Source: an uncultured Mycoplasmatota bacterium (GTDB lineage Bacteria; Bacillota_I; Bacilli_A; RF39; UBA660). Taken from it: 64,000 nucleotides of DNA. Position 1 is the stretch's first letter. Each line of letters starts with the position of its first letter. The stretch is taken from positions 273 to 64,272 of the forward strand of contig CANPJT010000002.1 in the NCBI GenBank assembly GCA_947574255.1. The letters run 5' to 3'. A model generated the notes under the pieces. The model had not been told where the DNA came from, made no database searches, and saw nothing but the letters and a program-made list of their open reading frames with translations. Made by a program: the position numbers and the translations under genes. Shown piece by piece: positions 1 through 64,000 of this stretch.

Positions 1-2431
1 ATATTCTATTTTTTTTAATATCTGAAAATAGATTTAATCTTTCTGTACGAGCGTTAAAAGCATTAAATACTCCGATAAAAATAAATAACGCAAAATAAGC
101 AGTCATTAAATATTCATAATTATTTCCTGGTCTAATTAAAGTTTTAAAAAGAGGTAGTTTTAAAAATAAAATACATAATAATGCTGAGTATAATCCTGTA
201 AAGATTACTTCTTTATACATATAACTATTCATTATTTCTTCATTTTTATTTTTGGGTGGTTCACACATATATCTTTCTAAAGGTGGTTCAAAGGAAAAAG
301 CAAGCCCAGCAAATGTATCCATTATCATATTTATCCATAACATTTGAATAATTGTTATTGGAGTGTTAACTCCTATAAATGGCCCAATAATGGATACAAA
401 TAAAGCACACATGTTACAGGTTAGTTGATAAATAATAAACTTACGAATGCTTTTAAATATAGTACGTCCATAAAGAATCGCTTTACTAATAGATAAAATA
501 TTATCATCTAAAATAATTATGTCGCTCGCTTCTTTACAAACTTCTGTCCCACTTCCCATAGCAAAACCAACATTTGCTTTTTTAAGAGCTGGGGCATCAT
601 TTACTCCATCCCCTGTCATTCCAACAACTAAATTCATTTCCTCTAAAACTTTAACGAGACGACTTTTATCTTTTGGTAAAGCTCGTGCTACTACTTTAAT
701 TCTTTTAATATATTTTTTGATATCTTCATCAGACATAATATTTAATTCATCACTAGTTATAACTATATCACTTTTATTTGTTAATAATCCTGCATCTTTA
801 GCAATAGAAGTTGCAGTATCTTTATGGTCTCCTGTAATCATTATAATATCAATCCCAGCTTTTTTTATTAAATCAATTCCTGGTTTTGTTTCTTCTCTTA
901 ATTCATCTTTTATAGAAATAATTCCTAATAAAACTAAATCTTTTATTTCTTCTTTAAAAATAGTTGTATTTTTATAAGCCATTACTAAAACTCTTGAACC
1001 ATTTTTTGTTAAAGATTTTACTTTATCTTCTAAAGCTGTTTTATTAACTAAAAGACGTTCTTTATTTTCTTCATCTAAATATTTAGTACATTTTGCTAAA
1101 ATAGTTTCAGCAGCTCCTTTGATAAAAATTGTTTTTTCTGGATTACCTATTTGAACAATTGAATATTTATTTTTACTATCAAAAGGAACTTTATTTATAG
1201 TTTTAAATGTTTCAAATTCATTTTTAGTTTTTAAAAATTTTAATAAAGCTCTATCTGTTGTGTTGCCACCAATAGTTTCATTTTTATCATTAAATACACT
1301 TTCATTATTGTAATAAAAAGATTGATAAATTTTTTGATAAAATTTTTCTTTTTTTAAATCTTCAATTGTTTTAAAACTTTTAAGTTTACCGCTTAGAAAT
1401 TCTGTTACTTCTAGTTTGCCTTTAGTAAGTGTTCCTGTTTTATCAGTTAATAAAACATTTAAACTTCCTGCGGTTTCGATACCTACTAACCTTCTAACCA
1501 AAACATTATTTTTCAACATTCTTTTCATATTACTTGATAAAACTAAGGTTATCATCATGGGAAGACCTTCTGGAACAGCCACAATAATAATTGTAACACT
1601 AAGAGTTAAAGCATATAATAAAGCATTAAACATGACTTCAAAATTTGTAATAGTATTTATAATAGCTGTTTTATCAAAATTATTTGCAATAACAATAATA
1701 GAAAAAAGATAAGAAACAGTAACTAAAATAGCTCCAATATAACCAATTTTACTGATTACTTTAGCAAGATTTCTTAAACGAAGCTTTAAAGGACTTGTTG
1801 GTTCACTTTCTTGAAGTTCACTAGCAAGTTTCCCATAAATGGTTTCATTTCCAACTTCTGTTATTTTAATCAAAGCATTACCATTATATACAATTGTACC
1901 TCGATAAACACAATTATTTTCAGATAATTTATTATCTATTTTACTTGTTTTTTCTGCTTCTTTAGCTTCGCCATTAATGCTTGATTCATCAACAAAAATA
2001 CGCCCATTTAATAAATAACCATCAGCTGGTATTTTATCCCCTGTATTTAAAACTACTAAATCATTTTTGACAACTTCATTTATATCAATTTCTTTTAAAA
2101 GACCATTTCTTTTTACTTTTACCTTTATTTTAGAAGCTTCTTCTTGAAGTCGATCAAAAGCTTTTTCACTTCCATATTCAGAAATACTTGAAATAAATGA
2201 TGCTAAGAAAATAGCTATTAAAATACCAATTGTTTCAAACCAATCAAAACTTTTGAAAAGAATCACTACTTTTACTGCTAATGCAATTAATAAAATTTTG
2301 ATAATAGGATCTCCTAATGATTCAATTAAGAGTGATATAAAACTATTTTTCTTTTTCTTTACTAGTTCATTGCTACCATACATTTTACGATATTTTATTA
2401 CTTCTTCTTCTGTTAATCCATTTGTATTCAT
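1..2431 (-). CDS. Cation-transporting P-type ATPase (P2-type, Ca2+/Mg2+-like); C-terminus runs off the window
   Basis: Absent from the ORF track because there is no stop codon inside the window. My minus-strand translation starts at ATG 2429-2431, preceded by GGAGGA. The N-terminus reads MNTNGLTEEEVIKYRKMYGSNEL. The phosphorylation motif DKTGTLT lies at ~1424-1444 and the hinge motif MTGDGVNDAPALKKA at ~575-619. The plus-strand ORFs 519-977, 1416-1712 and 2253-2546 are antisense artefacts. Confidence 0.9.
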   Translation of the reverse strand, partial: MNTNGLTEEEVIKYRKMYGSNELVKKKKNSFISLLIESLGDPIIKILLIALAVKVVILFKSFDWFETIGILIAIFLASFISSISEYGSEKAFDRLQEEASKIKVKVKRNGLLKEIDINEVVKNDLVVLNTGDKIPADGYLLNGRIFVDESSINGEAKEAEKTSKIDNKLSENNCVYRGTIVYNGNALIKITEVGNETIYGKLASELQESEPTSPLKLRLRNLAKVISKIGYIGAILVTVSYLFSIIVIANNFDKTAIINTITNFEVMFNALLYALTLSVTIIIVAVPEGLPMMITLVLSSNMKRMLKNNVLVRRLVGIETAGSLNVLLTDKTGTLTKGKLEVTEFLSGKLKSFKTIEDLKKEKFYQKIYQSFYYNNESVFNDKNETIGGNTTDRALLKFLKTKNEFETFKTINKVPFDSKNKYSIVQIGNPEKTIFIKGAAETILAKCTKYLDEENKERLLVNKTALEDKVKSLTKNGSRVLVMAYKNTTIFKEEIKDLVLLGIISIKDELREETKPGIDLIKKAGIDIIMITGDHKDTATSIAKDAGLLTNKSDIVITSDELNIMSDEDIKKYIKRIKVVARALPKDKSRLVKVLEEMNLVVGMTGDGVNDAPALKKANVGFAMGSGTEVCKEASDIIILDDNILSISKAILYGRTIFKSIRKFIIYQLTCNMCALFVSIIGPFIGVNTPITIIQMLWINMIMDTFAGLAFSFEPPLERYMCEPPKNKNEEIMNSYMYKEVIFTGLYSALLCILFLKLPLFKTLIRPGNNYEYLMTAYFALFIFIGVFNAFNARTERLNLFSDIKKNRI

Positions 2432-2513
2432 ATATGCTTGTCCTCCTAAAAAACTATATGTGGACAAACTATTATTTATACAAAAAAAAAATCTCTTAAA
2501 AGAGACCTTAATT

Positions 2514-3167
2514 TTATATCTTGTAAAGTTTATTATTTTTACGTGATATAGTAAATACACTAACCGCTAAAATTGCACCTGTAATTATAACTATATAAGG
2601 AACAAAATTTCCTGTTTGTGGGTTTGATAAACATTCATTATTATAAACTTCTTCAGTTACTTCTGTTCCGTTTTTGCCATAATATTTGCCATTTTCTACA
2701 CGACAAGTCGGAGTTTTTGGATTATCACAAATAAATTGGCCATCTTTATTAAAGCATTGGGTGAAGTTAATATCACAATTTTTTGTGTTATCTGATTTAT
2801 CAATATAGAATACTATAGTTGCAACTTCAGATTTAGTATTACTAATTGCAGAAGATGGTTTCCAAGTAATAGCTGCTCCAGTTGATGTTGCACTATTAGT
2901 TGTTAAACTCCATGAATTATTTGTTTGAACATCTTGAACTTTAATAATTGAAGTATCATATGATGCGGTTATTCCATACATTTCTAATGTATTATTTCCT
3001 GTAACATTAACTGCTATATTACAAGTTTTACTATATTTGTATTTTCCGTCTGGTTGAGCAAGTTCTACATCATCCCCACAACTATATTCAAGAGCAACTG
3101 CAGCATTAGCACGCATTGGTAATACTATCATCATTGCAAAAACGATTAGTCCGATAAATTTTTTCAT
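2514..3167 (-). CDS. Cell-wall-anchored surface protein with an NPQTG sorting signal (candidate sortase B substrate)
   Basis: N-terminal signal peptide (MKKFIGLIVFAMMIVLPMRANA). The C-terminus has NPQTG (nt 2610-2624), a hydrophobic helix (NFVPYIVIITGAILAVSVFTI) and a basic tail (SRKNNK). It is divergently adjacent to a class-B-like sortase. Confidence 0.75.
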   Translation of the reverse strand: MKKFIGLIVFAMMIVLPMRANAAVALEYSCGDDVELAQPDGKYKYSKTCNIAVNVTGNNTLEMYGITASYDTSIIKVQDVQTNNSWSLTTNSATSTGAAITWKPSSAISNTKSEVATIVFYIDKSDNTKNCDINFTQCFNKDGQFICDNPKTPTCRVENGKYYGKNGTEVTEEVYNNECLSNPQTGNFVPYIVIITGAILAVSVFTISRKNNKLYKI

Positions 3168-3200
3168 TTCTTACCTCTTTCTACTTTACTATTAGTATGT

Positions 3201-3300
3201 TTTAATTATAACATAAAAATTCATAAAATCTACATTTTTTTTAAAATGTTTGTAAATTTGTGTTATTATAGCATAAAAATTTATAAAATCTATACTTTTT
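3201..3300. repeat. Imperfect direct repeat (about 40 nt, period 60 nt) in the divergent intergenic region
   Basis: 3201-3240 (tttaattataacataaaaattcataaaatctacatttttt) against 3261-3300 (tgttattatagcataaaaatttataaaatctatacttttt) gives 34/40 identical positions at an exact 60-nt offset. Confidence 0.7.
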
Positions 3301-3370
3301 ATAAAAAAAACATGTTTATTATGTTATTATATAATATAGAAAGAGTAAAAAATGGTGGTGATGAGTAAAT

Positions 3371-4912
3371 ATGCGTATTATCCTTATTAGTGTTACAAAT
3401 GATACTATAAGATTTTCATATGATGTTTCTCAAGCAACTACTAATATTTCTAATAGCAATGTTATTAAAGATAATGAATTATCATTTAGCGAAAATTATA
3501 TAAAAGAAAATGAAAGAATTATTGCTTTATTTATAAAAGAGTTATGTAGAGAAAATAATATTTATCGAATAACAATAGATGACAATGATTTAGCTATATT
3601 TTTGTTTAATTTATTTAAAAAGAATACATATATAACTGCTATTTGTATAAAAGAGAATTCTAATCTTTCTTATAATCTTTATGAAAAAATAATTGAAAAT
3701 AGTAATATAAATTATATTGAAGCTCACTCTATACCACCATTTATTGTAGAGCTTTTAGATAAAAAAGGAATTCGTTCAGAATCTCGAAGTGAAGTTTTAT
3801 ATCCAAGTCATTTTATGCAAAGTAATAATTTAACTAACTATTCAAAAATATTTTACAAAATGAATGTTCACATAACTGATGAATTTACAGAAGAAGATCA
3901 AGATGATTTTCTAGCGTTTTGTAATATTAATAAATATTTAAAAACTATTCATTTAGATGTTTACAATAAAAGTGATTTAGAAACTATAATTGAAATTTTG
4001 ATTAAAAGCAAAATTAAAAATATTCAAATTTTAATTTATGATAATATACGAGAATTAAAAACTATTGAATATTTAAAAAAATTAAATAAAAAAATCAAAA
4101 AAAATAAATTACATATTAGTTTAGTTTATTCAAAAGATTATTTAAAGGAAAATATTTTTGCTCAAATTGTTGTTAATACTTTAAAGATATGTGGTTTAAT
4201 TGTTATTATTTTAATTATTGGGGTTATTAGTTATGTGGGTATTAGTAATTATACTTCTTTAAATGAGGTAACTAAAATTCAAGAAAAAGTAAAAACTACT
4301 ATTGAAAAAACAAAAGATGAAGATTTAGAACAAATTAAAGAAGATCATGTCATTAAAAATACCTATATTTCTTCTCTATTCTCTATTAATCCTGATGTTA
4401 TTGGGTGGTTAAAGGTAAATAATACTAATGTGGATTATCCTGTCGTTCAAGCTGAGGATAATGATTATTATTTAAAACATAATTTAGATAAAGAAGACGA
4501 TAAAAATGGATGGATATTTATGGATTATCGTAATTCTTTATATAATATGGATGCTAATACAATCATTTATGGTCATAATATGTATTATAGTGGTGTTATG
4601 TTTGGTACACTTACTAAAGCTTATCGAAAAGATTGGTATTCTAATCCAGATAATTTAGTTATTTCTTTTAATACGATTTATGAAACAATGAATTATCAAA
4701 TTTTTTCGATATATAAAACACCTGTAACTAAAGATTATTTAAAAACATATTTTGCTGATGATAATGAGTTTAATGAATTTGTAAAAATGATCAAATCACG
4801 TAGTATTAAAAATTTTGAAATTGAAGTTAAACCAGGAGATAAAATCCTAACACTATCAACTTGTACTGGTGATAATGAAAGATTAGTTATTCATGCTAAA
4901 TTAATAGCCTGA
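3371..4912 (+). CDS. srtB: Class B sortase with a long (~270 aa) N-terminal cytoplasmic extension
   Basis: The C-terminal ~220 aa carry SrtB hallmarks: NPDVIGWLKVNNTNVDYPVVQAEDNDYYLKHNL, catalytic His in IIYGHNM, catalytic Cys in LTLSTCT and Arg in ERLVIHAKL. A single TM helix (LKICGLIVIILIIGVISYVGI) sits at ~aa 272-292. The preceding ~270 aa are of unknown function. Confidence 0.8.
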   Translation: MRIILISVTNDTIRFSYDVSQATTNISNSNVIKDNELSFSENYIKENERIIALFIKELCRENNIYRITIDDNDLAIFLFNLFKKNTYITAICIKENSNLSYNLYEKIIENSNINYIEAHSIPPFIVELLDKKGIRSESRSEVLYPSHFMQSNNLTNYSKIFYKMNVHITDEFTEEDQDDFLAFCNINKYLKTIHLDVYNKSDLETIIEILIKSKIKNIQILIYDNIRELKTIEYLKKLNKKIKKNKLHISLVYSKDYLKENIFAQIVVNTLKICGLIVIILIIGVISYVGISNYTSLNEVTKIQEKVKTTIEKTKDEDLEQIKEDHVIKNTYISSLFSINPDVIGWLKVNNTNVDYPVVQAEDNDYYLKHNLDKEDDKNGWIFMDYRNSLYNMDANTIIYGHNMYYSGVMFGTLTKAYRKDWYSNPDNLVISFNTIYETMNYQIFSIYKTPVTKDYLKTYFADDNEFNEFVKMIKSRSIKNFEIEVKPGDKILTLSTCTGDNERLVIHAKLIA

Positions 4913-4915
4913 AAA

Positions 4916-6013
4916 TTATTTTTCAGGCTTTTTTAATGCTTTTTCGATATATTTAATATTATTTCTTATTCGTTCATCATCGGGATTTAATTCTAAGGCT
5001 TTAAGAGAATTTTCTAAGGCTTCATGTATTTCTCCAATATTTAATGCTGAAATACTAAGTAAGTCATAAAAATAAGCATTCCAACAAAACTCTTCATTTA
5101 TATAGGTCTTAGTTTTTTCTTTTATCTTACTAGCCTCTTTTAAATTATTATAGGCTTCTAAAAAATTTTTTTCGTCATAATAAATAGTTGCTAGTTCGAC
5201 ATATCCTTCTCTTAAATATGGGGCTTCTTTGATGGCTTTATTAAACCACATTTTGGCTTCTTCTGGACGATTTAAATTTTGATACGAACGAGCAATAAAA
5301 CGCATTGAAGCTGCTCTTTCATCTTTCCATGTACTTTTTTCTAAGTTTAAATGTTTTATCAGAGTATCAATCGCCTCATTCCATCTTCCATAATACATAT
5401 ATTCTCTTCCTAAATAATGCATATTTCGATCATCAGTTGGATCTTCTTTTACTGATAATTCTAAAAGTGGTAAATAAGAATTGCGTTTTTTAGTTAAGTC
5501 TTGATAATGATTTAAGATTATTCCTTCTACTATTATGCTTTTTTCGGTATTATATAAGCATTTTAAAATTTCATGAACAGGATGATACCAACAATAGGCA
5601 TGACGTTTATGAATTTTGGAAATGTAAAATGTTGTTGCAGGATTTCCATATTTATCAAAGCTCCAATTATATAGATACTCTACTCTGGTCGGATTTTCTT
5701 TTACCCAAGCCTTTTCTAATTTTTCACGCCATCCAGGATTAAATTCTTCATCAAAATCAGTACAAATACAAATATCAGCGTCACTTGGCACCATACTTAA
5801 TGATTTATTACGAGCTTCATCAAAACGAAATGGTTCTATTTTTTCTGTTTTAACATGAACATTTAATTTTTTTAATTTTTCTACTGTATCATCAGTTGAT
5901 CCAGTATCAAGAACATATATACCATCAGCTTCACTCATACTTTTAACATAACTTTCAACATATTTACTTTCGTTTTTACAAATAGCATATACATACACTT
6001 TTAATTTATTCAT
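4916..6013 (-). CDS. Family-2-like glycosyltransferase fused to TPR repeats
   Basis: The N-terminus is GT-A-like (VYAICKNESKYVESYVKS...VLDTGSTDDT...CTDFDE). The C-terminal half has TPR-like repeats (YLGREYMYYGRWNEAIDTL, ARSYQNLNRPEEAKMWFNKAI, LATIYYDEKNFLEAYNNLKEA). Confidence 0.65.
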   Translation of the reverse strand: MNKLKVYVYAICKNESKYVESYVKSMSEADGIYVLDTGSTDDTVEKLKKLNVHVKTEKIEPFRFDEARNKSLSMVPSDADICICTDFDEEFNPGWREKLEKAWVKENPTRVEYLYNWSFDKYGNPATTFYISKIHKRHAYCWYHPVHEILKCLYNTEKSIIVEGIILNHYQDLTKKRNSYLPLLELSVKEDPTDDRNMHYLGREYMYYGRWNEAIDTLIKHLNLEKSTWKDERAASMRFIARSYQNLNRPEEAKMWFNKAIKEAPYLREGYVELATIYYDEKNFLEAYNNLKEASKIKEKTKTYINEEFCWNAYFYDLLSISALNIGEIHEALENSLKALELNPDDERIRNNIKYIEKALKKPEK

Positions 6014-6085
6014 ATATCCTCCTTATTAAAAATATATGAAATATATTATTCTTTAGAAATTAAAAAACAACTAATTTAGTTGCTT

Positions 6086-7954
6086 TTATTCACAAGTATA
6101 GCCTAACATTGAAAGATACATTTGAATAGTACTTATATTATTTGCTACATTTATATTTAATTCTGATTTTATATCATCTAATGTTTTATTAGATTTTAAT
6201 GTAATAATTTTATTTAATTCATTAAATGTTGCATTTCCAGTTATATTATAAATTCCAGAAGTTTCATTATAATTATTTTTGATGGAATTGTAAGAATCTT
6301 TAGAATTGAATTTAAATTCAGAGCTTTTAACAGAATTAAAGAAATTATTATTACTATCTACGCCAAAACGAAAAGATGTTGTTAAAGATGCAGATAATTC
6401 TTCAATATTTTCAGTACTACTAACTGTACAAGTAATGTATTTTGTGGGAGCATTTTTAGAAACAATTAACTTAGTTTTTATTATTGATTCATTGTTGTAT
6501 TCATCACTAGCATTTATTTCTATTTCATGTTCCCCTATAGTTTTTAAAGCTTCGTTTACTGCAGCTTCGTCATTAAATTTATAAATACACATAGAGGCGT
6601 CAATACAGTTTTCAACAATATCAGTAACATTTAATGTAGCATTGGGCAAAACTGTTATTTCATTTAAAATTAATTCTGGTTTAGTTGTATCATCAACTTT
6701 AGCGGTTCCTTCTACAACTTTATTCCCACATGTAACACTAAACTTATAAGCTCCTACTTTATTCATTAAAATCTCTTTAGTGTCTAATTTACAATCTTTT
6801 TTATCAATACCACTAATATTTGCATAATCATCGATATTAGTAGATAATTCATCCCCTAATTCCAATTTTAATTCTTTTGTAGTAATACCAGAGGCAAAAG
6901 TTTTATTTTTAGCTACTATTAAAAAGTAATATATTCCAAACCCTATAGCTCCTATTAATAAAATTATTAATATCATTAATAATATTTTACTTTGCCCTTT
7001 TTTCTTTTCTTTTGATTCTTTATCAAATATTGGTGGTTTTGGAACTGCATTAAATATTTCATCATTTGCTTCTAAACCGTCATTTGAATTTATAGTATTA
7101 TTATTTTGATTATTTAATTCATTATTTTTTGAATTATCAGTTGTTAATTGTTCAGAAATTTGTGATTCATTAATATTACTTTCAGGTATTGTTTCTATTA
7201 TTGGTGTACTTATTTTTTGCTCAGATATTTGATTGTTATTGATACTGTTAACTACTACAGGAATCTGATTATCTAAAATTTGGTCGTCTGCTTTTGGTTC
7301 AACTGGTAATTCTTGATTCTTGGTTGGAGTATTATTATAGTTTGATTGTGAATTATAATCTAAAGGAATTGAATTAGCAGTATTTGTTCCAGACTCAACA
7401 ATTGTTTCTGAAATTGAATTTTCAATAGGAGTTTCTGGATTCAAACTTTCAACTGGCATATTAACTACTTGATTTTGTTCATTATTTATGACTGGTTCTT
7501 CTAATATTTCTGTATTTTGTTTTTCAACTTTTGCTCCTATATCATTTAGTATATTTTCATTATTAACTGGCATCGCTTCAATAATTGGTGGAACTAAATC
7601 TTGATTATTATTAGATTGCTCTTGGACACTTATATCAGAATTAGACATTGATTCAATTATTGGATTAGCATTTACAGAATTCTGTAAAGTTTGATTATTA
7701 TCTGCTGATAAATTAAGCCCTGAATCAACATTATTATTGTTTATTATTGAGGTTTCCAAAATAGTTGGTTTTACAGGAGCTTGTGTATTTTTTGTTGGCA
7801 TTTGTTCAATAGTTTGTCCATTTAAACTAGAGATATTTACTGCATCTAAAGCATCAATTTCTCCTTGATTTTCTGGTTTTAAAGAAATATTTGGCGTAGA
7901 ATTTTGAGTATTTTGATTTGAATTTAAAGTATTATTATTTTCTTTATTGTTCAT
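6086..7954 (-). CDS. Single-pass membrane protein with an N/Q-rich low-complexity N-terminal half and a C-terminal extracellular domain
   Basis: 622-aa ORF. About 320 aa are N/Q/S/E-rich low complexity, followed by a TM helix (ILLMILIILLIGAIGFGIYYFLIV) and a ~260 aa globular region. I do not recognise a family. Confidence 0.6.
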   Translation of the reverse strand: MNNKENNNTLNSNQNTQNSTPNISLKPENQGEIDALDAVNISSLNGQTIEQMPTKNTQAPVKPTILETSIINNNNVDSGLNLSADNNQTLQNSVNANPIIESMSNSDISVQEQSNNNQDLVPPIIEAMPVNNENILNDIGAKVEKQNTEILEEPVINNEQNQVVNMPVESLNPETPIENSISETIVESGTNTANSIPLDYNSQSNYNNTPTKNQELPVEPKADDQILDNQIPVVVNSINNNQISEQKISTPIIETIPESNINESQISEQLTTDNSKNNELNNQNNNTINSNDGLEANDEIFNAVPKPPIFDKESKEKKKGQSKILLMILIILLIGAIGFGIYYFLIVAKNKTFASGITTKELKLELGDELSTNIDDYANISGIDKKDCKLDTKEILMNKVGAYKFSVTCGNKVVEGTAKVDDTTKPELILNEITVLPNATLNVTDIVENCIDASMCIYKFNDEAAVNEALKTIGEHEIEINASDEYNNESIIKTKLIVSKNAPTKYITCTVSSTENIEELSASLTTSFRFGVDSNNNFFNSVKSSEFKFNSKDSYNSIKNNYNETSGIYNITGNATFNELNKIITLKSNKTLDDIKSELNINVANNISTIQMYLSMLGYTCE

Positions 7955-8031
7955 GCTATCATGCCCCTTTATTATTTATATTATAACTTTGTAAGAAAAA
8001 AAAGGCAAGAAAAAAGATAGAAACAATTTTT

Positions 8032-8733
8032 CTACCTTTTTTTAATTAAATTGATATAGTGTCTTATTTTAGTTGGCCAAGATTCACTTTCCGCATATTT
8101 TTTCCCGATTTGTTCAGGCGTTGTTAATCCCATTTGATAGTAATTTTTTGATAAATTCTTATAAAAAGCTTTTATTCCTTTATCTAGTGTTTCGAATTTT
8201 TTATATGGCCCGCCGCCACAACCTGGAGAACCTTTCATTCCACCTATATTATTACACTTTCTTGCTAGTCTACTACATACTCCTGAATTACATCCAGTTT
8301 CATGTAAAACAATTGCTAAAGAAAGATATGGGTCAACATTATATTTAATTGAATACTCAGCAAAAACTTTACCATATCCTTTTAGAGTTGATTTTAAACT
8401 CTTTTCTAATTTACTTGCTAATTCATCTATAGTCATTCCATCATAAACTATTTTTGGTGTTTCTTCTTCAGGTATCTCAGGTTCTTTAGAAATCACTATA
8501 GGCTCTTTAACTTCTTTTTTACTTTCATTAATAGCTAATAATTCATTATTAACTGTTTCTTTTTCTAATAGTCTTTTAACCCCAATACTACTTGCTAACA
8601 TGTAGTTATCTGTAATATAAGCTTTACTACTAGTAATAGTTTTATTACCATCTATTTTTTGAGCGGTAAAGATAGTAATAAATACAATCGCGATTATGGC
8701 CATTAAGGCCTTAATCGACGGCAATTTTTTCAT
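8032..8733 (-). CDS. Membrane-anchored peptidoglycan hydrolase (glucosaminidase/muramidase-like domain)
   Basis: N-terminal TM anchor. The C-terminal domain reads YNVDPYLSLAIVLHETGCNSG...CNNIGGMKG, which resembles the Glucosaminidase/FlgJ-type catalytic region. Confidence 0.6.
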   Translation of the reverse strand: MKKLPSIKALMAIIAIVFITIFTAQKIDGNKTITSSKAYITDNYMLASSIGVKRLLEKETVNNELLAINESKKEVKEPIVISKEPEIPEEETPKIVYDGMTIDELASKLEKSLKSTLKGYGKVFAEYSIKYNVDPYLSLAIVLHETGCNSGVCSRLARKCNNIGGMKGSPGCGGGPYKKFETLDKGIKAFYKNLSKNYYQMGLTTPEQIGKKYAESESWPTKIRHYINLIKKR

Positions 8734-8830
8734 TTAACTCTACCTCTTTTTTGCGGAAACGTTTTTAATGGTATCATAAAAAGATAAGTAAAGTCAAATT
8801 CTTGATAATTCCAAAATTTGGTAGATAGTA

Positions 8831-9352
8831 CTAAGAAAAGAAGAAATTTACTATTAAAAAGCTAGCTAAAATCCCTATAAAATCAGCAAATAAACCAGTA
8901 GATAGAGCATGTCTAGTTTTTGATATTTTGATACTTCCAAAGTATAGTGCTAAAACATATATTGTTGTATCTGTACAACCTTGAAGAACTGATGCTATTC
9001 TTCCACTTAAAGAATCTGGGCCATATTTTATAAAAATATCGTTCATGATGGCTAAAGATGCGGTCCCAGAAATTGGTCTTATTAAGGCCATTGGTAAAAT
9101 ATTTAAAGGAATATTTAAAATACTTAGTAATGGATTTAAGAATTGAAATAAAAAATCTAAAATATTACTATTTAAAAAAATATTAATAGCGAATACCATT
9201 GCTATTATGGAAGGAAATATATTAAAAACAGTAACTAATCCTTCTTTAGCTCCTTCTAAAAAGACATCATAAATCACTATCTTTTTTTTTAAACCATAAA
9301 AAATTACAAAAAGAACAAATAAGGGGATCATTAATTTAGAAATCTGACTCAT
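8831..9352 (-). CDS. spmB: Spore maturation protein B
   Basis: 173-aa polytopic membrane protein. It is the last gene of a dacB-spmA-spmB arrangement with 4-nt overlaps, and its size and position match SpmB. Confidence 0.75.
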   Translation of the reverse strand: MSQISKLMIPLFVLFVIFYGLKKKIVIYDVFLEGAKEGLVTVFNIFPSIIAMVFAINIFLNSNILDFLFQFLNPLLSILNIPLNILPMALIRPISGTASLAIMNDIFIKYGPDSLSGRIASVLQGCTDTTIYVLALYFGSIKISKTRHALSTGLFADFIGILASFLIVNFFFS

Positions 9353-9927
9353 TTTCTTTTTCTCCTTCTTATATAATCTAGGGAAAGTCCAGCAATACTA
9401 GAACAAATAGTTGCTAGTATTGCTGGAATAATTATTTCTTCAGGATTAGCGCTTTTATGCATTAGGCGAAGAGCAATAACTGTAGTTGGTATGATAGTAA
9501 CTCCACTAGTATTTAATACTAAAAAAGTAATCATTGCATCACTTGCTACTTTTTTATTATCATTTTCATTTTGCATACATTCCATTGCTTTTAGACCAAA
9601 TGGTGTTGCTGCACTCCCTAAACCTAAAGCATTAGCTGCAATATTAGATGTAATATAACCTAGTGCTTTACTATTTTTTTTTAAAGAGGGAAATAATTTA
9701 CTTAATAATGGGTGAAATATTTTAGAAATTTGCTCAAGCAGTCCACTACTCTCGGCAATTTTCATTAACCCTGACCACAAAATAATAATTGGTATTAATT
9801 CAAGTACCATATCTACTCCACTTTTAGTACTTGTTAAAATTGTATCATTTAAACCATCTAAATTACCGACTAAAATTGTAAATGAAATCCCTATTATTAT
9901 AAAAAATCCCCATAATTTATTAATCAT
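9349..9927 (-). CDS. spmA: Spore maturation protein A (nucleoside-recognition-domain membrane protein)
   Basis: 192-aa membrane protein between dacB and spmB, overlapping both by 4 nt. This is the classic Bacillus/Clostridium operon order. Confidence 0.75.
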   Translation of the reverse strand: MINKLWGFFIIIGISFTILVGNLDGLNDTILTSTKSGVDMVLELIPIIILWSGLMKIAESSGLLEQISKIFHPLLSKLFPSLKKNSKALGYITSNIAANALGLGSAATPFGLKAMECMQNENDNKKVASDAMITFLVLNTSGVTIIPTTVIALRLMHKSANPEEIIIPAILATICSSIAGLSLDYIRRRKRK

Positions 9928-11015
9928 TTTTTAAACCATTCCTTAATTTTTTGTAAAAAATTAGTTTGTTTTTTTATCTTTTCATCTTTTTTACTAACAT
10001 AAATATTTACTTCCTTTAAAGTTTGATTTTTTAAATTTATTTTGACACTACCAACTTTGTCACCATTTTTAAAATCTGATATTTTTAGTAAATTAATGTC
10101 TAATGTAATGTCTTTTTTTTCGTTTCCTTTTAATAAGACATATACATCATCTTTAAGATACAATTTATTCTTCTTATAATAATTTTCTTTTTTTATTTTA
10201 AAGTTATTGGCATCAATTATTTTTACACTTGTATATTCTTTAAATAATTTTTCATATAAATCAGTATGATCTTTCCAATCATCAGGATCATTTAGAGAAA
10301 CGACAACAATATTTTTATTATCTTTTGAGGCAGTTGAAACAAGCGTTCTTCGAGCTTTTTCAGTAAACCCTGTTTTACCTCCAGTTGTATATTCGTAAGT
10401 ATTTAATAATTTATTTTTATTGGCCCAACTATAGCTTTTTTTATCAGATTTTACAACGTAATTTTTAGTACTTACTATTTTTTGATATTCTTTATTTTTC
10501 ATGGCATAACTTGTTAGAAGTGCCATATCGTATGCAGTTGAAGTATTACCTTCTCCTTTATTATTTTCTAAACCATGAGGATTAATAAAATTTGTATTTT
10601 TCATACCTAATTCTTTGGCTTTTTGGTTCATAAGACTTACAAAATTATCGACACTACCCCCAACAGTTTCAGCAATTAAAAGTGCCGCATCATTCCCACT
10701 ACGAAGCATGAGGCCATAAAGTAAGTCTTTTAATTTCATCGTTTCTCCTATTTCAATATATATTGCACTTCCATATGCCTTTAAAATTGTATCAGAAGCC
10801 GTTACATCACTTTCTAAATCGCCTAGTTCAATAGCAACAGTTGCAGTCATTATTTTAGTAATACTAGCAATTAAATGTTCATCATAAATACTTTTTTCAT
10901 ATAATATACGATTTGAATCCATATCCATGGCAATTATATTCCTAGCACTAATAGCTGATACATTTAATGGGATTAACCCTATTAACACCAAAAGAAGTTT
11001 TTTCATAAAGTTCAC
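9924..11015 (-). CDS. dacB: D-alanyl-D-alanine carboxypeptidase (sporulation-type PBP5*)
   Basis: Signal peptide plus the SxxK (SITKIMT), SxN (SGND) and KTG (GKTGFT) motifs of serine DD-carboxypeptidases. It sits upstream of spmA and spmB. Confidence 0.9.
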   Translation of the reverse strand: MNFMKKLLLVLIGLIPLNVSAISARNIIAMDMDSNRILYEKSIYDEHLIASITKIMTATVAIELGDLESDVTASDTILKAYGSAIYIEIGETMKLKDLLYGLMLRSGNDAALLIAETVGGSVDNFVSLMNQKAKELGMKNTNFINPHGLENNKGEGNTSTAYDMALLTSYAMKNKEYQKIVSTKNYVVKSDKKSYSWANKNKLLNTYEYTTGGKTGFTEKARRTLVSTASKDNKNIVVVSLNDPDDWKDHTDLYEKLFKEYTSVKIIDANNFKIKKENYYKKNKLYLKDDVYVLLKGNEKKDITLDINLLKISDFKNGDKVGSVKINLKNQTLKEVNIYVSKKDEKIKKQTNFLQKIKEWFKK

Positions 11016-11074
11016 CTAAAAAATTTTATGAGAAATGAAAAAAATAAATGCTTTTAATAAAAAAAGAAAGTCAT

Positions 11075-11551
11075 TTATTTTAGACTTTCTATTGCTTTTA
11101 TTAAATATTTACAGCTTTCACTTACGAAACTAGAATTTATTGCTTCTTCATAATCAAAAAATTTATATCCCATACATTTATCTGGCTCCATTATTTGTAT
11201 TTTTCCACTTAAGTATTTTCCATAAAATATAATAAATATCCAATTTATATTATTTTTATAACAATGATAGATTCCTAATGATCCACTTATCTCAATATTT
11301 ACTAAAGTTCCCATTTCTTCTTTTATTTCTCTAAGTAAAGCAGATTTATAATCTAAATCTTTTTTTTCTACTTTACCTCCTACATCTTCGTATAAGCCAT
11401 TTTCATCACTTGCAAGATTTCCTCTTTGTTGTAGCAAAATCTTTCCATCTTCATTTTTAATATGAATAATGACTCCAATTTTTTGATTTGGAAATTGAAA
11501 TTTTTGAATATCTGATGGTTCTATTTCTTTATCATATTTATAAAAATTCAT
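11075..11551 (-). CDS. NUDIX hydrolase
   Basis: Nudix box GGKVEKKDLDYKSALLREIKEEMG, matching GX5EX7REUXEEXGU. Confidence 0.8.
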   Translation of the reverse strand: MNFYKYDKEIEPSDIQKFQFPNQKIGVIIHIKNEDGKILLQQRGNLASDENGLYEDVGGKVEKKDLDYKSALLREIKEEMGTLVNIEISGSLGIYHCYKNNINWIFIIFYGKYLSGKIQIMEPDKCMGYKFFDYEEAINSSFVSESCKYLIKAIESLK

Positions 11552-11587
11552 TTTTTTACTTCCTTTTCTTCTAGTAGTTTTAGTTTA

Positions 11588-12400
11588 CTATTTTTTCATA
11601 TATTCATATACCATATTTTTATAATCTTCTATAAACTTTTTCTTAATATCTTCATTTATACAATCCAAATCTAAATAAGGTGCAATATCTTCTATTTCTG
11701 TTAATAAAAGAGTTTCATTTTCTAGTTTTATGAAATCTATTCTTTGTATTCCATAATAATCTTCATTTAGTTTTGCAAACTTATCTGCTAATTGTTTTTC
11801 TTTTTTGTTATAAGTATAAAAAGCTGCATCTGGGTAAACAGGAACTTTACTGGGTATAAATTCTAAAGCATATTCTAATTTATCTTTTATATAATAAAAT
11901 TGTATTTCAGATTTAAACTGCATAAATGGCTGAATAATATAATTATTATTAAATTTTTCTTTTATTTCTTCTTTTTCTACTATTATTTGTCCTAAACCAT
12001 CATAACTATCTTTTAACTTTAACATGTATTTTTGAAAATCATTTAATAAAGATAAATCTTTTAAATTATCAATACTAGGAATTACTTCATATCCTTTTTT
12101 GAATAAATCTACTAAATATTCTTTATTATTTCCATCAAATTTTCCATCAAAATTTATACGTGGTAAATTTTTTTTTATTATTCTTTTTCGAAATGCATAA
12201 TTGTTGTGAATATTTTTTATAGTTGCTTTGGAATCCCATGTATTTCTTCTAATAAAAATATCAAAAACATCTTCTAATCTTTCATCATAATTTTTATCTA
12301 CGATTGCTACTTTATGTCCATCTTTTTGAAAAGCACGAGCAAACCAGATATCTTCTAATTTTTCATCATTGTCAAAATTACTAATTATTAAAATATTCAT
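11588..12400 (-). CDS. Hypothetical protein, possibly ATP-grasp fold
   Basis: Clean 270-aa ORF. Weak ATP-grasp-like features are visible by eye (YIIQPFM, EIQFYYI, IQRIDFIKL...LTEIED). Not verified. Confidence 0.4.
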   Translation of the reverse strand: MNILIISNFDNDEKLEDIWFARAFQKDGHKVAIVDKNYDERLEDVFDIFIRRNTWDSKATIKNIHNNYAFRKRIIKKNLPRINFDGKFDGNNKEYLVDLFKKGYEVIPSIDNLKDLSLLNDFQKYMLKLKDSYDGLGQIIVEKEEIKEKFNNNYIIQPFMQFKSEIQFYYIKDKLEYALEFIPSKVPVYPDAAFYTYNKKEKQLADKFAKLNEDYYGIQRIDFIKLENETLLLTEIEDIAPYLDLDCINEDIKKKFIEDYKNMVYEYMKK

Positions 12401-12416
12401 TATTTATATTCTCCTT

Positions 12417-13451
12417 TTATCGTTTTATAATTGATTGTTTAGCAGTTATATATTTATGTATAGCAGTAAATAATTTTGGAACAAAGTTTGTATCATTAAT
12501 ATCAATTCCAATAATTAAACAAATATCGTAAATACTTTTATCGTTATATTCATGAATATGATTATTCAAATAAACAATATCTTGAAAAGCTGAATATTCA
12601 TGTGCATAAAAAGCTAATAGAGTTCCTAATATATATCTATAATTTGAGGTGATAAATTCTTCACTTAATACGCATCCTAGTATTTCGGGATTTTTTTCTA
12701 TTTTGGTTCTATTCCTTTCTTCTGCAATATATAAATTTTTATATAAAATAGTACATTCTTTTTCAAATGCTTCTTTCTTAATATTTAACAAGTATTTTTG
12801 CAATAAAGAAACTGTATTTTCATCTAAGTTGCCAAATTTAATAAAAGCTAATAAAACTATCTCGTATCGATTAAAAATATTAGAGTGTTCTTTTGTAGAT
12901 TTAATTCGATGAAAATAATCTATTTCTTCTTTATTTATTCCTTTTGCTAGTAAATAGTCGATTGCATAAAATTCAAAATAAATCGACAAAAATTCTGTTA
13001 AATATTTTCTATTTATTGAATATTTTTTTCCATTTGTATAATGAATGAATTCATGAATTAAAACTCTTACATCGTTATAATTAAAATCTCTATTAATATT
13101 AATTATTTGTTTTACCTCATTTTTTCTATACATGCTTATACAATATGAATCATCATAATCATTATTAAAACTAAAATCTAATTCTCCACTTTGAATTAAA
13201 TTATCAAACTCTTTAAGATAATTTTTATCAATCTGTTCAATAATTTCTCTAGTAAGAAGATAAACATCATCAAATGTTAAATTATTTTTAATGGTTTTAT
13301 TATCAAAAGAATCTTGCTCTATGTATTCTAAAAAAGTATCATTTAATTTAGCAATACTTAATATATTATCTAATAAAAATGAGTTTTCTTTTTCTAAATA
13401 ATTACAAATATCATTCAAATAGAAATTTAGTTTATTATAAATTTCTTCCAT
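12417..13451 (-). CDS. Putative zinc metallopeptidase (HExxH)
   Basis: 344-aa ORF with LIHEFIHYTNG (an HExxH motif). The family is not recognised. Confidence 0.45.
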   Translation of the reverse strand: MEEIYNKLNFYLNDICNYLEKENSFLLDNILSIAKLNDTFLEYIEQDSFDNKTIKNNLTFDDVYLLTREIIEQIDKNYLKEFDNLIQSGELDFSFNNDYDDSYCISMYRKNEVKQIININRDFNYNDVRVLIHEFIHYTNGKKYSINRKYLTEFLSIYFEFYAIDYLLAKGINKEEIDYFHRIKSTKEHSNIFNRYEIVLLAFIKFGNLDENTVSLLQKYLLNIKKEAFEKECTILYKNLYIAEERNRTKIEKNPEILGCVLSEEFITSNYRYILGTLLAFYAHEYSAFQDIVYLNNHIHEYNDKSIYDICLIIGIDINDTNFVPKLFTAIHKYITAKQSIIKR

Positions 13452-13641
13452 TTTTTCCTGAACCTCTATAATAGTTAAATTTTTCTACAGCATTTGTAAA
13501 GTCTATCACTTAATTAACCTTCTTTCTTAAATAAATGATAGCATAAATTAATAATAATAAAAAGAACGATTATTCGTTCTAGAAAGTTGAATTATATATA
13601 TTATTTATCTGTATATTTTATATAAAAAATACAAATGATTG

Positions 13642-14187
13642 TTAATCATTTGCATAATTATAAATACCATGGATTTTTTCTAAGTCTTCAGTACTAATAT
13701 TATCAATAGTCCATTTACCATCTTTTTTTACTACTTTGAAATCAATTGTATATTCTGTTCTTTCATCGCTTTTTTTCATTTCTTTTATTTTGTAATCTAA
13801 GAATTTTTTTACATCATATTTTTTATCCTCATCAGTAAATTCTTCTTCATGTTCATTCTTATACTCTTCGGCATTTTTTTGAGCTTTATATAAATCATAA
13901 ACAGTTATTTTAGTTGTAACAGTAGCTTCATCACCATTATAAGTTTCATCAACTATCTCATATTTTAAATCAGTATATTGTTTTTTCATAACTTCTTTGT
14001 AAGATTCACTTTGTTCATCAGTAAATTCTTCTTCTTTTACTAAACTATCTAATTCAACTAATATTTCTGGATCTTGGTTATTATATTTTCCAAGATATTC
14101 TTTTACAGCATCGCTTGCTTTAGTCATGGTACAAGCACATCCTACTACCGCGATTAAACTAATTAAAAACAAAGCTAATTTTTTCAT
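13642..14187 (-). CDS. Lipoprotein, unknown function
   Basis: Signal peptide with lipobox (LISLIAVVGC). The mature part is acidic and Lys-rich. Confidence 0.7.
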   Translation of the reverse strand: MKKLALFLISLIAVVGCACTMTKASDAVKEYLGKYNNQDPEILVELDSLVKEEEFTDEQSESYKEVMKKQYTDLKYEIVDETYNGDEATVTTKITVYDLYKAQKNAEEYKNEHEEEFTDEDKKYDVKKFLDYKIKEMKKSDERTEYTIDFKVVKKDGKWTIDNISTEDLEKIHGIYNYAND

Positions 14188-14269
14188 TCATACCTCTCCT
14201 TTATTCTTTATTTTTGACAATTATTTAAAAATTATTCACATTATGATAGAATACTTATAGGTGATTTTT

Positions 14270-15253
14270 ATGAAAAGATTATTGACAGGTTTACAACCAA
14301 GTGGTGAACTAACTTTAGGTAGCTTTATAGGAGGCATTAAACAAAGTGTTGAGTTTCAAGATAAATATGATTCTTTTATATTTGTTCCAGATTTACATGC
14401 TATAACGGTTCCTCAAGATCCAGAACTTTTAAAGACAAGAATTAAAAAAAATGTAGGACTTTATTTAGCATGCGGAATTGACCCAAAGAAGAATACTATT
14501 TATTTACAGTCAGAAAATTTATATCATACTAATTTATCATGGATTTTAGAATGTCATACTTATATGGGAGAAGCTAGTAGAATGACTCAATTCAAAGATA
14601 AAAGTAAACGATATGGAAATGTTAGTGTAGGACTTCTTACTTACCCTATTTTAATGGCAGCTGATATTCTTCTTTATAACGCTGATTTTGTTCCAACAGG
14701 CATTGATCAAAAACAACATGTTGAACTTGCCAGAGATTTAGCAGAAAGATTTAATAATAAATATGGTGAAACTTTTATAATTCCTGAACCTTTAATTCCA
14801 GAGGTTGGATCTAAAATAATGGATTTACAAAATCCTACAAAGAAAATGAGCAAATCTAGTGAAGATACTAAAGGATTAATTTTTCTTTTAGATAGTGAAG
14901 ATGTTATTCGTAAAAAAATAATGTCAGCTGTAACTGATAGTGATAATAAAGTCTATTATGATATTGAAAAAAAACCTGGAATATCTAATCTTTTAACAAT
15001 CTACTCTGCTCTAAGTAATTTAAATATTAAAGAAGTAGAAGAAAAATTTAAAGATTCTAATTATGGAAATTTAAAAAAGTGTGTTGCTGATTTAGTTGTA
15101 GAAAAATTATTGGAAATTCAAAAAAAATACCATGAATATATGGATTCTGGTATGGTTGATAAAGTTTTAGATGAAGGTTTAAAAACTGTTGAAAAATTAG
15201 CAAAAGAAAAATATAATGAAGTCTTAAAAAAAGTAGGTTTAGGTCGAGTTTAA
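14270..15253 (+). CDS. trpS: Tryptophan--tRNA ligase
   Basis: Class I aaRS TrpRS pattern: GLQPSGELTLGSFIG, GIDQKQH and KMSKS (KKMSKSS), ~327 aa. The ORF track begins at GTG 14261, but ATG 14270 (MKRLLTG) is the more likely start. Confidence 0.92.
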   Translation: MKRLLTGLQPSGELTLGSFIGGIKQSVEFQDKYDSFIFVPDLHAITVPQDPELLKTRIKKNVGLYLACGIDPKKNTIYLQSENLYHTNLSWILECHTYMGEASRMTQFKDKSKRYGNVSVGLLTYPILMAADILLYNADFVPTGIDQKQHVELARDLAERFNNKYGETFIIPEPLIPEVGSKIMDLQNPTKKMSKSSEDTKGLIFLLDSEDVIRKKIMSAVTDSDNKVYYDIEKKPGISNLLTIYSALSNLNIKEVEEKFKDSNYGNLKKCVADLVVEKLLEIQKKYHEYMDSGMVDKVLDEGLKTVEKLAKEKYNEVLKKVGLGRV

Positions 15254-15894
15254 ATTACTTTGTAATAGGATTTTTTTATTAAATCATAAACTCTTTTTTG
15301 ATTATCATCAAAACTATTTTTTAAAGATTTTTTCATTATTTTATAAATTTCTTCGAAATTATCATTTAAAGTATTAAACCATTCATAATATAAATATTTT
15401 AATTTACTAATATTTTTAGATTCATAAAGTGTGTTTATTTCACAATTTATGAGTTTTTTTATTTCTTCAATTTGACGAATATTTTGAATATTTTTAAATT
15501 TAGAAATTTTTTCATATTCTATTTTTGATTCTTTCATTGTAAACATTACTTCATTTAAATTAATTTCATCTGCTAAAAGTAATTTACTCCTACTTATTAC
15601 TACTCCTTCATCATCTAATTCTAAAGCTAAAGCATCTTTTGTATCGCTTACTAAAAAAGTATTTTTTAAAGTCTTAGATGAATTTTTTAATATTGTTTTA
15701 TTTTTTATTTCTTCAATTAGTTTTTGAGAAAATTTAACTTTATATTTAAATAAATTTTGTAAATCTGTTGTAGTTATGCGATATAAAGGAATTTTTTTTA
15801 TATAATCAAGATTGTCATTTTCCTCCCATTCATAAAAATTATATAAATTTATGCTATCTTGAAAATTTAGAAGAATGTCGTAATAATAGTACAC
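15250..15894 (-). CDS. Hypothetical protein
   Basis: 214-aa ORF converging on trpS with a 4-nt overlap. No motif recognised. Confidence 0.5.
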   Translation of the reverse strand: MYYYYDILLNFQDSINLYNFYEWEENDNLDYIKKIPLYRITTTDLQNLFKYKVKFSQKLIEEIKNKTILKNSSKTLKNTFLVSDTKDALALELDDEGVVISRSKLLLADEINLNEVMFTMKESKIEYEKISKFKNIQNIRQIEEIKKLINCEINTLYESKNISKLKYLYYEWFNTLNDNFEEIYKIMKKSLKNSFDDNQKRVYDLIKKSYYKVI

Positions 15895-16090
15895 TTTTAA
15901 TCCATCCTTTCAATGAAAATATTATTATAATAATACCAAAAAAAAATAATAAACATTCAAACCTTATAGTAATAAAGTGGACATATTCTAAAAAATTATA
16001 CCCTAAAGTAAATAAGTTTAAATAAAGAAAAATAAACATTAAGCCAATACTAGTTGTTATAATACCTAATAATAAACCAAATATATTCAT
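15854..16090 (-). CDS. Small membrane protein (two predicted TM helices)
   Basis: 78-aa hydrophobic ORF. It overlaps the start of the downstream ORF by 41 nt, so its true boundaries are uncertain. Confidence 0.4.
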   Translation of the reverse strand: MNIFGLLLGIITTSIGLMFIFLYLNLFTLGYNFLEYVHFITIRFECLLFFFGIIIIIFSLKGWIKSVLLLRHSSKFSR

Positions 16091-16158
16091 TTTCGCTCCT
16101 TTATAATATTTTATTTCTTATTCTTAAAATTTATTATATAATTAATTAGGTGATAATC

Positions 16159-16968
16159 ATGAAATATATTATTTATATTCTTTTAGGTATTTTACAAGGT
16201 TTTACAGAACCATTACCGATTTCTTCTAGTGGACATTTATTTTTATTTAAAAATATTTTTAATACTAATATGCTTAATGATTTAAATTTTGAAATATTTG
16301 TTAATTTTGGTTCTTTTTTAGCTATTTTACTTATATTTTTTAAAGATATTATAAATCTTATTAATGATTTTTTTACTTATTTATTTAATAAAAAGAAACG
16401 CAAAGAAAGTGTTAATGGATTTAAATATTGTATGCTTATTTTAATTGGCAGTATCCCTGTTGGAATTGTAGGTGCTTTATTTAAAGACCAAATCGAAAGT
16501 ATTTTAAGTATTAAATTTTTGGGTTTTGCTTTTTTAATAACAGCAATAAGTTTATTTTTAGTAAAAAACGTTAAAGGAAATAAAGATGATAAAGATATAA
16601 CTATTAAAGATGCTATTATTATTGGTCTTCTCCAAATGGTTGCTTTAATTCCTGGAGTTAGCCGTAGTGGTGCTGTTTTAGTTGGTTGTCTACTTTGTAA
16701 ATTAAAACGAGAATCAGCATTAAAGTATACTTTTATGCTTTATTTCCCTGTTAGTATCGCTTCGATGGGATTAGGAGTATTAGACTTTTTAGAAAATCCA
16801 GCAAGTTCTAGTTTAATTTTATCATATTTTTTAGGAATGTTTGCAGCAGGAGTTGTGACATATTTTTCATACAAATGGTTAAGTGAATTAGTTAAAAAAG
16901 GAAAATTGTGGAAGTTTTCAATTTATTGTTTTATTCTCGCAATATTTATATTTATATATTTTAGATAA
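16159..16968 (+). CDS. uppP: Undecaprenyl-diphosphate phosphatase
   Basis: BacA/UppP motifs: GFTEPLPISSSGHL and PGVSRSG. ~270-aa polytopic membrane protein. ATG 16159 is preferred over the track's GTG 16150. Confidence 0.9.
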   Translation: MKYIIYILLGILQGFTEPLPISSSGHLFLFKNIFNTNMLNDLNFEIFVNFGSFLAILLIFFKDIINLINDFFTYLFNKKKRKESVNGFKYCMLILIGSIPVGIVGALFKDQIESILSIKFLGFAFLITAISLFLVKNVKGNKDDKDITIKDAIIIGLLQMVALIPGVSRSGAVLVGCLLCKLKRESALKYTFMLYFPVSIASMGLGVLDFLENPASSSLILSYFLGMFAAGVVTYFSYKWLSELVKKGKLWKFSIYCFILAIFIFIYFR

Positions 16969-17024
16969 ATAAAAAAGGAATCAATTTAGTTTTGATTCTT
17001 TTTTTATTTATTTCATACTATTTT

Positions 17025-18273
17025 TTAGCTTTCTAAAACAAACGGTGTTGTGCTTGAGCCATCGCTCTCACTCTTAATTCCTATCTTTGAATCTAGATAT
17101 ACGACTGGATAAACGGCTCTATTTCTATTAGAATCATTATTATGAACAGCTCCGTAAGTTTCAACATAGAAAACACTACTACTATTCAAACCAGGCATTA
17201 ATGTCCATTGTTCTTTATCACTTTTAAATAGCCAGTCATTAATATAACAGCGACTACCACCATGCCAATAATTACTAGTACTTAAATTAAAACTTAAACA
17301 TGTTTCTCTACTTGTTGCTTCGCCTCCCGCAGTTGCATATCCGTAATCACTTGGATACATTAAGCCAACAAGCCCTGTCCATTTTGTTGCATGACCACTA
17401 TATATTGTTGTCCCTCTTTCTTGAAAATACGAATCAACCGCTTTATAACTTAAATTAATATTCCCACCACCTAAACTCCATACTGATTTGCTTATCATGT
17501 TCATGGCATTAACAGTTAAACCAGTCTCACTAAAATCACATGCTGTTGTTGCTCCATTACTTCCACTTGGACAATCTCCACTTGTTCTATTATAGTAGGC
17601 TCCTTCATTTAAGACTTTTTTTAAAGCACTTGTACTCCAATTATTATTTCCAAAAAAACCTACATTGTCCCATGCATATGAGCCTATTTTCTCACTTCTT
17701 ATTAGTTTTACCTTATCTGAGACTGTTCCATCAGCATTCTTTATATCTTTCATTACTCCTATTATTCGCCATTTTTCACATGTACTTTCATCATTTGAAT
17801 CTGTACAATTAAAATTTACGTAGTTATTAGGATCTGCTCCAATGTACCTTAAGTTGCCATAATCGTCTTCTACTATCTCTTCTGATGTTTTAGATAATCT
17901 TTTTAAGGTTCCTACAAAACTATTGTCTCTAAAATCAATATTACAACTTATTTCTGTATTATTATTAGTATTTATATTTATTAATCCCCATAAATCCTCA
18001 TTCCATTCGGCTGTTACGCCATCTTCACATGTTACGCTATTTACCGTATATTTACTGCCCTTTGTCGGAAATACATTTCTTACTTTGGTTCCATCTATAG
18101 TATACGCTATCTCACTTGTTTGGTTTGCATTATATATTTTAGTATAATCATCCTGGTATAAGTTATCTCTCTTATATAGTACTACTGTACCCCCCCCCCA
18201 GGATGATTAATGCACCTAGAGTTAGGAGGGTATTCTTTAATTTTTTATTTTTCTTAAAATTTTTTAGTTTCAT
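17025..18273 (-). pseudogene. Frameshifted (phase-OFF as sequenced) membrane-anchored secreted protein of unknown family; paralog of 63196-64000 and distant paralog of 33041-34180
   Basis: ATG at 18271-18273 follows the RBS AGAGGGA and encodes MKLKNFKKNKKLKNTLLTLGALIILGGG. After a G10 run (plus-strand C10, 18190-18199) this frame stops. The +1 frame is open from the run through the track ORF 17025-17753 (TVVLYKRDNLYQ...DPNNYVNFNCTDSNDESTCEKWRIIGVMKDIK...). A G9 run would give one ~415-aa ORF. Confidence 0.8.
18190..18199. repeat. C10/G10 homopolymer tract inside the 5' end of a coding region
   Basis: The sequence reads gta-cccccccccc-agg at 18190-18199. It is the only long G/C homopolymer I noticed in this very AT-rich window. 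Confidence 0.95.
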
Positions 18274-18342
18274 TTTTATCCCTCTTTCTATTATTTAGAT
18301 TATATCATACTTTTTTATTCTTACAATACTAATTTTAAATTC

Positions 18343-19407
18343 TTATTTATGCTCCAATTTTTCTATATCAACACTATTTATTGAGTTAAATCTTTTAGTT
18401 ATTTTCTCTGTTGTTATATTAATATCTTTAACATCTTTTGTCACTGTGTCAATACTTCTTGATAGTTTATCCCAACGTTCTTTATAGCGGTCAAATTCAA
18501 AAGATAATTTATTTAATTCTTCATGAATAACTTTAGCATATTTGTCTCTTTCCATATTTTTTAATATCATACTAATAGTGGTTAAGGTGCTCATTAATGT
18601 TGTAGGACTAGTAATCCAAACTTTTTTATTATATGCTTCTTTTATTAAATCAGAATGATAAGCATTAAGTTCTGCAAATATTGCTTCTGCAGGTAAAAAC
18701 ATAATAGCTTCACTTGCTGTTTCTCCAGGAACAATATATTTTGAACTAATAGCTTCAATATGTTTTTTTACATCTATTTTAAATTGTTTTGTAGCATTAT
18801 CTCTTATTTCTTTTGGAAGAGTTTTATCAGTCATTTTTTGATAATTTTCTAAAGGAAATTTAGAATCTATACAAATTGTTCCTAAAGGAGCTGGAGCATA
18901 CAAAATTGCATCTGCAATATTCCCATTTTTTAGCTTATGTTGAATTTCATATATTCCACGCGAATTATCACCAAAAATATTAGTTAGAATATAATTTAGA
19001 TTTACTTCACCAAATATTCCTCTAGTTTTTTTATCAGTTAAAACACTTTGAAGTGAAACTATTTCTGAAGATAATCCATCTATCTTTTTTTGAGCTTCGT
19101 CAATTTTAGATAATCTTTCTAAAATATTATTAAAAGTTTTATTAGATTTTTGAAAATTATCTTCTAATCTTTCATTTACTTTATCATTTATATAATTTAA
19201 TTTATTAATTATTACTTCATTTAAATGTTCAAAATCATTTCTTAAGTTATTAGAAAACCCTAATTTAAATTCTCCTATTTCTTTGGTTATATTAGTTTCA
19301 AAACGACCTAATCGTTCTGTTACATCATTATTATCTTTTTTTCTTACTAAAATTATTATTATTAATATAATAATTAGAATTAATAATCCAATTATTATGT
19401 ACTCCAT
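18343..19407 (-). CDS. rmuC: DNA recombination protein RmuC
   Basis: N-terminal TM, a long coiled-coil and a C-terminal RmuC-type region (ICIDSKFPLENY...AIMFLPAEAIFAEL...VWITSPTTLM). Confidence 0.85.
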   Translation of the reverse strand: MEYIIIGLLILIIILIIIILVRKKDNNDVTERLGRFETNITKEIGEFKLGFSNNLRNDFEHLNEVIINKLNYINDKVNERLEDNFQKSNKTFNNILERLSKIDEAQKKIDGLSSEIVSLQSVLTDKKTRGIFGEVNLNYILTNIFGDNSRGIYEIQHKLKNGNIADAILYAPAPLGTICIDSKFPLENYQKMTDKTLPKEIRDNATKQFKIDVKKHIEAISSKYIVPGETASEAIMFLPAEAIFAELNAYHSDLIKEAYNKKVWITSPTTLMSTLTTISMILKNMERDKYAKVIHEELNKLSFEFDRYKERWDKLSRSIDTVTKDVKDINITTEKITKRFNSINSVDIEKLEHK

Positions 19408-19415
19408 AAATCCTC

Positions 19416-20009
19416 CTAATCAAAATTAAATTTCTTACTGACTATTTTACTAGAAATGTAAGCTATTATCATTAAAATTACTACTTTTAGTAAAGCAATT
19501 GGATGAGTTAAACTTTGGATTAAGCTTGTCCCAACAAATCCCCAAAATAAAACTAAAAATATTTTACCAATTAATAAAGCGGTTAAGAACTTTTTAGTAG
19601 GTATTTTAGATAGTCCTGCGGCGATATTTATCATAAATGCCGGAGTAAAAGGAACTGCTATTATTACTGCTAATTGTTCTAATTTAATAGTATCAATCAT
19701 TTTCATTATTTTTTGAAATTGAAGATTATTTTGTATTTTTCCATCAAACCAATTTTTTATTTTTTTACGAAATATAAAGAAAGACAATAAACATCCTAAT
19801 ACGGTAAATATCCAAGATATTATAAAACCAATAATATTACCAAACACTAAAAAATTAATTGTTATAAAAACGAATAAAGGTAATACTGGAACAATAGATT
19901 CTATTAAAATTAAAAAGCATCCTAGTATTGGGCCAAATATCCCCATACCTAATAAAAAATTATTAATTAAATCATCAAAGTTATTCATAAATTCTAACAT
20001 AATCATCAC
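19416..20009 (-). CDS. TVP38/TMEM64 (DedA/SNARE-associated) family membrane protein
   Basis: 197-aa polytopic membrane protein with a pattern typical of this family (ESIVPVLPLFVFITINFLVFG...FTPAFMINIAAGLSKI). Confidence 0.65.
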   Translation of the reverse strand: MMIMLEFMNNFDDLINNFLLGMGIFGPILGCFLILIESIVPVLPLFVFITINFLVFGNIIGFIISWIFTVLGCLLSFFIFRKKIKNWFDGKIQNNLQFQKIMKMIDTIKLEQLAVIIAVPFTPAFMINIAAGLSKIPTKKFLTALLIGKIFLVLFWGFVGTSLIQSLTHPIALLKVVILMIIAYISSKIVSKKFNFD

Positions 20010-20154
20010 TTTATTATTATAACATATTATAAAGAAAATTATTTACTTATGATACTAATATTTTCTAAAGTTTTTTAAAAATAAAAGAAATATATACAAT
20101 TTTGTTAAATTATATAACATTTCTTTTTATATGTATTTAATTCATAAATTTAAG

Positions 20155-20433
20155 TTATTTTAAGTCGTTTCTTATTACTTGAGTAACATCATATCCATAA
20201 AATTCTAAAATACTTACAGCTTTTTGACTGTGAATTCCTTTTGAACAAGTTAAATAATATTTTTTATTTTTATCTAAAAGTTCTTTATAATTTAACAAAA
20301 GTTTTTGATATGGAATATTGACACTACCAGAAATTTTTTTTTCTTCATAAATTGTTGGATCCGATAAATCAATCAATAACCCCATACTTTTATTATATGT
20401 ATTTAAATCTATTCTTTTCATTTTTTTCACCAC
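20155..20433 (-). CDS. Rhodanese-like domain protein
   Basis: 92 aa with SGSVNIP and an active-site loop CSKGIHSQ. Confidence 0.7.
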   Translation of the reverse strand: MVKKMKRIDLNTYNKSMGLLIDLSDPTIYEEKKISGSVNIPYQKLLLNYKELLDKNKKYYLTCSKGIHSQKAVSILEFYGYDVTQVIRNDLK

Positions 20434-20447
20434 TTTATTATATGAAA

Positions 20448-20485
20448 AAAAGTTAAAAAAACAGATGATTAATAACTAATCATCT
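20448..20485 (-). terminator. Intrinsic terminator closing the T4SS/Tad locus
   Basis: Minus-strand RNA forms AGAUGAUUA-guuau-UAAUCAUCU followed by GUUUUUUUAAC. The stem overlaps the T4CP stop codon. Confidence 0.6.
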
Positions 20486-22656
20486 ATAAAAAAGTCATCA
20501 AAAAATTCATCGTCAGTTATAACATTATCATTAACTATAACACTATCAACATCTACATTTATTTGCGGTTTATCGTTTGTTTTAGAATCTTTTTCTTCCT
20601 TAAAATCTTTTGGTGTTTCTTTTTTTATAATTTTTTTAGAATCAAAGAAAGGCTTTTCTAAAATATCTTTTTTAGGTTGGTTAGAAATACTTTCCATCTT
20701 CTTTTGACGCATTTCTTCTTCATCTAATTCTTTTAGTTTCTTATCAATATCTGCTATCATTTTATCAATATCTTCATTACTCATCGGAGGATTTTTTGAA
20801 AATGGATTATTTAAAGGATTTCCTAATGGATCCGCAAAAGGATTAGCCATATTATTCATATTTTTAAAAAAAGGAGTATTCATTCCTGGAAGATTTGGCA
20901 TGAATGAATTATTATCTTTATTTTTTTCCATATCTTCCATCATTTTTTTTCTTTTTTCTTCTGAAACATAATTTTTTAGATCAAATAGTTTAATTTCTTT
21001 TTTTTCACGTGTTGGTAATTCTGCTGTTTTTCTTTCAATTCCCCAATTTATTTTAAAATCTGGTTCTAATTTAGTTTTAAATGGATCTTTTCTCAAGCGT
21101 TTTATTATTACTTCAAATAATTTCATTCTTTGTAAATCAGTTACAGTTACAAGAGGAGTTGATGCCGTTTTATCTTTATCTTTTGATTTTACTTCTCCAC
21201 ACATTTTACTTATTTCTTCAAGTGCAGCCATTTCGGTACTTATTAAATAAACTAAGTTACCACAATTACCTTTGATTACTTCAGCAACTTCTTTACCATA
21301 AACATCATTTAATTGAGCAAAGTTTTGAATAATAAATGTAAATCTTATATCACGACTACGGGCAGCAGAAACCATAGAATCAACGTCTTTTAAAGGTGGC
21401 ATATTAGCAAATTCATCAAGAATAAAGTTAGTTCTAAATGGCAGTTTGCCACCTGTTTCTTTTGCAACATCTATTAAAGTTTCATAACATTGTTTAATAA
21501 AAATGGTAAGTAAACTATGATAAGTTGTCTTTTCATCATGGATAATCATAAATACAGCTGTTTTTTCTTTACCAATATCACGCATATCAAAATCACTATA
21601 GGCAAGCATTTCACTTAATAATTCTCGAGAAGCAAAAGTTCTTACTTTTTGTTTAAATGTTGATGTAATACCACCTTGAGTATCTTTCGGAGCATTAACT
21701 GTTCCTGAGGCAAAAATATATGCACTTGATTCTGCACCTTTTAAATTAAAATATTCTTTAATATATGTACCAGCAGCAAACCTTTCTTCTCCAACAGAAC
21801 TCATATAATTAATAGAATTCATATTAACTTCTTCTTCTTTAGCATCCATAAATAAACCTAAAGCCAGTCCAGAGAAATAATCAGCAGCACTATTTTCCCA
21901 AAATGGCTCTCCTTTATTATTAGGATCTTTTACGATATTTAAAGCTACGTCATCTAAAAGTTCTGTTGCTTTATCAACATTACCATTCTTATAATAACGA
22001 TAAGGTAGAGTTAATGGATTCCAAGCGTTACCATTAATAGGATCACGAAAGTTTAAAACAATTATTTTGTATCCCTGCTCTTTTAAATATTCTCCACTAT
22101 ATTTATAAATTTCTCCTTTTGGGTCAGTGATAATCATACTTTCGCCTTTTTTAGCAAGTAAATTAACCATTGGTTTTACTATTGTTTCAGTTTTACCTGA
22201 TCCTGTAGAACCAATTACAAGATTATGATATTCTCCATTATCAACCCAGATATCTTTTCCATTATTTATTAGCGGAATTCCAGCAGCTTCCACTTTAGGG
22301 CTAGTGGCATCAACATGCTCAACGTTTTTGTCTTCTTTCATTTCTTTATCTTTAGACCATCTAGAATATCCTTTTTCTTCTTTATCTTTAATATTTAAAC
22401 CTACTCCATGACCTTTTTCTTTATCAAAAATATAGGAAGAGACGGAAGAAAAAATAATGATTAAAGCAGCGAAGAATATACACATTGTAAGTGTTAAATT
22501 GCTACCTATAAAAGCTGGAAATGGATTTAATCCATAAAAACCACCTTCATTTATAAATGAAGTAAAATTTAAAACCGCAATTGCACAAAGATAAAGTAAA
22601 AATATACAAAATATAACAAAAATCATAAAATCTTTAGGTGATATTCTAAATTTCAT
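20476..22656 (-). CDS. Type IV secretion coupling protein (VirD4/TraG/TcpA-like T4CP)
   Basis: Two N-terminal TM helices, Walker A VIGSTGSGKTE and a Walker B-like FILDEFANMP. 726 aa with a low-complexity C-terminal tail. This is the TraG/VirD4 architecture. Confidence 0.85.
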   Translation of the reverse strand: MKFRISPKDFMIFVIFCIFLLYLCAIAVLNFTSFINEGGFYGLNPFPAFIGSNLTLTMCIFFAALIIIFSSVSSYIFDKEKGHGVGLNIKDKEEKGYSRWSKDKEMKEDKNVEHVDATSPKVEAAGIPLINNGKDIWVDNGEYHNLVIGSTGSGKTETIVKPMVNLLAKKGESMIITDPKGEIYKYSGEYLKEQGYKIIVLNFRDPINGNAWNPLTLPYRYYKNGNVDKATELLDDVALNIVKDPNNKGEPFWENSAADYFSGLALGLFMDAKEEEVNMNSINYMSSVGEERFAAGTYIKEYFNLKGAESSAYIFASGTVNAPKDTQGGITSTFKQKVRTFASRELLSEMLAYSDFDMRDIGKEKTAVFMIIHDEKTTYHSLLTIFIKQCYETLIDVAKETGGKLPFRTNFILDEFANMPPLKDVDSMVSAARSRDIRFTFIIQNFAQLNDVYGKEVAEVIKGNCGNLVYLISTEMAALEEISKMCGEVKSKDKDKTASTPLVTVTDLQRMKLFEVIIKRLRKDPFKTKLEPDFKINWGIERKTAELPTREKKEIKLFDLKNYVSEEKRKKMMEDMEKNKDNNSFMPNLPGMNTPFFKNMNNMANPFADPLGNPLNNPFSKNPPMSNEDIDKMIADIDKKLKELDEEEMRQKKMESISNQPKKDILEKPFFDSKKIIKKETPKDFKEEKDSKTNDKPQINVDVDSVIVNDNVITDDEFFDDFFIDD

Positions 22657-22752
22657 TCATCATTCCTCCGTTTATAACATTATTAATTATACTATAATTT
22701 TTTATTTATTCAAAGTTAATTATTTTAGCTGCCTACATTATACTACATGCAA

Positions 22753-22789
22753 ACAAAAAAAAGAATACTTAAATTTAATTTGTATTCTT
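22753..22789 (-). terminator. Intrinsic terminator between the lipoprotein gene and the T4CP gene
   Basis: Minus-strand RNA forms AAGAAUAC-(13 nt)-GUAUUCUU followed by an 8-U run. Confidence 0.6.
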
Positions 22790-22792
22790 GTA

Positions 22793-23476
22793 TTATTTGT
22801 TATTTTTAGTTTTATATACTATTAGTCCAATTAAAATCAAGAAAAAAACGGCTAAAAATATAAATATTATTGGAGATGGAGTTTTAGATCTATTAATTTC
22901 ATTTGCTTCTTTTTCTTTTTTAAATTTGATAATAATTCCACTATTTTCATAATTATCTCTTGTTATATTCCATTCATATGTATTGCCATTAATTTTACTA
23001 GCATTATGAGTAACTACAGGATTGGCAATATTTATTTTGATATTAACTTCATTTAAACTAGGATAATTTTCCATACATAAGAATTTGGAACTAGTTGATA
23101 AAGAAATTGTTTTTTCTTTTTCATCTTTATTTACATAAAAGCTTTCATAACAAGTTTTTATTGAATTATTATCATAAATATTTTCACTATTAAATTTATA
23201 GGATAACTTTTTTAGATAATAGTTGTTATTTAATACTAAATTAGATTTATAGTATTCTACACCTTCTAATTCTTCTGGATATTCTCCTGAATCTAAATCA
23301 CTATAAAGGGCTTTTATTGGCCAAGGATCATTAAATAATGATTGGCTTTCACTATCGTTTTCTGCTTGAATATAAATACTTTCATCAAATTCATTATTTT
23401 CATTGATTGTAAGATTATAATCAACACTACAACCTGTTAGTAAAACTAGTATTAATAATAAACTAAGTTTCTTCAT
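22793..23476 (-). CDS. Lipoprotein with a C-terminal TM anchor (T4SS accessory, unknown role)
   Basis: MKKLSLLLILVLLTGCS (lipobox) and a C-terminal helix (PSPIIFIFLAVFFLILIGLIVY). The track start at 23494 is probably too long; I prefer the Met at 23474-23476. Confidence 0.65.
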   Translation of the reverse strand: MKKLSLLLILVLLTGCSVDYNLTINENNEFDESIYIQAENDSESQSLFNDPWPIKALYSDLDSGEYPEELEGVEYYKSNLVLNNNYYLKKLSYKFNSENIYDNNSIKTCYESFYVNKDEKEKTISLSTSSKFLCMENYPSLNEVNIKINIANPVVTHNASKINGNTYEWNITRDNYENSGIIIKFKKEKEANEINRSKTPSPIIFIFLAVFFLILIGLIVYKTKNNK

Positions 23477-25787
23477 TGGACCCTCCTCTTGCATTACACA
23501 TATTAGTAAAGTCTGAATTTCTAGCAGCTGTACTATAATAATTACTCATAAGTGCAAGTTTTCTATTAGCACTAAATGGTACTTTACTAAATACTACTCC
23601 ATAAGCTTGTCCCTGAGCATGAACTACAGTATAATATTCTTCTTCTTGATGAATAGCTGTTATAATTACAATATGATTAAATCCTCGACTTCCAGGAGTA
23701 ACAATAAAATCGCCAATTTGAGCTCGTTCATCACCTAAATTTGTTATTTCTCCTAAGCTACCCCAACCAGTTGCACCTAAACCTTTCCAAGAAAATCCAA
23801 CATTATAAAGTGCCCAGTTAACGAATCCAGAACAATCTGGTCCTGTTGGACCAAAATCAGGTCCATTTGGTCCCCAAGCTGCAGGAACTCCATATGTACT
23901 TGGTGCAGAACCATGCATTCCACCCCAAATATAATTGAATTTTTTACCATATTTAGCTAATTCGGAAACTGCAGTTGCCGCAACATATGCTACTCCTGTT
24001 CCTGTTCCTTGATGTTTACATCCATAGTCAATTATTTTGTTATTATATTCTTCTAAAGAAGAGTTTTGACTAATAAGAAACGATTCTATAGTTTCATTTA
24101 AAAATGTTGCTCCCTCAGTTGATCCATCCAATCCAGCTCCAGCATCACAATTATCTCCACCTAAATTAAATATAGCCATACGATGATTAATCATCTTTTT
24201 AGCTTGCCAATCAATATAAGCTTGTTTTTCTTCATCAGTTGTTAAAATACATCCTGCTCCACCATTAGAACTTGCACATCTATAACTAGGATTACACCTA
24301 CTATAATTAGGTCCAAAAATATCAGCTAATGTTAAATAATAACATCCACCATCATCAGAGCTTCCAGGATTAGCTAAATATGTACCAATATAAGAATATA
24401 CCTTAGTAAAAGCATCTAAACTTCCTTTATCATGAACATATTGTAGCATTTTTTTGACACCATCTTCAAAGGTATCAAAACACACTCCAGTCAATTGACC
24501 ATTATAAACTCCATAACCATAAAAATTATTACAACTAAGAGTAAAATTATTATCTCTCCAACCATATTCTTTTCTTGCAATAATATAAATTAATTCAGGA
24601 TTGGCTTCCATTTCTTTACCCAAATCATAAATTTTTCCAGCATTTTCAGTAAATATACGTGCTGTTGTTGTATTTACATTGGCTAAATGTGCTGTAACTA
24701 AAGAAATAAATTCTTCTTTACTTAATGGAGTTTCAAAAAAATTTATTTCTGAACAATCTGAATTAGCGGTTCCAGTTTTAATAGTATAGTATTCAATATC
24801 TTTACCATAATAGTATTCTAAAACTCTATATAAATCATATAAAGAATCTTTTTTTTCAAGTAAGTATTTAGAGCCATAAAGACTTAATGATTCTAAATTA
24901 GTAGAATTTAAAACTTTTTTGGTTGGAACATTTTTTTCTTCTACCCAAGAAGCAGGGATAATTTGTCCACCTTCCTTATTTTTATTCATCATGTAATAGA
25001 CACCAATATTTTCTTTTCCATCAACATTTTCTTGAGATTTTTTGATATAAGAAAAAGTATCATATTTGGCATCAATTGCTTTTTCTCCACGAGCTATTAT
25101 TAAGCCACCTGTACTATTTACCGCTTTATTTATATCTTCGTATTTTTCTTCGCTACCAGTTAATTCAGTAAAGTTTTCCGAATTATGTTCTTTTAAAACA
25201 ACACAATTTTCAGGGATAGAAGAAATGATTCTACTACGAGTAGCAATACTCATTAATTCATAAACAACCTTGTTATCTACATCATGAGCATTTTGATTAT
25301 CTTGCCAAATTATTCCTGCAATATATTTGTTTATATCATAATCTTTATAACTAAAACGAGTAGTATCATTTATATCAACATCTTCTGGATTCGTTATAGG
25401 TGAATAACTATTTGATTTTTTATATTCATCAGTTTCTGATACTAAATGTATTCTATTACACTTATTATTTCCAGAATACATTTCAGCTTTTGGAATAGTT
25501 GTTCCACCCATATCAAAATCCATTGCAATAATAATTATCATAAAAATGAGTATTATGACAATAATTATGCCAATTACGAGAAAAGGATGAGTCAATAAAA
25601 AGGCTAAAATTTTCTTCTTTATAAAAGCCTTAACTTTAGCTTTTTTTTTCTCTTCCTCATCTTTTTCTTCATTTAATGAATCATTTGTTTCTGGTTCGTT
25701 TTCAGCTGGTTGTGTTTTTTCTAAATTATTATCAGAACCATTTTCTAATTCTTCTGATTCATTATCTAACTCTTCATCGTAGTTCAT
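23463..25787 (-). CDS. Bifunctional cell-wall hydrolase (muramidase/glucosaminidase-like + NlpC/P60), CwlT/TcpG/PrgK-like
   Basis: Acidic N-terminus and one TM helix. The middle domain reads IIARKEYGWRDNNF...NNFYGYG (glycosidase-like with a catalytic Glu). The C-terminal NlpC/P60 domain reads YIWGGMHG...GPDCSGFVNWALYNVGF...NHIVII. Confidence 0.8.
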   Translation of the reverse strand: MNYDEELDNESEELENGSDNNLEKTQPAENEPETNDSLNEEKDEEEKKKAKVKAFIKKKILAFLLTHPFLVIGIIIVIILIFMIIIIAMDFDMGGTTIPKAEMYSGNNKCNRIHLVSETDEYKKSNSYSPITNPEDVDINDTTRFSYKDYDINKYIAGIIWQDNQNAHDVDNKVVYELMSIATRSRIISSIPENCVVLKEHNSENFTELTGSEEKYEDINKAVNSTGGLIIARGEKAIDAKYDTFSYIKKSQENVDGKENIGVYYMMNKNKEGGQIIPASWVEEKNVPTKKVLNSTNLESLSLYGSKYLLEKKDSLYDLYRVLEYYYGKDIEYYTIKTGTANSDCSEINFFETPLSKEEFISLVTAHLANVNTTTARIFTENAGKIYDLGKEMEANPELIYIIARKEYGWRDNNFTLSCNNFYGYGVYNGQLTGVCFDTFEDGVKKMLQYVHDKGSLDAFTKVYSYIGTYLANPGSSDDGGCYYLTLADIFGPNYSRCNPSYRCASSNGGAGCILTTDEEKQAYIDWQAKKMINHRMAIFNLGGDNCDAGAGLDGSTEGATFLNETIESFLISQNSSLEEYNNKIIDYGCKHQGTGTGVAYVAATAVSELAKYGKKFNYIWGGMHGSAPSTYGVPAAWGPNGPDFGPTGPDCSGFVNWALYNVGFSWKGLGATGWGSLGEITNLGDERAQIGDFIVTPGSRGFNHIVIITAIHQEEEYYTVVHAQGQAYGVVFSKVPFSANRKLALMSNYYSTAARNSDFTNMCNARGGSNEET

Positions 25788-25808
25788 TATATCACCTACT
25801 TTTTACTG

Positions 25809-27593
25809 CTATAATCCTCCACCTGATCCAAATGAATCTAATTCTTCTTGAGTTACAACAATATTTATTCGCATTCTTCTGTTACCACAAACAAATAGTC
25901 CTTCTCCTTGATTATAATATTTTATACTATCTTTTTCATTATCATTTAAATCAATTAATTTTGATAAATCATCTGTTGCTTGTTTACGAAGTCCCATAAT
26001 TAAATAATAAGAGGCATTATCAAATATTGCTTTACCATGAACTATTACATTAGGTGCAGCAAAATCAGTTGGTTGTTGAGTTATAATGATAGTTCCAGTA
26101 TTGTATTTACGACTACGTCTTTGGATTTGAGCTAAGAATTCAGCGCCAAGTTCATTTTTAGTAGACATAAGAACATGAGCTTCGTCAACACACATAACAG
26201 TATCTATATTTTTATCAAGACAAAGTCCCCAAGCATATTTCAAAATATTAAAAAATAAGGCATTTTTAATATTTTCATCACTATTCATTAGTTCACGAAT
26301 ATTAAAAACAATAAAATCGCTTTGAATATTCAATGTTGTATGACCAGTAAAATAATATCTTAATTCTTTAACAAGTGGTCTAACTTTTAGTTCTAAACGT
26401 TCCATGACATCTCGTTCATGAGTTTGTTCAGGCATCGATAAAATTCGCCCTTTAATAGTTGCATAAACATCATCAAAGGTTGGATAATCACTTGCTTTAA
26501 ATTTAGTAAAGTCAGAGTCATAATCAATTTTATAACGTTTATAAGTATCTTGTACTACTTCACTAAACATGGTTAGTACATCTTCTTCAATTGATGGTGA
26601 GTAATATTTCATGAAAGCTTTTAGTTGTTGTAAAGTTCTAGTTAAAACTGTATAACCTAGACCTTGTTCAATTTCTTCTTCATCAGCATCAACAACAATT
26701 TCAAGAGGATTAATCATTCCAAAATCTCCACCTTTACCAAGATCTAAGAAATCTCCTCCAATACTTCGAGTCATTTCAGCAAGCTCACCTTCAGGATCAA
26801 TACAAATTACTTTATAACCATTTCTTAAATGACTTCTAATTAATAATTTTGCTGCGGTTGATTTTCCACTTCCGCTTGTCCCCAACATAATCATATTAGC
26901 ATTGTTACGATTGTTTTCTTTTTTTATTTTATATAAGAATTGATTAAATAAAACTACTCCTCCAGAGAAATCAACACCAAATAATACACTATTTCCTGGA
27001 TCTTTAATACTATCGAAAATAAAGGGATACATGGCTGCCATCGTAACTGATGGTATTGGTGTTCCTACACGATTTTCAATATCTTGTTTAGGGAATATTG
27101 GAATTATTGATTTTAATGCTTTTTCTTGTTCAAACATTAATGATACACCACGCATACCAAGACCATCTAAATAGTTACGAACTTGCATTTTTTTCATTTC
27201 TAATTCTTCTTTGCTATCAGCAGCTATAAAAACATGCATTTGAAAATCAAAAATACGAGCTTGAGTAGCAGCAAGCATTTGAATAAACTGTTCTAATGAT
27301 TCATAATCTTGTCTAATTCTTTCTTGAATAGTACGATCATTCTCTGTTTGAAATCTTTGCTTTAAATCAGCAATTTCTTTATTTAACATTTTTTGTAATG
27401 TTGAAAATTCAATAGGAATATGTTTTATAGCAATTTTAACACCAGATATATTTGTTAAATTGGCTAAATAGCCTTCTGATATATATTTTGGAAAAGTAAT
27501 TATTGTTAATATTGTACAAAATTTTCCACTAATTACCATTTCCGTTGGTTTAAATTCTATACCTTTTGGGGCTAATTGACTTTTTATGTTCAT
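25809..27593 (-). CDS. VirB4-family T4SS ATPase, C-terminal ~3/4 (ConE/TcpF/PrgJ-like)
   Basis: Walker A MLGTSGSGKST, Walker B VMCVDEAH and IIITQQP. Its start codon overlaps the stop of 27590-28153 in an ATGA arrangement. Confidence 0.85.
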   Translation of the reverse strand: MNIKSQLAPKGIEFKPTEMVISGKFCTILTIITFPKYISEGYLANLTNISGVKIAIKHIPIEFSTLQKMLNKEIADLKQRFQTENDRTIQERIRQDYESLEQFIQMLAATQARIFDFQMHVFIAADSKEELEMKKMQVRNYLDGLGMRGVSLMFEQEKALKSIIPIFPKQDIENRVGTPIPSVTMAAMYPFIFDSIKDPGNSVLFGVDFSGGVVLFNQFLYKIKKENNRNNANMIMLGTSGSGKSTAAKLLIRSHLRNGYKVICIDPEGELAEMTRSIGGDFLDLGKGGDFGMINPLEIVVDADEEEIEQGLGYTVLTRTLQQLKAFMKYYSPSIEEDVLTMFSEVVQDTYKRYKIDYDSDFTKFKASDYPTFDDVYATIKGRILSMPEQTHERDVMERLELKVRPLVKELRYYFTGHTTLNIQSDFIVFNIRELMNSDENIKNALFFNILKYAWGLCLDKNIDTVMCVDEAHVLMSTKNELGAEFLAQIQRRSRKYNTGTIIITQQPTDFAAPNVIVHGKAIFDNASYYLIMGLRKQATDDLSKLIDLNDNEKDSIKYYNQGEGLFVCGNRRMRINIVVTQEELDSFGSGGGL

Positions 27594-28153
27594 TCTGGCA
27601 TCACCGTTCCTAAACTTGTTGGCTTACCGCCATTAAAGAAATTGTCGATAAGCATACGTAAATCATTATTTGATACTTGAGTTGATGTAAGACCACATGT
27701 GGATAGATTTGCAATAAGATTGTGAATTCTTTTTTGAATAGTTTCCATTTTTTTATCCTTGAATAAGATGAAATATTCTGTATCTACAACACTATATTCT
27801 GCACTCATAAACATATTGGCCTTATTAATATCTTGCATTATCAATTTACGCATGGTGCCATTTGAGGCATTGTTATATAAAAGTTGAAGTTGAGATAAAT
27901 AAATATTGATGTCAACTGGTCTATCTGCGACAATTAACCAAAATTCATAATCTATCATGTTATAAAAATTTCTTAAATTATAGATAACATTTTCTTGAGT
28001 TCCACGATCTAAGATAAAGATATTTCTTGGAGTAACTTTGACCCCTGTTACATATTCTCCACTATCTAGTTGAATCATTCCATTTAAGATTTGTTTTACT
28101 GGAATCCAATCTTCTGCATATTTACTAATAACTTTAGCATTTTTATTTTTCAT
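27590..28153 (-). CDS. VirB4 N-terminal-domain-like protein (separate ORF)
   Basis: 187 aa. DWIPVKQILNGMIQLDSGEYVTGVKVTPRNIFILD resembles the N-terminal region that is normally fused to Gram-positive VirB4 ATPases. It is translationally coupled (ATGA) to 25809-27593. Confidence 0.6.
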   Translation of the reverse strand: MKNKNAKVISKYAEDWIPVKQILNGMIQLDSGEYVTGVKVTPRNIFILDRGTQENVIYNLRNFYNMIDYEFWLIVADRPVDINIYLSQLQLLYNNASNGTMRKLIMQDINKANMFMSAEYSVVDTEYFILFKDKKMETIQKRIHNLIANLSTCGLTSTQVSNNDLRMLIDNFFNGGKPTSLGTVMPE

Positions 28154-28454
28154 CGTTTATACACCACCCTTTCCAATAATATCTTTTTCTTCCCATTATG
28201 AATGTTACAATGTTAGTTATTAATTGTAATACATTATGGTAATTTGGAACTGGCATTACTAAGAATGAAGCAATTAGTGCTGGGGATAATATTAATAATA
28301 TTGAGCTAATACTCATTGCAGAATTAAATATAAATAACATTACAAGTGTAAATAAACATCCTGTTGCAAAAATTATTAAATCAATCCATGTAAACCAACC
28401 TAATATTAATTTTGATTTCTTAGAATTAGCGGGAATTAAGTAATTAGTATTCAT
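28143..28454 (-). CDS. VirB3-like/PrgI-family small membrane protein
   Basis: 103 aa with two TM helices, sitting immediately upstream of VirB4. Size, topology and position are as in Gram-positive T4SSs. Confidence 0.6.
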   Translation of the reverse strand: MNTNYLIPANSKKSKLILGWFTWIDLIIFATGCLFTLVMLFIFNSAMSISSILLILSPALIASFLVMPVPNYHNVLQLITNIVTFIMGRKRYYWKGWCINDEK

Positions 28455-28476
28455 TTAAGTTTCCTCCTTTTTATCT

Positions 28477-30531
28477 TTATTTATTATTATTTGCTTCTTG
28501 GCGTTTTTGTGCTTCTTTATATTCAACAGACATTTGATCTCTTCTTAATTGATCTGAAGCTTTCTTTTTTTGATGACTCATACCATCTTTTGTTTGACTA
28601 GCCGCAGTATGAGTGAAATCTACAACTGTACCACTAATACTGTCAATATACTGCCCAGAAAGAGTATCATATTCTACATTTCTTAAACTGCTTCCTTCTA
28701 TCATTTTATATAAATCATCTGCTTCTACAATTCTGTTCGTACTTTTATCAATTATTTGATTTCCTTTTAATTTTAAATTTTCTACCATTGACACATCAAT
28801 CCCGATGTCTTTTGCATATTCTGGATTTTGTTTAGCTATTTGAGCGATATTATACATTGCATATGCGGCAGATTGTGAATTATTTCTAATAGAATCCATT
28901 CTAGACTTTAACATATTTCCTTTTAATTGATCAATTGCAGCAGCTACACTTTGTCCTTCATAAGTTGTTACACCTGACGCTTTTAAAGCTTCGTATTTTT
29001 GCAATTGATTTTTCATCGCATTATAATTAGGATTCTCATAAATTGCCTCATATTCTTTATAGCTATTTTTAAACTCCTCTTCAAATTTAGTCTTTCTTAA
29101 AATACTTGCAGCACCTCCTGTTGCCCAATTTTTAATACCTAAACCACTATCTGCTATATGTCCTGCTAAAACCCCTTTAATTGTTCCACCATGGTTAGCT
29201 TTATAAGATTCTCTTTTATTTCTGTTTTCAATAGTTTGAGTAACTCCTTTACTAGCACTATTTCGCATATCAGTAAAGTTTTTAGCACTTCTTGCTCCAT
29301 ATCCTCCTCTTGCTGCACCTGAAAATCCTCCAGCGACACCACTTAGTGCTCCGCCAAATAAGTTTCTAGCAACACTTCCAGCAGTTACATTTCCTGCTGC
29401 ATTTTTCCAGTTATTTTTGTTTGCCCATTTGTTACTTAAATTTCTCACCATCGATGTTGCTCCTGCACCAATTAAACCACCAGCAACAAAAGCACCACCA
29501 TCTGCTAATTTTTGGCGTACACCAAGTTTTATATTTCCAGCATCTACTCCAATTATTTCGCCAATCAATTTTGGCGCTTGTTTACCAAACGCAAATATAC
29601 CTAAAATGACTATTATTTTGCCAAATAATCCTAATCCCTTTAAATTTATTATATTTGTGAGTATCTGTGAACATAAAAATGCTATTATGAACATTATAAA
29701 TATTCGAACAAATACCTCGAAATAAGTTGCAGACACTTTTTTAACATAATTATCAAAAACACTCTTTTTCTCAGGTATTATTCGCATCATAATTGGAATT
29801 GGAGATATAATTTGATAAAATGCTAATTTTACTACTCTAACTCCCATATCTAAACAAAAAGAGAAAATTACATATACTAAAAAGGCCCCACATAAAGTTC
29901 CTATAAGAGGGGTGTAAGATGCTTCATCTGGATTATCTGCAATAACTTCAGTTGCATATGTTATGTCTAAAAAACTTACTTCTTCTATATCATTAGCAAT
30001 TATCGCCTCTTTTAAATCTCCCCAAGTATCAAAATCTTTATGGCTTATTTCAGCATCTTCTGGTAAGTTTTGAGCAAATGATTCAAAAAGAGTCAATGCT
30101 GTTCTTCTTCCTACAGAAGTTAAGTCATTATTTGTATTTCCAAATACTATTTTATCAATTATACCATCTTCAATTATAATATTTTGAATTCTAAATGCAT
30201 ATGTAAATAAACTAGGTACTATAGCAATTAAAATAAGAGAAATAATTAAATTTGTTACAATTTTACCTGTACCTTTAGTTAAGTCATCAGGATTTACAAG
30301 GGCTTTTAACAATGAATAAGCTAGATAAAATAACATTACTACTCCAATAATAACTAAAAATCGGTTAGCTATTTCTTCATAGACTTTATCTGTTATAAAT
30401 TCTGTACTAGCTAAGGAATAAAAAAGATCATATAATTCACTAATTAGCCAGTAAACTAAAGAATCTAAAAGCATAAAGAAACCATTTAAACCATGAGTAA
30501 AAATATTGCTTAAAATTCCAAGAGTTAGCAT
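28477..30531 (-). CDS. VirB6-like polytopic T4SS membrane protein (ConG/TcpH/TrbL-like)
   Basis: 684 aa with at least 6 hydrophobic helices in the N-terminal ~400 aa. These are followed by Gly-rich stretches (GGLIGAGATS, GGALSGVAGGFSGAARGGYG) and a soluble tail. It sits next to the VirB3/VirB4 genes. Confidence 0.6.
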   Translation of the reverse strand: MLTLGILSNIFTHGLNGFFMLLDSLVYWLISELYDLFYSLASTEFITDKVYEEIANRFLVIIGVVMLFYLAYSLLKALVNPDDLTKGTGKIVTNLIISLILIAIVPSLFTYAFRIQNIIIEDGIIDKIVFGNTNNDLTSVGRRTALTLFESFAQNLPEDAEISHKDFDTWGDLKEAIIANDIEEVSFLDITYATEVIADNPDEASYTPLIGTLCGAFLVYVIFSFCLDMGVRVVKLAFYQIISPIPIMMRIIPEKKSVFDNYVKKVSATYFEVFVRIFIMFIIAFLCSQILTNIINLKGLGLFGKIIVILGIFAFGKQAPKLIGEIIGVDAGNIKLGVRQKLADGGAFVAGGLIGAGATSMVRNLSNKWANKNNWKNAAGNVTAGSVARNLFGGALSGVAGGFSGAARGGYGARSAKNFTDMRNSASKGVTQTIENRNKRESYKANHGGTIKGVLAGHIADSGLGIKNWATGGAASILRKTKFEEEFKNSYKEYEAIYENPNYNAMKNQLQKYEALKASGVTTYEGQSVAAAIDQLKGNMLKSRMDSIRNNSQSAAYAMYNIAQIAKQNPEYAKDIGIDVSMVENLKLKGNQIIDKSTNRIVEADDLYKMIEGSSLRNVEYDTLSGQYIDSISGTVVDFTHTAASQTKDGMSHQKKKASDQLRRDQMSVEYKEAQKRQEANNNK

Positions 30532-30549
30532 GTGTCATACTCCTTTCTA

Positions 30550-31638
30550 TTATTTAATATCACAAACACCAAATTCAATACCAGCAAGTTCTAATAAAAC
30601 CTCAAGAAGTGTTGGTAACAAAAATATTAGAACACCAATAATTAATCTTTTACCTAATTTATTAGTTACTTTTTTTATTTCATTTGGATCTTGAGCAGCT
30701 AAAGCTTTGATAAAATCAACAACTGACAAACCAATTATTAAAATTGGAACAGCAAATCTAATCAAAGATAAAATTTGTTTTAATAAAGTACCAAATTTAC
30801 CATTAAAAATATTATCACAATCTATATCATTAGTTTCCAAATCTAAGTCTTCTTTTTCTTCTTTATTAGGATCATCTTTAGAATTTTTAAAAGTACACTT
30901 CCCTTTTCGCCAACGACATTCTTTTCCTTCTTCATCTCTTTCCTTACATTGATCTTTAGTTAAATAATCTGTACAAATAAATAAATTCTTTTTTTCACAT
31001 TTATTTGTTGTATCATTCCAACGACATCTTCCTGAATCAGTAAGTGAAGGACAAGATTCCTTTGTTATATAATCAGCACAAGAAGATGGTCTTTTACAGA
31101 TTTTTTTTTCTGTATCTTTTATACAGACATTCCCTTGAGCATCAGTTTTATTAACACATTCTTCATATGTGTATTCTGTACAACTTCCCTTTTTGTCAAG
31201 AACTTCTTTTGATTCAGTATTTTCTATAATATAAGACTTGTTTTTAATTTTTTTTTGTTGATTTTCTAAAATACTTTTTGAATAAGAAATGTATAATTCT
31301 TTTTTTTCACCAATATTAATTAATGGTATTCCTTTTTTGTAAGAAACTAGAATATAAGTAGGACATAATTCTTTATTTGATGATATTTCTGTAGCTAAAT
31401 AAGAATTTTTAGTTTCTGATGACCATAATCCACAATTAACACTTTTATTAATGCTATTAATGTCAGGCCATTCTTTTATTGTTGCTGAACAATTTAGATT
31501 TTTCTTTTTATCTACAGTAATATTAACGATAACATTTACCCCATTAGAATCATATATACATTTTTTACCTTCTGCTGCTGATACTATTCTTGGATATAAT
31601 ATTATTAATAATAAGAAAATTATTTTAAATTTTTTCAT
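30550..31638 (-). CDS. Secreted Cys-rich protein with a C-terminal VirB2-like two-helix membrane module (paralog 1)
   Basis: Signal peptide (IVSAAEG). Three tandem ~30-aa Cys-rich repeats at aa 153-248. The C-terminus FAVPILIIGLSVVDFIKALAAQDPNEIKKVTNKLGKRLIIGVLIFLLPTLL aligns with 31814-32944 and 34232-34639. Confidence 0.6.
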   Translation of the reverse strand: MKKFKIIFLLLIILYPRIVSAAEGKKCIYDSNGVNVIVNITVDKKKNLNCSATIKEWPDINSINKSVNCGLWSSETKNSYLATEISSNKELCPTYILVSYKKGIPLINIGEKKELYISYSKSILENQQKKIKNKSYIIENTESKEVLDKKGSCTEYTYEECVNKTDAQGNVCIKDTEKKICKRPSSCADYITKESCPSLTDSGRCRWNDTTNKCEKKNLFICTDYLTKDQCKERDEEGKECRWRKGKCTFKNSKDDPNKEEKEDLDLETNDIDCDNIFNGKFGTLLKQILSLIRFAVPILIIGLSVVDFIKALAAQDPNEIKKVTNKLGKRLIIGVLIFLLPTLLEVLLELAGIEFGVCDIK

Positions 31639-31707
31639 AAAATATCCCTACTTTTTTCATTTATTTTTTTAATTATATCAATTTTTTTATAATAATACTA
31701 GTATGAA

Positions 31708-31738
31708 AACAAACTGATTATTAAAAAATCAGTTTGTT
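31708..31738 (-). terminator. Hairpin downstream of 31814-32944 (possible terminator or attenuator)
   Basis: AACAAACUGAU-(9 nt)-AUCAGUUUGUU is a perfect 11-bp stem, but the U-tract is weak. Confidence 0.45.
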
Positions 31739-31813
31739 ACTATTTACCAAAATCTATAATTGTTTATTATTTAAAAAGTACTTTATATGATAATATACAT
31801 ATATTTAATTAAT

Positions 31814-32944
31814 CTATTTATTAATATTACATTTATTAGGTTTAAATAAACAAGTATTACACTTTTTAAAGTTATTTTCTGATTCTGGAAGTAAGTTAAA
31901 TACAAAATTTATTACAGTAGGTAATAAAAATATTGCTACTCCTGTAATTATTCTAGTAGCAAACATATTTGTTGCTTTTTTTACAGCATCTTGACTAGAA
32001 TTCATAATCGCCTTACTAAAATCTAATGATCCCATAATTATTAAAATAATTGGCACAGCAATTTTTACTACCATTAATAAATATCCTATAAAGCGAAAGG
32101 CACTTAATACACCAGTTTGTTTGCATAATGAAGGTATTTTTGTTGATCCTTTTATTATATCTGTAATTTCATCACATTTTATATTTCTATTATTGGGGTA
32201 TTCACAATTCTCATCACATAAATATTCAATATTTTTTTTATCATCTCCACATATGAATTCATAAATATCATCATTATAATGATCAGCGTTTTTAAAAAAT
32301 TCATTATAATCATATGTAGCCCATTTCATTTCTTTAGTTTTTTTATTGTAATAAAAATCTGGACAATTATTAGAAGAAATCATACTACATACACCATTAA
32401 CTTTTGATTCTGATGTTCCATCAGGATAAGTTATAGTACATTTATTACCTTCACCTTCAATTTTTAGCTGTTTATTTCCAATGTTATAAGTACAACTCTT
32501 TTTATTTGAGGTAGGTGTAAATATAGTACATTTTCCTTCACAACTACTTTTATTTTTATTTAATGAAACCAAAACTTCTCCATTATTAATTAACTCATTA
32601 GAAAATTTTATAATTTCTTTTGGCTTACCAGGTTTTAAAACAGCATAAAGTGGACAATCCCATTTATTATTTGAATCTAAAAAATTATAATCGCGCAATT
32701 CTTGATAATCATATTTAGTAAAAGGTAAATATCCAGGATATTGAACAGCATCTGGTTCTATTTCTAGATGATCTGTTTCATTTATTCTAATGTACGTTCC
32801 ATTAGAATACTCACAGTATAAAACTGTACCATTATTATTTGAATTATCTATTTTTATTCCATTTGTTGTAGTTGCTGCAAAAGTATTTGGTGTTAATAAT
32901 AAGAAAACAAACATTATTAAAACAAAATAAAATTCTTTTTTCAT
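31814..32944 (-). CDS. Secreted Cys-rich protein with a C-terminal VirB2-like two-helix membrane module (paralog 2)
   Basis: Signal peptide (TPNTFAATT) and many Cys residues. The C-terminus is KIAVPIILIIMGSLDFSKAIMNSSQDAVKKATNMFATRIITGVAIFLLPTVI. Confidence 0.6.
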   Translation of the reverse strand: MKKEFYFVLIMFVFLLLTPNTFAATTTNGIKIDNSNNNGTVLYCEYSNGTYIRINETDHLEIEPDAVQYPGYLPFTKYDYQELRDYNFLDSNNKWDCPLYAVLKPGKPKEIIKFSNELINNGEVLVSLNKNKSSCEGKCTIFTPTSNKKSCTYNIGNKQLKIEGEGNKCTITYPDGTSESKVNGVCSMISSNNCPDFYYNKKTKEMKWATYDYNEFFKNADHYNDDIYEFICGDDKKNIEYLCDENCEYPNNRNIKCDEITDIIKGSTKIPSLCKQTGVLSAFRFIGYLLMVVKIAVPIILIIMGSLDFSKAIMNSSQDAVKKATNMFATRIITGVAIFLLPTVINFVFNLLPESENNFKKCNTCLFKPNKCNINK

Positions 32945-33015
32945 AAAATCTCCCCAGTTTTTCTATTAGTATTATACCAATGTTTTTCTTTGAAGTAAAA
33001 CATTTCCTATTAATA

Positions 33016-33042
33016 ATTAAAAAAATGCTTATAAAAGCATTT
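33016..33042 (-). terminator. Intrinsic terminator after 33041-34180
   Basis: Minus-strand RNA forms AAAUGCUU-uuau-AAGCAUUU followed by UUUUUAAUU. It overlaps the stop codon. Confidence 0.6.
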
Positions 33043-34180
33043 ATCTAATTTCATATGGTTCCTCTAATGTTCCTTCTCCTGATTTAAATAATATATTTTT
33101 ATTTAGTGCCAAAACATATCGATAATTAGCACCCATAGCTGCTTCATCTGATTCAATATATCCATTATAATTTACATAATATACATCAAAAGTATTTTTC
33201 GTATCACCAGTCGCTGTCCACCAATGATCATCCTCATTTACAAGGTAATTATAGTTTTGACATTCTTCATTAATAGTTGTTAAACAAGTACTATCTAAGC
33301 TAGCATTTAAAAAATCATAAACAGGTAATAAACCAATATATTGTTTTTCTATTATATTACTACATTCGATACTTCCATCTTTTGAGGCATCAACTTCACT
33401 TCTTTTAGCGGCACATATATTAAAGTTTGATAAAAATTCTTGATATTTACTATATTTTGTTTGATATATATCCCTAATATTTGCTAATGCTCTACTTACA
33501 GCAAAATTATTAATTCCTTTTTGACTTTCGCCTTCGGTATTATAACGATCATCCCAATAACCATATTCTGTTTCATCAGTATGTTCAGAATCCAAATAAT
33601 TTTTAATAATTATTATTTGTTCATCTTTATTTATTTTTACAATTCGCCACAATTCTTCAGCAAATTTTAAATAGTTATTAGGGTTTTCTCCACGATATAC
33701 AAGTTCTTCATTCATTTCATATAATCCTTCACCAAATGAAGAAATTTTATTATGACTTTTTAAAATATCACTAAGCTTCTCTGTTTTGTATTCCTTACAA
33801 TTTAAGAAAGCTTGATAATTATAACTACCATCATTATAGTAAACTTTTACTTCTGCATTACATGATTCATCTCTTACATATCTGCTAAACTTTTTAATAT
33901 ATTTATTTTCGATCAACGATGTGTCGTTAATTGTTGCAACTGGTTTATCTTTAGTTGGTAAATTGCTTGGATAATCATTCATATACTTTTGTGACGCTGT
34001 TATAAGTTTTTTTTCTAATTCAACATATGATGTTTTCTTATTTACTGCTTTAGTACTAATAGAAATAACTACTATTATTAAAATCATTACTACTATTACA
34101 CCAACTAAAAAAGTAATTTTTTGTTTATTTATATCATTAAATTTATTTTTTATAGAAGATAATATATCTTTCACTTGCAT
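33041..34180 (-). CDS. Membrane-anchored extracellular protein, distant member of the 17025/63196 family
   Basis: N-terminal TM anchor (ITFLVGVIVVMILIIVVISI). It shares blocks with the two outside paralogs: NPNNYLKFAEELWRIV against DPNNYV(N/S)F..(E/K)(L/K)WRIIGV, WWTATGD against QWTLMPG/QWSITPV, and the C-terminal GEGTLEEPYEI against DGSSTTPFVL/DGSSEKPFIL. Confidence 0.6.
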   Translation of the reverse strand: MQVKDILSSIKNKFNDINKQKITFLVGVIVVMILIIVVISISTKAVNKKTSYVELEKKLITASQKYMNDYPSNLPTKDKPVATINDTSLIENKYIKKFSRYVRDESCNAEVKVYYNDGSYNYQAFLNCKEYKTEKLSDILKSHNKISSFGEGLYEMNEELVYRGENPNNYLKFAEELWRIVKINKDEQIIIIKNYLDSEHTDETEYGYWDDRYNTEGESQKGINNFAVSRALANIRDIYQTKYSKYQEFLSNFNICAAKRSEVDASKDGSIECSNIIEKQYIGLLPVYDFLNASLDSTCLTTINEECQNYNYLVNEDDHWWTATGDTKNTFDVYYVNYNGYIESDEAAMGANYRYVLALNKNILFKSGEGTLEEPYEIR

Positions 34181-34231
34181 TCACCTATAATAGAATATAA
34201 CATAAGGCAAAAAAAAAAGCAATTATTGCTT

Positions 34232-34639
34232 CTATTTCCATGCATTATCTGCTTTTCCTTTACATTCTGTACCTCTTGGACTTGTAATACAAGATTTACA
34301 AATACTATAATCTTTTTCTACCTTACTAAAATCAGATACAAATCCCATAACCAAACCAATAATTGTTGGAATTAAAAAGATTGCTATAGCTGCTACGGCT
34401 CTCATCGCTAAAGATGTAGTAGCTTTTTTAACTTCATCAGATTTACTAGCAACTACGGCTTTTCCTAAATCTAAAATTCCCATAACAATTAAAATTACTG
34501 GTATTACAATTTTAAATGCTAATAAAACATAACCAACTAATTGCCAAATATTAGCAGTATTAGCACAAAATCCATTATTTTCTGATCCTATATTTACCAA
34601 TGTTAAAAATATATCCATAAGTATTAACCTCTCTCTCAT
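34232..34639 (-). CDS. Small VirB2-like (TrbC/pilin-like) two-helix membrane protein (paralog 3, minimal version)
   Basis: 135 aa. The core is KIVIPVILIVMGILDLGKAVVASKSDEVKKATTSLAMRAVAAIAIFLIPTII, a two-TM hairpin with a charged loop, followed by a short Cys-containing tail. Confidence 0.6.
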   Translation of the reverse strand: MRERLILMDIFLTLVNIGSENNGFCANTANIWQLVGYVLLAFKIVIPVILIVMGILDLGKAVVASKSDEVKKATTSLAMRAVAAIAIFLIPTIIGLVMGFVSDFSKVEKDYSICKSCITSPRGTECKGKADNAWK

Positions 34640-34681
34640 TCATAAACTTATTTTATAGTTTATTTATTATATTGTCAAGTT

Positions 34682-35686
34682 TTATGACTTAAATATGTTA
34701 AATAGTTTACTATTCTTACTATCTTCTCCTGATTCTTCAAATCTTACAAAACCTAGAGAAATTAGAAAATTATTTAAAATTTTGTGTTGATCTAACTTAT
34801 CATCTAGATAAGGAATATTAAAAAATACTTTACTTTTTGATTCATATTCAAAATCTTTAATATCTTTATCATTTAAAACACTTCTATTTAGAACAATCTT
34901 TTTGTCTTTTAATTTCTCGAATGTACGTTTATCTTTACGAATTAATTTATTTAATTTAATTAAACCAGGTTCAATTAAATATATGACTTCAGTACAAGAA
35001 CTTATGCTACCACGATCATTTAAATCAACTAATATTACTTCTGTGTCACTATTAGTGGCTATAAAAGCAGGAAGATCAAGGCTAGAAGTTGTTTTTAAAG
35101 TTTTATCATTAAAATAAATAAAATCATGTTCATCAACTTCTACAGCTATACATTTATATTTTTTCTCTAAATGCTTTTTCATTAAATATGTTAGAGTTGT
35201 TGATCCAGCATGCTCTGTAACATTTTTAATTCCAATCACACGAAGTCCTAATTTGTTATAATCAGTTGATGATGCAGTTGTGGTTACTTCTGGATTTGTT
35301 ACACTATTTAATTGATGATATTGAGCTACATCTTTATAAATATTAGGATTATCTATTAAAAATTTTATAGAATCTATATTTCTAGTAAAATTATATATTC
35401 CCATTGAAACTAAAGCAGATAAGTATCTTGGTGAATTAACGATTTCAGAATCATCTAATAAAATTATAATATTACTAACATCCATGCTTAATGATAAATT
35501 TTGAATAGTTGCTACATCTTGATAGTTTCTTATAGCAGTTATATCTAAAATCATTTTATTGAAATAAAAATTAGTAAACTGACTAACTAAGTCTTCTACC
35601 TCAAATTCTCCATTAATACTTTTTATAATATCAATATCTAATGTTGCAAGTAGAGATTGATATTTATTTGATACAATTACATTCAT
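34682..35686 (-). CDS. TadZ/CpaE-like protein (pseudo-receiver + degenerate MinD/ParA-type P-loop domain)
   Basis: The N-terminal ~110 aa are receiver-like (MNVIVSN...ILDITA...IIILLD). The C-terminal domain aligns by eye to MinD/ParA (RVIGIKNVTEHAGSTTLTYLMKKHL...CIAVEVD...VILVDLND), but the Walker A Lys is absent (AGSTT where GKT/S is expected). Confidence 0.45.
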   Translation of the reverse strand: MNVIVSNKYQSLLATLDIDIIKSINGEFEVEDLVSQFTNFYFNKMILDITAIRNYQDVATIQNLSLSMDVSNIIILLDDSEIVNSPRYLSALVSMGIYNFTRNIDSIKFLIDNPNIYKDVAQYHQLNSVTNPEVTTTASSTDYNKLGLRVIGIKNVTEHAGSTTLTYLMKKHLEKKYKCIAVEVDEHDFIYFNDKTLKTTSSLDLPAFIATNSDTEVILVDLNDRGSISSCTEVIYLIEPGLIKLNKLIRKDKRTFEKLKDKKIVLNRSVLNDKDIKDFEYESKSKVFFNIPYLDDKLDQHKILNNFLISLGFVRFEESGEDSKNSKLFNIFKS

Positions 35687-35700
35687 AAATTTTCCACCTC

Positions 35701-36189
35701 TTATTCTGATATTGCTCTTAAGCCATCATTGCTTTTTATAATATCATTAGTTGTTCCATTAATTCTAAATTTAAATAAATCTCCTATTACTGGTAGGTTA
35801 AAATAAAAGAATATTTCAACTTTGTAATACGATTTTTCATCATTGTTATTTGATGGTGATTTTACTTTTTGAATACAATAATAGTATTTTCGAGAATTAT
35901 TTGAAACTTTTTCACTTGTTGAACTATTTAAATTAGAAACCCCATAACTCCCTCTGGGACATGTGTTTGTAACATTATATCCACTACTTTTTAAATAATT
36001 ATTTATTAACTCAATACTTCCATTGTTTCCTGAAGTAAATCCTTCTTTTTTTTCTATCATAGTTAGAATATCATTTTTCACTTGGAATGCTTTACTATAA
36101 TTTAGCGTTAAAGCTAGAAATGCTACAAAAAGGAGCATAAAAACAATTACTAATTGCATTATCCAAGTTCCACCTATTGCTTCTCTCAT
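35701..36189 (-). CDS. TadE/TadF-like pseudopilin candidate (paralog B)
   Basis: MREAIGGTWIMQLVIVFMLLFVAFLAL, a short polar leader followed by a hydrophobic helix. It is a paralog of 36198-36767 (shared NYSKAF.VKN, NYLK.S.Y, YY.V..F.....P.....F.F...G.T). Confidence 0.5.
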   Translation of the reverse strand: MREAIGGTWIMQLVIVFMLLFVAFLALTLNYSKAFQVKNDILTMIEKKEGFTSGNNGSIELINNYLKSSGYNVTNTCPRGSYGVSNLNSSTSEKVSNNSRKYYYCIQKVKSPSNNNDEKSYYKVEIFFYFNLPVIGDLFKFRINGTTNDIIKSNDGLRAISE

Positions 36190-36197
36190 ACTATCAC

Positions 36198-36767
36198 CTA
36201 TCCAACTATTTTATTTGCAGGAACATCACGACATCTTTTAGGATTCCCAATTTTTTGACCATTTTTATACTCTTGACACATACTTTCTGGTCCTCGATAA
36301 TAGCCATCTTTAGTGAATGAATTACTTAATACTTTCGTATCACCTGTTACTTGAAAGTTAAACATTTCATTAAATATTGGTAAATCTAATTGATAGAATA
36401 CTACTATGCGATAATAAGCCATCTCTGGTAATTCTGAGGGTGTTCTGGTTAATTGCTGTTTTATACAAAAAGCTGGATTACGATTATCTTTTTCTCCATC
36501 ACGATTTATTCCTATATAATTATCTGGACAATTACCAGTAGTACGATAAGATGTTTCTTTTAAATAATTAGTAATTTTCTTAATAGCTTCATCATCTTTA
36601 GGATTATCTAAATTTAAGCCTTCTGATCTTTCAATAGTATTTACTATCATATTTTTAACGTTAAAAGCTTTGGAATGATTAATTGATAAACACAAAAAAG
36701 CTGTAAATAACAAAACAAAAGCTATAACTATTTGAAATAACCAAGTTCCTCCGATTGCCTCTCTCAC
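36198..36767 (-). CDS. TadE/TadF-like pseudopilin candidate (paralog A)
   Basis: MREAIGGTWLFQIVIAFVLLFTAFLCL N-terminus; a paralog of 35701-36189. Confidence 0.5.
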   Translation of the reverse strand: MREAIGGTWLFQIVIAFVLLFTAFLCLSINHSKAFNVKNMIVNTIERSEGLNLDNPKDDEAIKKITNYLKETSYRTTGNCPDNYIGINRDGEKDNRNPAFCIKQQLTRTPSELPEMAYYRIVVFYQLDLPIFNEMFNFQVTGDTKVLSNSFTKDGYYRGPESMCQEYKNGQKIGNPKRCRDVPANKIVG

Positions 36768-36783
36768 TATATCACTTCCTCAT

Positions 36784-37023
36784 TTAACCTTTCCAAACGC
36801 ATTTAAAGCTACTTCCTTGCTGACGACCATTTTGGTCATATAAAGCACATGTGGCCATATTGCTATTGCCATCTCTTTTGCAGACAGCAGCATTACATTT
36901 ACTTTTGGAGTCTAAATTATTACTAATCATCGGCCAGATTGTAGTATAGAAAAAAGCCGCTAGGACTCCTACCGCTACAACTACTACAACAGTCATATTT
37001 AATTCTCCAGTGGCTTCTTTCAT
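36784..37023 (-). CDS. Flp-like small pilin candidate 1
   Basis: 79 aa. MKEATGELNMTVVVVVAVGVLAAFFYTTIWPMI is followed by a short variable Cys-containing C-terminus. A strong RBS precedes it, and it lies just downstream of the TadB/TadC-like genes. Confidence 0.6.
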   Translation of the reverse strand: MKEATGELNMTVVVVVAVGVLAAFFYTTIWPMISNNLDSKSKCNAAVCKRDGNSNMATCALYDQNGRQQGSSFKCVWKG

Positions 37024-37072
37024 ATTCTATAACTCCCTTATTTTCTTTTCTCTTTTAATTTTTCAGAATATA

Positions 37073-37348
37073 TTATCCGCATTGTTTTGATCTAGTAACA
37101 TAACTATTTCCTTTTTTCACTTTAAAAGTACATGAATATTTTCCTTGGGCATTAGCAGCAGTACAACTTACATAATCTGGATCTCCACTATTACCCATCG
37201 TATTACCTGCTCCAGTATTACAAGCTGTTGTTCCTTGTAAGTTTGTTTGGATTGCTGGCCATACAAATGCATAGAAGAATGCTGCTACTGCAGCTATTGC
37301 TACTACAGTAATTACTGTCATATTTAATTCTCCAGTTGCCTCTTTCAT
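37073..37348 (-). CDS. Flp-like small pilin candidate 2
   Basis: 91 aa. MKEATGELNMTVITVVAIAAVAAFFYAFVWPAI is followed by a variable Cys-containing C-terminus. RBS GAGGAGGA. Confidence 0.6.
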   Translation of the reverse strand: MKEATGELNMTVITVVAIAAVAAFFYAFVWPAIQTNLQGTTACNTGAGNTMGNSGDPDYVSCTAANAQGKYSCTFKVKKGNSYVTRSKQCG

Positions 37349-37408
37349 TTTTTATTTTCCTCCTCTTTTTTAAGGATTAGTAGCAATAGCTGCAAATATA
37401 CTTATATA

Positions 37409-37556
37409 TTAATTACAAGTACATGTTTCAGTTTCAGCATTATAAGTTCCTTGTCCATTTGGACATTGATTAGCACAAGTATTATTGCCTAAGCCTGTTT
37501 TAATTGCTGGCCATACAAATGCATAGAAGAATGCTGCTACTGCAGAATATGCTACT
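37409..37556 (-). pseudogene. 5'-truncated third pilin copy (no start codon, leader missing, novel C-terminal region)
   Basis: My minus-strand translation is (E)VAYSAVAAFFYAFVWPAIKTGLGNNTCANQCPNGQGTYNAETETCTCN*. nt 37503-37545 are identical to 37251-37293 in pilin 2. The in-frame upstream sequence is TAA AAA ATA GGG AGG GAA, with no ATG, GTG or TTG. It is not in the ORF track. Confidence 0.7.
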
Positions 37557-37621
37557 TCCCTCCCTATTTTTTACTTTATTATTATATCATTTTTTATTTA
37601 TTATATCAATAATTTATATTA

Positions 37622-38410
37622 TTATGTTCCCATTAGCATTAATACCGCAAATATTAAGAGAACCATTACTCCAAGACCAGTAGTAACTAACATACTCATG
37701 GTTTTGGATTCCATTTTTTCTAGACGTTGCTTATACTTTAAATCACGAGCTTTTTGAGTCAAGTTTGAAATAGTTTTAGAAAAAGCAAGTAATTGATCTT
37801 GTTTATGTTCTTGTCTACCTAAACTTAAACGATATAGTAAACGCATCATACGCATCGAATCTCTTACAGGATATTGTTTAGCAAAATTAACATATGGATC
37901 GATTTTATCATTACCAGAGTTAATTTCATTAATAAGTTCATGTAATCCTTCTTTAAATATTGCAGGTGCATCATCAATAGATTTTCCAATTGCTACTGGT
38001 ACAGTATAATGTTGAATTAAAATCTCTAAGCTTTTTAAGTAATGTGGTAACATTGCATCTATTTCGTGAAGATGCTTTTTATAATAATTTCTAATATTAA
38101 AATAATCTAATTTAAATATTAATACTCCACCTAATACCGAAAATAAAATTGTAACATAATTTAATTTTGAAATAAAACAGAACATTAATACTACTGCTAC
38201 AATTAAACCATTTCTTATTCGTTTATTAAATAAAGCATCTCCATTTACACCGTCACCATATTTTGCTTTAACATAAAAATCCCAATCTTCTTCTTTTAAC
38301 TTTTTAAAATAGACTTCGTTATCAGCAATAAATTTGTTAGTGTTTATTCTTCCAGTATAGCTCATCATAAATATAATTATTATACCAATTATTAAAATTT
38401 CTATAGTCAT
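37622..38410 (-). CDS. TadC-like platform protein (type II secretion system F-domain family)
   Basis: 262 aa with TadC-like topology: an N-terminal TM, a TM pair at ~aa 68-100, a cytoplasmic helical domain and a C-terminal TM. It has a 1-nt overlap with the upstream TadB-like gene. Confidence 0.55.
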   Translation of the reverse strand: MTIEILIIGIIIIFMMSYTGRINTNKFIADNEVYFKKLKEEDWDFYVKAKYGDGVNGDALFNKRIRNGLIVAVVLMFCFISKLNYVTILFSVLGGVLIFKLDYFNIRNYYKKHLHEIDAMLPHYLKSLEILIQHYTVPVAIGKSIDDAPAIFKEGLHELINEINSGNDKIDPYVNFAKQYPVRDSMRMMRLLYRLSLGRQEHKQDQLLAFSKTISNLTQKARDLKYKQRLEKMESKTMSMLVTTGLGVMVLLIFAVLMLMGT

Positions 38411-39303
38411 TATTCTACCCCCAAATCTTCATTATAATATTTTTCACCTGTCACTAAAAAATAACTATTTATTATGATGATTAAATGGAGAATTAATTGA
38501 ACATACCATATTTCTAATAATTCTATATAACTATCTGTTCCGAGTAAAAATTGCATAGCCATTACAAGTAAAAACAATGCTAAGCCAAATGTAATAAATT
38601 TACGATGAAAGTTTTTTCTATCTACTTGATCACGATAAACTCCTTCTACTAAAGCATCGATATCTTGAGCCATATTTTCTAAAGCTTCACCAGAATCTTT
38701 AGCACCTTCTTTAGTAATTTGAAGAAATAATTGATTCATATTTTTAACCATATAAAATGGATATTTTTCATTAAAAAATTCTACTGACTCATCTATTGTA
38801 CCATTTTGGTAAGACATCTCTATCATGGTTTTTACATCTTGCAAAACTGGATCTTCTAATATTCCAGAGTCTCTAACACCTTCTAGTGATTTAACAAAAC
38901 TTTGAGTAGTTGTAAATTCCATAATAACATTAGTTGTATATATTTGAATTTGTTCAAATATATATTCGCTATATATTTTTTGATATCTTAAATATGTTAA
39001 ATATGGAATAAAAGCTATTGCAACTCCAGCATATATCAGGGTAAAAATTATGTTATAAAAGTAAAGATATGAGATGCCACCTGCAACTGCTCCAAACATA
39101 ATTATTTGAGTTGCATATTCTCTAGTTGAGAAGTCTTGACCTAAACTTTTAACTTTTTCTCTTACTTCTTTATAACTATAAGGTGCATATTTATTATAAA
39201 TATCACTTACTTGAGTAATAAAAAATCGATAAACATTTTTGCCGTTATTTTGGCGGTATGATATCACATATATTGCAATTATAATTAATATAATTAATTC
39301 CAT
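38410..39303 (-). CDS. TadB-like platform protein (type II secretion system F-domain family)
   Basis: 297 aa with an N-terminal TM, a TM pair at ~aa 65-105, a cytoplasmic domain and a C-terminal TM pair. It sits immediately downstream of the secretion ATPase. Confidence 0.55.
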   Translation of the reverse strand: MELIILIIIAIYVISYRQNNGKNVYRFFITQVSDIYNKYAPYSYKEVREKVKSLGQDFSTREYATQIIMFGAVAGGISYLYFYNIIFTLIYAGVAIAFIPYLTYLRYQKIYSEYIFEQIQIYTTNVIMEFTTTQSFVKSLEGVRDSGILEDPVLQDVKTMIEMSYQNGTIDESVEFFNEKYPFYMVKNMNQLFLQITKEGAKDSGEALENMAQDIDALVEGVYRDQVDRKNFHRKFITFGLALFLLVMAMQFLLGTDSYIELLEIWYVQLILHLIIIINSYFLVTGEKYYNEDLGVE

Positions 39304-39327
39304 TTTGCACCAACTCTCTTTATACTT

Positions 39328-40512
39328 TTATAGGGTTTCTACTGCATTTTTTACAACATTTGGTTGAATTTGAGTTTGTGATTGTTGTATTTTTTGTTCA
39401 GGGGCAGTAATTGTCATATTTAGGGTACTATTAGATTCTTCACTATCTGATCTAAATATGTTATCTGGAAGAGTTACTCCTTGAATTGATAAATAATCTC
39501 TTAAATTTTTAGAGGGATTATTTAAGGTGTATTTGCCATCCAATGTTTTTTTAAAAATGGTATTTGCTTTAGGATTATTGTCTTCATCAACATAAAATTC
39601 ACAGATTTCCATTATTTCTCTTTGAAATCTTCCTAATTCTTTACTCATATACCCTTTAACATATATACCAATTTGTACATAACGATGAATCGTTGTTAAA
39701 AATTGTTCAACATCTAGGTTTGATTCTAACAAACTATACATACGCATTGGTATGGATGAAGCTTTATCAGCATGAATAGTAGATATAATATGGTGTCCAG
39801 AAGATATTGAATTACGTACAGCAAGTACAGCTTCGGCACTACGAACTTCAGATAATAAAATCCAAATAGGATTTTGACGCATACAAGTTACTAATACTTC
39901 AGAATAGGAAGCAATGTTATTGGTTTTCATTGCTACTATATCTCGATGAGGAAATATGCGGTCTAAATGTAATTCTAGAGTATCTTCTATTGTTATTATT
40001 TTCTCATTCTCTTTAGTGGTACTAGCTAAGTATTTAACTAGTTCAGTTTTACCAGAACCAGTTTCTCCACTAACAATAATATTAGCATGACCTTGAACAC
40101 ACGCTAATAGAAAATCAAGTAAATCTTCAGAAACGTATTTTTCATTAATTAATTTTTCTTTATTTAATCTAATTTTAGCAGGAGTTTTACGTATCAAACA
40201 AGCTATTCCATTAGTTGCTATTGATTCATGAACAAAGTTAAGACGAAGTTCAGTTGACTCAGCATCTAAGAAAGGATGAGCCATATTAAACGTTTTTCCC
40301 ATTACATTAGAACATTGAAACGCCAATTTTTCTAATAAAGTATTATTTATTTCTGGTCTTTCAATTTTGAATACACCACGAGAAAGAGTTTTTAACCATA
40401 CTTGTCCACCATTACTATATGAAATATCGGTGACATCATCAAGTTTTAAAAATTCATCAAGAGGACCGAAGTCCAATTGAGAAAATATAGCATCATTATC
40501 CATTAAAGTCAC
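39328..40512 (-). CDS. Type II/IV secretion-family ATPase (CpaF/TadA/VirB11 clade)
   Basis: Walker A VSGETGSGKTE, Asp/Walker B region KIITIEDTLEL, LLSEVRSAEA and His box IISTIHA. The N-terminal region (LDEFLKLDDVTDISYSNGGQVWL) is typical of this family. Confidence 0.85.
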   Translation of the reverse strand: MTLMDNDAIFSQLDFGPLDEFLKLDDVTDISYSNGGQVWLKTLSRGVFKIERPEINNTLLEKLAFQCSNVMGKTFNMAHPFLDAESTELRLNFVHESIATNGIACLIRKTPAKIRLNKEKLINEKYVSEDLLDFLLACVQGHANIIVSGETGSGKTELVKYLASTTKENEKIITIEDTLELHLDRIFPHRDIVAMKTNNIASYSEVLVTCMRQNPIWILLSEVRSAEAVLAVRNSISSGHHIISTIHADKASSIPMRMYSLLESNLDVEQFLTTIHRYVQIGIYVKGYMSKELGRFQREIMEICEFYVDEDNNPKANTIFKKTLDGKYTLNNPSKNLRDYLSIQGVTLPDNIFRSDSEESNSTLNMTITAPEQKIQQSQTQIQPNVVKNAVETL

Positions 40513-40526
40513 CCTCTTTTGTATTT

Positions 40527-41372
40527 TTATTCATTATTTACATTATTATTATTGTTGTTGTTATTATTTGTATTAGTTGAAGTTGTTTCATTTTGTGGTA
40601 AAGTTACACTTTGAGCCAAAATGAAATCTCTTATTACATCACTAGATACTAATGTATCACCAGGATTAGCGCTATAAGATGCATTTCTTGGTACTGGAAC
40701 TATTTCAATTGAATGAGATGTTATATATCCAGCTTTCATTAAAAGTAAGTACATATCATCAGGAACAGCAAATAATAATTCTTCTGGTGTACGACTTTCA
40801 ACATTTGTTTCAAAAACATGATTTCCATTACCATCTTTAACAGCTAAAACTTTAATACTTTCAATTAATTTTCCAAACATTACTTTTCCAGTATCATCTA
40901 CACCTTTAAAGTATAAGTCAATATAGTTGTTAGGATAAATTGAATTACCATATGTTGAATGTAAATTAACATTTAAACTATATATAGTATATCCGTCTGG
41001 AATATCGGCAAATGCACTATCTGGCATTTCATTTGATTCAATTACTTGTGATTTATAAAACATACCATTTTCTGGGATAGTTGTTCCATATGATACATAT
41101 TTATTTATTAATTGATTAGCATCAATAATTAAATTATCACTTTCATTTACTACATTACGAGAAACCTCTCTGTAACCTATCATATCACTCGTTATTTGAG
41201 TACGAGATGATATTTCTTCTTTGGCATAAGGAACACTAACTGGGGTTGTTGCTTGTTTTACACGATAATTATATCCAATATATAATACCAAAATACAAAG
41301 TATCACACCTATAATTGTTACAGTGTTCTTATTTCCTAAAAATCTTTTTATTGTTGTTAAAATATTTCCCAT
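40527..41372 (-). CDS. CpaB/RcpC-like pilus assembly protein (TM + SAF-like domain)
   Basis: N-terminal TM anchor. PVSVPYAKEEISSRTQITSDMIGYREVSRNVV resembles a SAF/CpaB N-domain. It sits directly upstream of the ATPase, as in tad loci. The protein ends in a poly-Asn tail. Confidence 0.5.
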   Translation of the reverse strand: MGNILTTIKRFLGNKNTVTIIGVILCILVLYIGYNYRVKQATTPVSVPYAKEEISSRTQITSDMIGYREVSRNVVNESDNLIIDANQLINKYVSYGTTIPENGMFYKSQVIESNEMPDSAFADIPDGYTIYSLNVNLHSTYGNSIYPNNYIDLYFKGVDDTGKVMFGKLIESIKVLAVKDGNGNHVFETNVESRTPEELLFAVPDDMYLLLMKAGYITSHSIEIVPVPRNASYSANPGDTLVSSDVIRDFILAQSVTLPQNETTSTNTNNNNNNNNNVNNE

Positions 41373-41399
41373 TTTTTTCTTCCTCCATTTTATTCATTT

Positions 41400-41819
41400 C
41401 TAATCTTTTTGTGTATCAGCACCAGATAATTCTAATACTCCATCAACTTTATTTACAATATCAAATGATGCAGAATCTCCTGCTACTATAAAACTTCCAC
41501 TTTTTGTTGAGACTTTAACACTTACTTTAGGTGGTGCTTCATAAATATCATAAAAATCTACTTGATATGTATTAAAACTAACATTTTCTGCAAATCTTCT
41601 TAAAAAAGACTCAATAAATTTTTCTCTATCTATTTTTAATTCGCCATATTCACGATAATAACCATAATTAATGGCATCGACCATTGAAGCTTCTGTAACT
41701 TCTTTTATTAAATAGTAATCTTGTGTGTTGTTTGTAGTTATATTAGAGATTAACATCATAATTACTATTATGAAAACACCTAATGTAATCAACCAATAAC
41801 CCCAGTATGATTCTTTCAT
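41400..41819 (-). CDS. Small N-terminally anchored protein, unknown role (pseudopilin-like or VirB8-like size class)
   Basis: 139 aa. MKESYWGYWLITLGVFIIVIMMLISNI is followed by a ~110-aa soluble domain. Confidence 0.5.
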   Translation of the reverse strand: MKESYWGYWLITLGVFIIVIMMLISNITTNNTQDYYLIKEVTEASMVDAINYGYYREYGELKIDREKFIESFLRRFAENVSFNTYQVDFYDIYEAPPKVSVKVSTKSGSFIVAGDSASFDIVNKVDGVLELSGADTQKD

Positions 41820-41838
41820 TAGTTATTTTCCCCCATTT

Positions 41839-44583
41839 CTATTTCCAAGAAGGTCCAGAGCCTTCATTATTTATGGTACCATTCCATAAAGTCCATTTAT
41901 CATTTAATTTAGCATCAAAATATTTATTACTACGATTTTTATCACGTAAGAATTTGCTTGTTCCATAAACATTATTGTATCCTTCTAATTTATGAAATTC
42001 TAAGTCTTCATCAACATAAGTACCAGTACTTTTATTGTAATCTCTTATAGCTTTCATTTGAGTTGGCGTTATTGTAAATGAATATTCTGCTTTTTTATAA
42101 GCATCTTCTTTTGTCACTTCTTCTATAATTCTTTTAGTTTCTTTTCCTTTATCGTTCGTCCAATTATATCCCATTGTACGATTGTTTGGATTTATATCAG
42201 ATAATGATACAGTACGGAAATTATATACTTCATTACCATCAAAGATACAATTTATACAATGAACTTCACATTCTGGACAATAATCATCAGATATAATTTC
42301 ACAAATTTGTTTACCATCTTGTTCTTTTTCTTGGCATCTCCAACCTTCAGGTAAGTTATTGTAATCTTCACATGAACAACTAACTTTACATTCTGGACAA
42401 TCAACTACATAAAAACATACATAACCAATATTTGTAGTTATTCCTTTTCCATTATTAATTGCTTTTACAGCTTCATTTAATCTTCCAGACTCACATCTTC
42501 TATCATTATATTGACCAATTTTTGTGAAATCTAATTTCCAATTATAAACTCCGGTTGGTGTTTTTAAGGCAACTGGCAATATAGCTCCTAAATAAGAATA
42601 ATTTTCTTTGACATTATTTCTATCTTCCACTTTTTCTATAATACCATGAGGATAATTAGATTGAAATTCTTGTTTGTTGTTATATTTAGCAGTTTTTTTC
42701 ATTGAAGCTTTTATAAATTTTACACTACTAGAAATATTACTTTGAGTGTTTCCTTCATTATTACATCCATCATGAACACCATCAACTATACATTCTAAGA
42801 ATGGAATATTTTCTTTGATATTTCCACCACCTGAAACGTCATATTGTTCATTAGTTGAAGTACCAACAGAAACTTTTCTATCTGAGACTTCAGTTTCTCC
42901 TATTTTCTTATAATTAGCTGGATAATCTTCTTCATATTTAAATTTCATTTCTGGATTAAAGCAATATTGTTCACCAGTTTTATTATCTTTAAGTTCAACA
43001 CTTTCCCATTCATTTGCCCAACTATAGCAACTACTAATTTGTTTAAGAATATTATTCAATTCAGATTTTGCTTTATCAAAATTATTTTTTAATGGTGCTA
43101 TATCTCCGAGATCTAATGCTACTACACTTGTTGGTTGTAAATTCAAACTACAAGATCCTGTATTGCTATCACAATTATTAATAGTATATTTATTATAAGT
43201 TCCGCCACCATTTTTAGCTGTATTTGCTTCAGCATAATTATTATAAGCATCTACAACAGCTCTTTGGGCATCTTGAACATCAGTTTTAAATTGGGCTAGA
43301 TCAATTCCTTCTACACCATTGTCTGATGCTCCTGAAATATAACATGATCTAGTTCCTTCTATTTTAGTATCATCTAATTTGAAATATCTACCACTAGTTG
43401 TATATTTAGCTTTTGGTAAAGTCATTTTATAATCTTCTTTACAATATACAGAACAATATTTATTTCCAGCGTCTACTAAACTAGTGTCTTGATATGAATT
43501 TCCACCTTCATCTCTTGATCTAATAACACAAGAATTTATTTTTGTTGGACCATTAATGGTAGCTGTTTTATTTTCAGAATCATCACAATATTCAGGAATA
43601 TCTACTGTAGTTTTGCCATCTGGTCCGCTACAATCATTAGGTCCACCACCATTATGACAATATTTTTCCCAATATTCTCCACCTTCAAGTTCTGATATTT
43701 CTTTGGTGAATGTTTGATTAGGCTTTACTACTTCTGTTCCATTTTCAACAGCTACTATTCCTCTAACCTTATCAGATTTTTTAAAAGCCATTATACGTTG
43801 ATTAGCAATATTATCAGGCGTACACATATATAAATCTGTGCTATCACTTTCATAAAAAGCATTTATTGTATATTTACAAGTTGGTTTTGTAATAGATACA
43901 ATAAGTTCACCATTAGCACCTCGACTGATATTAGAGCATTCATCACATGTAAAATCAACATCTATTGGACTTCCATTAAACGTTTTAACATCATATGTAA
44001 TAACGATACTTTCTTTATTTTGACTAATTTCTATATTCTTTTCATTTAATATTATTTTATTATTTCCTACGCTTTCAACGTTTTCATTTTTTTTGCCAAC
44101 TGAAGCTACTGCATCTTTATATAATTGATAAGCTTCTTTTAAAACATAACTACTTCCAAATAAGCCAGCTGTTCCACCAGATGTTACATATTCGTTAATG
44201 TATCTAGTATGATCCCATCCAGAGCGACTTATTTTTGACCATTGTGCTAAAAAACGTACAGCAAGTTGTTTTACTGCATGACTTTTATCACTATCTATCG
44301 CATATTTAAATGCTTTAGCTGTTGTATAATCATTTAATTGAGTACATGAAACACTAAATGTTCCTCCTCCTACACCATATCCAGCATCAAGACAATATCC
44401 TTCACCATATCCATCTACACTAAAATAATTATCTTTATATCCAGATCCTCCTGGACTTCCATAATGTAAATCAGGTATTATTGAACCACTTGTATATCTA
44501 GCTGTTGCAGCTTTGACATTTTCAACATTTAATATCAATAATCCTAATAATATAATACTTAAAACCTTTACTTTATTTTTCAT
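41839..44583 (-). CDS. Large secreted Cys-rich protein (candidate adhesin or fibre-associated protein)
   Basis: 914 aa. Signal peptide (LLILNVENVKAATA), dozens of Cys residues including CPEC...CPEC clusters (CPECKVSCSCEDY...CPECEVHCINC), and no C-terminal anchor. Its start overlaps the upstream stop (TAATG). Confidence 0.65.
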   Translation of the reverse strand: MKNKVKVLSIILLGLLILNVENVKAATARYTSGSIIPDLHYGSPGGSGYKDNYFSVDGYGEGYCLDAGYGVGGGTFSVSCTQLNDYTTAKAFKYAIDSDKSHAVKQLAVRFLAQWSKISRSGWDHTRYINEYVTSGGTAGLFGSSYVLKEAYQLYKDAVASVGKKNENVESVGNNKIILNEKNIEISQNKESIVITYDVKTFNGSPIDVDFTCDECSNISRGANGELIVSITKPTCKYTINAFYESDSTDLYMCTPDNIANQRIMAFKKSDKVRGIVAVENGTEVVKPNQTFTKEISELEGGEYWEKYCHNGGGPNDCSGPDGKTTVDIPEYCDDSENKTATINGPTKINSCVIRSRDEGGNSYQDTSLVDAGNKYCSVYCKEDYKMTLPKAKYTTSGRYFKLDDTKIEGTRSCYISGASDNGVEGIDLAQFKTDVQDAQRAVVDAYNNYAEANTAKNGGGTYNKYTINNCDSNTGSCSLNLQPTSVVALDLGDIAPLKNNFDKAKSELNNILKQISSCYSWANEWESVELKDNKTGEQYCFNPEMKFKYEEDYPANYKKIGETEVSDRKVSVGTSTNEQYDVSGGGNIKENIPFLECIVDGVHDGCNNEGNTQSNISSSVKFIKASMKKTAKYNNKQEFQSNYPHGIIEKVEDRNNVKENYSYLGAILPVALKTPTGVYNWKLDFTKIGQYNDRRCESGRLNEAVKAINNGKGITTNIGYVCFYVVDCPECKVSCSCEDYNNLPEGWRCQEKEQDGKQICEIISDDYCPECEVHCINCIFDGNEVYNFRTVSLSDINPNNRTMGYNWTNDKGKETKRIIEEVTKEDAYKKAEYSFTITPTQMKAIRDYNKSTGTYVDEDLEFHKLEGYNNVYGTSKFLRDKNRSNKYFDAKLNDKWTLWNGTINNEGSGPSWK

Positions 44584-45323
44584 TATAAAACCCTACTCCT
44601 TCTCTTTTTTATGAGTATTATAGCAGTAGTTAACCCCCCTACTACAATTACACTCCCGGTTATATTTATAACAAGTTTATTTCTTTTATATAATTCTTTT
44701 ATTTTTTCTAAAAAGCCTTTTTTTTCTTCTTGCTCTTCTTTTTGTTTTTTTTCATCTTCTTCACGTAAATCTTCAACTTTATTAATGAATGTATTGTAAT
44801 CAACATTCTCATCTGCGATGAATTCCTGACAATAATAAAATTCTGGATGCTCATTACATATTGCTAATTCTGAATAAGAATTGTACATTGGTGCAATAAA
44901 ATCAATTTTTCTAATTAAATCTCCTGCACAGCTATATTTATTAGCTATTACTTCAATATTATAATTAGTAACTGAAGTAACATCATTATGATCAAATGAA
45001 ATTATTCCATTTTGAGCATCTTTTGAAGTAAAGTTTTTTACTTCTTTAGTTTTATTATTTGTTACTTTTATTGTTATTTCATCAGATACATTCAAAATAT
45101 TGATTTTTAATCCTTTATTATAAGAGTCAAATTCTTCATCGGTTTCAGGATTAATAAGTTTACCTTTATATACTTCTACTACATCATAAGCAACTTTGAC
45201 ATTTGCTGCAATATTATTTAATTCAGCCTGTTCACTGTAACTGCAACTACTTGCTGCAAATACATCAATTGGCCGAAAAAATACACTTAAAGCCAGTATC
45301 ACACTCACTAAACTTTTTTTCAT
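44583..45323 (-). CDS. Secreted protein with a C-terminal TM anchor; first gene of the locus
   Basis: Signal peptide (FFRPIDVFAASS). The C-terminus has a Lys/Glu-rich coil, a TM helix (VINITGSVIVVGGLTTAIILI) and KKRRSR. Confidence 0.6.
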   Translation of the reverse strand: MKKSLVSVILALSVFFRPIDVFAASSCSYSEQAELNNIAANVKVAYDVVEVYKGKLINPETDEEFDSYNKGLKINILNVSDEITIKVTNNKTKEVKNFTSKDAQNGIISFDHNDVTSVTNYNIEVIANKYSCAGDLIRKIDFIAPMYNSYSELAICNEHPEFYYCQEFIADENVDYNTFINKVEDLREEDEKKQKEEQEEKKGFLEKIKELYKRNKLVINITGSVIVVGGLTTAIILIKKRRSRVL

Positions 45324-45354
45324 TTAACTCACCAACCTAAAAATTTATGCTTCG

Positions 45355-45383
45355 ATTATAACATATGAGTTAAGTAATTACAA
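45355..45383 (-). promoter_or_regulatory. Sigma-A-type promoter for the Tad/T4SS locus
   Basis: The minus strand reads TTGTAA-17 nt-TATAAT with an extended -10 TG (TGtTATAAT). It lies ~30 nt upstream of ATG 45323, with a GGTGAG-like RBS between them. Confidence 0.5.
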
Positions 45384-45436
45384 GAAATAAATTGAATTTG
45401 CTCTTTTTGTGTGATATATTTTAGAAAGGTGGTTAT

Positions 45437-45892
45437 ATGAAAAGTAAAAATTTGAAGTTTATTATAGGGGTAATTTTAATAATAGTTATTATTTTAGGAG
45501 CATTTTTAATTTATAATTTTGTTTTTCAAAATAATAACAAAGAATCAAATAATTTGGTAAATATTAATATGACTGATTTAGAGCAAAAAATCAATAGTAA
45601 GGAAACGTTTATGTTAGTTATTAGCCAAACTGGCTGTAGTCATTGTGAACAATACTTACCTGAACTTGATAGAACACTTAGTGATTACGATTTAAAAGCA
45701 AATGTTTTAAACATTAGTAATTTAAGTGATAGTGATAGTAAAAAGTTAAGTCAATATGCTAATTTCTCTGGAACTCCTACAACAATGTTTTTTATTGATG
45801 GTGAAGAGAAAACTTCTCTTAATCGTTTAGTTGGATATGCATCTAAAGATAAAATTGTGGAAAGATTACAATCTTTGGGGTATGTAAAATGA
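45437..45892 (+). CDS. Membrane-anchored thioredoxin-fold thiol-disulfide oxidoreductase
   Basis: N-terminal TM, a CxxC motif (GCSHCEQ) and a cis-Pro loop (SGTPTTMFF). The catalytic domain is predicted to be extracytoplasmic. Confidence 0.75.
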   Translation: MKSKNLKFIIGVILIIVIILGAFLIYNFVFQNNNKESNNLVNINMTDLEQKINSKETFMLVISQTGCSHCEQYLPELDRTLSDYDLKANVLNISNLSDSDSKKLSQYANFSGTPTTMFFIDGEEKTSLNRLVGYASKDKIVERLQSLGYVK

Positions 45893-46614
45893 TGGAAAAA
45901 ATTATTAAATTTGGAAAAGGAATACTTTTTAGTATTTTTGTTTTTTTACTTTATATCTATATTGGTCCAAGTATATTTGCCTTTATTTTTCAAAAAGGAC
46001 TTAAAAGTTCTAATTTTTGGATTTTAAATTTCTCAGCATTAGCTGTTTATGCTTTGACTTTTTTAGTTGTTTTATTAGTTGTTAGAAAAGATATTCTTAA
46101 ACAATTTAGAGAATTTATTAAAGAACCTAAAAAAGTATTAAATAAAGGGTTTTCCTATTGGGGGTATGGAATTATTGTAATGATTATTTCTAATTTAATA
46201 GTAACAAGTATATTAGGAGATATTGCAGTTAATGAGCAAGTAACAAGAGAAACAATTATGAAAACTCCTTTTTATGCTATTCCAACAATAGTTTTCTTTG
46301 GACCTTTTTTAGAAGAATTAGTCTTTCGTTATTGTTTTCGTAAGTCATTTTCTAAAGAAATTCCATATGCATTGTTTTGTGGATTTATTTTTGGACTTTT
46401 ACATGTTATGACAGCTTTTGATTCTCTTAGTTTATCAAACATTTTAAAACATGCTGGAGAGTTTTTATTTATTATTCCTTATGGTTCATTGGGTTTCTTT
46501 TTTGCTAAATCTTATTACGAAACAGAAAATATTTTTTCTTCAATAATTCCTCATATGCTTCATAATACATTTTCAGTTTTGTTAGTTTTAATTATGTATT
46601 TTATAGGAGTTTAA
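45889..46614 (+). CDS. CPBP-family intramembrane glutamic endopeptidase (CAAX protease-like)
   Basis: Motifs EELVFRY, FGLLH and HMLHN in a polytopic membrane protein. It overlaps the thioredoxin gene by 4 nt. Confidence 0.8.
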   Translation: MMEKIIKFGKGILFSIFVFLLYIYIGPSIFAFIFQKGLKSSNFWILNFSALAVYALTFLVVLLVVRKDILKQFREFIKEPKKVLNKGFSYWGYGIIVMIISNLIVTSILGDIAVNEQVTRETIMKTPFYAIPTIVFFGPFLEELVFRYCFRKSFSKEIPYALFCGFIFGLLHVMTAFDSLSLSNILKHAGEFLFIIPYGSLGFFFAKSYYETENIFSSIIPHMLHNTFSVLLVLIMYFIGV

Positions 46615-46615
46615 T

Positions 46616-47503
46616 ATGAATGAAAATATAGAAACTAAAAAGATTAAGAATTCATGGATAAAAAAATTTATAAAATTTTTTTTATTGATTTTAGTTTTTT
46701 TAGGTTTATTTTTTTATCTATATATTAGATATTTTGAGCCAAAGATGGTTATAGTTAATGAAAAGTCTATCATTGATAGTAATCTTCCAGAATCATTTAA
46801 TGGTTTTAAAATAGTACATTTTTCAGATATTTTTTATGGAAGTTCAATTAATGATAAAGAACTAAAAAAAATTGTAAAAAAAATTAATGAATTAAAACCT
46901 GATGTAATTGTTTATACCGGTGATTTATTTAATAATACAATTAATATAAACGATGAAAATATAGAAAATATAAAAAATATTTTAAAAAATACTGAAGCTA
47001 AATTTAAAAAATATGCTATAATCGGAGATTCTGATTATATAAATAAAGATAAATATTTAGAAATTATGAATGGTGCTAATTTTACATTTTTAGATAATGA
47101 AGATGATTTTATTTATTATAAAGGAAATGATCCATTGCAATTTGTAGGCACTTCTTCTATACTTGGTGGAGAAAATAATATTGATAAATTTATATCTAAA
47201 AATTTGAATGATCCTGAATATTTTCAAATATGGTTAAATCATGAACCAATTATTATAGATAATTTACTTGATAATGAAATACACCCTAATATTTTACTTA
47301 CTGGTCATACATTAAATGGTCTTGTTAACTTTCCTTTTATGGGTTATTTATTAAAACAAGATGGAATTTCAAAGTATACAAATGATTTTTATCATAAAAA
47401 AAGAATTAATATGTTTGTTTCGAATGGTTTAGGAACTTATAAGTATAATATTCGTTTTATGAATATTCCTTCAATTAATTTCTATCGTCTTTATAATAAT
47501 TAA
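46616..47503 (+). CDS. Calcineurin-like metallophosphoesterase-family membrane protein with degenerate metal-binding motifs
   Basis: N-terminal TM with YkuE-like layout, but the motifs read FSDIFYG (DxH expected), TGDLFNN, IGDSDY (GNHD/E expected) and TGHTLNG (GHxH expected). Confidence 0.6.
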   Translation: MNENIETKKIKNSWIKKFIKFFLLILVFLGLFFYLYIRYFEPKMVIVNEKSIIDSNLPESFNGFKIVHFSDIFYGSSINDKELKKIVKKINELKPDVIVYTGDLFNNTININDENIENIKNILKNTEAKFKKYAIIGDSDYINKDKYLEIMNGANFTFLDNEDDFIYYKGNDPLQFVGTSSILGGENNIDKFISKNLNDPEYFQIWLNHEPIIIDNLLDNEIHPNILLTGHTLNGLVNFPFMGYLLKQDGISKYTNDFYHKKRINMFVSNGLGTYKYNIRFMNIPSINFYRLYNN

Positions 47504-47527
47504 AAAAGGATTGTAGTTACAATTCTT

Positions 47528-48037
47528 TTATTTTTTAGATATATTTCGGGCAGGTATTCCAATAACTGTTGAATTTTCTGCTACATTGTTTAATACTACG
47601 GCTCCTGCTCCTATTTTAGCATTTTTACCAATGGTTATATTACCAAGAATTTGGGCGTGGGCACCTACTGTTACATTATCACAAATAGTTGGATGTCTTT
47701 TTTCTTTTTTACTTGATGTTCCACCTAAAGTTACACCATGATAAAGAATAACATTATTTCCAATAATTGTTGTTTCTCCTATTACTACGCCACATCCATG
47801 ATCAATAAAGAGATTTTTTCCTATTGTTGCTCCAGGATGAATTTCAATTCCAGTTATTCTTTTCCCCTTTTCAGAAAAATATCTTGCTAAGAAAAATAGA
47901 TTTTTTTTATAAAGAAAATGTGCAATCTTATAATAGATTTGAACTTTAAAACTAGGATATAATAATACTTCTAAATTACTTTTAATAGCTGGATCTCTTT
48001 CTCTTATTAATTTTAATTGTTCTTTTATAAATTTCAT
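47528..48037 (-). CDS. cysE: Serine O-acetyltransferase
   Basis: Short-form CysE: [34 protein letters not shown] with hexapeptide repeats. Confidence 0.85.
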
Positions 48038-48127
48038 ATTATCAATTCCTTAATGTATTTTATGAAATAAAAAAAATTAGTTAAGTATTTATAACTAATT
48101 TTTGATATAAACCATTAATAAATGTTT

Positions 48128-48577
48128 TTAAACACATTCTACAAATGTATCTGTTAAACATCTTATGGCACAAACGCAATCTAAACTAATTGTAAAAAAT
48201 GAGTTTGTTGCAATATATGGATTTAGACTTGTTGTGTCTGGATTATCAGTAAGTACTCGGCAAGTACAACAATTTCCATCTACTTTTTCTACTCTAAATA
48301 CATTTGAACATATTGTTGTACCAGCATCTGGACATGTTGCAGTTGAATCTTTACTAGTTGGCATGCTCCATGGAGTTCCATTTCCACAACATGTATATAG
48401 CATTATTGGTCTAGTATTACAAATAAGACAATTTGGTCCGCCACCAAGCATTGGTCTATCACAAGAATCTAAACAATTATCTGGGCAAGCATTTTGTTGA
48501 AGGACTAAAATAACGTTTAGAATTTCAGCAATACAGCTTGTTTGTTCGTCATTGTTATTATTATTACACATAAACAT
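48128..48577 (-). CDS. CotY/CotZ-family Cys-rich spore coat/exosporium protein
   Basis: CIAEILNVILVLQQNACPDNC, FRVEKVDGNCCTCRVL and SLDCVCAIRCL resemble the conserved blocks of Bacillus CotY/CotZ. Local GC is higher than in the surroundings. Confidence 0.7.
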   Translation of the reverse strand: MFMCNNNNNDEQTSCIAEILNVILVLQQNACPDNCLDSCDRPMLGGGPNCLICNTRPIMLYTCCGNGTPWSMPTSKDSTATCPDAGTTICSNVFRVEKVDGNCCTCRVLTDNPDTTSLNPYIATNSFFTISLDCVCAIRCLTDTFVECV

Positions 48578-48692
48578 TTTCCCCTTTCATGTATTCTCAT
48601 TATTAATTTATGATAATTTTTTAAAATAGTTCTTGAATTCAAAAATGTTTTAAAATTTTAGTTTTTGTTGTATAATTCTTATAGGTGATAAA

Positions 48693-49010
48693 ATGAGTAC
48701 AATTATTCAATATATAATTATTATAGCGATTTTAACTTTAATTTCTTTAATTGTCATTAAGTTGACTAAAAGAGATTTTAGTGTAGAAGCTAATAAATTA
48801 ATCAATTATTTAGGGGGAAAAGATAACATTGTTAGTGCTGAATGCAATATGTCACGATTTAAAGTAATGTTAAAAGATATTAATGTTGTTGATAAAAATG
48901 CTATTCAAAAACTTGGAGCGAAAGGTATTGTTGAAATAGATAATCAATTAAAAATAATTTTTGGTAAAGATGCTAGATCTTTAAAAAAATATATTGATGA
49001 TATAATTTAG
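48693..49010 (+). CDS. Membrane-anchored PTS EIIB-like domain protein
   Basis: N-terminal TM followed by LINYLGGKDNIVSAECNMSRFKVMLKD, which matches the glucose-family EIIB pattern (..GG..NI....HC.TRLR..). Confidence 0.55.
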   Translation: MSTIIQYIIIIAILTLISLIVIKLTKRDFSVEANKLINYLGGKDNIVSAECNMSRFKVMLKDINVVDKNAIQKLGAKGIVEIDNQLKIIFGKDARSLKKYIDDII

Positions 49011-49017
49011 TGTAGAC

Positions 49018-49320
49018 TTACACTTTTTTTATTTCTAAAATTTCAGTAAGGGGAATTAGTTTGCCATCTAATGTTAATAGATTATCTTTTTTTAAACCTA
49101 TTAAATCTACTTCTTCTTGTTTTTTTTGAGTTTTAATAAATACTCTTGTTTTATAAACGTGATTTTTTGAATTAAATATTTTATTTATTTCATTAATATC
49201 TATTGTTTCTTCTTTTTCTTTTCTAAAAGATTCTTCTTTGCTCATAAAAATATCTTTATTATTGTTTAATTTCTTATCCATGGGAACAACAAATACTTTT
49301 GGTAAGTTTTTATTCATCAT
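49018..49320 (-). CDS. Hypothetical protein
   Basis: 100-aa ORF with an RBS-like GAGGTG upstream. No motif recognised. Confidence 0.45.
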   Translation of the reverse strand: MMNKNLPKVFVVPMDKKLNNNKDIFMSKEESFRKEKEETIDINEINKIFNSKNHVYKTRVFIKTQKKQEEVDLIGLKKDNLLTLDGKLIPLTEILEIKKV

Positions 49321-49375
49321 AATACACCTCGTTACATTTTATGATTAAATTAGATTTTTGTTGCATACTAAAAAT

Positions 49376-50473
49376 ATGAAAAAGATTTTAAGAAAAAGTA
49401 ATTTAATTTTATTTATTCCGTTATTTATATTAATGATATTTAGTTTTTTTTGCATGTATCAAGCCCAGTTTGTAAAGTCAATATATGCTCTTCATTTAAA
49501 GAAACAAATTCTTTGGTACTTTATTGGTTTTATTTTAATTTTATTATTTCAAAAACTAAAAATTAGATTTTTCTTTGAACATAGTTTTTTTCTCTATTTA
49601 ATAGGAAATATATTATTAATATTAGTTTTATTTTTTGGTAAAGAAGTTAACGCTTCACGGGCTTGGTTTGATTTAAAATTTTTTAATTTTCAACCTAGTG
49701 AGTTTGTAAAAATAACCTTACTTCTTTATCTTGTTCATTTAAGCGATTTGTTTCATAATAAAATTTTTAGTGAATTTAAATTTATTTTAATAGCTATTAT
49801 TGCAACTTTAATTCCTTCTATTTTAGTATTTTTAGAACCAGATACTGGAGCAATAATTATTTATCTCCTTATTTTATTTTCTATTTTTCTTTTATCTGGT
49901 ATTAAAAAAATATGGTTTATTTTAGCGTTTGGTCTGGCTTTTGTTTTATTGGGTGGCTTCTTTTATCTATATTTTTGTAATCAAGACTTGTTAATTAAAT
50001 GGATTGGCACTAGTTTTTTTTATCGGGTTGATAGGTTACTTAATTTTAAAAAAGGAAGCGGTATGCAACTTAATAACGCTTTAGTAACCATTGGTAATGC
50101 TAGTTTTTTAGGTCATGGTATTCAAAATAATTTATTATATGTTCCTGAATTCCCTACAGATTTTGTTTTTACTTTAAATACTGCTATTTTTGGATTTTTA
50201 GGAGATATAATAGTACTATTTTGTTTCTTATTACTAAATTTATTTTTTATTAATAAAATATTCAAAGAAAAAAAATATCATTATAAATTATTTATCAATG
50301 GCTTCTTATTTATTTTCATCTATCAACAAATACAAAATATTTTAATGAATTTAGGTCTTTTTCCTATAATGGGTATTCCTCTTCCTTTTTTATCTTATGG
50401 AGGATCAAATATGATTATTTATTTTATATTTTTAGGCTTTATTTTAAATATGACTAAAAGAAAAAATATTTAA
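49376..50473 (+). CDS. FtsW/RodA/SpoVE-family peptidoglycan glycosyltransferase
   Basis: SEDS pattern: QPSEFVKI, EPDTGA, PEFPTDFVF and LPFLSYGGSN. ATG 49376 (MKKILRK) is preferred over the track's TTG 49358. Confidence 0.88.
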   Translation: MKKILRKSNLILFIPLFILMIFSFFCMYQAQFVKSIYALHLKKQILWYFIGFILILLFQKLKIRFFFEHSFFLYLIGNILLILVLFFGKEVNASRAWFDLKFFNFQPSEFVKITLLLYLVHLSDLFHNKIFSEFKFILIAIIATLIPSILVFLEPDTGAIIIYLLILFSIFLLSGIKKIWFILAFGLAFVLLGGFFYLYFCNQDLLIKWIGTSFFYRVDRLLNFKKGSGMQLNNALVTIGNASFLGHGIQNNLLYVPEFPTDFVFTLNTAIFGFLGDIIVLFCFLLLNLFFINKIFKEKKYHYKLFINGFLFIFIYQQIQNILMNLGLFPIMGIPLPFLSYGGSNMIIYFIFLGFILNMTKRKNI

Positions 50474-50571
50474 TCTAAACAATTTTTTGTATTTAGTATT
50501 TTCTTTTCCATAATAAAAAGAAAATATTAAAATAAAATTAGATTAATATTTTCTTTTTTTACTAAATTTTT

Positions 50572-50787
50572 TTATCTTCCATAAGGATAATAGTATCCAT
50601 AAGAAGAATAGCCATATGGTCCTGGTCCCATTGGAGGGTATGGACGTACTGGTGCAACATTATAAATTGGTCTAGGTCTAGTAAGTCCTACTGCTGCTCC
50701 ACCAAGTAAAGCTCCGCCTAAAAATGGGAATAAAAATTGGCGATCTCCATTTTGATAATAAGGTTTATTATAAGGATTTTGATACAT
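50572..50787 (-). CDS. Small Gly/Tyr/Pro-rich protein with a central hydrophobic segment
   Basis: 71 aa: MYQNPYNKPYYQ...FLFPFLGGALLGGAAVGL...PYPPMGPGPYGYSSYGYYYPYGR, preceded by the RBS GAGAGGAG. Function unknown. Confidence 0.5.
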   Translation of the reverse strand: MYQNPYNKPYYQNGDRQFLFPFLGGALLGGAAVGLTRPRPIYNVAPVRPYPPMGPGPYGYSSYGYYYPYGR

Positions 50788-50833
50788 ATTTTTTCTCCTC
50801 TCATAAGTATATTATGAAATAAAAGAAATATGT

Positions 50834-52066
50834 CTATTTATAAAGGCCTAGATAATATTTTTTCTTTCCTTTTCGAAGAATAATAATTTTATTGTCAATA
50901 GAATCTTTTTTAGTTATTATTTTATCTAAATCTGTTTCTTTTTTATTATTAAGATAAATAGCTCCACTACTAATCATTTCTCTAGCTTCTCTTTTACTAG
51001 AACAAATTTTATTATTAACTAATAATTCAATTAAACTAATATCTTCTAAAATTTCAAATTTAGAAATGTCTTTTAAGCAATTTAAAATGTCTTCAGCGTT
51101 CAATTTAGTAATATCTTCACTAAATAGAGATTCACTCATTTTACATGCTTTATCATATTCTTCTTTACCATGTAAAAAAGTTATTACTTCACAAGCAAGT
51201 GTTTTTTGAGCAAGACGATTTTCTGGATTTTCTTGATGAGCTAAAATAATTTTTTCAATTTCTTCTTTTGATAAAAAAGTGAACCTTTTTAGATAATCTT
51301 CCATCATTATATCCTCAAAATTAAGAATATATTGATATAATTCATAACTAGATGTCTTATTCTTGTCTAACCATAAAGCATTTCCATAAGATTTTCCTAA
51401 TTTTAATCCATTAGAATCAACAGTCAAAGGCATGGAAAATGCATATACTTCTTCATTATTTAATTTACGAATTAATTCAACTCCAGTAGTTAAATTACCC
51501 CATTGATCACTTCCCCCAAACTGTAAATTTACGCCATACTTGTCATGCAAACATTTAAAATCGTATCCTTGAATTAACATGTATGAAAACTCTGCATATG
51601 AAATCCCAATTTCCATTTGACGTTTTACTAAATCTTTATTTATCATATAGTTGACGTTAATATATTTCCCTACATCTCTTAAAAAATCAATATAGTTTAT
51701 ATTTTTAAACCAATCATAATTATTAACTATTTGAATTTCTTTACCAAATAATTCTTGCATTTGAGTTTTTATTTTTTCAAAATTACTTTCAATAATCGCT
51801 ATATCAGCTTTTTCACGTTCTCCTGTACCTCGTGGATCTCCAACTCGCCCTGTAGCACCTCCCACTAAAACAATTGGGTTGTGTCCAGCTCTTTTTAATC
51901 GTTCAATCATTAAAAATGTAGGAAATTGGCCAATATGTAAACTTTCAGCAGTAGGGTCTGCTCCAATATAAAAAGTTAATCCTCCTTTGTTTATTTTTTC
52001 CTCTAATTCTGGTGAAGTGATATCTTTTATTAAACCTCTCCATACTAAATCTTCATATACACTCAT
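50834..52066 (-). CDS. tyrS: Tyrosine--tRNA ligase
   Basis: TyrRS pattern: FYIGADPTAESLHIGQ (HIGH region), GGSDQWGN, KLGKS (KMSKS-like) and a C-terminal S4 domain. Confidence 0.92.
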   Translation of the reverse strand: MSVYEDLVWRGLIKDITSPELEEKINKGGLTFYIGADPTAESLHIGQFPTFLMIERLKRAGHNPIVLVGGATGRVGDPRGTGEREKADIAIIESNFEKIKTQMQELFGKEIQIVNNYDWFKNINYIDFLRDVGKYINVNYMINKDLVKRQMEIGISYAEFSYMLIQGYDFKCLHDKYGVNLQFGGSDQWGNLTTGVELIRKLNNEEVYAFSMPLTVDSNGLKLGKSYGNALWLDKNKTSSYELYQYILNFEDIMMEDYLKRFTFLSKEEIEKIILAHQENPENRLAQKTLACEVITFLHGKEEYDKACKMSESLFSEDITKLNAEDILNCLKDISKFEILEDISLIELLVNNKICSSKREAREMISSGAIYLNNKKETDLDKIITKKDSIDNKIIILRKGKKKYYLGLYK

Positions 52067-52608
52067 TTTCTTTCATCCTCTAATTTTATTTCAGTTAGTT
52101 TTTCTAATTCATAACCATAATCTTTATATATGCTAGCTACATCCTTACTAGTTATTTCACTTGCTGTAAATCCTAGTTTTTTGACAATATTCATAACTTC
52201 TTCAGAGTTATTTCCCTCAATTTCTATATAATCAGGAATCATTGGCCATGAATCAATATCGATTTCTACATTATCTAAATAATAACGACATCTTTTATTC
52301 TCTTGAAAAGCTTTTGGTAAGTATCCTAACTCTTTTAATATTAAATTAGTTTTTTCAAAGTCATTTACTTCGATTTCTAATTCTTCTGTTCCATCTATTT
52401 CATGAGATTTAACATTCTTAATTGTTAATGTATTTTCTATTCCATCAGTTCGCAGACGAATCCATTTATAAGGCAATATCGGTTTAAAATCATAAGTATA
52501 TCTTTTTTGAATTCTTTCCCATTTAAATTCTGCATTTAATTCTTTTAATTTTTTGATTATTTCATCTTTATTTACATTCAATACTCTTACTTCATATTCA
52601 ATATTCAT
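52063..52608 (-). CDS. CYTH-domain protein (class IV adenylyl cyclase / triphosphatase family)
   Basis: 181 aa. N-terminal NIEYEVRV (an ExExK-like motif) plus WIRLR, TLTIK, ELEIEV and IEIEG strands typical of the CYTH tunnel fold. It overlaps tyrS by 4 nt. Confidence 0.7.
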   Translation of the reverse strand: MNIEYEVRVLNVNKDEIIKKLKELNAEFKWERIQKRYTYDFKPILPYKWIRLRTDGIENTLTIKNVKSHEIDGTEELEIEVNDFEKTNLILKELGYLPKAFQENKRCRYYLDNVEIDIDSWPMIPDYIEIEGNNSEEVMNIVKKLGFTASEITSKDVASIYKDYGYELEKLTEIKLEDERK

Positions 52609-52624
52609 TTTTTATCCCTCCAAA

Positions 52625-52790
52625 TAAAAATGCGATTTTATCTTCCTAAGGACGAAAAATCGCGGTACCACCTTAATTTATGAGTAAACATACACTTTAT
52701 ACTATAACGCGTTACCGATTAAACTCCAAATACGTAATTTCATTATTATTATTTATTCGTTTCCACCGACCACGAATTCTCTAAAAAATA
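52625..52790 (-). promoter_or_regulatory. T-box riboswitch leader (Tyr specifier) controlling CYTH-tyrS
   Basis: Minus-strand RNA shows four elements. There is an AGAGA motif (52778-52782). There is a candidate specifier loop GAAAUUACGUA with UAC at 52734-52736. The conserved T-box GGUGGUACCGCG lies at 52661-52672. A terminator, GCGAUUUU-(16 nt)-AAAAUCGC (52632-52663), is followed by AUUUUUAUUU. Confidence 0.85.
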
Positions 52791-52880
52791 AATAATAACT
52801 ACTAAATATTTTTCTTCGTTTATTTATTTATATTTATATCATATTTTTTTTATTACTTCAAGAATAAAATAAAAAAAATA

Positions 52881-53345
52881 CTAAGCTTTTTTCTTGCTAG
52901 TATTAGTACTTTTAGAATTCTTTTTCTCTGCAGTTTTTGGTTTATCTTCAAGTTTGTCAACTGCACTATTTAGAATGTCTATTGTTTTATTCTTAATTTC
53001 TTTAGTAGCTTTTTCAATAACTGGTGCACTTTTTTCTTTAGCAATATCAATAAGTTCGTCTGCTTTATCAATTAAAAGATCAGCTTTTTCTTTAATTACT
53101 TCTTTTACAGTTTCTTTGTCAAGATTTTCTAAATCATTCTTTAATTCACTTAATTTTTTATTTAAAGCTTCTTTTATTTCTTTGGCATCTGTATTTTTTA
53201 TTTTTTCAATTACTTCATTTGATTTTTTCTTTAAATCTTTTCTTGTTTCACTACCTTTTTTAGGAGCAAGTAATAAAGCTATTCCAGCCCCTAAAGCAGC
53301 TCCAGTTAAATATTTACCCAAATTTTTTTTACTCATTTTTACCAT
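52881..53345 (-). CDS. YtxH-domain protein
   Basis: MVKMSKKNLGKYLTGAALGAGIALLLAPKKGSETRKDLKKK is the YtxH signature, followed by a coiled-coil. The track's upstream extension to 53414 is probably not translated. Confidence 0.75.
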   Translation of the reverse strand: MVKMSKKNLGKYLTGAALGAGIALLLAPKKGSETRKDLKKKSNEVIEKIKNTDAKEIKEALNKKLSELKNDLENLDKETVKEVIKEKADLLIDKADELIDIAKEKSAPVIEKATKEIKNKTIDILNSAVDKLEDKPKTAEKKNSKSTNTSKKKA

Positions 53346-53628
53346 CCTTTTCTTTCTTTTTTTTCTTTTTACTAAATAACATTTTGCTAATAAAGCCCAT
53401 GATGTTTTCAACAACTTTATCAGTTGCTAGATTTATTTTATCTGTAGCATAATCAATCACATGAAAGAATCCATTTAATGTTTGTATTTTCTCATTAATG
53501 TTATTAATTACTTCTTCTATTTTATTTAATGTTATTATAGTCTTTACACCTAATATTATGCCAATTATTAGAATAATTATTAATAATAAATAAATTACTA
53601 TTGGTAAAAAATCAAGCCAAAAATTCAT
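53329..53628 (-). CDS. DUF948-like small membrane protein
   Basis: 99 aa with an N-terminal TM followed by a coiled-coil. It sits upstream of YtxH, a common pairing in Firmicutes. Confidence 0.6.
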   Translation of the reverse strand: MNFWLDFLPIVIYLLLIIILIIGIILGVKTIITLNKIEEVINNINEKIQTLNGFFHVIDYATDKINLATDKVVENIMGFISKMLFSKKKKKKEKDGKNE

Positions 53629-53630
53629 TT

Positions 53631-54539
53631 TTATTCTTCCTCTCTACTATCATACATTGAATCAATTAAATCAAATAAATCACTTTCTAGGGTATCTTCT
53701 AGATTATCTTTAGAATTTTTATTCTTTTCTAACAATTCTTCTTCTAATTCAAAATCTTCTACTTTTTCTAATTCATTTTCTAACTCATTTGAAAAATCAG
53801 CAGAATTATAATCTGTTAAAGTATCTTCAAAAGAATCCTTATTTTCAATAATTTCATCATAATTAATATCAATAGTATCATCAATAGAGTCATTTAATAG
53901 TTCGTCTATACTTTTAGAATTTTCATTATAGAAAGTTTCTACTGGTTTGTTTAAAGTCTTTTCAATATCTTCTTCTAATGAACCTGGAGTAAGAGCTCCA
54001 AAAGCTTTTTTACGAGCTATATCAACATCAACCATTTTTTTAGCTATTGAAGTTTTTTCTGCTGAAATAATATCTTCCTTAGTATAATTTTTATCTAATA
54101 CTCCATATACTGGTGAGATTACAGGAGATGGCTTGAACATTTTTTTAGTTGGTTGATCTTTTATAGATTTCTTATCTCTTTCTCTTTTTCTTTTTGAAGT
54201 TGGTTTATCTTGTGTTATTTTAATCGTCTTTTCTGAATAAATATTCTCTGCCTTTGGTTTTTCTGGCTCTACTTTTCTAGAAATACGTGTTTCTTTAGGA
54301 GGTTCAAATGGAGGTTCGTAATTAGATACAAACTCATCTTCATCAAAATCAGGAAAATTAAAGGTATTTTCAGCTTTAAACAAACTCTTTTCAGTTTCCA
54401 AAGGTAAATCTACTTTTTTAGGTTCTTCTTTTTTTTCAATTGGTTCTTCATCTTTGATAACTACTTTTTCAGTTGAAGAATCTAATTCTATTTCTTCTTC
54501 TTCAAATAAGGCATTCTTTAATTTATTAAATAATCCCAT
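53631..54539 (-). CDS. Acidic low-complexity protein, unknown function
   Basis: 302 aa, rich in Glu, Asp and Lys. The N-terminal MGLFNKLKNALF looks like an amphipathic helix. Confidence 0.5.
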   Translation of the reverse strand: MGLFNKLKNALFEEEEIELDSSTEKVVIKDEEPIEKKEEPKKVDLPLETEKSLFKAENTFNFPDFDEDEFVSNYEPPFEPPKETRISRKVEPEKPKAENIYSEKTIKITQDKPTSKRKRERDKKSIKDQPTKKMFKPSPVISPVYGVLDKNYTKEDIISAEKTSIAKKMVDVDIARKKAFGALTPGSLEEDIEKTLNKPVETFYNENSKSIDELLNDSIDDTIDINYDEIIENKDSFEDTLTDYNSADFSNELENELEKVEDFELEEELLEKNKNSKDNLEDTLESDLFDLIDSMYDSREEE

Positions 54540-54553
54540 TTCTACACCATCCT

Positions 54554-55201
54554 CTAATTAATTAAGTCTGTATCTGGTACATCTTCATTATTTTCTGAAT
54601 TGCCAGAGTTTTCATCGTATTCGATTATATTACTATCATTTTTTACGGTTTCAAAAATATTAAACTCTACTTCACTATAATTTAATATATCTTCACCAAT
54701 CATATTTTCTAGTATTTTGTCATTATAAGAAATGGTACTAAGTATTGCAAGAGCTTTACTAACCATGTCTTTTAAATCACACTCATCTACTATTACTTCT
54801 ATTTTAGCATAATTATACATGATTTCAACTAAATATTCATTATCTTCTTGTAAGTTTATTTCTAAATAGCCAAATTTCTCATTTTTTTCAATACTTTTTG
54901 AGAAAAGAGATTGGTTATTTTCTTTATAAGTTTCTTTTCTTTTATTATAATAGCTTATAATATCTACATACATATAAAGACGATATTTATCATTTTTAAA
55001 GATAACATTATTTTTAGTATTTTCAATTAATTTTAAACCTCTTGGTAAATAATAACTATATCCATTTGTACTTTTGCTCTTTAACTTTATATTTTCGTTA
55101 TTTAATGCATAATTAATTATTTCTTCATAACTACTATTATTAATATTTACGCATCCAGTTAAGAAAAACGTAATTGTTATAAGTAATATAACCTTTTTCA
55201 T
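54554..55201 (-). CDS. Lipoprotein, unknown function
   Basis: Signal peptide with lipobox (ITFFLTGCV). Confidence 0.65.
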   Translation of the reverse strand: MKKVILLITITFFLTGCVNINNSSYEEIINYALNNENIKLKSKSTNGYSYYLPRGLKLIENTKNNVIFKNDKYRLYMYVDIISYYNKRKETYKENNQSLFSKSIEKNEKFGYLEINLQEDNEYLVEIMYNYAKIEVIVDECDLKDMVSKALAILSTISYNDKILENMIGEDILNYSEVEFNIFETVKNDSNIIEYDENSGNSENNEDVPDTDLIN

Positions 55202-55257
55202 ATTCTTACTCCTTATGCTCTAAATTATTATAGCAGAAAATGTTTATTTTTTAAATA

Positions 55258-57090
55258 TTATTTTTGCATAAAAATTTTGTCCATTTTTTCTTTAATTTGT
55301 TCTTTTTTAAATGGTTTAGCTAAATAATCAGTAAATCCTATTTTTAAATATTTTTCTTGAGCTCCATCAATTGCATCAGCAGTAAGAGCGATTACTGGAA
55401 TAGAAAAGTTAGGTTTTTCAGTTAATTTTTTCATTGCTTCTTCTCCACCCATAATGGGCATCATTATATCCATTAATATTAAATCAAATTCATTTCCAGT
55501 TTTAACTTGTTCAAGAGCCTCTACACCATTTTCACAGGTGGTAATATCAAATTCAAAACCATCTAATGCACGTTTAGCTACTTTAATATTTAACTTATTA
55601 TCGTCAACTAACAGGATTTTTCTTTTACCATAGTTAATAGCGGCTACTTCTTTTTCAGTTTTTAAATTATTTGTTTCTTTTGGAACATGCATTCTACTAA
55701 TAGTTTGGGGGATTTGAACCATAAATAACGAGCCTTTACCAAATTCACTTTGAATATTTATTGTACCATTCATCATTTCAACTAAGCTTTTAGTTATAGC
55801 AAGACCTAGTCCAGTCCCTTCCATTGTAGTATTTCTTTCTACATCTAACCGATCAAATTTCTCAAATAATCGACTTATTTTTTCGGCTTTTATTCCAATT
55901 CCTGTATCTTGAACGCTAATGAATAAAAGACAGATTTTATTTTTATTAATACATTTTATATTTAAAGTTATATTACCTTTTTCAGTATATTTGATAGCAT
56001 TAGTTAATAAATTATTAATAATTTCTTTAACGTGAATTTTGTCCCCTATTAGTTCATCTGGAATATCTTCAGCAATATCTAATTTAAAGTCAATTGGTTT
56101 ACTGCCTATTCTGGTTGTAGTTACTTTAACTAATTTAGTTACTTCTTCTCTAAAATCATAAGGCATGGTTATGATTTCCATTTTATCACTTTCTATTTTA
56201 TTAATATCTAAAATATTTCCAACAATTTCTAAAAGTGTTTGAGAAGCATTTCCAATGTCTTCAACATCTTCAAGTACTTGTGGTGGTACTTCGTGTTTAA
56301 ATGTCGCGATGTCTTCTGATAAACCTACAATTGCATTTAAAGGAGTTCTAATTTCATGAGACATACTTGATAAAAAATCTGATTTTGCCCGGTTGGCTTT
56401 TTCAGCAGCGTCCTTAGCATAAGTTAATTCGTTTACCAGATTTAAATCTGGATTTTCAATGGTATGATACATAATAAAAATAATCATAAATTCCATTACG
56501 GTTGTTAATGTTAATTCTGGATTTGCTCTTTGAATACTAGATATAATAACCATAAATAAAACAAATAGAATTAATGGAATGATTTTTTTTCGATTAATAC
56601 TCTTAATATTTTTAATAAATGGAAATATCCATTCTAGTAGTACTAAGGATGAAGCTATATAAACAAAATTTACAGATAAACCTGTAGCAAAGCCTTTTTT
56701 AGTTGTTATTGGTAAAATAGCACATATTAAAACACATATTATCCAAATAAAGTAAGATAATAATTCTAATTTTTTATAATAATCAATTTTTGGTTTATCA
56801 TTTGAAACATAACAAATGACATATATGTATAAAGTCATAAATAGTAAAAATGACATCAAACATATTAAGTATAGTTTAGTAGCGAGTTGTGATATCAAAG
56901 AATTTTCTGGTAAAATAAAACCAAAATAAAGACATAATAGTTCACTAATTAAACTAATTAAATTTATTATTATTAAAACTGAAAATATTTTTGTTTCAGC
57001 ACTTTTTACATGTTTTTTAGAAAAATAAATGATGTTTAATACTAAGGAAAATATTAAACCACAAATTATAAAATATGAAAAATTCCCCAT
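55258..57090 (-). CDS. Hybrid sensor histidine kinase / response regulator
   Basis: About 6-7 N-terminal TM helices, a HisKA H-box (SHEIRTPLN), an HATPase_c domain ([14 protein letters not shown]) and a C-terminal receiver ([10 protein letters not shown]...LILMDIMMP...ALTA). Confidence 0.88.
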
Positions 57091-57117
57091 TTTTATTCTC
57101 CTTTTTCTTTTATTCTT

Positions 57118-59067
57118 TTATTTCTTTTTCAAAGATCTTATTTTTATATCTTTGAATTGATTTTCTAATCTATTAAACATATGGGTTTTTTCATCTATTC
57201 CTATTCTCTTTAACGTGCTAACACTTCTTTTGCCACTTGGATCTAAAGGAAATGATTCTATATTATCTCTTATACGATAAAATAAGTTATCTATAACTTC
57301 TTTTGAAAATTTTGTTTTTAATCTTTCTGTAATACTTTTTATTATTTGCCTAGTACTTTTTTTTCTATAAGGTTGTAATTCAATATGACATATTAAATTA
57401 TTATCATTAGTTTTAATAACACTACATGATAAAACATTTTTAGTATCACATAAAATACAATCTTCAATTAAATAATATGGTATTATTTCTCCATTTGTTA
57501 GTTTTAAAAAACTATCCATTCTTCCTTTCATATGAATTCTTTCTGTTTCATCTTTATAAGAGTAAGTGCCAAGACTTAACCATTCACGATTATCTCTACT
57601 TGTAACTTTTATATTTTTATTTAATGATTCGTCAGTATATCCAATCATTTCACAGGGATTTTTAGCTACTAAGAGACCTGGTTCATTAGTTTTACAATAC
57701 TCTCCAAATTCATTTATTATTTCTACTTCAGCAAATTTATGTGGTGTTAAACCAAGACTTCTTTTATAAATTAAATGTTTTAATCTTTTTTCTTGTAGAG
57801 ATTTAAATAAAGTTACAAAAATACCACTACTTTCTGTTGTCCCACCACCTATTGAAAAAGTTATAGGTGCTAGAGGAAATGGTAATTTTTCAGTACCAAA
57901 TTTATGTTTTCTTGAGGTTAAGTTAAAGAATTTTTCTTCTCCAGGTGAACATCCTTCTCCAGTTACAGTTGGAAGCATTAAATATGGCATATTTATTTTT
58001 TGCCATGCAGGATCAAAATTTAATAATTTACATAAATGTCCCCAAAAGCCAACACTAGCTGGGACAAAATTAGGCTTATTGATATGAAGAGAATATGGAA
58101 AAAACTCTTTATTATAAAACGGTTCTAAAGCAAGTGTACAACCACAATATAAAGTATCTGATATTGCACATGAAAGTTCCATGTGGGTATATGTTGGAAT
58201 GTGAGCTAAAACACTCATATCTTTCATTGTAGGCATTCCTGAAACATCTGATTCTTTAAATCTTGATAGAGTTATATAACTACGATGAGCTTGTTTAACT
58301 CCTTTAGGCTCTCCAGGTTTTGTTGTACCACTTGTATAAGTAATAGTACATACATCATTTAAATCAACTTTTTCAAGTACCATTTTTTTATAATCTTGGC
58401 CAATTTCTATAAAAGATTTATTGTCATAAGTTTGACCATGAAAATCTTTTTTTATAAATTCAACATTATTATCTATTTTGTGAAATTTAGAATCTATTCT
58501 TTCATAATAATTTTTATTATTTTTAAATGAATCTGTTAAAGAAAAACAAACAAGACTATCTATGCTGCTAGCATTAATAGAATCTTTTATTTGTTCATAT
58601 GATATATCATCAATAAACATTATTTTACTTTTAGTTTTATTTAAAATATTGGTTAAATAATCTTTATCAAACCAATCTCCTACGATATGAGCTTTAGCTC
58701 CAATAAACATACACGCTATAAACATATAAATAAATTCAGGGGTATTAGTTATACAAATAGGTATTTCACTTCCCTTTTTAAATCCTAAGGCTTTTAATGA
58801 CTTAGCATATTTATATGCTTCATTAAACATTTCATAATATGTTATTTTTACTCCTCGATATAATAAAGCAGTTTTATTTAAGTTATTTTTATTTCTGTTA
58901 AAAAGTTCAATTGCTAAAGAATGGTTACGATTTTGATCGATATCTATTAAAGCTTTTTGCGCTTTTTTATTTATTTTATTACTAAAATTATATGGTTTTT
59001 TACATGACTTTTCATTTTGTTCAATTATTCTTTTTTCTTCTAAAAATTTGCTAAACATTTTGTTCAC
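57118..59067 (-). CDS. AMP-binding (adenylate-forming) enzyme, acyl-CoA synthetase-like
   Basis: 649 aa. The AMP-binding core TYTSGTTKPGEPKGV carries an insertion relative to TSGTTGxPKG. Also present are SIGGGTTES and a C-terminal KGR (MKGRMDSF). Confidence 0.7.
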   Translation of the reverse strand: MNKMFSKFLEEKRIIEQNEKSCKKPYNFSNKINKKAQKALIDIDQNRNHSLAIELFNRNKNNLNKTALLYRGVKITYYEMFNEAYKYAKSLKALGFKKGSEIPICITNTPEFIYMFIACMFIGAKAHIVGDWFDKDYLTNILNKTKSKIMFIDDISYEQIKDSINASSIDSLVCFSLTDSFKNNKNYYERIDSKFHKIDNNVEFIKKDFHGQTYDNKSFIEIGQDYKKMVLEKVDLNDVCTITYTSGTTKPGEPKGVKQAHRSYITLSRFKESDVSGMPTMKDMSVLAHIPTYTHMELSCAISDTLYCGCTLALEPFYNKEFFPYSLHINKPNFVPASVGFWGHLCKLLNFDPAWQKINMPYLMLPTVTGEGCSPGEEKFFNLTSRKHKFGTEKLPFPLAPITFSIGGGTTESSGIFVTLFKSLQEKRLKHLIYKRSLGLTPHKFAEVEIINEFGEYCKTNEPGLLVAKNPCEMIGYTDESLNKNIKVTSRDNREWLSLGTYSYKDETERIHMKGRMDSFLKLTNGEIIPYYLIEDCILCDTKNVLSCSVIKTNDNNLICHIELQPYRKKSTRQIIKSITERLKTKFSKEVIDNLFYRIRDNIESFPLDPSGKRSVSTLKRIGIDEKTHMFNRLENQFKDIKIRSLKKK

Positions 59068-59173
59068 TTCCTTATATTATACATTCACTATAGTATTATT
59101 TTTTTAATTTTTCAAGACAATTCAAAAAAAGCGTATCAAATATGATACGTTGTTTAAGTTAAATAAAATATGT

Positions 59174-59812
59174 TTATTTTTTGGTTGCTTCTAAGTAATT
59201 AATTTTAAACCCTAAATTCTTAAATTTTTGTTCATATTCAGTTTCGATATTAAAAATGTCTGTATTAGCTAAATCTAAAGATACCTTTTCAAAATAATAG
59301 CCAAAATTATTAAGGTTTTTTAAACTACTAGCAAAAAGAATAATATTATCAGTTTTTTGAATTATTCTTTTTTGCCCTTTAAATAATTTTTCATAAATTT
59401 CTAAGAAATTTTTACTAGTTAAACGGCGAAGTTCATGACGTTTTTTAGGCCATGGATCAGAAAAATTTAAATATATACAAGATAATTCATGATCAAATAC
59501 ATTATTTAAATTCTTAGCATCTATATTTATTAATCGTAGATTTTCTAAAGGCCTAGTCATAATTTTTTCAACAGCACGCACTAAAACACTTTCATATTTT
59601 TCAACACCTATAAAATTAATATTTGGATATTTTAAAGCCATTTCATAAATAAATTGCCCTTTTCCCATTCCTATTTCTAAATGAATTTCATTATTATTAT
59701 TAAAAATATGAGAAAATTTCCCTTTATATTTATCGGGATTTGAAATTATATATGGACAATTATCTATTATTTCTTTTGCATTTTTTACTTTTCTTAGTCG
59801 CACAAATATCAC
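59174..59812 (-). CDS. trmB: tRNA (guanine-N7)-methyltransferase
   Basis: LEIGMGKGQFI (SAM motif) and NFSDPWPKKRH (TrmB signature). Confidence 0.9.
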   Translation of the reverse strand: MIFVRLRKVKNAKEIIDNCPYIISNPDKYKGKFSHIFNNNNEIHLEIGMGKGQFIYEMALKYPNINFIGVEKYESVLVRAVEKIMTRPLENLRLINIDAKNLNNVFDHELSCIYLNFSDPWPKKRHELRRLTSKNFLEIYEKLFKGQKRIIQKTDNIILFASSLKNLNNFGYYFEKVSLDLANTDIFNIETEYEQKFKNLGFKINYLEATKK

Positions 59813-59861
59813 TACTTTCTAAAATTTAACATATATTATTAACATAAAGGGAGTGTTTTTA

Positions 59862-60179
59862 ATGAAAAAAGATCGTAATACATTTTTTAATGAATCTGGA
59901 TTTCAATCAAGTTATGGAAGTATGCCAAATTTTGGAATGCCAAATCCAATGAATAATGGTTTTGGTAGTCAAGCAAGCCAAAGTTTTTATGCTGGACCAA
60001 TGCCTAATACCACAATGAATAATAATAGCTCAAATGATTATATGAGTGATTTAGAATCAAGACTTGCCAAAATTGAACGCCAAATAAATCGTTTAGATGC
60101 TAGAATTAGTAAATTAGAATCTAAAGGCGTTGTTACTACGGAAAATTTTGATAATACTACAAATATGTATATGCTTTAA
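59862..60179 (+). CDS. Small Asn/Met/Pro-rich protein with a C-terminal coiled-coil
   Basis: The ORF has ATG 59862 (MKKDRNTFF). It combines a low-complexity region with LESRLAKIERQINRLDARISKLESK. Function unknown. Confidence 0.5.
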   Translation: MKKDRNTFFNESGFQSSYGSMPNFGMPNPMNNGFGSQASQSFYAGPMPNTTMNNNSSNDYMSDLESRLAKIERQINRLDARISKLESKGVVTTENFDNTTNMYML

Positions 60180-61837
60180 ATACTTAACTTACCAAGTGTA
60201 AGTTTTTTTATTATTTTATTTAAATAAACATTCCCAAAAACATGTTGTAATAAACCCATTTTATAAGATATTACTAAGTATGTTATAGCCCCAATTATAC
60301 TAACAAAAGCTATATAAAATATATTAAAAATTTTATTAATTGGAACAGGAATTAATATTTTAACAAATATTACAATTATTATCATAGCAGTTGTTGGAAG
60401 TAATATCTTAAAAAATGTTTTAATTGTATCATTATAATCTAATTTATGATCTTTTTTTAAAGTTTTTAAAGCAATTATAAATGCTACTATATAACCTGAT
60501 GCAGTCGCAAATATAGCTCCTAAATATGGAGCAAATCCTAAATATTTAAATAGATACATTAAAGGAATATTTAAAATCATATTAGTAATAAATCCTGTTA
60601 TTGTACTTTTGTATACTGTACTAAATTTGTTTAACCCTTGAAGAGTTGATGATGTGATAGTAAATAAATTAAAGAATAATGATACAAAAATGTGAATGGA
60701 AAAAATAGTTGGTCCAAGTGTGCTATAACCATAAAAAACATTCCAAACGCTTTTAGATAATAAAGATAAACCAACACACATTGGAATACAAATAATTAAG
60801 ATAAATTGTAATGCTTTATTGACTTTATTATTTACTTCATCCCATTTTTTTAAAGTATATGCCTCTACTATAGTAGGAATTAAGCTAGTAGTCATTCCTA
60901 ATGCTACAGAATTTACGATCATGCTAATTTTAGCACTCCATGTAGTTATAGCAGTTGTTGCAAATTCGATTGTTGTAGTTTTAAGCCCCATATTTTCTAA
61001 TGTTCTTAAAATCATTACCATGTCCATGAAATTATTAATAGATGCTGCTATAGCAATAATGATAAATGGAATAGCATAAGTTACTATTTTTTTAGAGATT
61101 TCTTTATTAGTAATCTTATCTTTTTTAAATTTTTCATTGAAGCCTAATTCACTTTTATTTTTCTGCATTTTTGAAAGTATATATACAATTGCAATTATTC
61201 CTCCAGCACAAGCCCCAAACACAGCGATTCCAATGGTAGTTCTTAATGATAAATGAAAGATATTTATTGCAATATAGCTTCCTCCTAAAATTACCATAAT
61301 TCTACCTATTTGTTCTAAAACCTGGCTAATAGATGAAACATTAATAATATTATGCCCTTGTAAAAAGCCTTTAGAAACACTCAAATAAGGAACTACTAAA
61401 ATTGCAAAAGAAACAGATCTTATAACAAATGTTACATCTTCGATCGTATTTCCACCACTTAAATCTCCTAAAATTAAAGATGCAATATTTTTAGCAAAAA
61501 TAAATAAAATAGTAAAAATACTAATTGATAAAATCGTGATAATTCTTTTACCAATTTTATAAGCCCGCATTTTAGCATCATATAATTTTAAAGTATTATA
61601 TTCTTTAATTATTTTACTTATGGCAATTGGTAACCCTGCACTTGATATATCTAAAAATATAATATATATGTTATAAGCATAAGCATAAAGTGCACTACCT
61701 CTTTCTCCAACCATGGCATAAAAAGGAATAACATAAAGCATTCCCATTATCTTAGTAATAATAATTGCTAATGTAGCAATGATTGTTCCTTCTAAAAAGC
61801 CACTTTTCTTCACTTTAAACCACTCATTCTTTTGCAC
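60176..61837 (-). CDS. MOP-superfamily flippase (MurJ/YtgP/SpoVB family)
   Basis: 553 aa with about 14 TM helices and an N-terminus typical of polysaccharide-biosynthesis/SpoVB proteins (GTIIATLAIIITKIMGMLYVIPF). Confidence 0.75.
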   Translation of the reverse strand: MQKNEWFKVKKSGFLEGTIIATLAIIITKIMGMLYVIPFYAMVGERGSALYAYAYNIYIIFLDISSAGLPIAISKIIKEYNTLKLYDAKMRAYKIGKRIITILSISIFTILFIFAKNIASLILGDLSGGNTIEDVTFVIRSVSFAILVVPYLSVSKGFLQGHNIINVSSISQVLEQIGRIMVILGGSYIAINIFHLSLRTTIGIAVFGACAGGIIAIVYILSKMQKNKSELGFNEKFKKDKITNKEISKKIVTYAIPFIIIAIAASINNFMDMVMILRTLENMGLKTTTIEFATTAITTWSAKISMIVNSVALGMTTSLIPTIVEAYTLKKWDEVNNKVNKALQFILIICIPMCVGLSLLSKSVWNVFYGYSTLGPTIFSIHIFVSLFFNLFTITSSTLQGLNKFSTVYKSTITGFITNMILNIPLMYLFKYLGFAPYLGAIFATASGYIVAFIIALKTLKKDHKLDYNDTIKTFFKILLPTTAMIIIVIFVKILIPVPINKIFNIFYIAFVSIIGAITYLVISYKMGLLQHVFGNVYLNKIIKKLTLGKLSI

Positions 61838-62009
61838 TATAAATTACCATAGCTGAAAAACAATAAATTTGTTCTTCCCCACAAATTCCTATAGCAACTT
61901 GATACTTAATATCAATTATATCACTATTTGTATTACTTAGAAAAGCATTTATTGAGTTTTCTAGGTCCCTTTCATGAGATTCATCAAATACTTTTATTTT
62001 CAATATCAA
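61824..62009 (-). CDS. cse60: Cse60-like sporulation protein
   Basis: 61 aa. KVFDESHERDLENSINAFL...IIDIKYQV...EEQIYCFSAMVIY resembles Bacillus Cse60. Confidence 0.6.
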   Translation of the reverse strand: MILKIKVFDESHERDLENSINAFLSNTNSDIIDIKYQVAIGICGEEQIYCFSAMVIYSAKE

Positions 62010-62153
62010 ACACCTCTTTTTATAGATTACTGCATAAATAATGCAAAAAAAGTCGAATTATAAGAAATTTTTGGCGTTCCATTCTTAATTGACAAATCAC
62101 ATAAAAAGATTTAGTATATTTAGTACTTATTACTTAAAAGGTGGAATTTAAAA

Positions 62154-62969
62154 ATGACCATAACTAATACTGAATTAAAACAAATGAATAAGTTAAATAT
62201 TGGCTCTAATTTTCATCAAGGAGGAGATATTTTTATTGAAAATGATTCTACGTTAATTAAAGCAACAACTGAAGATATTCATAAAAATGTTGATTACTTA
62301 ACTAAAATTCCTGATCATAAAAACGTAATTAAACCATTAGAAGAAGTGCAAATTTTAAATGAAGATAATAATAAAAAATACGAAACTGCTTATCGTATGC
62401 AATTTTTAAATAATGCAAAAACTTTAGTTTCTCTTTATAAACTAGATATTCCTTATGAAAAAAAATTAAAATATGCTAAAGATTTTTTTAATGGATTAAA
62501 ATTTTTGCATCAGTATCTTATTGTGGGAGATATTCATTCTAAAAATCTTCTTGTTAATGATGGTAATGCATATATAAGTGATTTAGATAATTTTAGAAAG
62601 CCAAAAGAAATTTTTACACCTATTTATTGTTACTACTATTTAAATGCTTTACAAAGTTATGGTAATAATAAATATACTGATATTATAAAAATGTATATTG
62701 AATGCTTATCTTTAATTTTAGAAATTAATTTTTCAAAAATTATTTTAATGTATGGATATCATGAGTTTTATAAAATCTTTACTTCTTACAATTTACCTGA
62801 TGAAGTATTAAGATTCTTTAAAGTTAGTAAAAATAAAAGTAATTTAAAAAAATTAGGTGAAAAAGCATATGATTTTGAAAGATTTATAAATCCAGAAATA
62901 TTAGAATTAAAAAGGAAATTAAGTTATTTAGAACCTGGTTGTCCAAAAAATAATAACTTTCAATTTTAA
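62154..62969 (+). CDS. Protein-kinase-like fold protein (CotS/APH-type)
   Basis: Catalytic-loop-like VGDIHSKNLLV and a metal-binding-like ISDLDN. Confidence 0.5.
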   Translation: MTITNTELKQMNKLNIGSNFHQGGDIFIENDSTLIKATTEDIHKNVDYLTKIPDHKNVIKPLEEVQILNEDNNKKYETAYRMQFLNNAKTLVSLYKLDIPYEKKLKYAKDFFNGLKFLHQYLIVGDIHSKNLLVNDGNAYISDLDNFRKPKEIFTPIYCYYYLNALQSYGNNKYTDIIKMYIECLSLILEINFSKIILMYGYHEFYKIFTSYNLPDEVLRFFKVSKNKSNLKKLGEKAYDFERFINPEILELKRKLSYLEPGCPKNNNFQF

Positions 62970-63195
62970 AATAAAAATCCATGACTAGAAGATGTGGTAT
63001 TTCGCTAAGGTACATAAGACCAAAATTATTAAGCTGCTTTACTCCTTGATAATCACATAGTCTTCTGAAATATCTTCCTAAATGGTGGTCACCAGTACTT
63101 ACAAAATATCTTTCTGTCCAAAAGCCATTTTTCAATTGCTACATAAAGAAAAAATGAGAAGTCAATAATTCTCATTTAATATTAATAAAATATAT

Positions 63196-64000
63196 CTATT
63201 TTAATATAAATGGTTTTTCACTTGAACCATCATTTTCGTTCTTAATTGTAATATTTGAATTTAAATAAACAACAGGCTTTACATCCTTATCATAAGTAAC
63301 ATGATTTCCTCCAGATGATCCCCAATAATTTATATCAAAAGCAAGTAGACTATTAGATTGGACAGGTGTAATTGACCATTGAGTTTTATCTTTTAACCAT
63401 ACCCAGTCATTTTCTATACATTCACTATTCCAATTATTATTTAATGAAGTAGTTATACAAATTTCTCTACTTACTGTAGAACCTCCCTTAGTCGCATATC
63501 CATAATCACTTGGATATATCAATCCAACTCTCCCTGTCCATTTTGTTGCATGATCATCAGGTACGTTTTCTCCTCTTTCGACCTCATAAAATTCTTTTAC
63601 TGTCGAAAATGATTCATTTTTACCACCTAACTTCCATACTGATTCACTTATCATATTCTTAGCTTCATTTGTTAACCCTGTCTCACTAAAATCACATGGT
63701 GTTGTTGCTCCACTATTTCCATATGGACAATCGCCGCTTATTCTATTATAGTATGCTCCTTCATTTAATATACCTTTTAACGAAGCTGTACTCCAATTAT
63801 TATTTCCATTACTATTCCAAGTCAAATTCCCAATACTTTCGCTTCTTATTATCTTAACTTTATCTTCTTTAGTTCCATCTGGATTCTCTATATCTTTCAT
63901 TACTCCTATTATTCGCCATAATTCATTATTAAATGATACATAATTGTTAGGGTTTGCTCCTATATATCTTAAATTACCAAAGTCATCTTCTACTAGCTCT
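63196..64000 (-). CDS. Secreted protein, paralog of 17025-18273; N-terminus lies beyond the window end
   Basis: The track ORF starts at an internal Met. The same frame stays open to nt 64000 (...ELVEDDFGNLRYIGANPNNYVSFNNELWRIIGVMKDIENPDG...). It is strongly similar to 17025-18273 along its length. Confidence 0.75.
   Translation of the reverse strand, partial: ELVEDDFGNLRYIGANPNNYVSFNNELWRIIGVMKDIENPDGTKEDKVKIIRSESIGNLTWNSNGNNNWSTASLKGILNEGAYYNRISGDCPYGNSGATTPCDFSETGLTNEAKNMISESVWKLGGKNESFSTVKEFYEVERGENVPDDHATKWTGRVGLIYPSDYGYATKGGSTVSREICITTSLNNNWNSECIENDWVWLKDKTQWSITPVQSNSLLAFDINYWGSSGGNHVTYDKDVKPVVYLNSNITIKNENDGSSEKPFILK

Follow-up and report, generated by a model that had tools for sequence, protein, structure and literature searches.

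A run of ten G residues lies in the 5' part of a gene for a predicted signal-anchored surface protein in the DNA analysed here (the window, 64,000 nt at its full length), and it is probably a slipped-strand contingency switch, captured in its OFF state, in one member of a multigene surface family. According to this mechanism, slipped-strand mispairing at the G10 during replication would add or remove a G. With G9 or G12, the ribosome would read from the ATG at 18273 through the tract, which would then encode Gly-Gly-Gly(-Gly) inside the TM helix, and the product would be a signal-anchored protein of 415 or 416 amino acids whose extracellular part combines a small beta domain with a ligand-binding domain of C-type-lectin-like (DUF6273-like) type. 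At lengths of G8, G10 or G11, translation would end no more than six codons past the tract, before any ectodomain is made; the assembled sequence would represent an OFF length. Given many paralogs, the subset of these surface proteins on display in a cell population would keep shifting. We infer reversible switching, surface exposure and a ligand-binding function for the window gene, and the benefit may lie in evasion of host IgA or phage, or in niche adaptation. A preliminary description of this DNA had already proposed a phase-variable surface protein captured OFF. That reading now appears supported by length polymorphism of the tract, by the occurrence of both ON and OFF states, by the intact reading frame and by codon bias, and further by promoter-spacer tracts in another clade of the family and by a predicted membrane-anchored fold of a ligand-binding type.

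The organization of the gene is summarized in Table 1. The preliminary description had reported an ATG with a good ribosome binding site (RBS), a signal-anchor ORF that meets the G10 tract, an early stop with ten Gs and, with nine, a protein of about 415 amino acids that runs into the ORF at 17025-17753; each of these statements was confirmed in the sequence. From the ATG, MKLKNFKKNKKLKNTLLTLGALIILGGG is encoded, followed by the tract. The G10 frame then reads GGGYSSTI before the stop, giving an ORF of 33 amino acids (18172-18273). Changing the tract to G9 in silico yielded a single ORF of 415 amino acids, continuing into the 242-amino-acid ORF at 17025-17753, and G12 yielded one of 416 amino acids. 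Among lengths from G8 to G12 only these two restored the single ORF; G8, G10 and G11 were out of frame, with a stop at most six codons past the tract. All sequence statements of the preliminary description hold except one, that the tract sits exactly at the junction of signal-anchor and ectodomain. The GGG codons are instead part of the hydrophobic segment (TLLTLGALIILGGGTVVLY) and lie near its outer end. The frame behind the tract encodes, in order, the end of the TM helix, a linker, the small beta domain and the large C-type-lectin-like/DUF6273-like domain, and the other two frames behind the tract contain 49 and 66 stops.

Table 1. Features of the window gene and its surroundings, and the second family member in the window.
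Feature	Position	Strand	Basis or remark
Promoter-like site TTGTAA-16-TGaTATAAT	18326-18299	minus	promoter scan and sequence; -35 TTGTAA at 18326-18321, spacer 16 nt, extended -10 TGaTATAAT at 18307-18299
RBS GAAAGAGGG	18288-18280	minus	sequence; 6-nt spacer to the ATG at 18273
Start codon ATG	18273-18271	minus	sequence
5' coding segment	18200..18273	minus	ATG, cytoplasmic tail rich in Lys, beginning of the hydrophobic signal-anchor (MKLKNFKKNKKLKNTLLTLGALIIL)
G10 homopolymer (plus strand C10), putative slipped-strand switch	18190-18199	minus	sequence; G8-G11 homologous tracts in relatives
TAA stop of the G10 (OFF) frame	18172..18174	minus	ends the 33-aa peptide
Ectodomain reading frame	17025..18191	minus	388 codons + stop, open from the tract to the TAA at 17025-17027
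Small beta domain	about 18113-17925	minus	predicted from model
Large C-type-lectin-like/DUF6273-like domain	about 17918-17028	minus	predicted from model
A/T-rich hairpin (GAATCAA...TTGATTC) + T run	16968..16998	minus	sequence and local inverted repeat
Second family member (paralog)	63196..64000	minus	5' end beyond the window; visible part intact

The promoter-like site upstream of the gene matches the consensus at 10 of 12 positions, has the TG and is without a G tract. Paralogs are preceded by sequence similar to this site, and AGAAAGAGGG is conserved 5' of L004, L005, L007, L010, L012, L079, L084, L085 and L089. The first 75 nt of the coding sequence are the best conserved part of the gene among paralogs (82% versus about 70% nucleotide identity). 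At the other end of the gene, the hairpin with its T run is probably a terminator common to the window gene and the convergent BacA-like gene (16150-16968); it was not called by a consensus terminator scan.

The G10 tract is the sole G/C run longer than 6 nt in the 64-kb window, which has a GC content of 26.1%; the next longest is a C6 at 44634-44639. Dinucleotide-preserving shuffles lead to an expectation of 0.02 runs of G8 per window, which bears out the earlier statement that a 10-nt G/C run is improbable by chance. In the window genes, CTG accounts for 0.6% of Leu codons and GGG for 7.8% of Gly codons. Paralog L035, which lacks the tract, spells the motif LLGVGI as CTA GGA GTA GGA; a tract is thus not needed for the peptide. 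The rarity of the CTG and GGG codons, together with L035, indicates that CTG-GGG-GGG-GGN is maintained at the nucleotide level, against strong codon bias, and is not a by-product of the peptide.

It is conceivable, though unlikely, that the tract was miscalled, its true length being G9 (or G12) and the gene intact and ON; such a gene might nonetheless be a contingency locus. Most sequencing platforms have their greatest difficulty with long G/C homopolymers, the window gene and its ortholog (see below) are both 1-2 nt off an in-frame length, and the downstream frame is perfectly preserved, as expected of an expressed gene. On the other hand, the window has 37 A/T homopolymers of 8-9 nt within uninterrupted ORFs, so that homopolymers are not a general problem of the assembly. 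The coding density of the window is 87%, and the G10 is its sole homopolymer of at least 8 nt that interrupts a reading frame. Independent assemblies moreover differ at homologous tracts (8-11 nt), in-frame lengths included, and the fraction found out of frame in the survey below, 6 of 10, is about what freely drifting tracts would give (two-thirds); were all these genes truly ON and only occasionally miscalled, a fraction near zero would be expected.

That survey was a scan of species-representative genomes that found 436 relatives, from which 80 loci were kept, at least 28 of them from a single MAG, MGBC109233. In 83 related loci, the G/C runs of at least 7 nt, read on the matched family gene's own strand, are all of G and never of C, and nearly all of these runs lie at the 5' ends or promoters of family genes. 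Within the clade of the window gene, the tract occupies the same codons (..L-G-G-G..) in every tract-bearing gene. The ten tract-bearing genes of the clade comprise one with G8, three with G9, five with G10 and one with G11 (Table 2). Four of them are in frame and six out of frame, and in five of the six out-of-frame alleles the downstream frame is fully open.

Table 2. Tract length and state of the tract-bearing genes in the clade of the window gene.
Gene	Tract	State	Remainder of the gene
Window gene	G10	OFF	open
L004 (ortholog)	G11	OFF	open
L005	G8	OFF	open
L007	G10	OFF	two nonsense codons
L010	G10	OFF	open (Ns in sequence)
L012	G10	OFF	open
L079	G9	ON	later mid-gene frameshift
L084	G9	ON	intact, 422 aa
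L085	G10 then A	ON	intact, 405 aa
L089	G9	ON	two nonsense codons

Decayed copies of the family allow a comparison with the window gene. Five internal stops occur in three paralogs (L007, L089 and L013): TAG three times, TAA once and TGA once. At each of these places, homologs have a Trp or Gln codon that a single GC-to-AT transition would turn into the stop. The nonsense codons of these genes provide a positive control for the pseudogene test, and by this comparison the window gene is unlike the dead copies of its family. Genetic code 4, or a reading of TAG as Trp, was also considered, since the stops of the decayed paralogs fall on conserved Trp positions. This was rejected: TGA is the stop of six ORFs in the window, TGG accounts for all 137 counted Trp codons, and each of the five paralog stops is one transition away from Trp or Gln.

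Many family copies in MGBC109233 are cut at contig ends. These contigs break within conserved coding blocks and not at the tract, and tract-caused assembly breaks were rejected for this reason. MAG assemblies of multicopy families are error-prone, many copies ending at contig ends. A scan of metagenome DNA with the pattern of the paralog 5' cassette gave 0 matches, and one with the promoter-tract pattern gave only 3 contigs, which were unrelated. A homology search with the N-terminal 136 amino acids found a single protein, P0121. Look-ups of exact proteins, for the 242-amino-acid ORF and RmuC of this strain and for P0004 and P0028, matched no entry.

The restored protein has 2069 database relatives, none of them named and almost none with a Pfam domain. 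Its best match (P0001, 90% identity) comes from MGBC109233, a mouse-gut MAG labelled 'uncultured Bacilli bacterium', and the corresponding gene, L004, occupies the same RmuC-gene-BacA position as the window gene. Nucleotide identity between this region and the window is 83-88% (about 86%), which indicates that MGBC109233 is a sister species. The tract of the ortholog is G11 and also out of frame. Over the 1164 nt downstream of the tract, 90 substitutions and one 3-nt indel separate the two genes, neither of which has gained a stop there, and dN/dS between them is 0.41 (Fisher p=1.3e-4). In a simulation, 1.2% of sequences stayed open after 90 random substitutions (P=0.012). The open frame and the dN/dS value argue that the frame behind the tract is under purifying selection, though both captured alleles are OFF.

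These comparisons bear on another explanation, that the window gene is a plain pseudogene, a member of a birth-and-death family permanently inactivated by a 1-nt insertion in its run of Gly codons. Relatives do hold decayed paralogs (two stops each in L007 and L089, a mid-gene frameshift in L079), and both orthologs are out of frame. Such permanent inactivation is nevertheless quite improbable: the 388 codons behind the tract have acquired no further lesion in either species despite the 90 substitutions, no damage is seen in the conserved promoter, RBS and start codon, nearly all paralogs retain the tract in spite of codon bias, and its length is not the same in the two orthologs. Tract length and decay in paralogs and relatives had been put forward in the preliminary description as a check on its reading; the comparison returned lengths of G8-G11 at the same codons, both in-frame and out-of-frame, and an ortholog without decay that has G11 against the G10 of the window gene. 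The three public assemblies of the ortholog all have G11; they are 100% identical and probably not independent. Two OFF orthologs would also be expected from two homopolymer miscalls or from two recently inactivated genes.

Slippage of polymerase and ribosome on long homopolymers is well established, and the possibility was therefore weighed that recoding, by RNA-polymerase slippage or by +1/-1 ribosomal slippage, produces full-length protein from a tract of any length, so that the tract would adjust the level of expression with no heritable ON or OFF state. A homopolymer of 10 fills the RNA-DNA hybrid, a P-site tRNA-Gly can re-pair perfectly in the shifted frames, and recoding would account for the preserved frames of the OFF alleles. 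As the explanation of this locus it is, however, very improbable. For the 106 nt that surround and follow the tract, the best fold scores z=-1.7, with 9 of 200 shuffles folding equally well, and the ortholog does not conserve the 8-bp stem of this fold; these two results led us to reject a frameshift-stimulating RNA structure. Slippage of this kind is also usually of low yield, and the tract lengths vary between genomes, as they do in DNA-level switches. Recoding is, in addition, compatible with slippage in DNA and would at most make the OFF state leaky.

G tracts that could serve a slipped-strand switch are also found at a second place in the family. In a clade of members whose proteins start with MKLEKFK, from MAGs labelled Candidatus Ventrenecus or 'uncultured Tenericutes/Bacilli', the tract precedes the start codon, and runs of G6-G12 separate TTGACA from an (extended) TATAAT. 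The G9 of L024 gives a -35/-10 spacer of exactly 17 nt; L024 is the only promoter-tract locus with this length, spacers at the others being mostly 20-22 nt. Some paralogs of the MKLEKFK clade have an interrupted or degenerate tract at the same promoter place, and long-form members carry a G10 either just after the ATG (L013) or in the promoter (L049). Tracts in the coding sequence and tracts in the promoter spacer together make poly-G a recurrent attribute of the family, in two mechanistic positions. The window itself contains a second family member, at 63196-64000. It had been recognized as a paralog in the preliminary description, correctly so, as it has 55% amino acid identity to the window protein over residues 132-414. 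None of the related loci analysed holds an ortholog of this paralog whose 5' end can be seen.

The protein that an ON allele would produce was examined by structure prediction. AF2 modelled the 388 residues that follow the tract with confidence (pLDDT 86.6, pTM 0.85), and the globular model has a small beta domain after a disordered linker, then a helix and a large alpha/beta domain. Foldseek against the PDB returned one significant match, the Thomasclavelia ramosa IgA peptidase (IgAse) 9qa6 (E=1.9e-6, probability 1.00, 334 aligned columns, TMq 0.42), and weak local matches to the CTLDs of Lcl, LOX-1, CD94 and CD23. The N-terminal domain of the T. ramosa enzyme is annotated as DUF6273 (PMC12402451) and has been described as a C-type-lectin-like domain (PMC12237041); the match presumably belongs to this domain. 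At the level of profiles, the window protein gave no match to Pfam DUF6273 (PF19789) at E<=1, and the restored protein gave nothing meaningful against Pfam and NCBIfam; three relatives (P0051, P0118 and P0081) score 20.5-21.1 bits for DUF6273, below its gathering cut-off of 23.5. Only noise came from searching PDB sequences with a profile. The N-terminus comprises a Lys-rich tail and a 19-amino-acid hydrophobic segment, and the cysteines of the window protein are all paired and conserved. The model and these features are consistent with a signal-anchored product that would bind a ligand outside the cell. Its link with the C-type-lectin scaffold of DUF6273, which is both the N-terminal domain of an IgA peptidase and a target of DGRs, likewise suggests a ligand-binding role.

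There is a wider proposal, to which we would give about an even chance: that these genes form an undescribed and very large family of signal-anchored C-type-lectin-like (DUF6273-like) proteins, run by translational poly-G switches in TM-helix codons and by transcriptional ones in the -35/-10 spacer, and giving combinatorial surface variation. The hosts of the proposed family are uncultured small-genome low-GC gut Bacilli, labelled 'uncultured Bacilli/Tenericutes', Candidatus Ventrenecus and Coprobacillus sp. CAG:605. A literature search found no description of phase variation for the lineage of the window gene; for DUF6273 it found phage/DGR studies, an IgA-peptidase paper and a proteomics paper, none of them on the family of the window gene. 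Phase variation by homopolymer slippage is textbook knowledge for a few pathogens and hardly documented in uncultured reduced-genome Bacilli, which are common in mouse, chicken and human guts. If the family switches, the switch would mark proteins used at the interface with host, phage or IgA. Such switching would also explain why family genes are routinely mis-annotated as truncated ORFs and why MAG assemblies break at them. The proposal, if true, would mean combinatorial surface variation as in Mycoplasma or Campylobacter, on a scaffold that phages diversify with DGRs.

Poly-G/C contingency genes that vary by slipped-strand mispairing are known from Campylobacter jejuni, Helicobacter and Neisseria (PMC7168839, PMC2823697, PMC5084427). 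As in these organisms, a predicted surface-protein gene of an AT-rich genome has a G/C homopolymer of 8-11 nt towards its 5' end, the reading frame would set ON or OFF, lengths differ between strains or paralogs, and there are many loci per small genome. In contrast, the hosts here are uncultured gut Bacilli of low GC and Gram-positive type, the protein family is unrelated, and the switching is a predicted one. The window gene is a well-supported candidate for a gene that would work by the same design. The gene family would be a large and undescribed one; the switch is very probably an ordinary one, the slipped-strand ON/OFF mechanism being already known.

Repeats within an export signal have their own precedent in the opa genes of Neisseria (CTCTT) and the outer-membrane protein genes of H. 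pylori (CT), where they lie in the region coding for the leader peptide. The window gene resembles these in having its repeat inside a hydrophobic export signal, in belonging to a multicopy family with a conserved 5' end and in tolerating in-frame changes of length (G9 to G12, one extra Gly); it differs in having a homopolymer in place of a penta- or dinucleotide repeat and in a signal-anchor that is probably uncleaved, unlike a cleaved leader. In Mycoplasma, the M. hominis Vaa gene has a poly-A tract in the 5' coding sequence and the M. hyorhinis Vlp genes have one in the promoter spacer. The host lineages are related (reduced low-GC Bacilli relatives), and the family of the window gene uses both positions, the coding sequence in its own clade and the -35/-10 spacer in the other. 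The window tract, however, is of G and not of A. The window protein also differs from the Vlp, Vsa and Vsp lipoprotein families in having no lipobox Cys (residues 1-80 of the restored protein contain no Cys) and no tandem repeats in the ectodomain (Tandem Repeats Finder reported nothing for 17025-18273), and the organism, unlike Mycoplasma, has peptidoglycan genes such as those for PBP5 and BacA.

A poly-G slippage switch has been described for a sortase-dependent pilus of Bifidobacterium breve (PMC9187656). Like the window organism, B. breve is a Gram-positive gut commensal with an intragenic G tract, which in B. breve turns a surface colonisation structure ON and OFF. There, however, the switched gene encodes a pilus subunit, and two pilus clusters of a high-GC genome are involved, whereas the window gene encodes a signal-anchored lectin-like protein with dozens of paralogs. 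DUF6273 is a scaffold diversified by DGRs in phage receptor-binding proteins (PMC10743442). The large C-terminal domain of the window protein shares the fold of the T. ramosa IgAse, and in both the IgAse and the DGR-diversified phage proteins the scaffold appears repeatedly recruited for variable ligand binding. Unlike the IgAse, the window protein has no peptidase domain and no HExxH motif. Unlike the phage proteins, its family would vary by paralogy and poly-G switching and not by retro-mutagenesis. Involvement of a DGR was rejected, no template repeat being present in the window by blastn of the gene, which matched only the paralog and the terminator hairpin.

Poly-G tracts were also found outside coding sequence. 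Relatives from a different clade of the family, in other genomes (fetched loci, numbered L), carry tracts of G6-G12 5' of the ATG, between TTGACA and (TGn)TATAAT. The spacer measured 17 nt in L024 versus 20-22 nt in most other loci of this clade, and the tract was interrupted or degenerate in some paralogs. These tracts are candidate promoter-spacer switches. A G12 tract at L039 precedes two ORFs (1332-3004), one for a membrane protein (81 aa), the other for a 472-aa product (GFWVGKFETG..., ...FRLILTP), with a family gene directly 3' of them; the three genes may form one co-regulated operon. An extra G10 in L013 fell within a short ORF (MKEEKDISTGINPGGG...); downstream of this tract, no coding frame could be recognised.

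Coordinates of features in the window and at fetched loci
Feature	Location	Strand	Details
Promoter-spacer G tract	L018 2947-2956		upstream of ATG
Promoter-spacer G tract	L024 2875-2883		upstream of ATG
Promoter-spacer G tract	L029 2947-2956		upstream of ATG
Promoter-spacer G tract	L042 2949-2958		upstream of ATG
Promoter-spacer G tract	L059 2947-2957		upstream of ATG
Promoter-spacer G tract	L049 2309-2318		upstream of ATG
Promoter-spacer G tracts	L026, L050, L057		upstream regions
G12	L039 1224-1235		between TTGACA and TGATAAAAT
Extra G10	L013 871-880		
8-bp inverted repeat	window 18198-18205 and ~18149-18156	minus	CATCCTGG / CCAGGATG
Cys-containing insertion	window 17787-17822	minus	NFNCTDSNDESTCEKW; residues ~151-162 of restored protein
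VirD4/TraG-like coupling protein	within window 20476-31638	minus	726 aa
Protein with CHAP/NlpC-P60 hydrolase domain	within window 20476-31638	minus	774 aa
VirB4-like ATPase	within window 20476-31638	minus	594 aa
T-box leader (Rfam RF00230, 99.8 bits)	window 52645-52825	minus	upstream of ORFs 52063-52608 and 50834-52066

Several family members have decayed. In L007, codons 74 and 194 beyond the tract are internal stops; L089 has them at codons 101 and 198, L013 has one at codon 166, and L079 carried a frameshift in mid-gene. Each internal stop is one GC-to-AT transition away from a Trp or Gln codon of the homologs (TAG or TGA in place of Trp, TAA in place of Gln), and L089 is dead despite being in frame at its tract. 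From these reading frames, the family looks like one undergoing birth-and-death turnover. The single small MAG MGBC109233 (GCA_948479395.1) held at least 28 copies, counted at L004-L017, L019-L022, L025, L030, L031, L035, L037, L038, L046, L056, L067 and L079. Many of these were cut by contig ends within conserved coding blocks, for example KSYNILRGKIPDFSSGDIEL and ELWRIIGVMKD, indicating that the family itself fragments short-read assemblies; recombination between copies may occur.

Two further features of the window gene were considered. An 8-bp inverted repeat encloses both its G10 tract and the stop codon reached out of frame, but is probably due to chance, because its stem is interrupted in the sister-species ortholog and the z-score for folding reached only -1.7. 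The Cys-containing insertion is common to the window gene and that ortholog, most paralogs having NNELW at this position; a similar insertion occurs in a distant relative (P0051). The insertion may form an additional disulfide loop.

Elsewhere in the window, the stretches 978-2513 and 36768-37621 contained no ORF of at least 100 aa and no tRNA or Rfam match. Close to the window gene, a Gram-positive-type conjugation/type IV secretion cluster occupies 20476-31638 on the minus strand, and several of its large ORFs had no Pfam match; the synteny of its coupling protein and the upstream neighbour is kept in the sister species.

Follow-up and report, generated by a model that had tools for sequence, protein, structure and literature searches.

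Conjugative plasmids of Bacillota already carry, in near-identical gene order, both halves of the locus described here. Plasmids of the pLS20 type, the pMG1-like pZB18 and pBMB67 all encode an adhesin, a DUF5411 protein, a CpaF/VirB11 ATPase, a pair of membrane proteins, small proteins resembling pilins, VirB2-like proteins and a set of VirD4, VirB6, VirB3, VirB4 and hydrolase, and in pLS20 and pZB18 homologues of the two modules are interleaved. Every plasmid compared also carries a relaxase (annotated MobP2 or MobP3, or typed as MOBP), no more than a few genes away from its T4SS. The locus under study, found in a 64-kb stretch of DNA from an uncultured Mycoplasmatota bacterium (hereafter the window), has the same layout. 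A sequence-only reading had presented it as a new chimera of an independent Tad pilus and a pilus-less T4SS, a view that does not survive the comparison with these plasmids.

The 23 ORFs (g01 to g23) are all intact and all lie on the minus strand, from 45323 to 20476 (a ~25-kb operon), together with one pilin remnant, as previously placed. Five junctions overlap by 1, 4, 11 or 32 nt (g01/g02, g06/g07, g19/g20, g18/g19 and g21/g22), in line with the translational coupling proposed for them. Pfam identifies the flanking genes as housekeeping (RmuC, BacA/UppP, TrpS, TyrS, FtsW and others), and GC content is 0.24-0.31 in the locus vs 0.21-0.28 outside, so that core-gene flanks and a similar base composition are both confirmed. 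A divergent pair on the plus strand, encoding a thioredoxin-like protein and a CPBP/CAAX intramembrane protease (45437..46614; Pfam), may be accessory to the locus: both neighbours recur at the related locus L086, the corresponding module of pZB18 likewise has a CPBP protease upstream, and at L031 a Trx-like gene follows the g13 homologue.

The ATPase half

Family HMMs were built from the window proteins and their orthologues and run on pNARUSE (pLS20-type), pZB18 and pBMB67. The CpaF/TadA-family ATPase is confirmed in g05 (39328..40512), a hexameric secretion ATPase of the CpaF/VirB11 family (T2SSE 2.3e-26; NCBIfam VirB11 1.3e-31 and conjugal-transfer-associated TadA 1.2e-28; in the PDB, CpaF 1.3e-17 and VirB11 1.4e-15), whose HMM finds pLS20 p37 (1e-47) and its counterparts in pZB18 (8e-51) and pBMB67 (1e-37). 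Upstream, g03 (41400..41819) encodes a DUF5411 protein (Pfam 1.7e-57) with an N-terminal membrane helix and a globular domain; its HMM matches the gene that immediately precedes the ATPase gene in pLS20 (5e-5), pZB18 (2.5e-3) and pBMB67 (9e-6), the last of which is itself a DUF5411 protein. The labels of T2SSE ATPase, DUF5411, VirB4 and VirD4 are the strongest in the locus and are well supported. The CpaB/RcpC-like label of g04 (40527..41372) holds at weaker scores (RcpC 2.1e-4; TIGR03177 2.7e-5), with RcpC matched by 7/8 orthologues and a SAF+RcpC protein of pBMB67 matched at 3.2e-34.

Two secreted proteins open the locus. The 246-aa g01 (44583..45323) has a C-terminal membrane anchor and, in Pfam, a sub-threshold match to DUF3244 and no other; homologues stand in the equivalent position at loci L085-L089. 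The 914-aa g02 (41839..44583), a Cys-rich surface protein and candidate adhesin, has no Pfam match and occupies the position of the thioester adhesin p34 in pLS20, of a SpaA-like protein in pZB18 and of an 851-aa protein in pBMB67, which its family HMM matches weakly (7.6e-3).

The membrane proteins had been labelled TadB- and TadC-like, and for these labels (T2SSF) we found neither profile nor structure support. Polytopic g06 (38410..39303), in the TadB position, has no match in Pfam, NCBIfam or PDB and a poor AF2 model (pLDDT 52); g07 (37622..38410), polytopic and in the TadC position, has none in family searches, and comparison of the two detects no paralogy. Their HMMs match the first and second genes 3' of the plasmid ATPases, respectively (g06: pBMB67 3e-11, pLS20 2e-3; g07: pBMB67 5e-9, pLS20 6e-5, pZB18 3e-4).

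Profile support is likewise missing for Flp-like pilins and pseudopilins. A 5'-truncated pilin-like copy (~37409-37545, minus strand, translation ...AVAAFFYAFVWPAIKTGLGNNTC...N*) has neither start codon nor leader. It is followed by the small pilin-like g08 (37073..37348), with an MKEATGELN leader kept across orthologues, a hydrophobic helix, a Cys-containing tail and no match to Flp_Fap or any other Pfam family, and by a second such protein, g09 (36784..37023). The minor-pilin-like g10 (36198..36767), with an MREAIGG leader and a membrane helix, does not match TadE in Pfam; its HMM finds a 120-aa protein of pZB18 (3.8e-4) and a DUF4320 protein of pBMB67 (0.011), the HMM of its paralogue g11 (35701..36189) finds that same pZB18 protein (4.9e-5), and pLS20 p40 weakly matches DUF4320. 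No prepilin peptidase is encoded within the 64-kb window and the T2SSF, Flp, TadE and TadV families were not found in the locus; the name Tad is only partly earned. In the TadZ position, g12 (34682..35686) is probably a degenerate ParA/MinD-like NTPase; it has a conserved GxKNxTxHxGxTTL motif in which the P-loop lysine is absent. The window protein itself has no match in family searches; CbiA matches in 2/12 orthologues and a weak HMM match to a pBMB67 AAA_31 ATPase (6.7e-3) hint at the TadZ-like label.

The T4SS half

The second half starts with VirB2-like proteins. The two-helix g13 (34232..34639; T4SS_pilin 4.9e-4) has orthologues that match T4SS_pilin in 13/17 cases (best 1.9e-6), one orthologue matches CagC, and the HMM finds the TrbC/VirB2 protein of pZB18 (6e-3). 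In g15 (31814..32944) a secreted, variable, Cys-rich ectodomain is fused to a C-terminal VirB2-like hairpin (BLASTP vs g13: 6e-24, 40% identity over 91 aa), and g16 (30550..31638; 4e-8 vs g13) is a second such fusion; relatives carry 1-8 of these fusion genes per locus. Between g13 and g15 lies g14 (33041..34180), a bitopic protein of 379 aa that has no credible match in family searches, is kept in full-type loci and is possibly an analogue of VirB8/TcpC.

The putative VirB6-like channel protein g17 (28477..30531), variable in its C-terminal half, matches the NCBIfam pLS20_p028 family (1.2e-8) and Mbov_0396 (3.8e-8); two of its homologues carry TrbL, and the best four Foldseek hits of its AF2 model (pLDDT 73) are R388 TrwI/VirB6 (probability 0.94, target TM-score 0.42-0.51, E 0.3-1.6). 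The VirB3/PrgI-like g18 (28143..28454; PrgI 2.9e-3, TcpE 7.9e-3) aligns with residues 2-96 of a Mycoplasma VirB3-VirB4 fusion model (1.6e-5), and its HMM matches a PrgI-family protein of pBMB67 (4e-6) and also has a match on pZB18 (5e-4). VirB4 comes in two pieces. Its N-terminal, TraC-like domain is the free-standing g19 (27590..28153), which aligns with residues 99-276 of NF045975 (7e-14), has PF26593 TraC-like orthologues, matches a 227-aa protein of pBMB67 (HMM 1.7e-24) and plays the role of TrsD; the ATPase body is g20 (25809..27593; P-loop_TraG 1.8e-13, AAA_10; NCBIfam NF045975 9.6e-107, CD1110 7e-54), with HMM matches in the pLS20-type pNARUSE (1e-36), pZB18 (1e-31) and pBMB67 (2e-89) and, in 73 relatives, an identity of 76-98% and ORF lengths of 593-607 aa. 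We considered the split as damage and rejected it: g19 stands as its own gene in 72/72 relatives, and the same split occurs in all of at least 70 relatives and on the plasmids.

The cell-wall hydrolase g21 (23463..25787), in the VirB1/CwlT role, has C-terminal CHAP and NlpC_P60 matches (~1.9e-4), and the muramidase domain previously assigned to it is not confirmed; in other species its position is taken by genes with Peptidase_M23 and Phage_lysozyme2. Next come a lipoprotein with a lipobox and a C-terminal membrane anchor, g22 (22793..23494; LppM sub-threshold), and the VirD4/TraG coupling protein g23 (20476..22656; T4SS-DNA_transf 2.6e-53, TraG-D_C 1.2e-23), whose HMM matches pLS20 p48 (6e-59), pBMB67 (1.6e-81) and pZB18 (2e-58) and which is 62-88% identical in 35 relatives. 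VirB4 and VirD4 were correctly recognised from the sequence, while the CpaB/RcpC, three VirB2-like, VirB3/PrgI, VirB6 and CHAP/NlpC hydrolase labels are consistent with their families at weak scores.

Transcription signals, mobility genes and inheritance

The proposed promoter upstream of g01 (TTGTAA-17-TGtTATAAT, 45355..45383, minus strand; 10/12 matches plus TG) is present, but such sites are not enriched across the sequence (128 observed vs 131 expected from shuffles), so the match is not statistically meaningful and nothing but its location speaks for it. A site ahead of the pilin-like genes (TTGATA-17-TGaTATAAT, 37581..37609, minus; 11/12 plus TG) scores better, and another (TTGACA-17-TAAAAT, 34650..34678, minus; 11/12) sits just upstream of g13, inside the 42-bp g12-g13 gap. 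Because of these equally good internal sites, a single transcript from the 45.38-kb promoter is unproven. The terminator described over the g23 stop codon exists (an 8-bp hairpin, GATGATTA-GTTAT-TAATCATC, plus T-run; 20448..20485, minus) and is weak, since only 2 of its pairs are G-C.

No ORF of the 64-kb window matches a relaxase, integrase or recombinase in Pfam or NCBIfam, the window holds no tRNA, and its att-like repeats do not exceed chance. By tblastn, the relaxase, primase and integrase of pLS20 and the relaxase of pBMB67 have no counterpart in the window or in ~88 related loci, searched over ~20 kb per genome (+/-10 kb). The claims of missing mobility genes and of a chromosomally fixed block, with neither relaxase nor integrase in cis, are upheld.

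At least 181 relatives occur in a species-representative genome collection, labelled uncultured Bacilli/'Tenericutes' MAGs or similar and consisting throughout of metagenome bins (uncultured gut Bacilli). Many share a rhodanese-VTT-RmuC flank, and the identity of the flanking rhodanese gene correlates with that of VirD4 (r = 0.96) and VirB4 (r = 0.93; n = 29). ORF lengths are kept across at least 70 species, and core locus genes show dN/dS of 0.02-0.12 at dS ~0.7-1.5 (VirB4 0.02-0.05; g06 and g07 0.04-0.08, with g06 at 0.04-0.05; g12 0.04-0.09; ATPase 0.08-0.10; VirD4 0.09-0.12), with 0.19-0.55 for g09, 0.2-0.5 for surface parts and 0.16-0.25 for the neighbouring rhodanese gene. These data indicate that the locus is inherited vertically under strong selection in uncultured gut Bacilli, and the dN/dS values support function of both halves.

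Synteny is conserved at the flank, but the halves are not always together. Certain lineages have the ATPase module at one locus and the VirB6-VirB4 module at another (possibly of different genomes); neither VirD4 nor the hydrolase is adjacent there, and none of g08-g12 was found in the vicinity of the two modules. VirB4 has no VirD4 beside it in several lineages, and L031 and L012 have housekeeping genes between the modules. The parts can therefore be uncoupled.

Origin of the machine

We favour, with a probability of about 0.6, a chromosomally fixed, vertically inherited derivative of Bacillota plasmid mating-pair-formation machinery of the monoderm MPF-FATA class, as in plasmids of the pLS20, pMG1 and pBMB67 types, that would have lost its relaxosome and every mobility gene and been kept for the host, apparently recruited to a function of its cell. 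By homology, g21 would open the peptidoglycan; VirB6 (g17), VirB3 (g18) and two-piece VirB4 (g19 and g20) would form membrane channel and motor; and VirD4 (g23) would feed substrate into the channel. A short filament or pseudopilus across the thick wall may be built by g05, g06, g07, g04, g03 and g08-g11, a conjecture inasmuch as T2SSF homology is undetectable in g06 and g07 and none of the pilin-like proteins matches a pilin family. The VirB2-like g13, g15 and g16, along with the fast-evolving Cys-rich ectodomains and the large surface protein g02, would engage the target cell. As VirD4 is kept and no relaxase lies in cis, candidate substrates are DNA processed by a relaxase encoded elsewhere, DNA exchanged independently of a relaxase, or proteins.

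A relaxase and oriT elsewhere in the genome would instead make this a working conjugation system, a chromosome-borne 'fertility' apparatus mobilising the chromosome or small mobilisable elements from cell to cell, much as the T4SS of a Mycoplasma ICE drives chromosomal transfer. The intact VirD4 under purifying selection (dN/dS ~0.1), a Mycoplasma ICE model as top NCBIfam match of VirB4 and the conjugative nature of all plasmid relatives speak for it; yet the plasmids keep their relaxase close to the T4SS, none was found here or within 10 kb in ~88 relatives, and several lineages lack VirD4 beside VirB4, which leaves this reading unlikely. Less probable still are two independent machines lying side by side, with the T4SS separate from a Tad-like adhesive pilus that would serve gut colonisation. 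The separable modules, the housekeeping genes between them at L031 and L012, the promoter-like site ahead of g13 and the DUF5411 + CpaF operons of gut Clostridia, for which a T4SS is not reported (PMC9523054), would all fit. However, three conjugative plasmid families carry both modules, interleaved in two of them; at L085-L089, where the modules are apart, a VirB2-like g13 homologue remains directly 3' of g07 in the ATPase module; and identities co-vary between the halves (VirB4 vs g12, r = 0.96; VirB4 vs ATPase, r = 0.91). The halves are thus plausibly sub-assemblies of one ancestral conjugation apparatus rather than chance neighbours, and the proposal of one functional unit remains plausible, if separable in some lineages. 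Decay of an integrated conjugative element, earlier imagined as an ICE landed next to a tad locus, could explain the missing relaxase and integrase and the truncated pilin copy, but is already contradicted and very improbable given 23/23 intact ORFs, the kept lengths, the low dN/dS and the conserved chromosomal surroundings.

The nearest parallel in the literature is a T4SS of Patescibacteria, also relaxase-less and co-opted. What is unusual here is the setting, chromosomal and without a relaxase, and not the combination of modules.

Gene content of the locus

Twenty-three consecutive minus-strand ORFs, g01 to g23 from the promoter-like end, run from 45323 to 20476, and ORF calling thus bore out the count made in the sequence-only reading. 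Other features of the layout described there were also recovered. Base composition is like that of the flanks (window ~25% GC throughout; locus 0.24-0.31, flanks 0.21-0.28), genes overlap at several junctions (by 1 nt at g01/g02 and g06/g07, 4 nt at g19/g20, 11 nt at g18/g19, and 32 nt at g21/g22), a hairpin with a T-run lies across the VirD4 stop codon as the proposed terminator, and the pilin remnant is a 5'-truncated pilin-like copy between g07 and g08 (translation ...AVAAFFYAFVWPAIKTGLGNNTC...) in which the start codon is absent. The promoter fared less well: the sequence TTGTAA-17-TGtTATAAT is there as claimed, but promoter-like matches in this AT-rich window do not exceed the shuffle level (128 observed vs 131 expected from shuffled sequence), and sites equal to or better than the one at the operon start are found at 37609-37581, before the pilin-like genes, and at 34678-34650, before g13. 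A single operon driven from one promoter is therefore only plausible.

In the promoter-proximal half (g01-g12), which had been described as a Tad/Flp-type pilus module, the ATPase is the best supported component. The T2SSE fold is present in g05 (T2SSE, 2.3e-26), as expected for the CpaF/TadA family. NCBIfam ranks VirB11 first (1.3e-31), followed by 'TadA family conjugal-transfer-associated ATPase' (1.2e-28), while among solved structures (PDB) CpaF is marginally best (1.3e-17, vs 1.4e-15 for VirB11); since the two collections favour different families, we place g05 by homology no finer than CpaF/VirB11. Two genes upstream, g03 is a DUF5411 protein (1.7e-57, profile match). The CpaB/RcpC label of g04 (40527-41372) is credible at the family level, with a TIGR03177 match at 2.7e-5 and RcpC matched by 7 of 8 orthologues in an orthologue-set scan; the C-terminus of this protein is a low-complexity tail with a run of nine Asn. 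The identity of g12 as TadZ is only hinted at: two of 12 orthologues match CbiA and the P-loop is degenerate.

The remaining Tad labels did not survive profile analysis. T2SSF, the domain expected of TadB and TadC, is absent from g06, g07, their plasmid equivalents and all 11 full-length remote homologues of g06, so that agreement with these labels is confined to position and topology. Nor do g06 and g07 resemble each other in the way of TadB/TadC paralogues (hhalign probability 0.6%). The g06 profile had 294 matches, mostly fragments, in a set of 1.84 billion representative proteins, and the AF2 model of g06, built on a shallow alignment (75-100% identity), reached a pLDDT of 52, too poor to judge the fold, its Foldseek matches being noise. 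Profiles of g06, g07, g12 (no match at all), and g13, and the single g04 sequence, returned nothing meaningful against PDB sequences. Neither Flp_Fap nor TadE was matched in g08-g11 and ~40 orthologues, and the G/XXXXEY motif is missing, which removes the labels of Flp pilins and of TadE/TadF pseudopilins; these small pilin-like proteins have a short leader (MKEATGELN, MREAIGG) followed by a hydrophobic helix. A TadV/CpaA (A24) prepilin peptidase was not found within the 64-kb window.

The other half (g13-g23) is of the T4SS type. VirB4 is recognized in g20 (P-loop_TraG 1.8e-13; AAA_10; NF045975, the Mycoplasma-ICE VirB4 model of NCBIfam, 9.6e-107), and g23 (20476-22656) is a VirD4/TcpA-type coupling protein (T4SS-DNA_transf 2.6e-53, TraG-D_C 1.2e-23) whose last ~230 aa form a long Lys/Asp/Asn-rich tail with Pro. 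VirB4 had been reported as split. The split exists, yet it is not damage: g18, g19, and g20 are collinear with a fused Mycoplasma VirB3-VirB4 model (residues 2-96, 99-276, and 294-891), which identifies g19 as a free-standing N-domain and g20 as the ATPase body, and the same division is seen in every relative (183-206 aa + 593-607 aa). A reassigned genetic code was also considered as its cause and rejected, because the split is conserved and every ORF reads through under table 11.

Among g13 orthologues, 13 of 17 match T4SS_pilin and one more matches CagC; the C-termini of g15 and g16 share the two-helix domain of g13 (6e-24 and 4e-8), placed behind variable Cys-rich secreted domains. For the VirB6-like g17 (two conjugation membrane-protein families at ~1e-8, NCBIfam), the VirB3-like g18 (PrgI, plus NF045975 residues 2-96), and the wall hydrolase g21 (CHAP/NlpC), all matches are under curated cut-offs and mutually consistent. 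The AF2 model of g17 (pLDDT 73) had R388 TrwI/VirB6 as its best four Foldseek matches in 350,000 chains, with E-values that are not significant. Profile search gave no match to a VirB8-like (NTF2-fold) subunit, for which g14 and g22 are candidates on topology alone. The catalytic domains of the hydrolase are swapped between species: CHAP/NlpC_P60 is found in the window (23463-25787) and in the related locus L004, and Peptidase_M23 with Phage_lysozyme2 at the same position in L003 (5786-7882) and L005 (14755-16815).

Counterparts on conjugative plasmids

In a tblastn search with the ATPase against plasmids, the best matches came from Gram-positive conjugative plasmids, in genes of the 'CpaF/VirB11 family', and the neighbourhoods of those genes are collinear with the window. 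In the pLS20 family (Bacillus subtilis), conjugation genes 34-54 (Val-Calvo et al. 2021, PMC8557374) comprise the same gene set in nearly the same order. On the pLS20-type pNARUSE, the series starts with the large thioester adhesin p34, the small, N-terminally anchored p35 and p36 (DUF5411 match for p36), and the 'VirB11' ATPase p37, followed by membrane proteins p38 (268 aa) and p39 (246 aa), p40, the tiny p41-45, and p46-47; the T4SS part then holds VirD4 (p48), VirB6 (p49), the DUF5592/VirB3-like p50, and a 193-aa p51, the size of a VirB4 N-domain, followed by VirB4 (p52), p53, and the hydrolase p54. The pLS20 operon differs from the window in being carried by a plasmid, where the next genes downstream encode the MobP2 relaxase, a primase, Ssb, and regulators, in lacking CpaB-like and TadZ-position genes, and in having VirD4 before VirB6; protein identity is low (~27-32% for the ATPases).

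The layout of pZB18 (Enterococcus faecium), classed as pMG1-like (PMC13492992), is the same as that of pNARUSE, with the addition of an annotated TrbC/VirB2 and, as in the window, a CPBP protease upstream. pBMB67 (Bacillus thuringiensis) carries two blocks: one with the MobP3 relaxase, VirD4, TrbL, PrgI, a 227-aa VirB4 N-domain protein, and VirB4, and another with a large protein, DUF5411, SAF/RcpC (CpaB-like), an AAA_31 ATPase, the T2SSE ATPase, two membrane proteins, a small protein, and DUF4320. Unlike in the window, these modules are ~6 kb apart and in reversed order, and both pBMB67 and pZB18 are plasmids typed as MOBP and conjugative (PLSDB). HMMs of the window families match exactly the positional equivalents on plasmids, most strongly on pBMB67 (g04 3e-34, g06 3e-11, g07 5e-9, g19 2e-24, g20 2e-89, g23 2e-81). 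The g20 HMM matches plasmid VirB4 proteins at 1e-31 to 2e-89, the plasmid counterparts of g10 and g11 are DUF4320 proteins, and the g10 and g11 HMMs match a 120-aa protein of pZB18 (4e-4 and 5e-5).

The sequence-only reading had proposed a chimera of a Tad pilus and a T4SS. This claim does not hold, since both halves are already present, in nearly the same order, on pLS20-type plasmids, pZB18, and pBMB67. Judging from the plasmid collinearity and the HMM matches to positional equivalents, we read the two halves as sub-assemblies of a single conjugation apparatus that is widespread on plasmids.

Some of the small plasmid proteins are pilin-like themselves. In pLS20, p40-p45 are of this kind; two identical 47-aa proteins (MLDQNADRMYWVIGAVLVVGALIG...) and a 50-aa homologue on pZB18 look like Flp-sized mini-pilins, and p45 is a VirB2-like two-helix hairpin (pLS20 stretch L090, 14568-14881 and 15403-15642; pZB18 stretch L092, 15011-15163). 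In the published description of pLS20, p37 is a putative VirB11, p36 and p38-47 are listed as unknown, and VirB2/VirB5 homologues are stated to be absent (PMC8557374); a review of Bacillus cereus-group plasmids gives pAW63 a VirB11 homologue and leaves pili unmentioned (PMC9673590). From these two sources, a pilus-like reading of the plasmid sub-module seems to have been little explored, as far as searchable literature shows.

Chromosomal setting, descent and selection

The 64-kb window holds no mobility genes in cis. As the sequence-only reading had noted, relaxase, integrase, recombinase, Rep, and Par families have no match among the window ORFs (Pfam, NCBIfam), and tblastn queries from pLS20 (MobP2 relaxase, primase, integrase) and from pBMB67 (MobP3 relaxase) found no homologue in the window or in ~88 related loci. 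The flanks are, as it had also stated, core or ordinary genes: RmuC, a VTT-domain protein, and a rhodanese on one side, and a thioredoxin-like protein, CPBP protease, CotZ, FtsW, and TyrS on the other.

Divergent from the locus, 45437-47503 (+) encodes a thioredoxin-like (PedC-like) protein, a CPBP/CAAX intramembrane protease, and a metallophosphoesterase. The trio is conserved in the relative L086 (1222-3278), the CPBP protease is also found upstream of the homologous module on pZB18 (L092 9641-10087), and in the related locus L031 the gene after g13 is Trx-like (2131-2559). These divergent genes may be accessory factors that help to form disulfides in the Cys-rich surface proteins or to process leaders, the window having no prepilin peptidase. 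Farther away, 10 kb upstream of the locus, 55258-57090 encodes a hybrid histidine kinase fused to a receiver domain. The window also encodes a sortase-domain protein (3371-4912) and a CotZ-like spore-coat protein (48128-48577), and the relative L001 a SpoIVA (61-1539); given these genes, the bins of 25% GC that carry 'Tenericutes' or 'Mycoplasma sp. CAG' labels are walled bacteria and probably spore-forming.

A profile search with the VirB6-like protein in a species-representative genome collection gave 181 relatives. The 80 retrieved, with ~20 kb covered per related genome, are all metagenome bins, most of them labelled uncultured Bacilli or 'Tenericutes', with Candidatus Ventrenecus and Candidatus Onthocola among the labels. 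Judged by gene content and identity, the bins labelled Muribaculaceae, Eubacteriaceae, or Melainabacteria (L016, L046, L049, L078, L042, and L084) are probably mislabelled or contaminated. In a metagenome protein collection, g05 and g06 have thousands of relatives each; the 120 matches listed for each all share 75% identity or more, and one relative bears the annotation 'Mycoplasma sp. CAG:776'.

Architecture varies among the loci with enough flank to be counted. The ATPase/pilin module and VirD4 are both beside the T4SS core in 18 loci; VirD4 is there alone in 8, some of them with large insertions that move the ATPase module out of range; the ATPase module is there alone in 2; and neither is in 11. 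Loci of this last type have 5-8 VirB2-domain genes ahead of VirB6-VirB3-VirB4, one example lying between spoIVA/pyk and ftsK. In very prevalent human-gut relatives, a lone ATPase module is flanked by an aminoacyl-tRNA synthetase gene and by addBA, in the order g01-g02-DUF5411-CpaB-ATPase-g06-g07 and then a homologue of the VirB2-like g13, with g08-g12 missing. The two modules are hence separable at the locus level, and the VirB2-like protein moves with the ATPase module, which links both halves. In two related loci (L012 and L031), housekeeping genes break the block at the g13/g14 boundary. In loci without the upstream ATPase module (L045 2882-4456 and L054 1851-3458, with adjacent genes), the 10 kb that precede the T4SS core contain a large serine-recombinase-like gene (N-terminus ...YIRLSQEDEDK...), an amidase-like gene, and a SleB-like gene, and look like a prophage or other insertion.

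Two alternatives would make the locus a mobile element, newly arrived or in decay. Recent insertion should leave traces at the borders, yet the window contains no tRNA and the longest repeat common to both borders, 13 bp, is inside the shuffle range. The VirD4-rhodanese-VTT-RmuC junction is instead common to many loci, and identity to the window in VirD4 and in VirB4 follows that of the neighbouring rhodanese (r = 0.96 and r = 0.93, respectively; n=29), the pattern expected under vertical descent. Because of this co-divergence with the flanks and the missing att site, tRNA, and integrase, we reject recent insertion. The decayed ICE beside a tad locus, offered by the sequence-only reading as its own alternative, would account for a conjugation system stripped of its relaxase; it is ruled out by the intact ORFs and by the low dN/dS. 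In comparisons of the window with three relatives, at which synonymous sites are near saturation (dS 0.7-1.5), dN/dS was 0.02-0.05 for VirB4, 0.04-0.08 for g06/g07, 0.04-0.09 for g12, 0.08-0.10 for the g05 ATPase, and 0.09-0.12 for VirD4, vs 0.16-0.25 for the neighbouring rhodanese. The cytoplasmic core is under purifying selection, tighter than that on a housekeeping neighbour, while the surface parts (pilin-like and VirB2-like proteins and VirB6, 0.13-0.66) evolve fast. The C-terminal 320 aa of VirB6 (in the C-terminal half of 28477-30531; dN/dS of VirB6 0.4-0.5), the g15/g16 ectodomains (30550-32944), and g02 (41839-44583) share 25-50% identity between species whose VirB4 proteins are ~90% identical.

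Proposed role and comparison with known systems

We infer that all parts act as a single contact-and-transfer apparatus, whose ATPase module would build a fibre and which would now serve its host. The full reading is tentative, and we give it a probability of about 30%: in an uncultured, very low-GC clade of gut Bacilli, a plasmid conjugation apparatus would have turned into a core, host-beneficial contact/transfer machine, the Gram-positive equivalent, and perhaps a relative or even the source, of the essential Patescibacteria T4SS, that might serve relaxase-independent DNA exchange or the taking of material from neighbouring cells. As a by-product, this reading suggests that pLS20, pMG1, and pAW63-type systems assemble a type-IV-filament-like fibre plus VirB2-like pilins, against the usual 'pilus-less' view.

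With the chimera claim dissolved, what merits attention is the proposed domestication across a clade, together with the sub-module of Gram-positive conjugation systems that looks pilus-like. If the reading holds, this would be the second large bacterial group, after Patescibacteria, with a chromosome-fixed, relaxase-stripped, strongly selected monoderm conjugation machine, and what else a Gram-positive T4SS can do would become testable in abundant organisms of the human and animal gut. The reading also points to a little-characterised sub-module (the CpaF/VirB11 ATPase and its membrane partners, DUF5411, and small pilin-like and VirB2-like proteins) of clinically relevant plasmids such as the pMG1/pHTbeta-like vancomycin-resistance plasmids, and of pLS20. 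These plasmids form mating pairs efficiently in liquid, and the sub-module may explain how.

We found nothing in the literature on this system in Bacilli. The locus has the parts of monoderm conjugative T4SSs (MPF-FATA; pLS20, pGO1, pAW63-like), namely VirB4, VirD4, VirB6-like and VirB3-like proteins, and a wall hydrolase. From the Mycoplasma ICE T4SS (Mbov_0396/Mbov_0397 families) comes the best NCBIfam model for the window VirB4, and g17 matches Mbov_0396, with scores all below family cut-offs (358 vs 590 bits) and a protein that is in three pieces here. Mycoplasma ICEs are mobile and are not known to have a CpaF-like module. The likeness to Tad/Flp (type IVc) pili lies in the CpaF-like ATPase, the CpaB/RcpC-like protein, a possibly ParA-like protein at the TadZ position, the two membrane proteins after the ATPase, and the small proteins with a short leader and hydrophobic helix; the difference lies in the absence of T2SSF, Flp_Fap, TadE, and G/XXXXEY, and of TadV within the window.

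Conceptual precedents come from diderms and archaea. H. pylori ComB and archaeal Ced/Ted are relaxase-less T4SSs reused for DNA uptake; ComB is not known to have a coupling protein, whereas this locus keeps VirD4. In the IncI R64 thin pilus and PAPI-1, both diderm, a type IV filament aids T4SS contact; R64 and Ced are cited in the Patescibacteria study (PMC12102498). The 'predicted secretion operon' of gut Clostridia, with 8-9 genes, encodes a large surface protein along with DUF5411 and a CpaF-type ATPase, and was singled out by Miller et al. (2022, PMC9523054) as 'secretion-related' and uncharacterised; unlike in our locus, T4SS genes are not reported there, and the platform protein has a PilC/GspF annotation that g06 and g07 lack.

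Among published systems, the T4SS of Patescibacteria comes closest in concept: it is MPF-FATA-derived, chromosomal, and without a relaxase in most clusters, one strain requires it for epibiotic growth, and the authors of the study read it as co-opted (PMC12102498). It has peptidase/lysozyme genes downstream of virB4 and a T4CP often encoded elsewhere, and a CpaF/VirB11 module is not reported as a component. Our locus differs in phylum, in the adjacent VirD4 and hydrolase kept in many species, and in the attached CpaF/VirB11 module. Compared by description, it has the features of the co-opted Patescibacteria type, being chromosomal and relaxase-less, with variable T4SS_pilin/VirB2-like arrays, PrgI/VirB3, VirB6, and a separate VirB4 N-domain protein (TrsD in Patescibacteria) adjoining VirB4, and its surface parts diversify as reported for the Patescibacteria pilin arrays.

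Follow-up and report, generated by a model that had tools for sequence, protein, structure and literature searches.

In Patescibacteria, arrays of 2-11 divergent VirB2-like genes lie by a type IV secretion system (T4SS) with TrsD and VirB4, from which the relaxase is mostly missing (PMC12102498). In one species of this group the VirB2-like array is essential (PMC10633639). Paralogous pilin arrays also occur in the Trw system of Bartonella, and the R388 model proposes VirB6 as the platform on which VirB2 is assembled (PMC12857230). Gram-positive T4SSs are thought to depend on adhesins (PMC4027160). TraB of pIP501, a small, two-helix, CagC-like protein, is essential for transfer but is not counted among the pilins (PMC9083827).

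The window analysed here is a 64-kb stretch of DNA from a low-GC, uncultured gut bacterium labelled Bacilli or Tenericutes. It holds an array of homologous genes beside a T4SS core, and such VirB2-like pilins are said to be absent from the gut Bacilli. With a probability of about 0.55, we read the locus as a pilin array of the Patescibacteria type within the T4SS of a monoderm, in which the short copy supplies the main subunit and swappable surface domains are displayed on the long copies.

The hairpin module and its gene copies

The three open reading frames of the original prediction (30550-31638, 31814-32944 and 34232-34639) are all present on the minus strand at these coordinates, and the array is read from high to low coordinates. 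Their C-termini had been reported to align without gaps, which was borne out over ~75-110 residues. BLASTP gave E-values of 3e-13 for the 362 aa against the 376 aa protein, 6e-24 for the 135 aa against the 376 aa protein and 4e-08 for the 135 aa against the 362 aa protein. This similarity is well above chance and, by these alignments, the C-terminal modules are homologous. A P, D..KA, KK.T, an R and IFL.PT are invariant across the three copies, each of which has one Cys ahead of helix 1 and one past helix 2.

The module was modelled by AF2 as a two-helix hairpin, with a pLDDT of 80-94 across the helices. Net charges of +2.0 for the loop and of -1.8 and -1.7 for the flanks follow the positive-inside rule. 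Each protein would be a membrane hairpin of two ~35-residue helices, with both ends outward and the conserved K/R-rich turn, the most conserved part of the module, in the cytoplasm. A disulfide between the conserved Cys residues just beyond the two helices probably staples the outer ends together. Together with the signal-like N-termini, the charge pattern predicts ectodomains outside the cell, in agreement with the display proposed originally.

The short, module-only copy of type A is found at 34232..34618 (minus strand), the longest ORF running to 34639. Its start is most likely the ATG at 34618, because a GAGAGAGG Shine-Dalgarno is found at 34636-34627, the database call is 128 aa and the orthologues start MDIF... 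A minimal copy consisting of the module was thus predicted correctly, with 128 aa a more likely length than the 135 aa assumed. The protein begins with an acidic tail of ~25 aa that holds an invariant Cys, followed by helix 1, a loop rich in K/R, helix 2 and, at the other end, a C..C...P..C tail (AF2 pLDDT 79.6, helices 22-57 and 60-93). A classical signal peptide is absent from it. A sigma-70-like promoter, TTGACA-17-TAAAAT, precedes the gene (34650..34678, minus strand, 11/12 match), and a match of at least 10/12 was found at the equivalent site in 82/82 related loci, compared to 13/252 random windows. A terminator-like small hairpin with a 10-U run follows (34210..34237, minus strand). Alone it is weak (z -1.3); among related loci, 82 of 83 have a hairpin with a T-run past the short gene, compared to 58 of 252 controls. 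The short copy is a conserved single-gene transcription unit, with a terminator and a near-consensus promoter of its own.

Both long copies were expected to carry a signal peptide and a Cys-rich N-terminal domain, and both have a hydrophobic signal-like N-terminal segment, with 18 and 16 Cys. The 376-aa protein (31814..32944, minus strand; AF2 pLDDT 82) is of type A. Its signal-like N-terminus is followed by an ectodomain rich in beta structure (~25-270), in which Cys residues are conserved, then by the hairpin module (residues 277-351, DNA 31892-32116) and a C..C...P..C tail, and 16 of its 17 relatives cover at least 70 % of its length. The 362-aa protein (30550..31638, minus strand; Paramecium_SA 25.1 bits) is of type B. 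Behind the signal-like N-terminus its ectodomain holds three ~35-aa four-Cys repeats (residues 153-248); the module covers residues ~279-353 (DNA 30580-30804), and the tail has a single Cys four residues before the C-terminus. The tails fall into two subtypes by array position. In related loci type B is usually the last copy ahead of the VirB6-like gene, and this last copy is a distinct subtype.

Between the short copy and the 376-aa gene lies a gene (33041..34180, minus strand) whose 379-aa product combines an ectodomain with a membrane anchor at the N-terminus; the hairpin module is absent from it. This accessory gene, named 'w379' in 27 related loci, has been inserted into the array of one sub-clade. 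The original prediction gave each long paralogue its own hairpin downstream. This holds for the 376-aa gene, since a terminator-like hairpin lies between it and the 362-aa gene (31708..31738, minus strand, -12.7 kcal/mol, z -4.9). No hairpin was found past the 362-aa gene, the stop codon of which, ending at 30550, is 18 nt ahead of the VirB6-like gene start at 30531. The hairpin placed at 33016-33042 was misassigned: because the genes run from high to low coordinates, this terminator-like element (33015..33050, minus strand, -11.8 kcal/mol, z -3.6, then a U-run) is not 3' of a paralogue and overlaps the stop codon of the module-less 379-aa gene.

Family assignment and genomic context

By profile matches the module is a divergent branch, large and uncharacterised, of Pfam PF18895 (T4SS_pilin). 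This was the only recurrent Pfam family, found in 33 of the 44 close relatives (best E 5e-7) and in 43 of 150 diverse relatives (best E 1.1e-7), and several orthologues have a precomputed PF18895 match. The window's own copies scored below the gathering cut-off, with 20.7 bits for the short copy (E 4.6e-4), 16 bits for the 362-aa protein and no match for the 376-aa protein. The 'pilin' label of the family is itself a prediction, because no PF18895 protein has been observed as a filament. NCBIfam NF045849, "Mbov_0395 family pilin-like conjugal transfer protein", gave weak matches to 7 of the 44 module relatives. Assignment to canonical TrbC/VirB2 was not supported, as PF04956 gave no match and hhalign of the module against the TrwL family profile gave 0.25 %, which leaves no detectable similarity. 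Foldseek against PDB returned nothing significant, and both this search and a PDB sequence search found generic helical matches only. Of the first label, 'VirB2-like', membership in a T4SS pilin family is supported and similarity to canonical TrbC/VirB2 is not.

A module profile search resulted in 10,196 representatives at 50 % identity. Among the best 150 of these, 69 have a length of at least 200 aa and about half join a variable Cys-rich ectodomain to a signal peptide at one end and to the C-terminal module at the other. Almost all long members among the matches listed have a C-terminal module and a signal-like N-terminus. The architecture had been called unfamiliar in T4SSs; the fusion is not rare and is common in metagenomes, and a literature search found no description of it.

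The locus is chromosomal, and the array stands at the head of an MPF-FATA-type T4SS. Downstream of the array, all on the minus strand, follow genes for a VirB6-like polytopic membrane protein (28477..30531; assigned by synteny and by NCBIfam matches below cut-off to pLS20_p028, E 1.2e-8, and Mbov_0396, E 3.8e-8), a VirB3-like PrgI/TcpE protein (28143-28454), a TraC-like/TrsD-like N-terminal part of VirB4 (27590-28153; PF26593 TraC-like is recorded on orthologues), the VirB4 ATPase (25809-27593), a CHAP/NlpC-P60 cell-wall hydrolase (23463-25787), a 233-aa protein (22793-23494) and a VirD4-type coupling protein (20476-22656). Divergent from the cluster head, a membrane-anchored thioredoxin-like protein with a CSHC motif (CxxC; 45437..45892, plus strand) is a candidate for the oxidase that would act on the exported Cys-rich domains; locus L003 has a Thioredoxin/PedC-like gene at the equivalent position. 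PBP5, FtsW and UppP genes are present, and by these the organism seems to make a cell wall.

As a comparison set we used 84 related loci from gut "Bacilli/Tenericutes" MAGs. Their gene order is fixed, with a short copy first, 1-7 long copies, a distinct last copy and then VirB6-like, VirB3-like (PrgI-like) and split VirB4 (TraC-like and VirB4) genes. The VirB6-like gene is the conserved downstream neighbour, reached by the array in 38 of 44 informative loci and not found within the 5-8 kb of downstream sequence available in 6. The T4SS context of the original prediction is supported by this position, since in the window, as in the 38 loci, the VirB6-like, VirB3-like and VirB4 genes follow immediately downstream of the array. 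The short copy lies amid housekeeping genes in loci L011, L061 and L064, and in L022 and L023 a homologue of the 379-aa gene and a 1267-1529-aa ORF come next, then the contig end.

Of 176 long copies, 170 have the C-terminal module, 173 a signal-like N-terminus and 138 an even Cys count, and the Cys content of ectodomains is 2.7 % compared to 0.9 % in neighbouring proteins. In the closest relative the module is 80 % identical and the ectodomain unrelated, with flanking genes 73-95 % identical. Judged from this comparison, the ectodomain is replaced while the module is retained, and N-terminal domain swapping among homologues is real.

Alternative readings of the array

If the locus is a Patescibacteria-type pilin array, the short, ectodomain-less copy is probably the abundant core subunit. 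The hairpin would be the unit handled by the VirB6-like/VirB3-like/VirB4 machinery, and hairpins may assemble into a pilus- or stalk-like oligomer across the cell wall. In the long copies a Sec signal peptide would export a variable disulfide-rich ectodomain still joined to the hairpin, and as minor subunits they may present exchangeable contact or adhesion domains. The proposal of a pilin module displaying variable Cys-rich ectodomains is in part supported, by the T4SS pilin family and by swapping, whereas polymerisation is something we infer. Against this reading, the complete Tad-type pilus cluster adjoining the array could supply adhesion without a T4SS pilus, and a bulky 250-aa domain per subunit is sterically hard to fit in a VirB2-type helical filament. 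The absent profile link to canonical VirB2/TrbC, the PF18895 scores below cut-off, the short copy's lack of a classical signal peptide and the loci in which no VirB6-like gene was found also count against it.

Tentatively, the hairpin may instead be a mere membrane anchor or docking tag that does not polymerise. The long proteins would be membrane-tethered surface proteins, for example adhesins, recipient-recognition or exclusion proteins, that surround the T4SS and perhaps bind the VirB6-like protein, and the short copy would be a small integral channel component similar to pIP501 TraB. The missing link to canonical VirB2, the adjoining Tad cluster and a faint PF16943 CagC match of the short copy (E 0.058) are in line with this, as are the adhesins thought to serve Gram-positive T4SSs (PMC4027160) and pIP501 TraB, needed for transfer without being viewed as a pilin (PMC9083827). 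However, the most conserved member has no cargo to anchor, yet has the strongest expression signals; a most conserved cytoplasmic turn is unusual in a passive anchor; and a tethered 250-aa domain would sit beneath the cell wall. It is unlikely that the short copy is part of the Tad-type system and not of the T4SS, although a TadZ-like gene directly precedes it in the window and 35 related loci, in locus L079 it comes after a Tad cluster and T4SS genes are absent within 8 kb, and it gave a faint PF13400 Tad match (E 0.009). Tad genes are absent from 21 loci whose upstream sequence spans 5 kb or more, and most of these loci keep the array; the short copy shares homology with the long copies, and these adjoin the VirB6-like gene; the family that recurs is PF18895; and the Tad cluster already has Flp-like pilins and TadE-like pseudopilins. 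Even less probable are secreted polymorphic effectors or toxins, the conserved C-terminal hairpin of which would enter the target-cell membrane. Variable, swappable ectodomains and the lipase, esterase or C39-like peptidase domains of a few relatives would fit, but most ectodomains are missing an enzymatic signature, the N-termini are Sec signal-like and the hairpin is of a stop-transfer type, no immunity-like partner genes were seen, and the short copy carries no payload.

Comparison with known systems

Like VirB2/TrbC/TrwL (PF04956), the module is a small hairpin of two helices whose ends both lie outside and whose cytoplasmic or lumenal loop is basic, and it is encoded just ahead of VirB3, VirB4 and VirB6 genes. 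It differs in having no sequence or profile similarity, a short copy without a long cleaved leader, and a monoderm host. VirB2 and TrbC undergo head-to-tail cyclisation, and the predicted disulfide staple would shut the hairpin ends similarly. We know of no ectodomain fusions among these canonical pilins.

Like Mbov_0395 (NF045849) of the Mycoplasma ICE, the array lies just upstream of a Mbov_0396-like membrane protein and a Mbov_0397-like VirB4, and the models of both weakly match the window's neighbours. The NF045849 matches among the module relatives are all far below curated cut-offs, and the window's own proteins gave none at E 0.1. TraB/CagC (PF16943) is likewise a small membrane protein with two helices from a Gram-positive T4SS. 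In TraB the signal sequence is cleaved and the second helix is kinked, it has no ectodomain versions and no arrays, and the similarity of the short copy to the CagC family is not significant.

The arrays of Southlakia epibionticum and Nanosynbacter lyticus TM7x in Patescibacteria have the same PF18895 signal, used there to call "VirB2-like pilins". They also share tandem divergent paralogues by VirB6-like, VirB3-like, TrsD-like and VirB4 genes of an MPF-FATA-related system, the chromosomal location and a co-resident type IV pilus system. Most Patescibacteria clusters are without a relaxase, and none was found in the 64-kb window. The locus differs in its host, labelled Bacilli or Tenericutes, and in a VirD4-type coupling protein. 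No mention of ectodomain fusions was found in the literature on these arrays (PMC12102498, PMC10633639, PMC12857230), whereas most members here have 100-500-aa Cys-rich ectodomains fused to the hairpin. Two positional subtypes and a short copy transcribed as a single-gene unit set the array further apart.

The three paralogues

The three open reading frames of the original prediction are present, and their C-terminal parts align without gaps. They lie on the minus strand, as do nearly all genes of the window, which has a GC content of 25 %. Positions 34232-34618 encode a short copy, 31814-32944 a protein of 376 residues and 30550-31638 a protein of 362 residues. The part common to all three is called the module here, and the part preceding it in the two long copies the ectodomain. 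Pairwise BLASTP gave E-values of 3e-13 (362 aa against 376 aa), 6e-24 (135 aa against 376 aa) and 4e-08 (135 aa against 362 aa), and these values together with the size of the family rule out a chance likeness of hydrophobic segments. Hydropathy analysis found two strong hydrophobic segments near the C-terminus of each paralogue. It also found an N-terminal signal-like segment in both long proteins, in agreement with the signal peptides and Cys-rich N-terminal domains that had been proposed for them; the two long copies have 18 and 16 cysteines and the short copy 4.

The short copy had been given as 135 residues, which is correct for the longest open reading frame (to 34639) but probably not for the gene. 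A start at the ATG at 34618, giving 128 residues, is probable because this ATG is preceded by a GAGAGAGG ribosome-binding site, the database call is 128 residues long, and orthologues begin with MDIF. A hairpin of its own had also been assigned to each long paralogue. This holds for the 376-residue gene, which is followed by a hairpin at 31708-31738 (-12.7 kcal/mol, z -4.9), but not for the 362-residue gene, which has none and is followed by the next gene after 18 nt. The second hairpin, at 33015-33050, belongs to no paralogue. As transcription runs from high to low coordinates, it is located at the stop of 33041-34180 (minus strand), a gene within the array that encodes a membrane-anchored protein of 379 residues without the module. 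The C-terminal motif of this protein is ...(S/G)G.G(T/S)...(D/E)PY..., and the same terminal motif is found on other large exported proteins in related loci from gut MAGs (91-1302 in L005, 5940-7370 and 14619-16274 in L061, and 123-1346 in L064).

Family membership and predicted fold of the module

PF18895 (T4SS_pilin; profile of 71 positions, gathering score 26.6 bits) is the only recurrent Pfam family across the relatives of the module. The short copy matched profile positions 4-71 with 20.5-20.7 bits and the 362-residue copy positions 2-70 with 16 bits, both below the gathering score, and no PF18895 match was obtained for the 376-residue copy. The profile was matched by 33 of 44 close relatives at E <= 0.01 (best 5e-7) and by 43 of 150 diverse representatives at E <= 0.001 (best 1.1e-7), and eight orthologues have a precomputed match. 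At the level of sequence profiles the module family is a member of PF18895, and the copies in the window would belong to it only via transitive homology. Sporadic Pfam matches of the module to Frizzled, 7tm, Tad and DUF families were treated as noise of transmembrane composition. A scan of the three paralogues against NCBIfam, including NF045849 ("Mbov_0395 family pilin-like conjugal transfer protein"), returned nothing at E 0.1. Among the 44 relatives, seven matched NF045849 weakly (best E 1.7e-3, below the curated cut-off) and eleven gave weak matches to the C-terminus of the MAG4940 family; both are families of Mycoplasma ICEs.

In the AlphaFold2 model of the short copy, residues 22-57 and 60-93 form the two long helices of a hairpin, and in that of the 376-residue copy the helices cover 277-314 and 318-351; the helix pLDDT is 80-94 in both. 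The two models thus have the PF18895 trait of about 70 residues with two membrane helices and a short turn, and the hydropathy peaks agree with it. The turn region is basic (mean K+R 5.75, net charge +2.0), and the hairpin is enclosed by acidic flanks (N-flank -1.8, C-tail -1.7). Because of this pattern the positive-inside rule predicts that both module ends are outside and the turn is cytoplasmic, which accords with the N-terminal signal-like segment of each long copy. The short copy has an acidic N-tail of 25 residues without a classical leader. Strictly or almost strictly conserved cysteines flank the helices, one immediately ahead of helix 1 and between one and three directly behind helix 2. 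This conservation extends to the 150 diverse relatives, and we infer from it a putative disulfide staple joining the outer ends of the hairpin.

PF04956 (TrbC/VirB2) did not match the window copies at E 0.1, nor was it found among the 44 or the 150 relatives. As a reference we used TrwL of plasmid R388 (PF04956 E 1.3e-19) and 120 of its relatives. Kinship with TrwL was rejected, since hhalign of the module profiles gave a probability of 0.1 % against R388 TrwL alone and 0.25 % against the 120-sequence TrwL profile. A search of PDB sequences with the module profile found only helices of rhodopsin/GPCR, chemokine-receptor and Shaker channel proteins at E > 0.1, a generic TM-loop-TM resemblance. 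Foldseek found no PDB match to the short-copy model at E <= 0.001, a search by which two-helix hairpins are poorly discriminated. T4SS pilins of different classes are described as diverging beyond sequence recognition (PMC4027160). The trait of VirB2/TrbC as an exported propilin, with its ends outside and a basic loop inside, fits the charge pattern and the signal-like N-termini of the long copies.

The proposal of a VirB2-like module is therefore upheld in part. PF18895 family, predicted topology and gene context speak for it, but the similarity to canonical VirB2/TrbC profiles is lacking, and the label rests on the former three and not on a canonical VirB2 link. Judged by profiles, membership holds for PF18895 at the family level and does not extend to canonical VirB2.

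Gene context, related loci and ectodomain exchange

The array is followed by a VirB6-like polytopic protein (28477-30531, minus strand; NCBIfam pLS20_p028 and Mbov_0396, weak) and by a split VirB4 block of three consecutive open reading frames (25809-28454, minus strand). These encode a PrgI/TcpE-like VirB3 analogue, a TraC-like protein (the VirB4 N-terminal part, TrsD-like) and a VirB4 ATPase. Downstream of VirB4 are a CHAP/NlpC hydrolase and then a VirD4-type coupling protein. Family scores were E 1e-13 for P-loop_TraG/AAA_10 and E 2.6e-53 for T4SS-DNA_transf, and weaker for PrgI, TcpE, CHAP, NlpC and pLS20_p028/Mbov_0396. An MPF-FATA-type set of VirB4, VirD4-type coupling protein, VirB6-like protein, VirB3/PrgI-like protein and wall hydrolase is thus present in one cluster.

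Directly upstream of the array is a complete Tad-type pilus cluster (34682-45323, minus strand), containing a TadZ-like protein, two TadE-like pseudopilins, TadB/C-like proteins, a TadA ATPase, an RcpC/CpaB-like protein, a DUF5411 protein, a 914-residue protein without Pfam match and a 246-residue protein. Its two Flp-like prepilins (36784-37023 and 37073-37348, minus strand) both begin with MKEATGELNMTV. Divergent from the cluster head is a gene for a thioredoxin-like protein that is anchored in the membrane and has the motif CSHC (45437-45892, plus strand), and a Thioredoxin/PedC-like gene has the same position in a distant related locus (L003, 354-818). We infer that this protein may act as oxidant of the exported Cys-rich domains.

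A mobile plasmid or ICE was also considered. No relaxase, integrase or replication genes were found among 50 scanned open reading frames (most of at least 90 residues) of the 64-kb window, and the short protein had no tblastn match in 72,556 PLSDB plasmids. Housekeeping genes border the T4SS/Tad block (about 20.4-45.3 kb) on both sides, TrpS, UppP, PBP5 and RmuC on one and FtsW and TyrS on the other. With these flanks and neither relaxase nor integrase found, a mobile element is unsupported, and the system appears chromosomal and not obviously mobile. In this gut bacterium with its small genome and low GC content, the window also encodes a 513-residue protein with a C-terminal sortase domain (3371-4912, plus strand) and a CotZ-like spore-coat protein (48128-48577, minus strand).

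When 1.84 billion cluster representatives were searched with the module profile, 10,196 proteins were retrieved at E <= 0.001, 5,802 of them at E <= 1e-10. In the best 150 of the 10,196, 62 proteins are 100-149 residues long and 69 have at least 200 residues; almost all of these long members have a C-terminal module, a signal-like N-terminus and many cysteines. GTDB species-representative genomes contained 491 stretches encoding a relative. The best 80 of these, almost all from gut MAGs labelled uncultured Bacilli, Tenericutes or Candidatus Ventrenecus, were compared with the window together with four more loci, and open reading frames were labelled by the module HMM and the window proteins.

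The recurrent gene order is (Tad genes), TadZ-like, short copy, (379-residue gene), 1-7 long copies, VirB6-like, PrgI-like, TraC-like, VirB4, where brackets mark genes that may be missing. The array is found beside VirB6-like, VirB3 and VirB4 genes in the window and in 38 of 44 informative related loci. Complete arrays have 2-6 copies, and up to 7-8 are counted where the array runs into the locus end. In 35 related loci, too, a Tad cluster is joined to a T4SS of the Gram-positive type. Tad genes are absent from 21 loci whose upstream sequence extends over 5 kb or more, and most of these loci retain the array, often right after pyruvate kinase. Therefore, the array travels with the T4SS core and not with the Tad cluster.

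There are two subtypes of the module, each at a fixed array position. Type A has the tail C..C...P..C and comprises, besides the short copy, those in the middle of the array (34232-34618 and 31814-32944 in the window). Type B has a single cysteine three to five residues from the C-terminus and is usually the last copy before the VirB6-like gene (here 30550-31638). A promoter-like site, TTGAC(A/T)-17-TAnAAT, is located at a constant distance 5' of the short copy in 82 of 82 loci, compared to 13 of 252 random windows. A hairpin with a T-run follows the short copy in 82 of 83 loci (58 of 252 controls). As both signals are conserved around the gene, the short copy is a conserved single-gene unit.

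Four loci have a short gene without a T4SS gene within 8 kb. In one (L079, 7983-8345) a Tad cluster precedes the short copy, and no T4SS is found in the next 8 kb. In the others (L011, 8004-8390; L061, 7983-8363; L064, 1464-1871) it stands alone amid housekeeping genes, with promoter and terminator retained. These genomes may have their T4SS at another place, or else the short protein may act independently of it. Two loci (L022 and L023) run from the short copy through a homologue of the 379-residue gene and an open reading frame of 1267-1529 residues to the contig end. A more distant locus (L086, 10001-14284) encodes a 486-residue long copy with 23 cysteines, a truncated copy of 99 residues and a VirB6-like protein. 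No VirB3/VirB4 genes follow the VirB6-like gene there and a UvrD-type helicase is found downstream, so this may be a decaying or rearranged system.

The ectodomains were analysed in 176 long copies. The module is at most 40 residues from the C-terminus in 170 of them, and 173 have a signal-like N-terminus. Cysteine makes up 2.7 % of the ectodomains, compared to 0.9 % of neighbouring proteins, and its number is even in 138 of the 176 copies. Most ectodomains of the relatives are unmatched in Pfam, and a few have GDSL lipase, esterase or C39-like peptidase domains. For the 376-residue protein there are 17 database relatives, in which the ectodomain cysteines are conserved; in 16 of them the match extends over 70 % or more of the protein. 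Its AlphaFold2 model is beta-rich (pLDDT 82), and Foldseek gave no PDB match to it at E <= 0.001; a hit of this protein to PA-IIL (E 0.086) was not significant. The 362-residue protein has three tandem repeats of about 35 residues with four cysteines each, 6-11 residues apart (30895-31182, residues 153-248). They match Paramecium_SA, the Paramecium surface antigen domain, with 25.1 bits (Pfam cut-off 21.2), which is probably convergence of cysteine periodicity and not shared ancestry.

Orthologues of the 376-residue protein have a mean identity of 52 % in the module versus 36 % in the ectodomain. Swapping of the N-terminal domains, for which a survey had originally been proposed, is seen in the closest locus (L007). 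Its flanking genes are 73-95 % identical over their full length to those of the window, and the counterpart of the 376-residue protein is alike only in its 106 C-terminal residues (80 % identity), with an unrelated ectodomain before them. This is a clean cassette replacement with its breakpoint at the start of the module.

Proposed function and known systems

The hairpin would be the part handled by the T4SS inner-membrane machinery. In the mechanism that we propose, the short copy would supply most subunits of an oligomeric stalk or pilus, and the long copies would join it as minor subunits through which variable contact domains, stabilised by disulfides, are displayed. At the VirB6-like platform, the type B copy could have a function of its own. 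A more far-reaching reading is that these uncultured gut bacteria with small genomes, labelled Bacilli or Tenericutes, possess a T4SS-dependent, VirB2-type modular pilus through their Gram-positive wall, with a hairpin shaft and with the paralogues that carry interchangeable, disulfide-rich ectodomains as tip or side adhesins. In the Firmicutes, the system would then correspond to the essential T4SS of Patescibacteria, or be its source, and it would be used for contact or exchange between cells and not for classical conjugation. This far-reaching reading is a tentative one, to which we give a probability of about 0.27.

The main rival is that the hairpin proteins do not polymerise and serve as an anchor or as part of a channel, comparable to TraB of pIP501 (PMC9083827), which is possible but less probable than the proposed mechanism. 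The organism has peptidoglycan genes, and a wall hydrolase is encoded in the cluster. Assembly into an oligomer is mildly favoured because a membrane-tethered domain would lie under the wall unless it is raised. If the hairpin proteins assemble, they would provide a secretion machine with a novel means of varying its contact surface, and they would offer a handle on the interaction of abundant uncultured gut Bacilli with other cells.

In the literature searched we found no description of a pilin-like hairpin with a swappable Cys-rich surface domain. VirB2 homologues are reported to be lacking in monoderm T4SSs (PMC4027160), and reviews to December 2025 describe Gram-positive T4SSs as being without VirB2-type pilins, with Patescibacteria as the sole exception (PMC4027160, PMC12857230). 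Patescibacteria have 2-11 divergent VirB2-like genes, called by PF04956 and PF18895, near a T4SS with TrsD, VirB4, VirB3 and VirB6 that is mostly relaxase-less (PMC12102498, PMC12857230). In Southlakia epibionticum the VirB2-like array genes are essential (PMC10633639). A survey of Patescibacteria left undecided whether their pilins were acquired together with the monoderm system or recruited from another source (PMC12102498). The system described here has the same pilin-like family, array type and split-VirB4/VirB3/VirB6 core as that of Patescibacteria, and the TrsD and VirB4 arrangement is matched. It differs in that the host is labelled Bacilli and that ectodomains are fused to the hairpin. 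The locus in the window bears on the origin of the Patescibacteria pilins, as the same family, array and core are present in bacteria labelled Bacilli.
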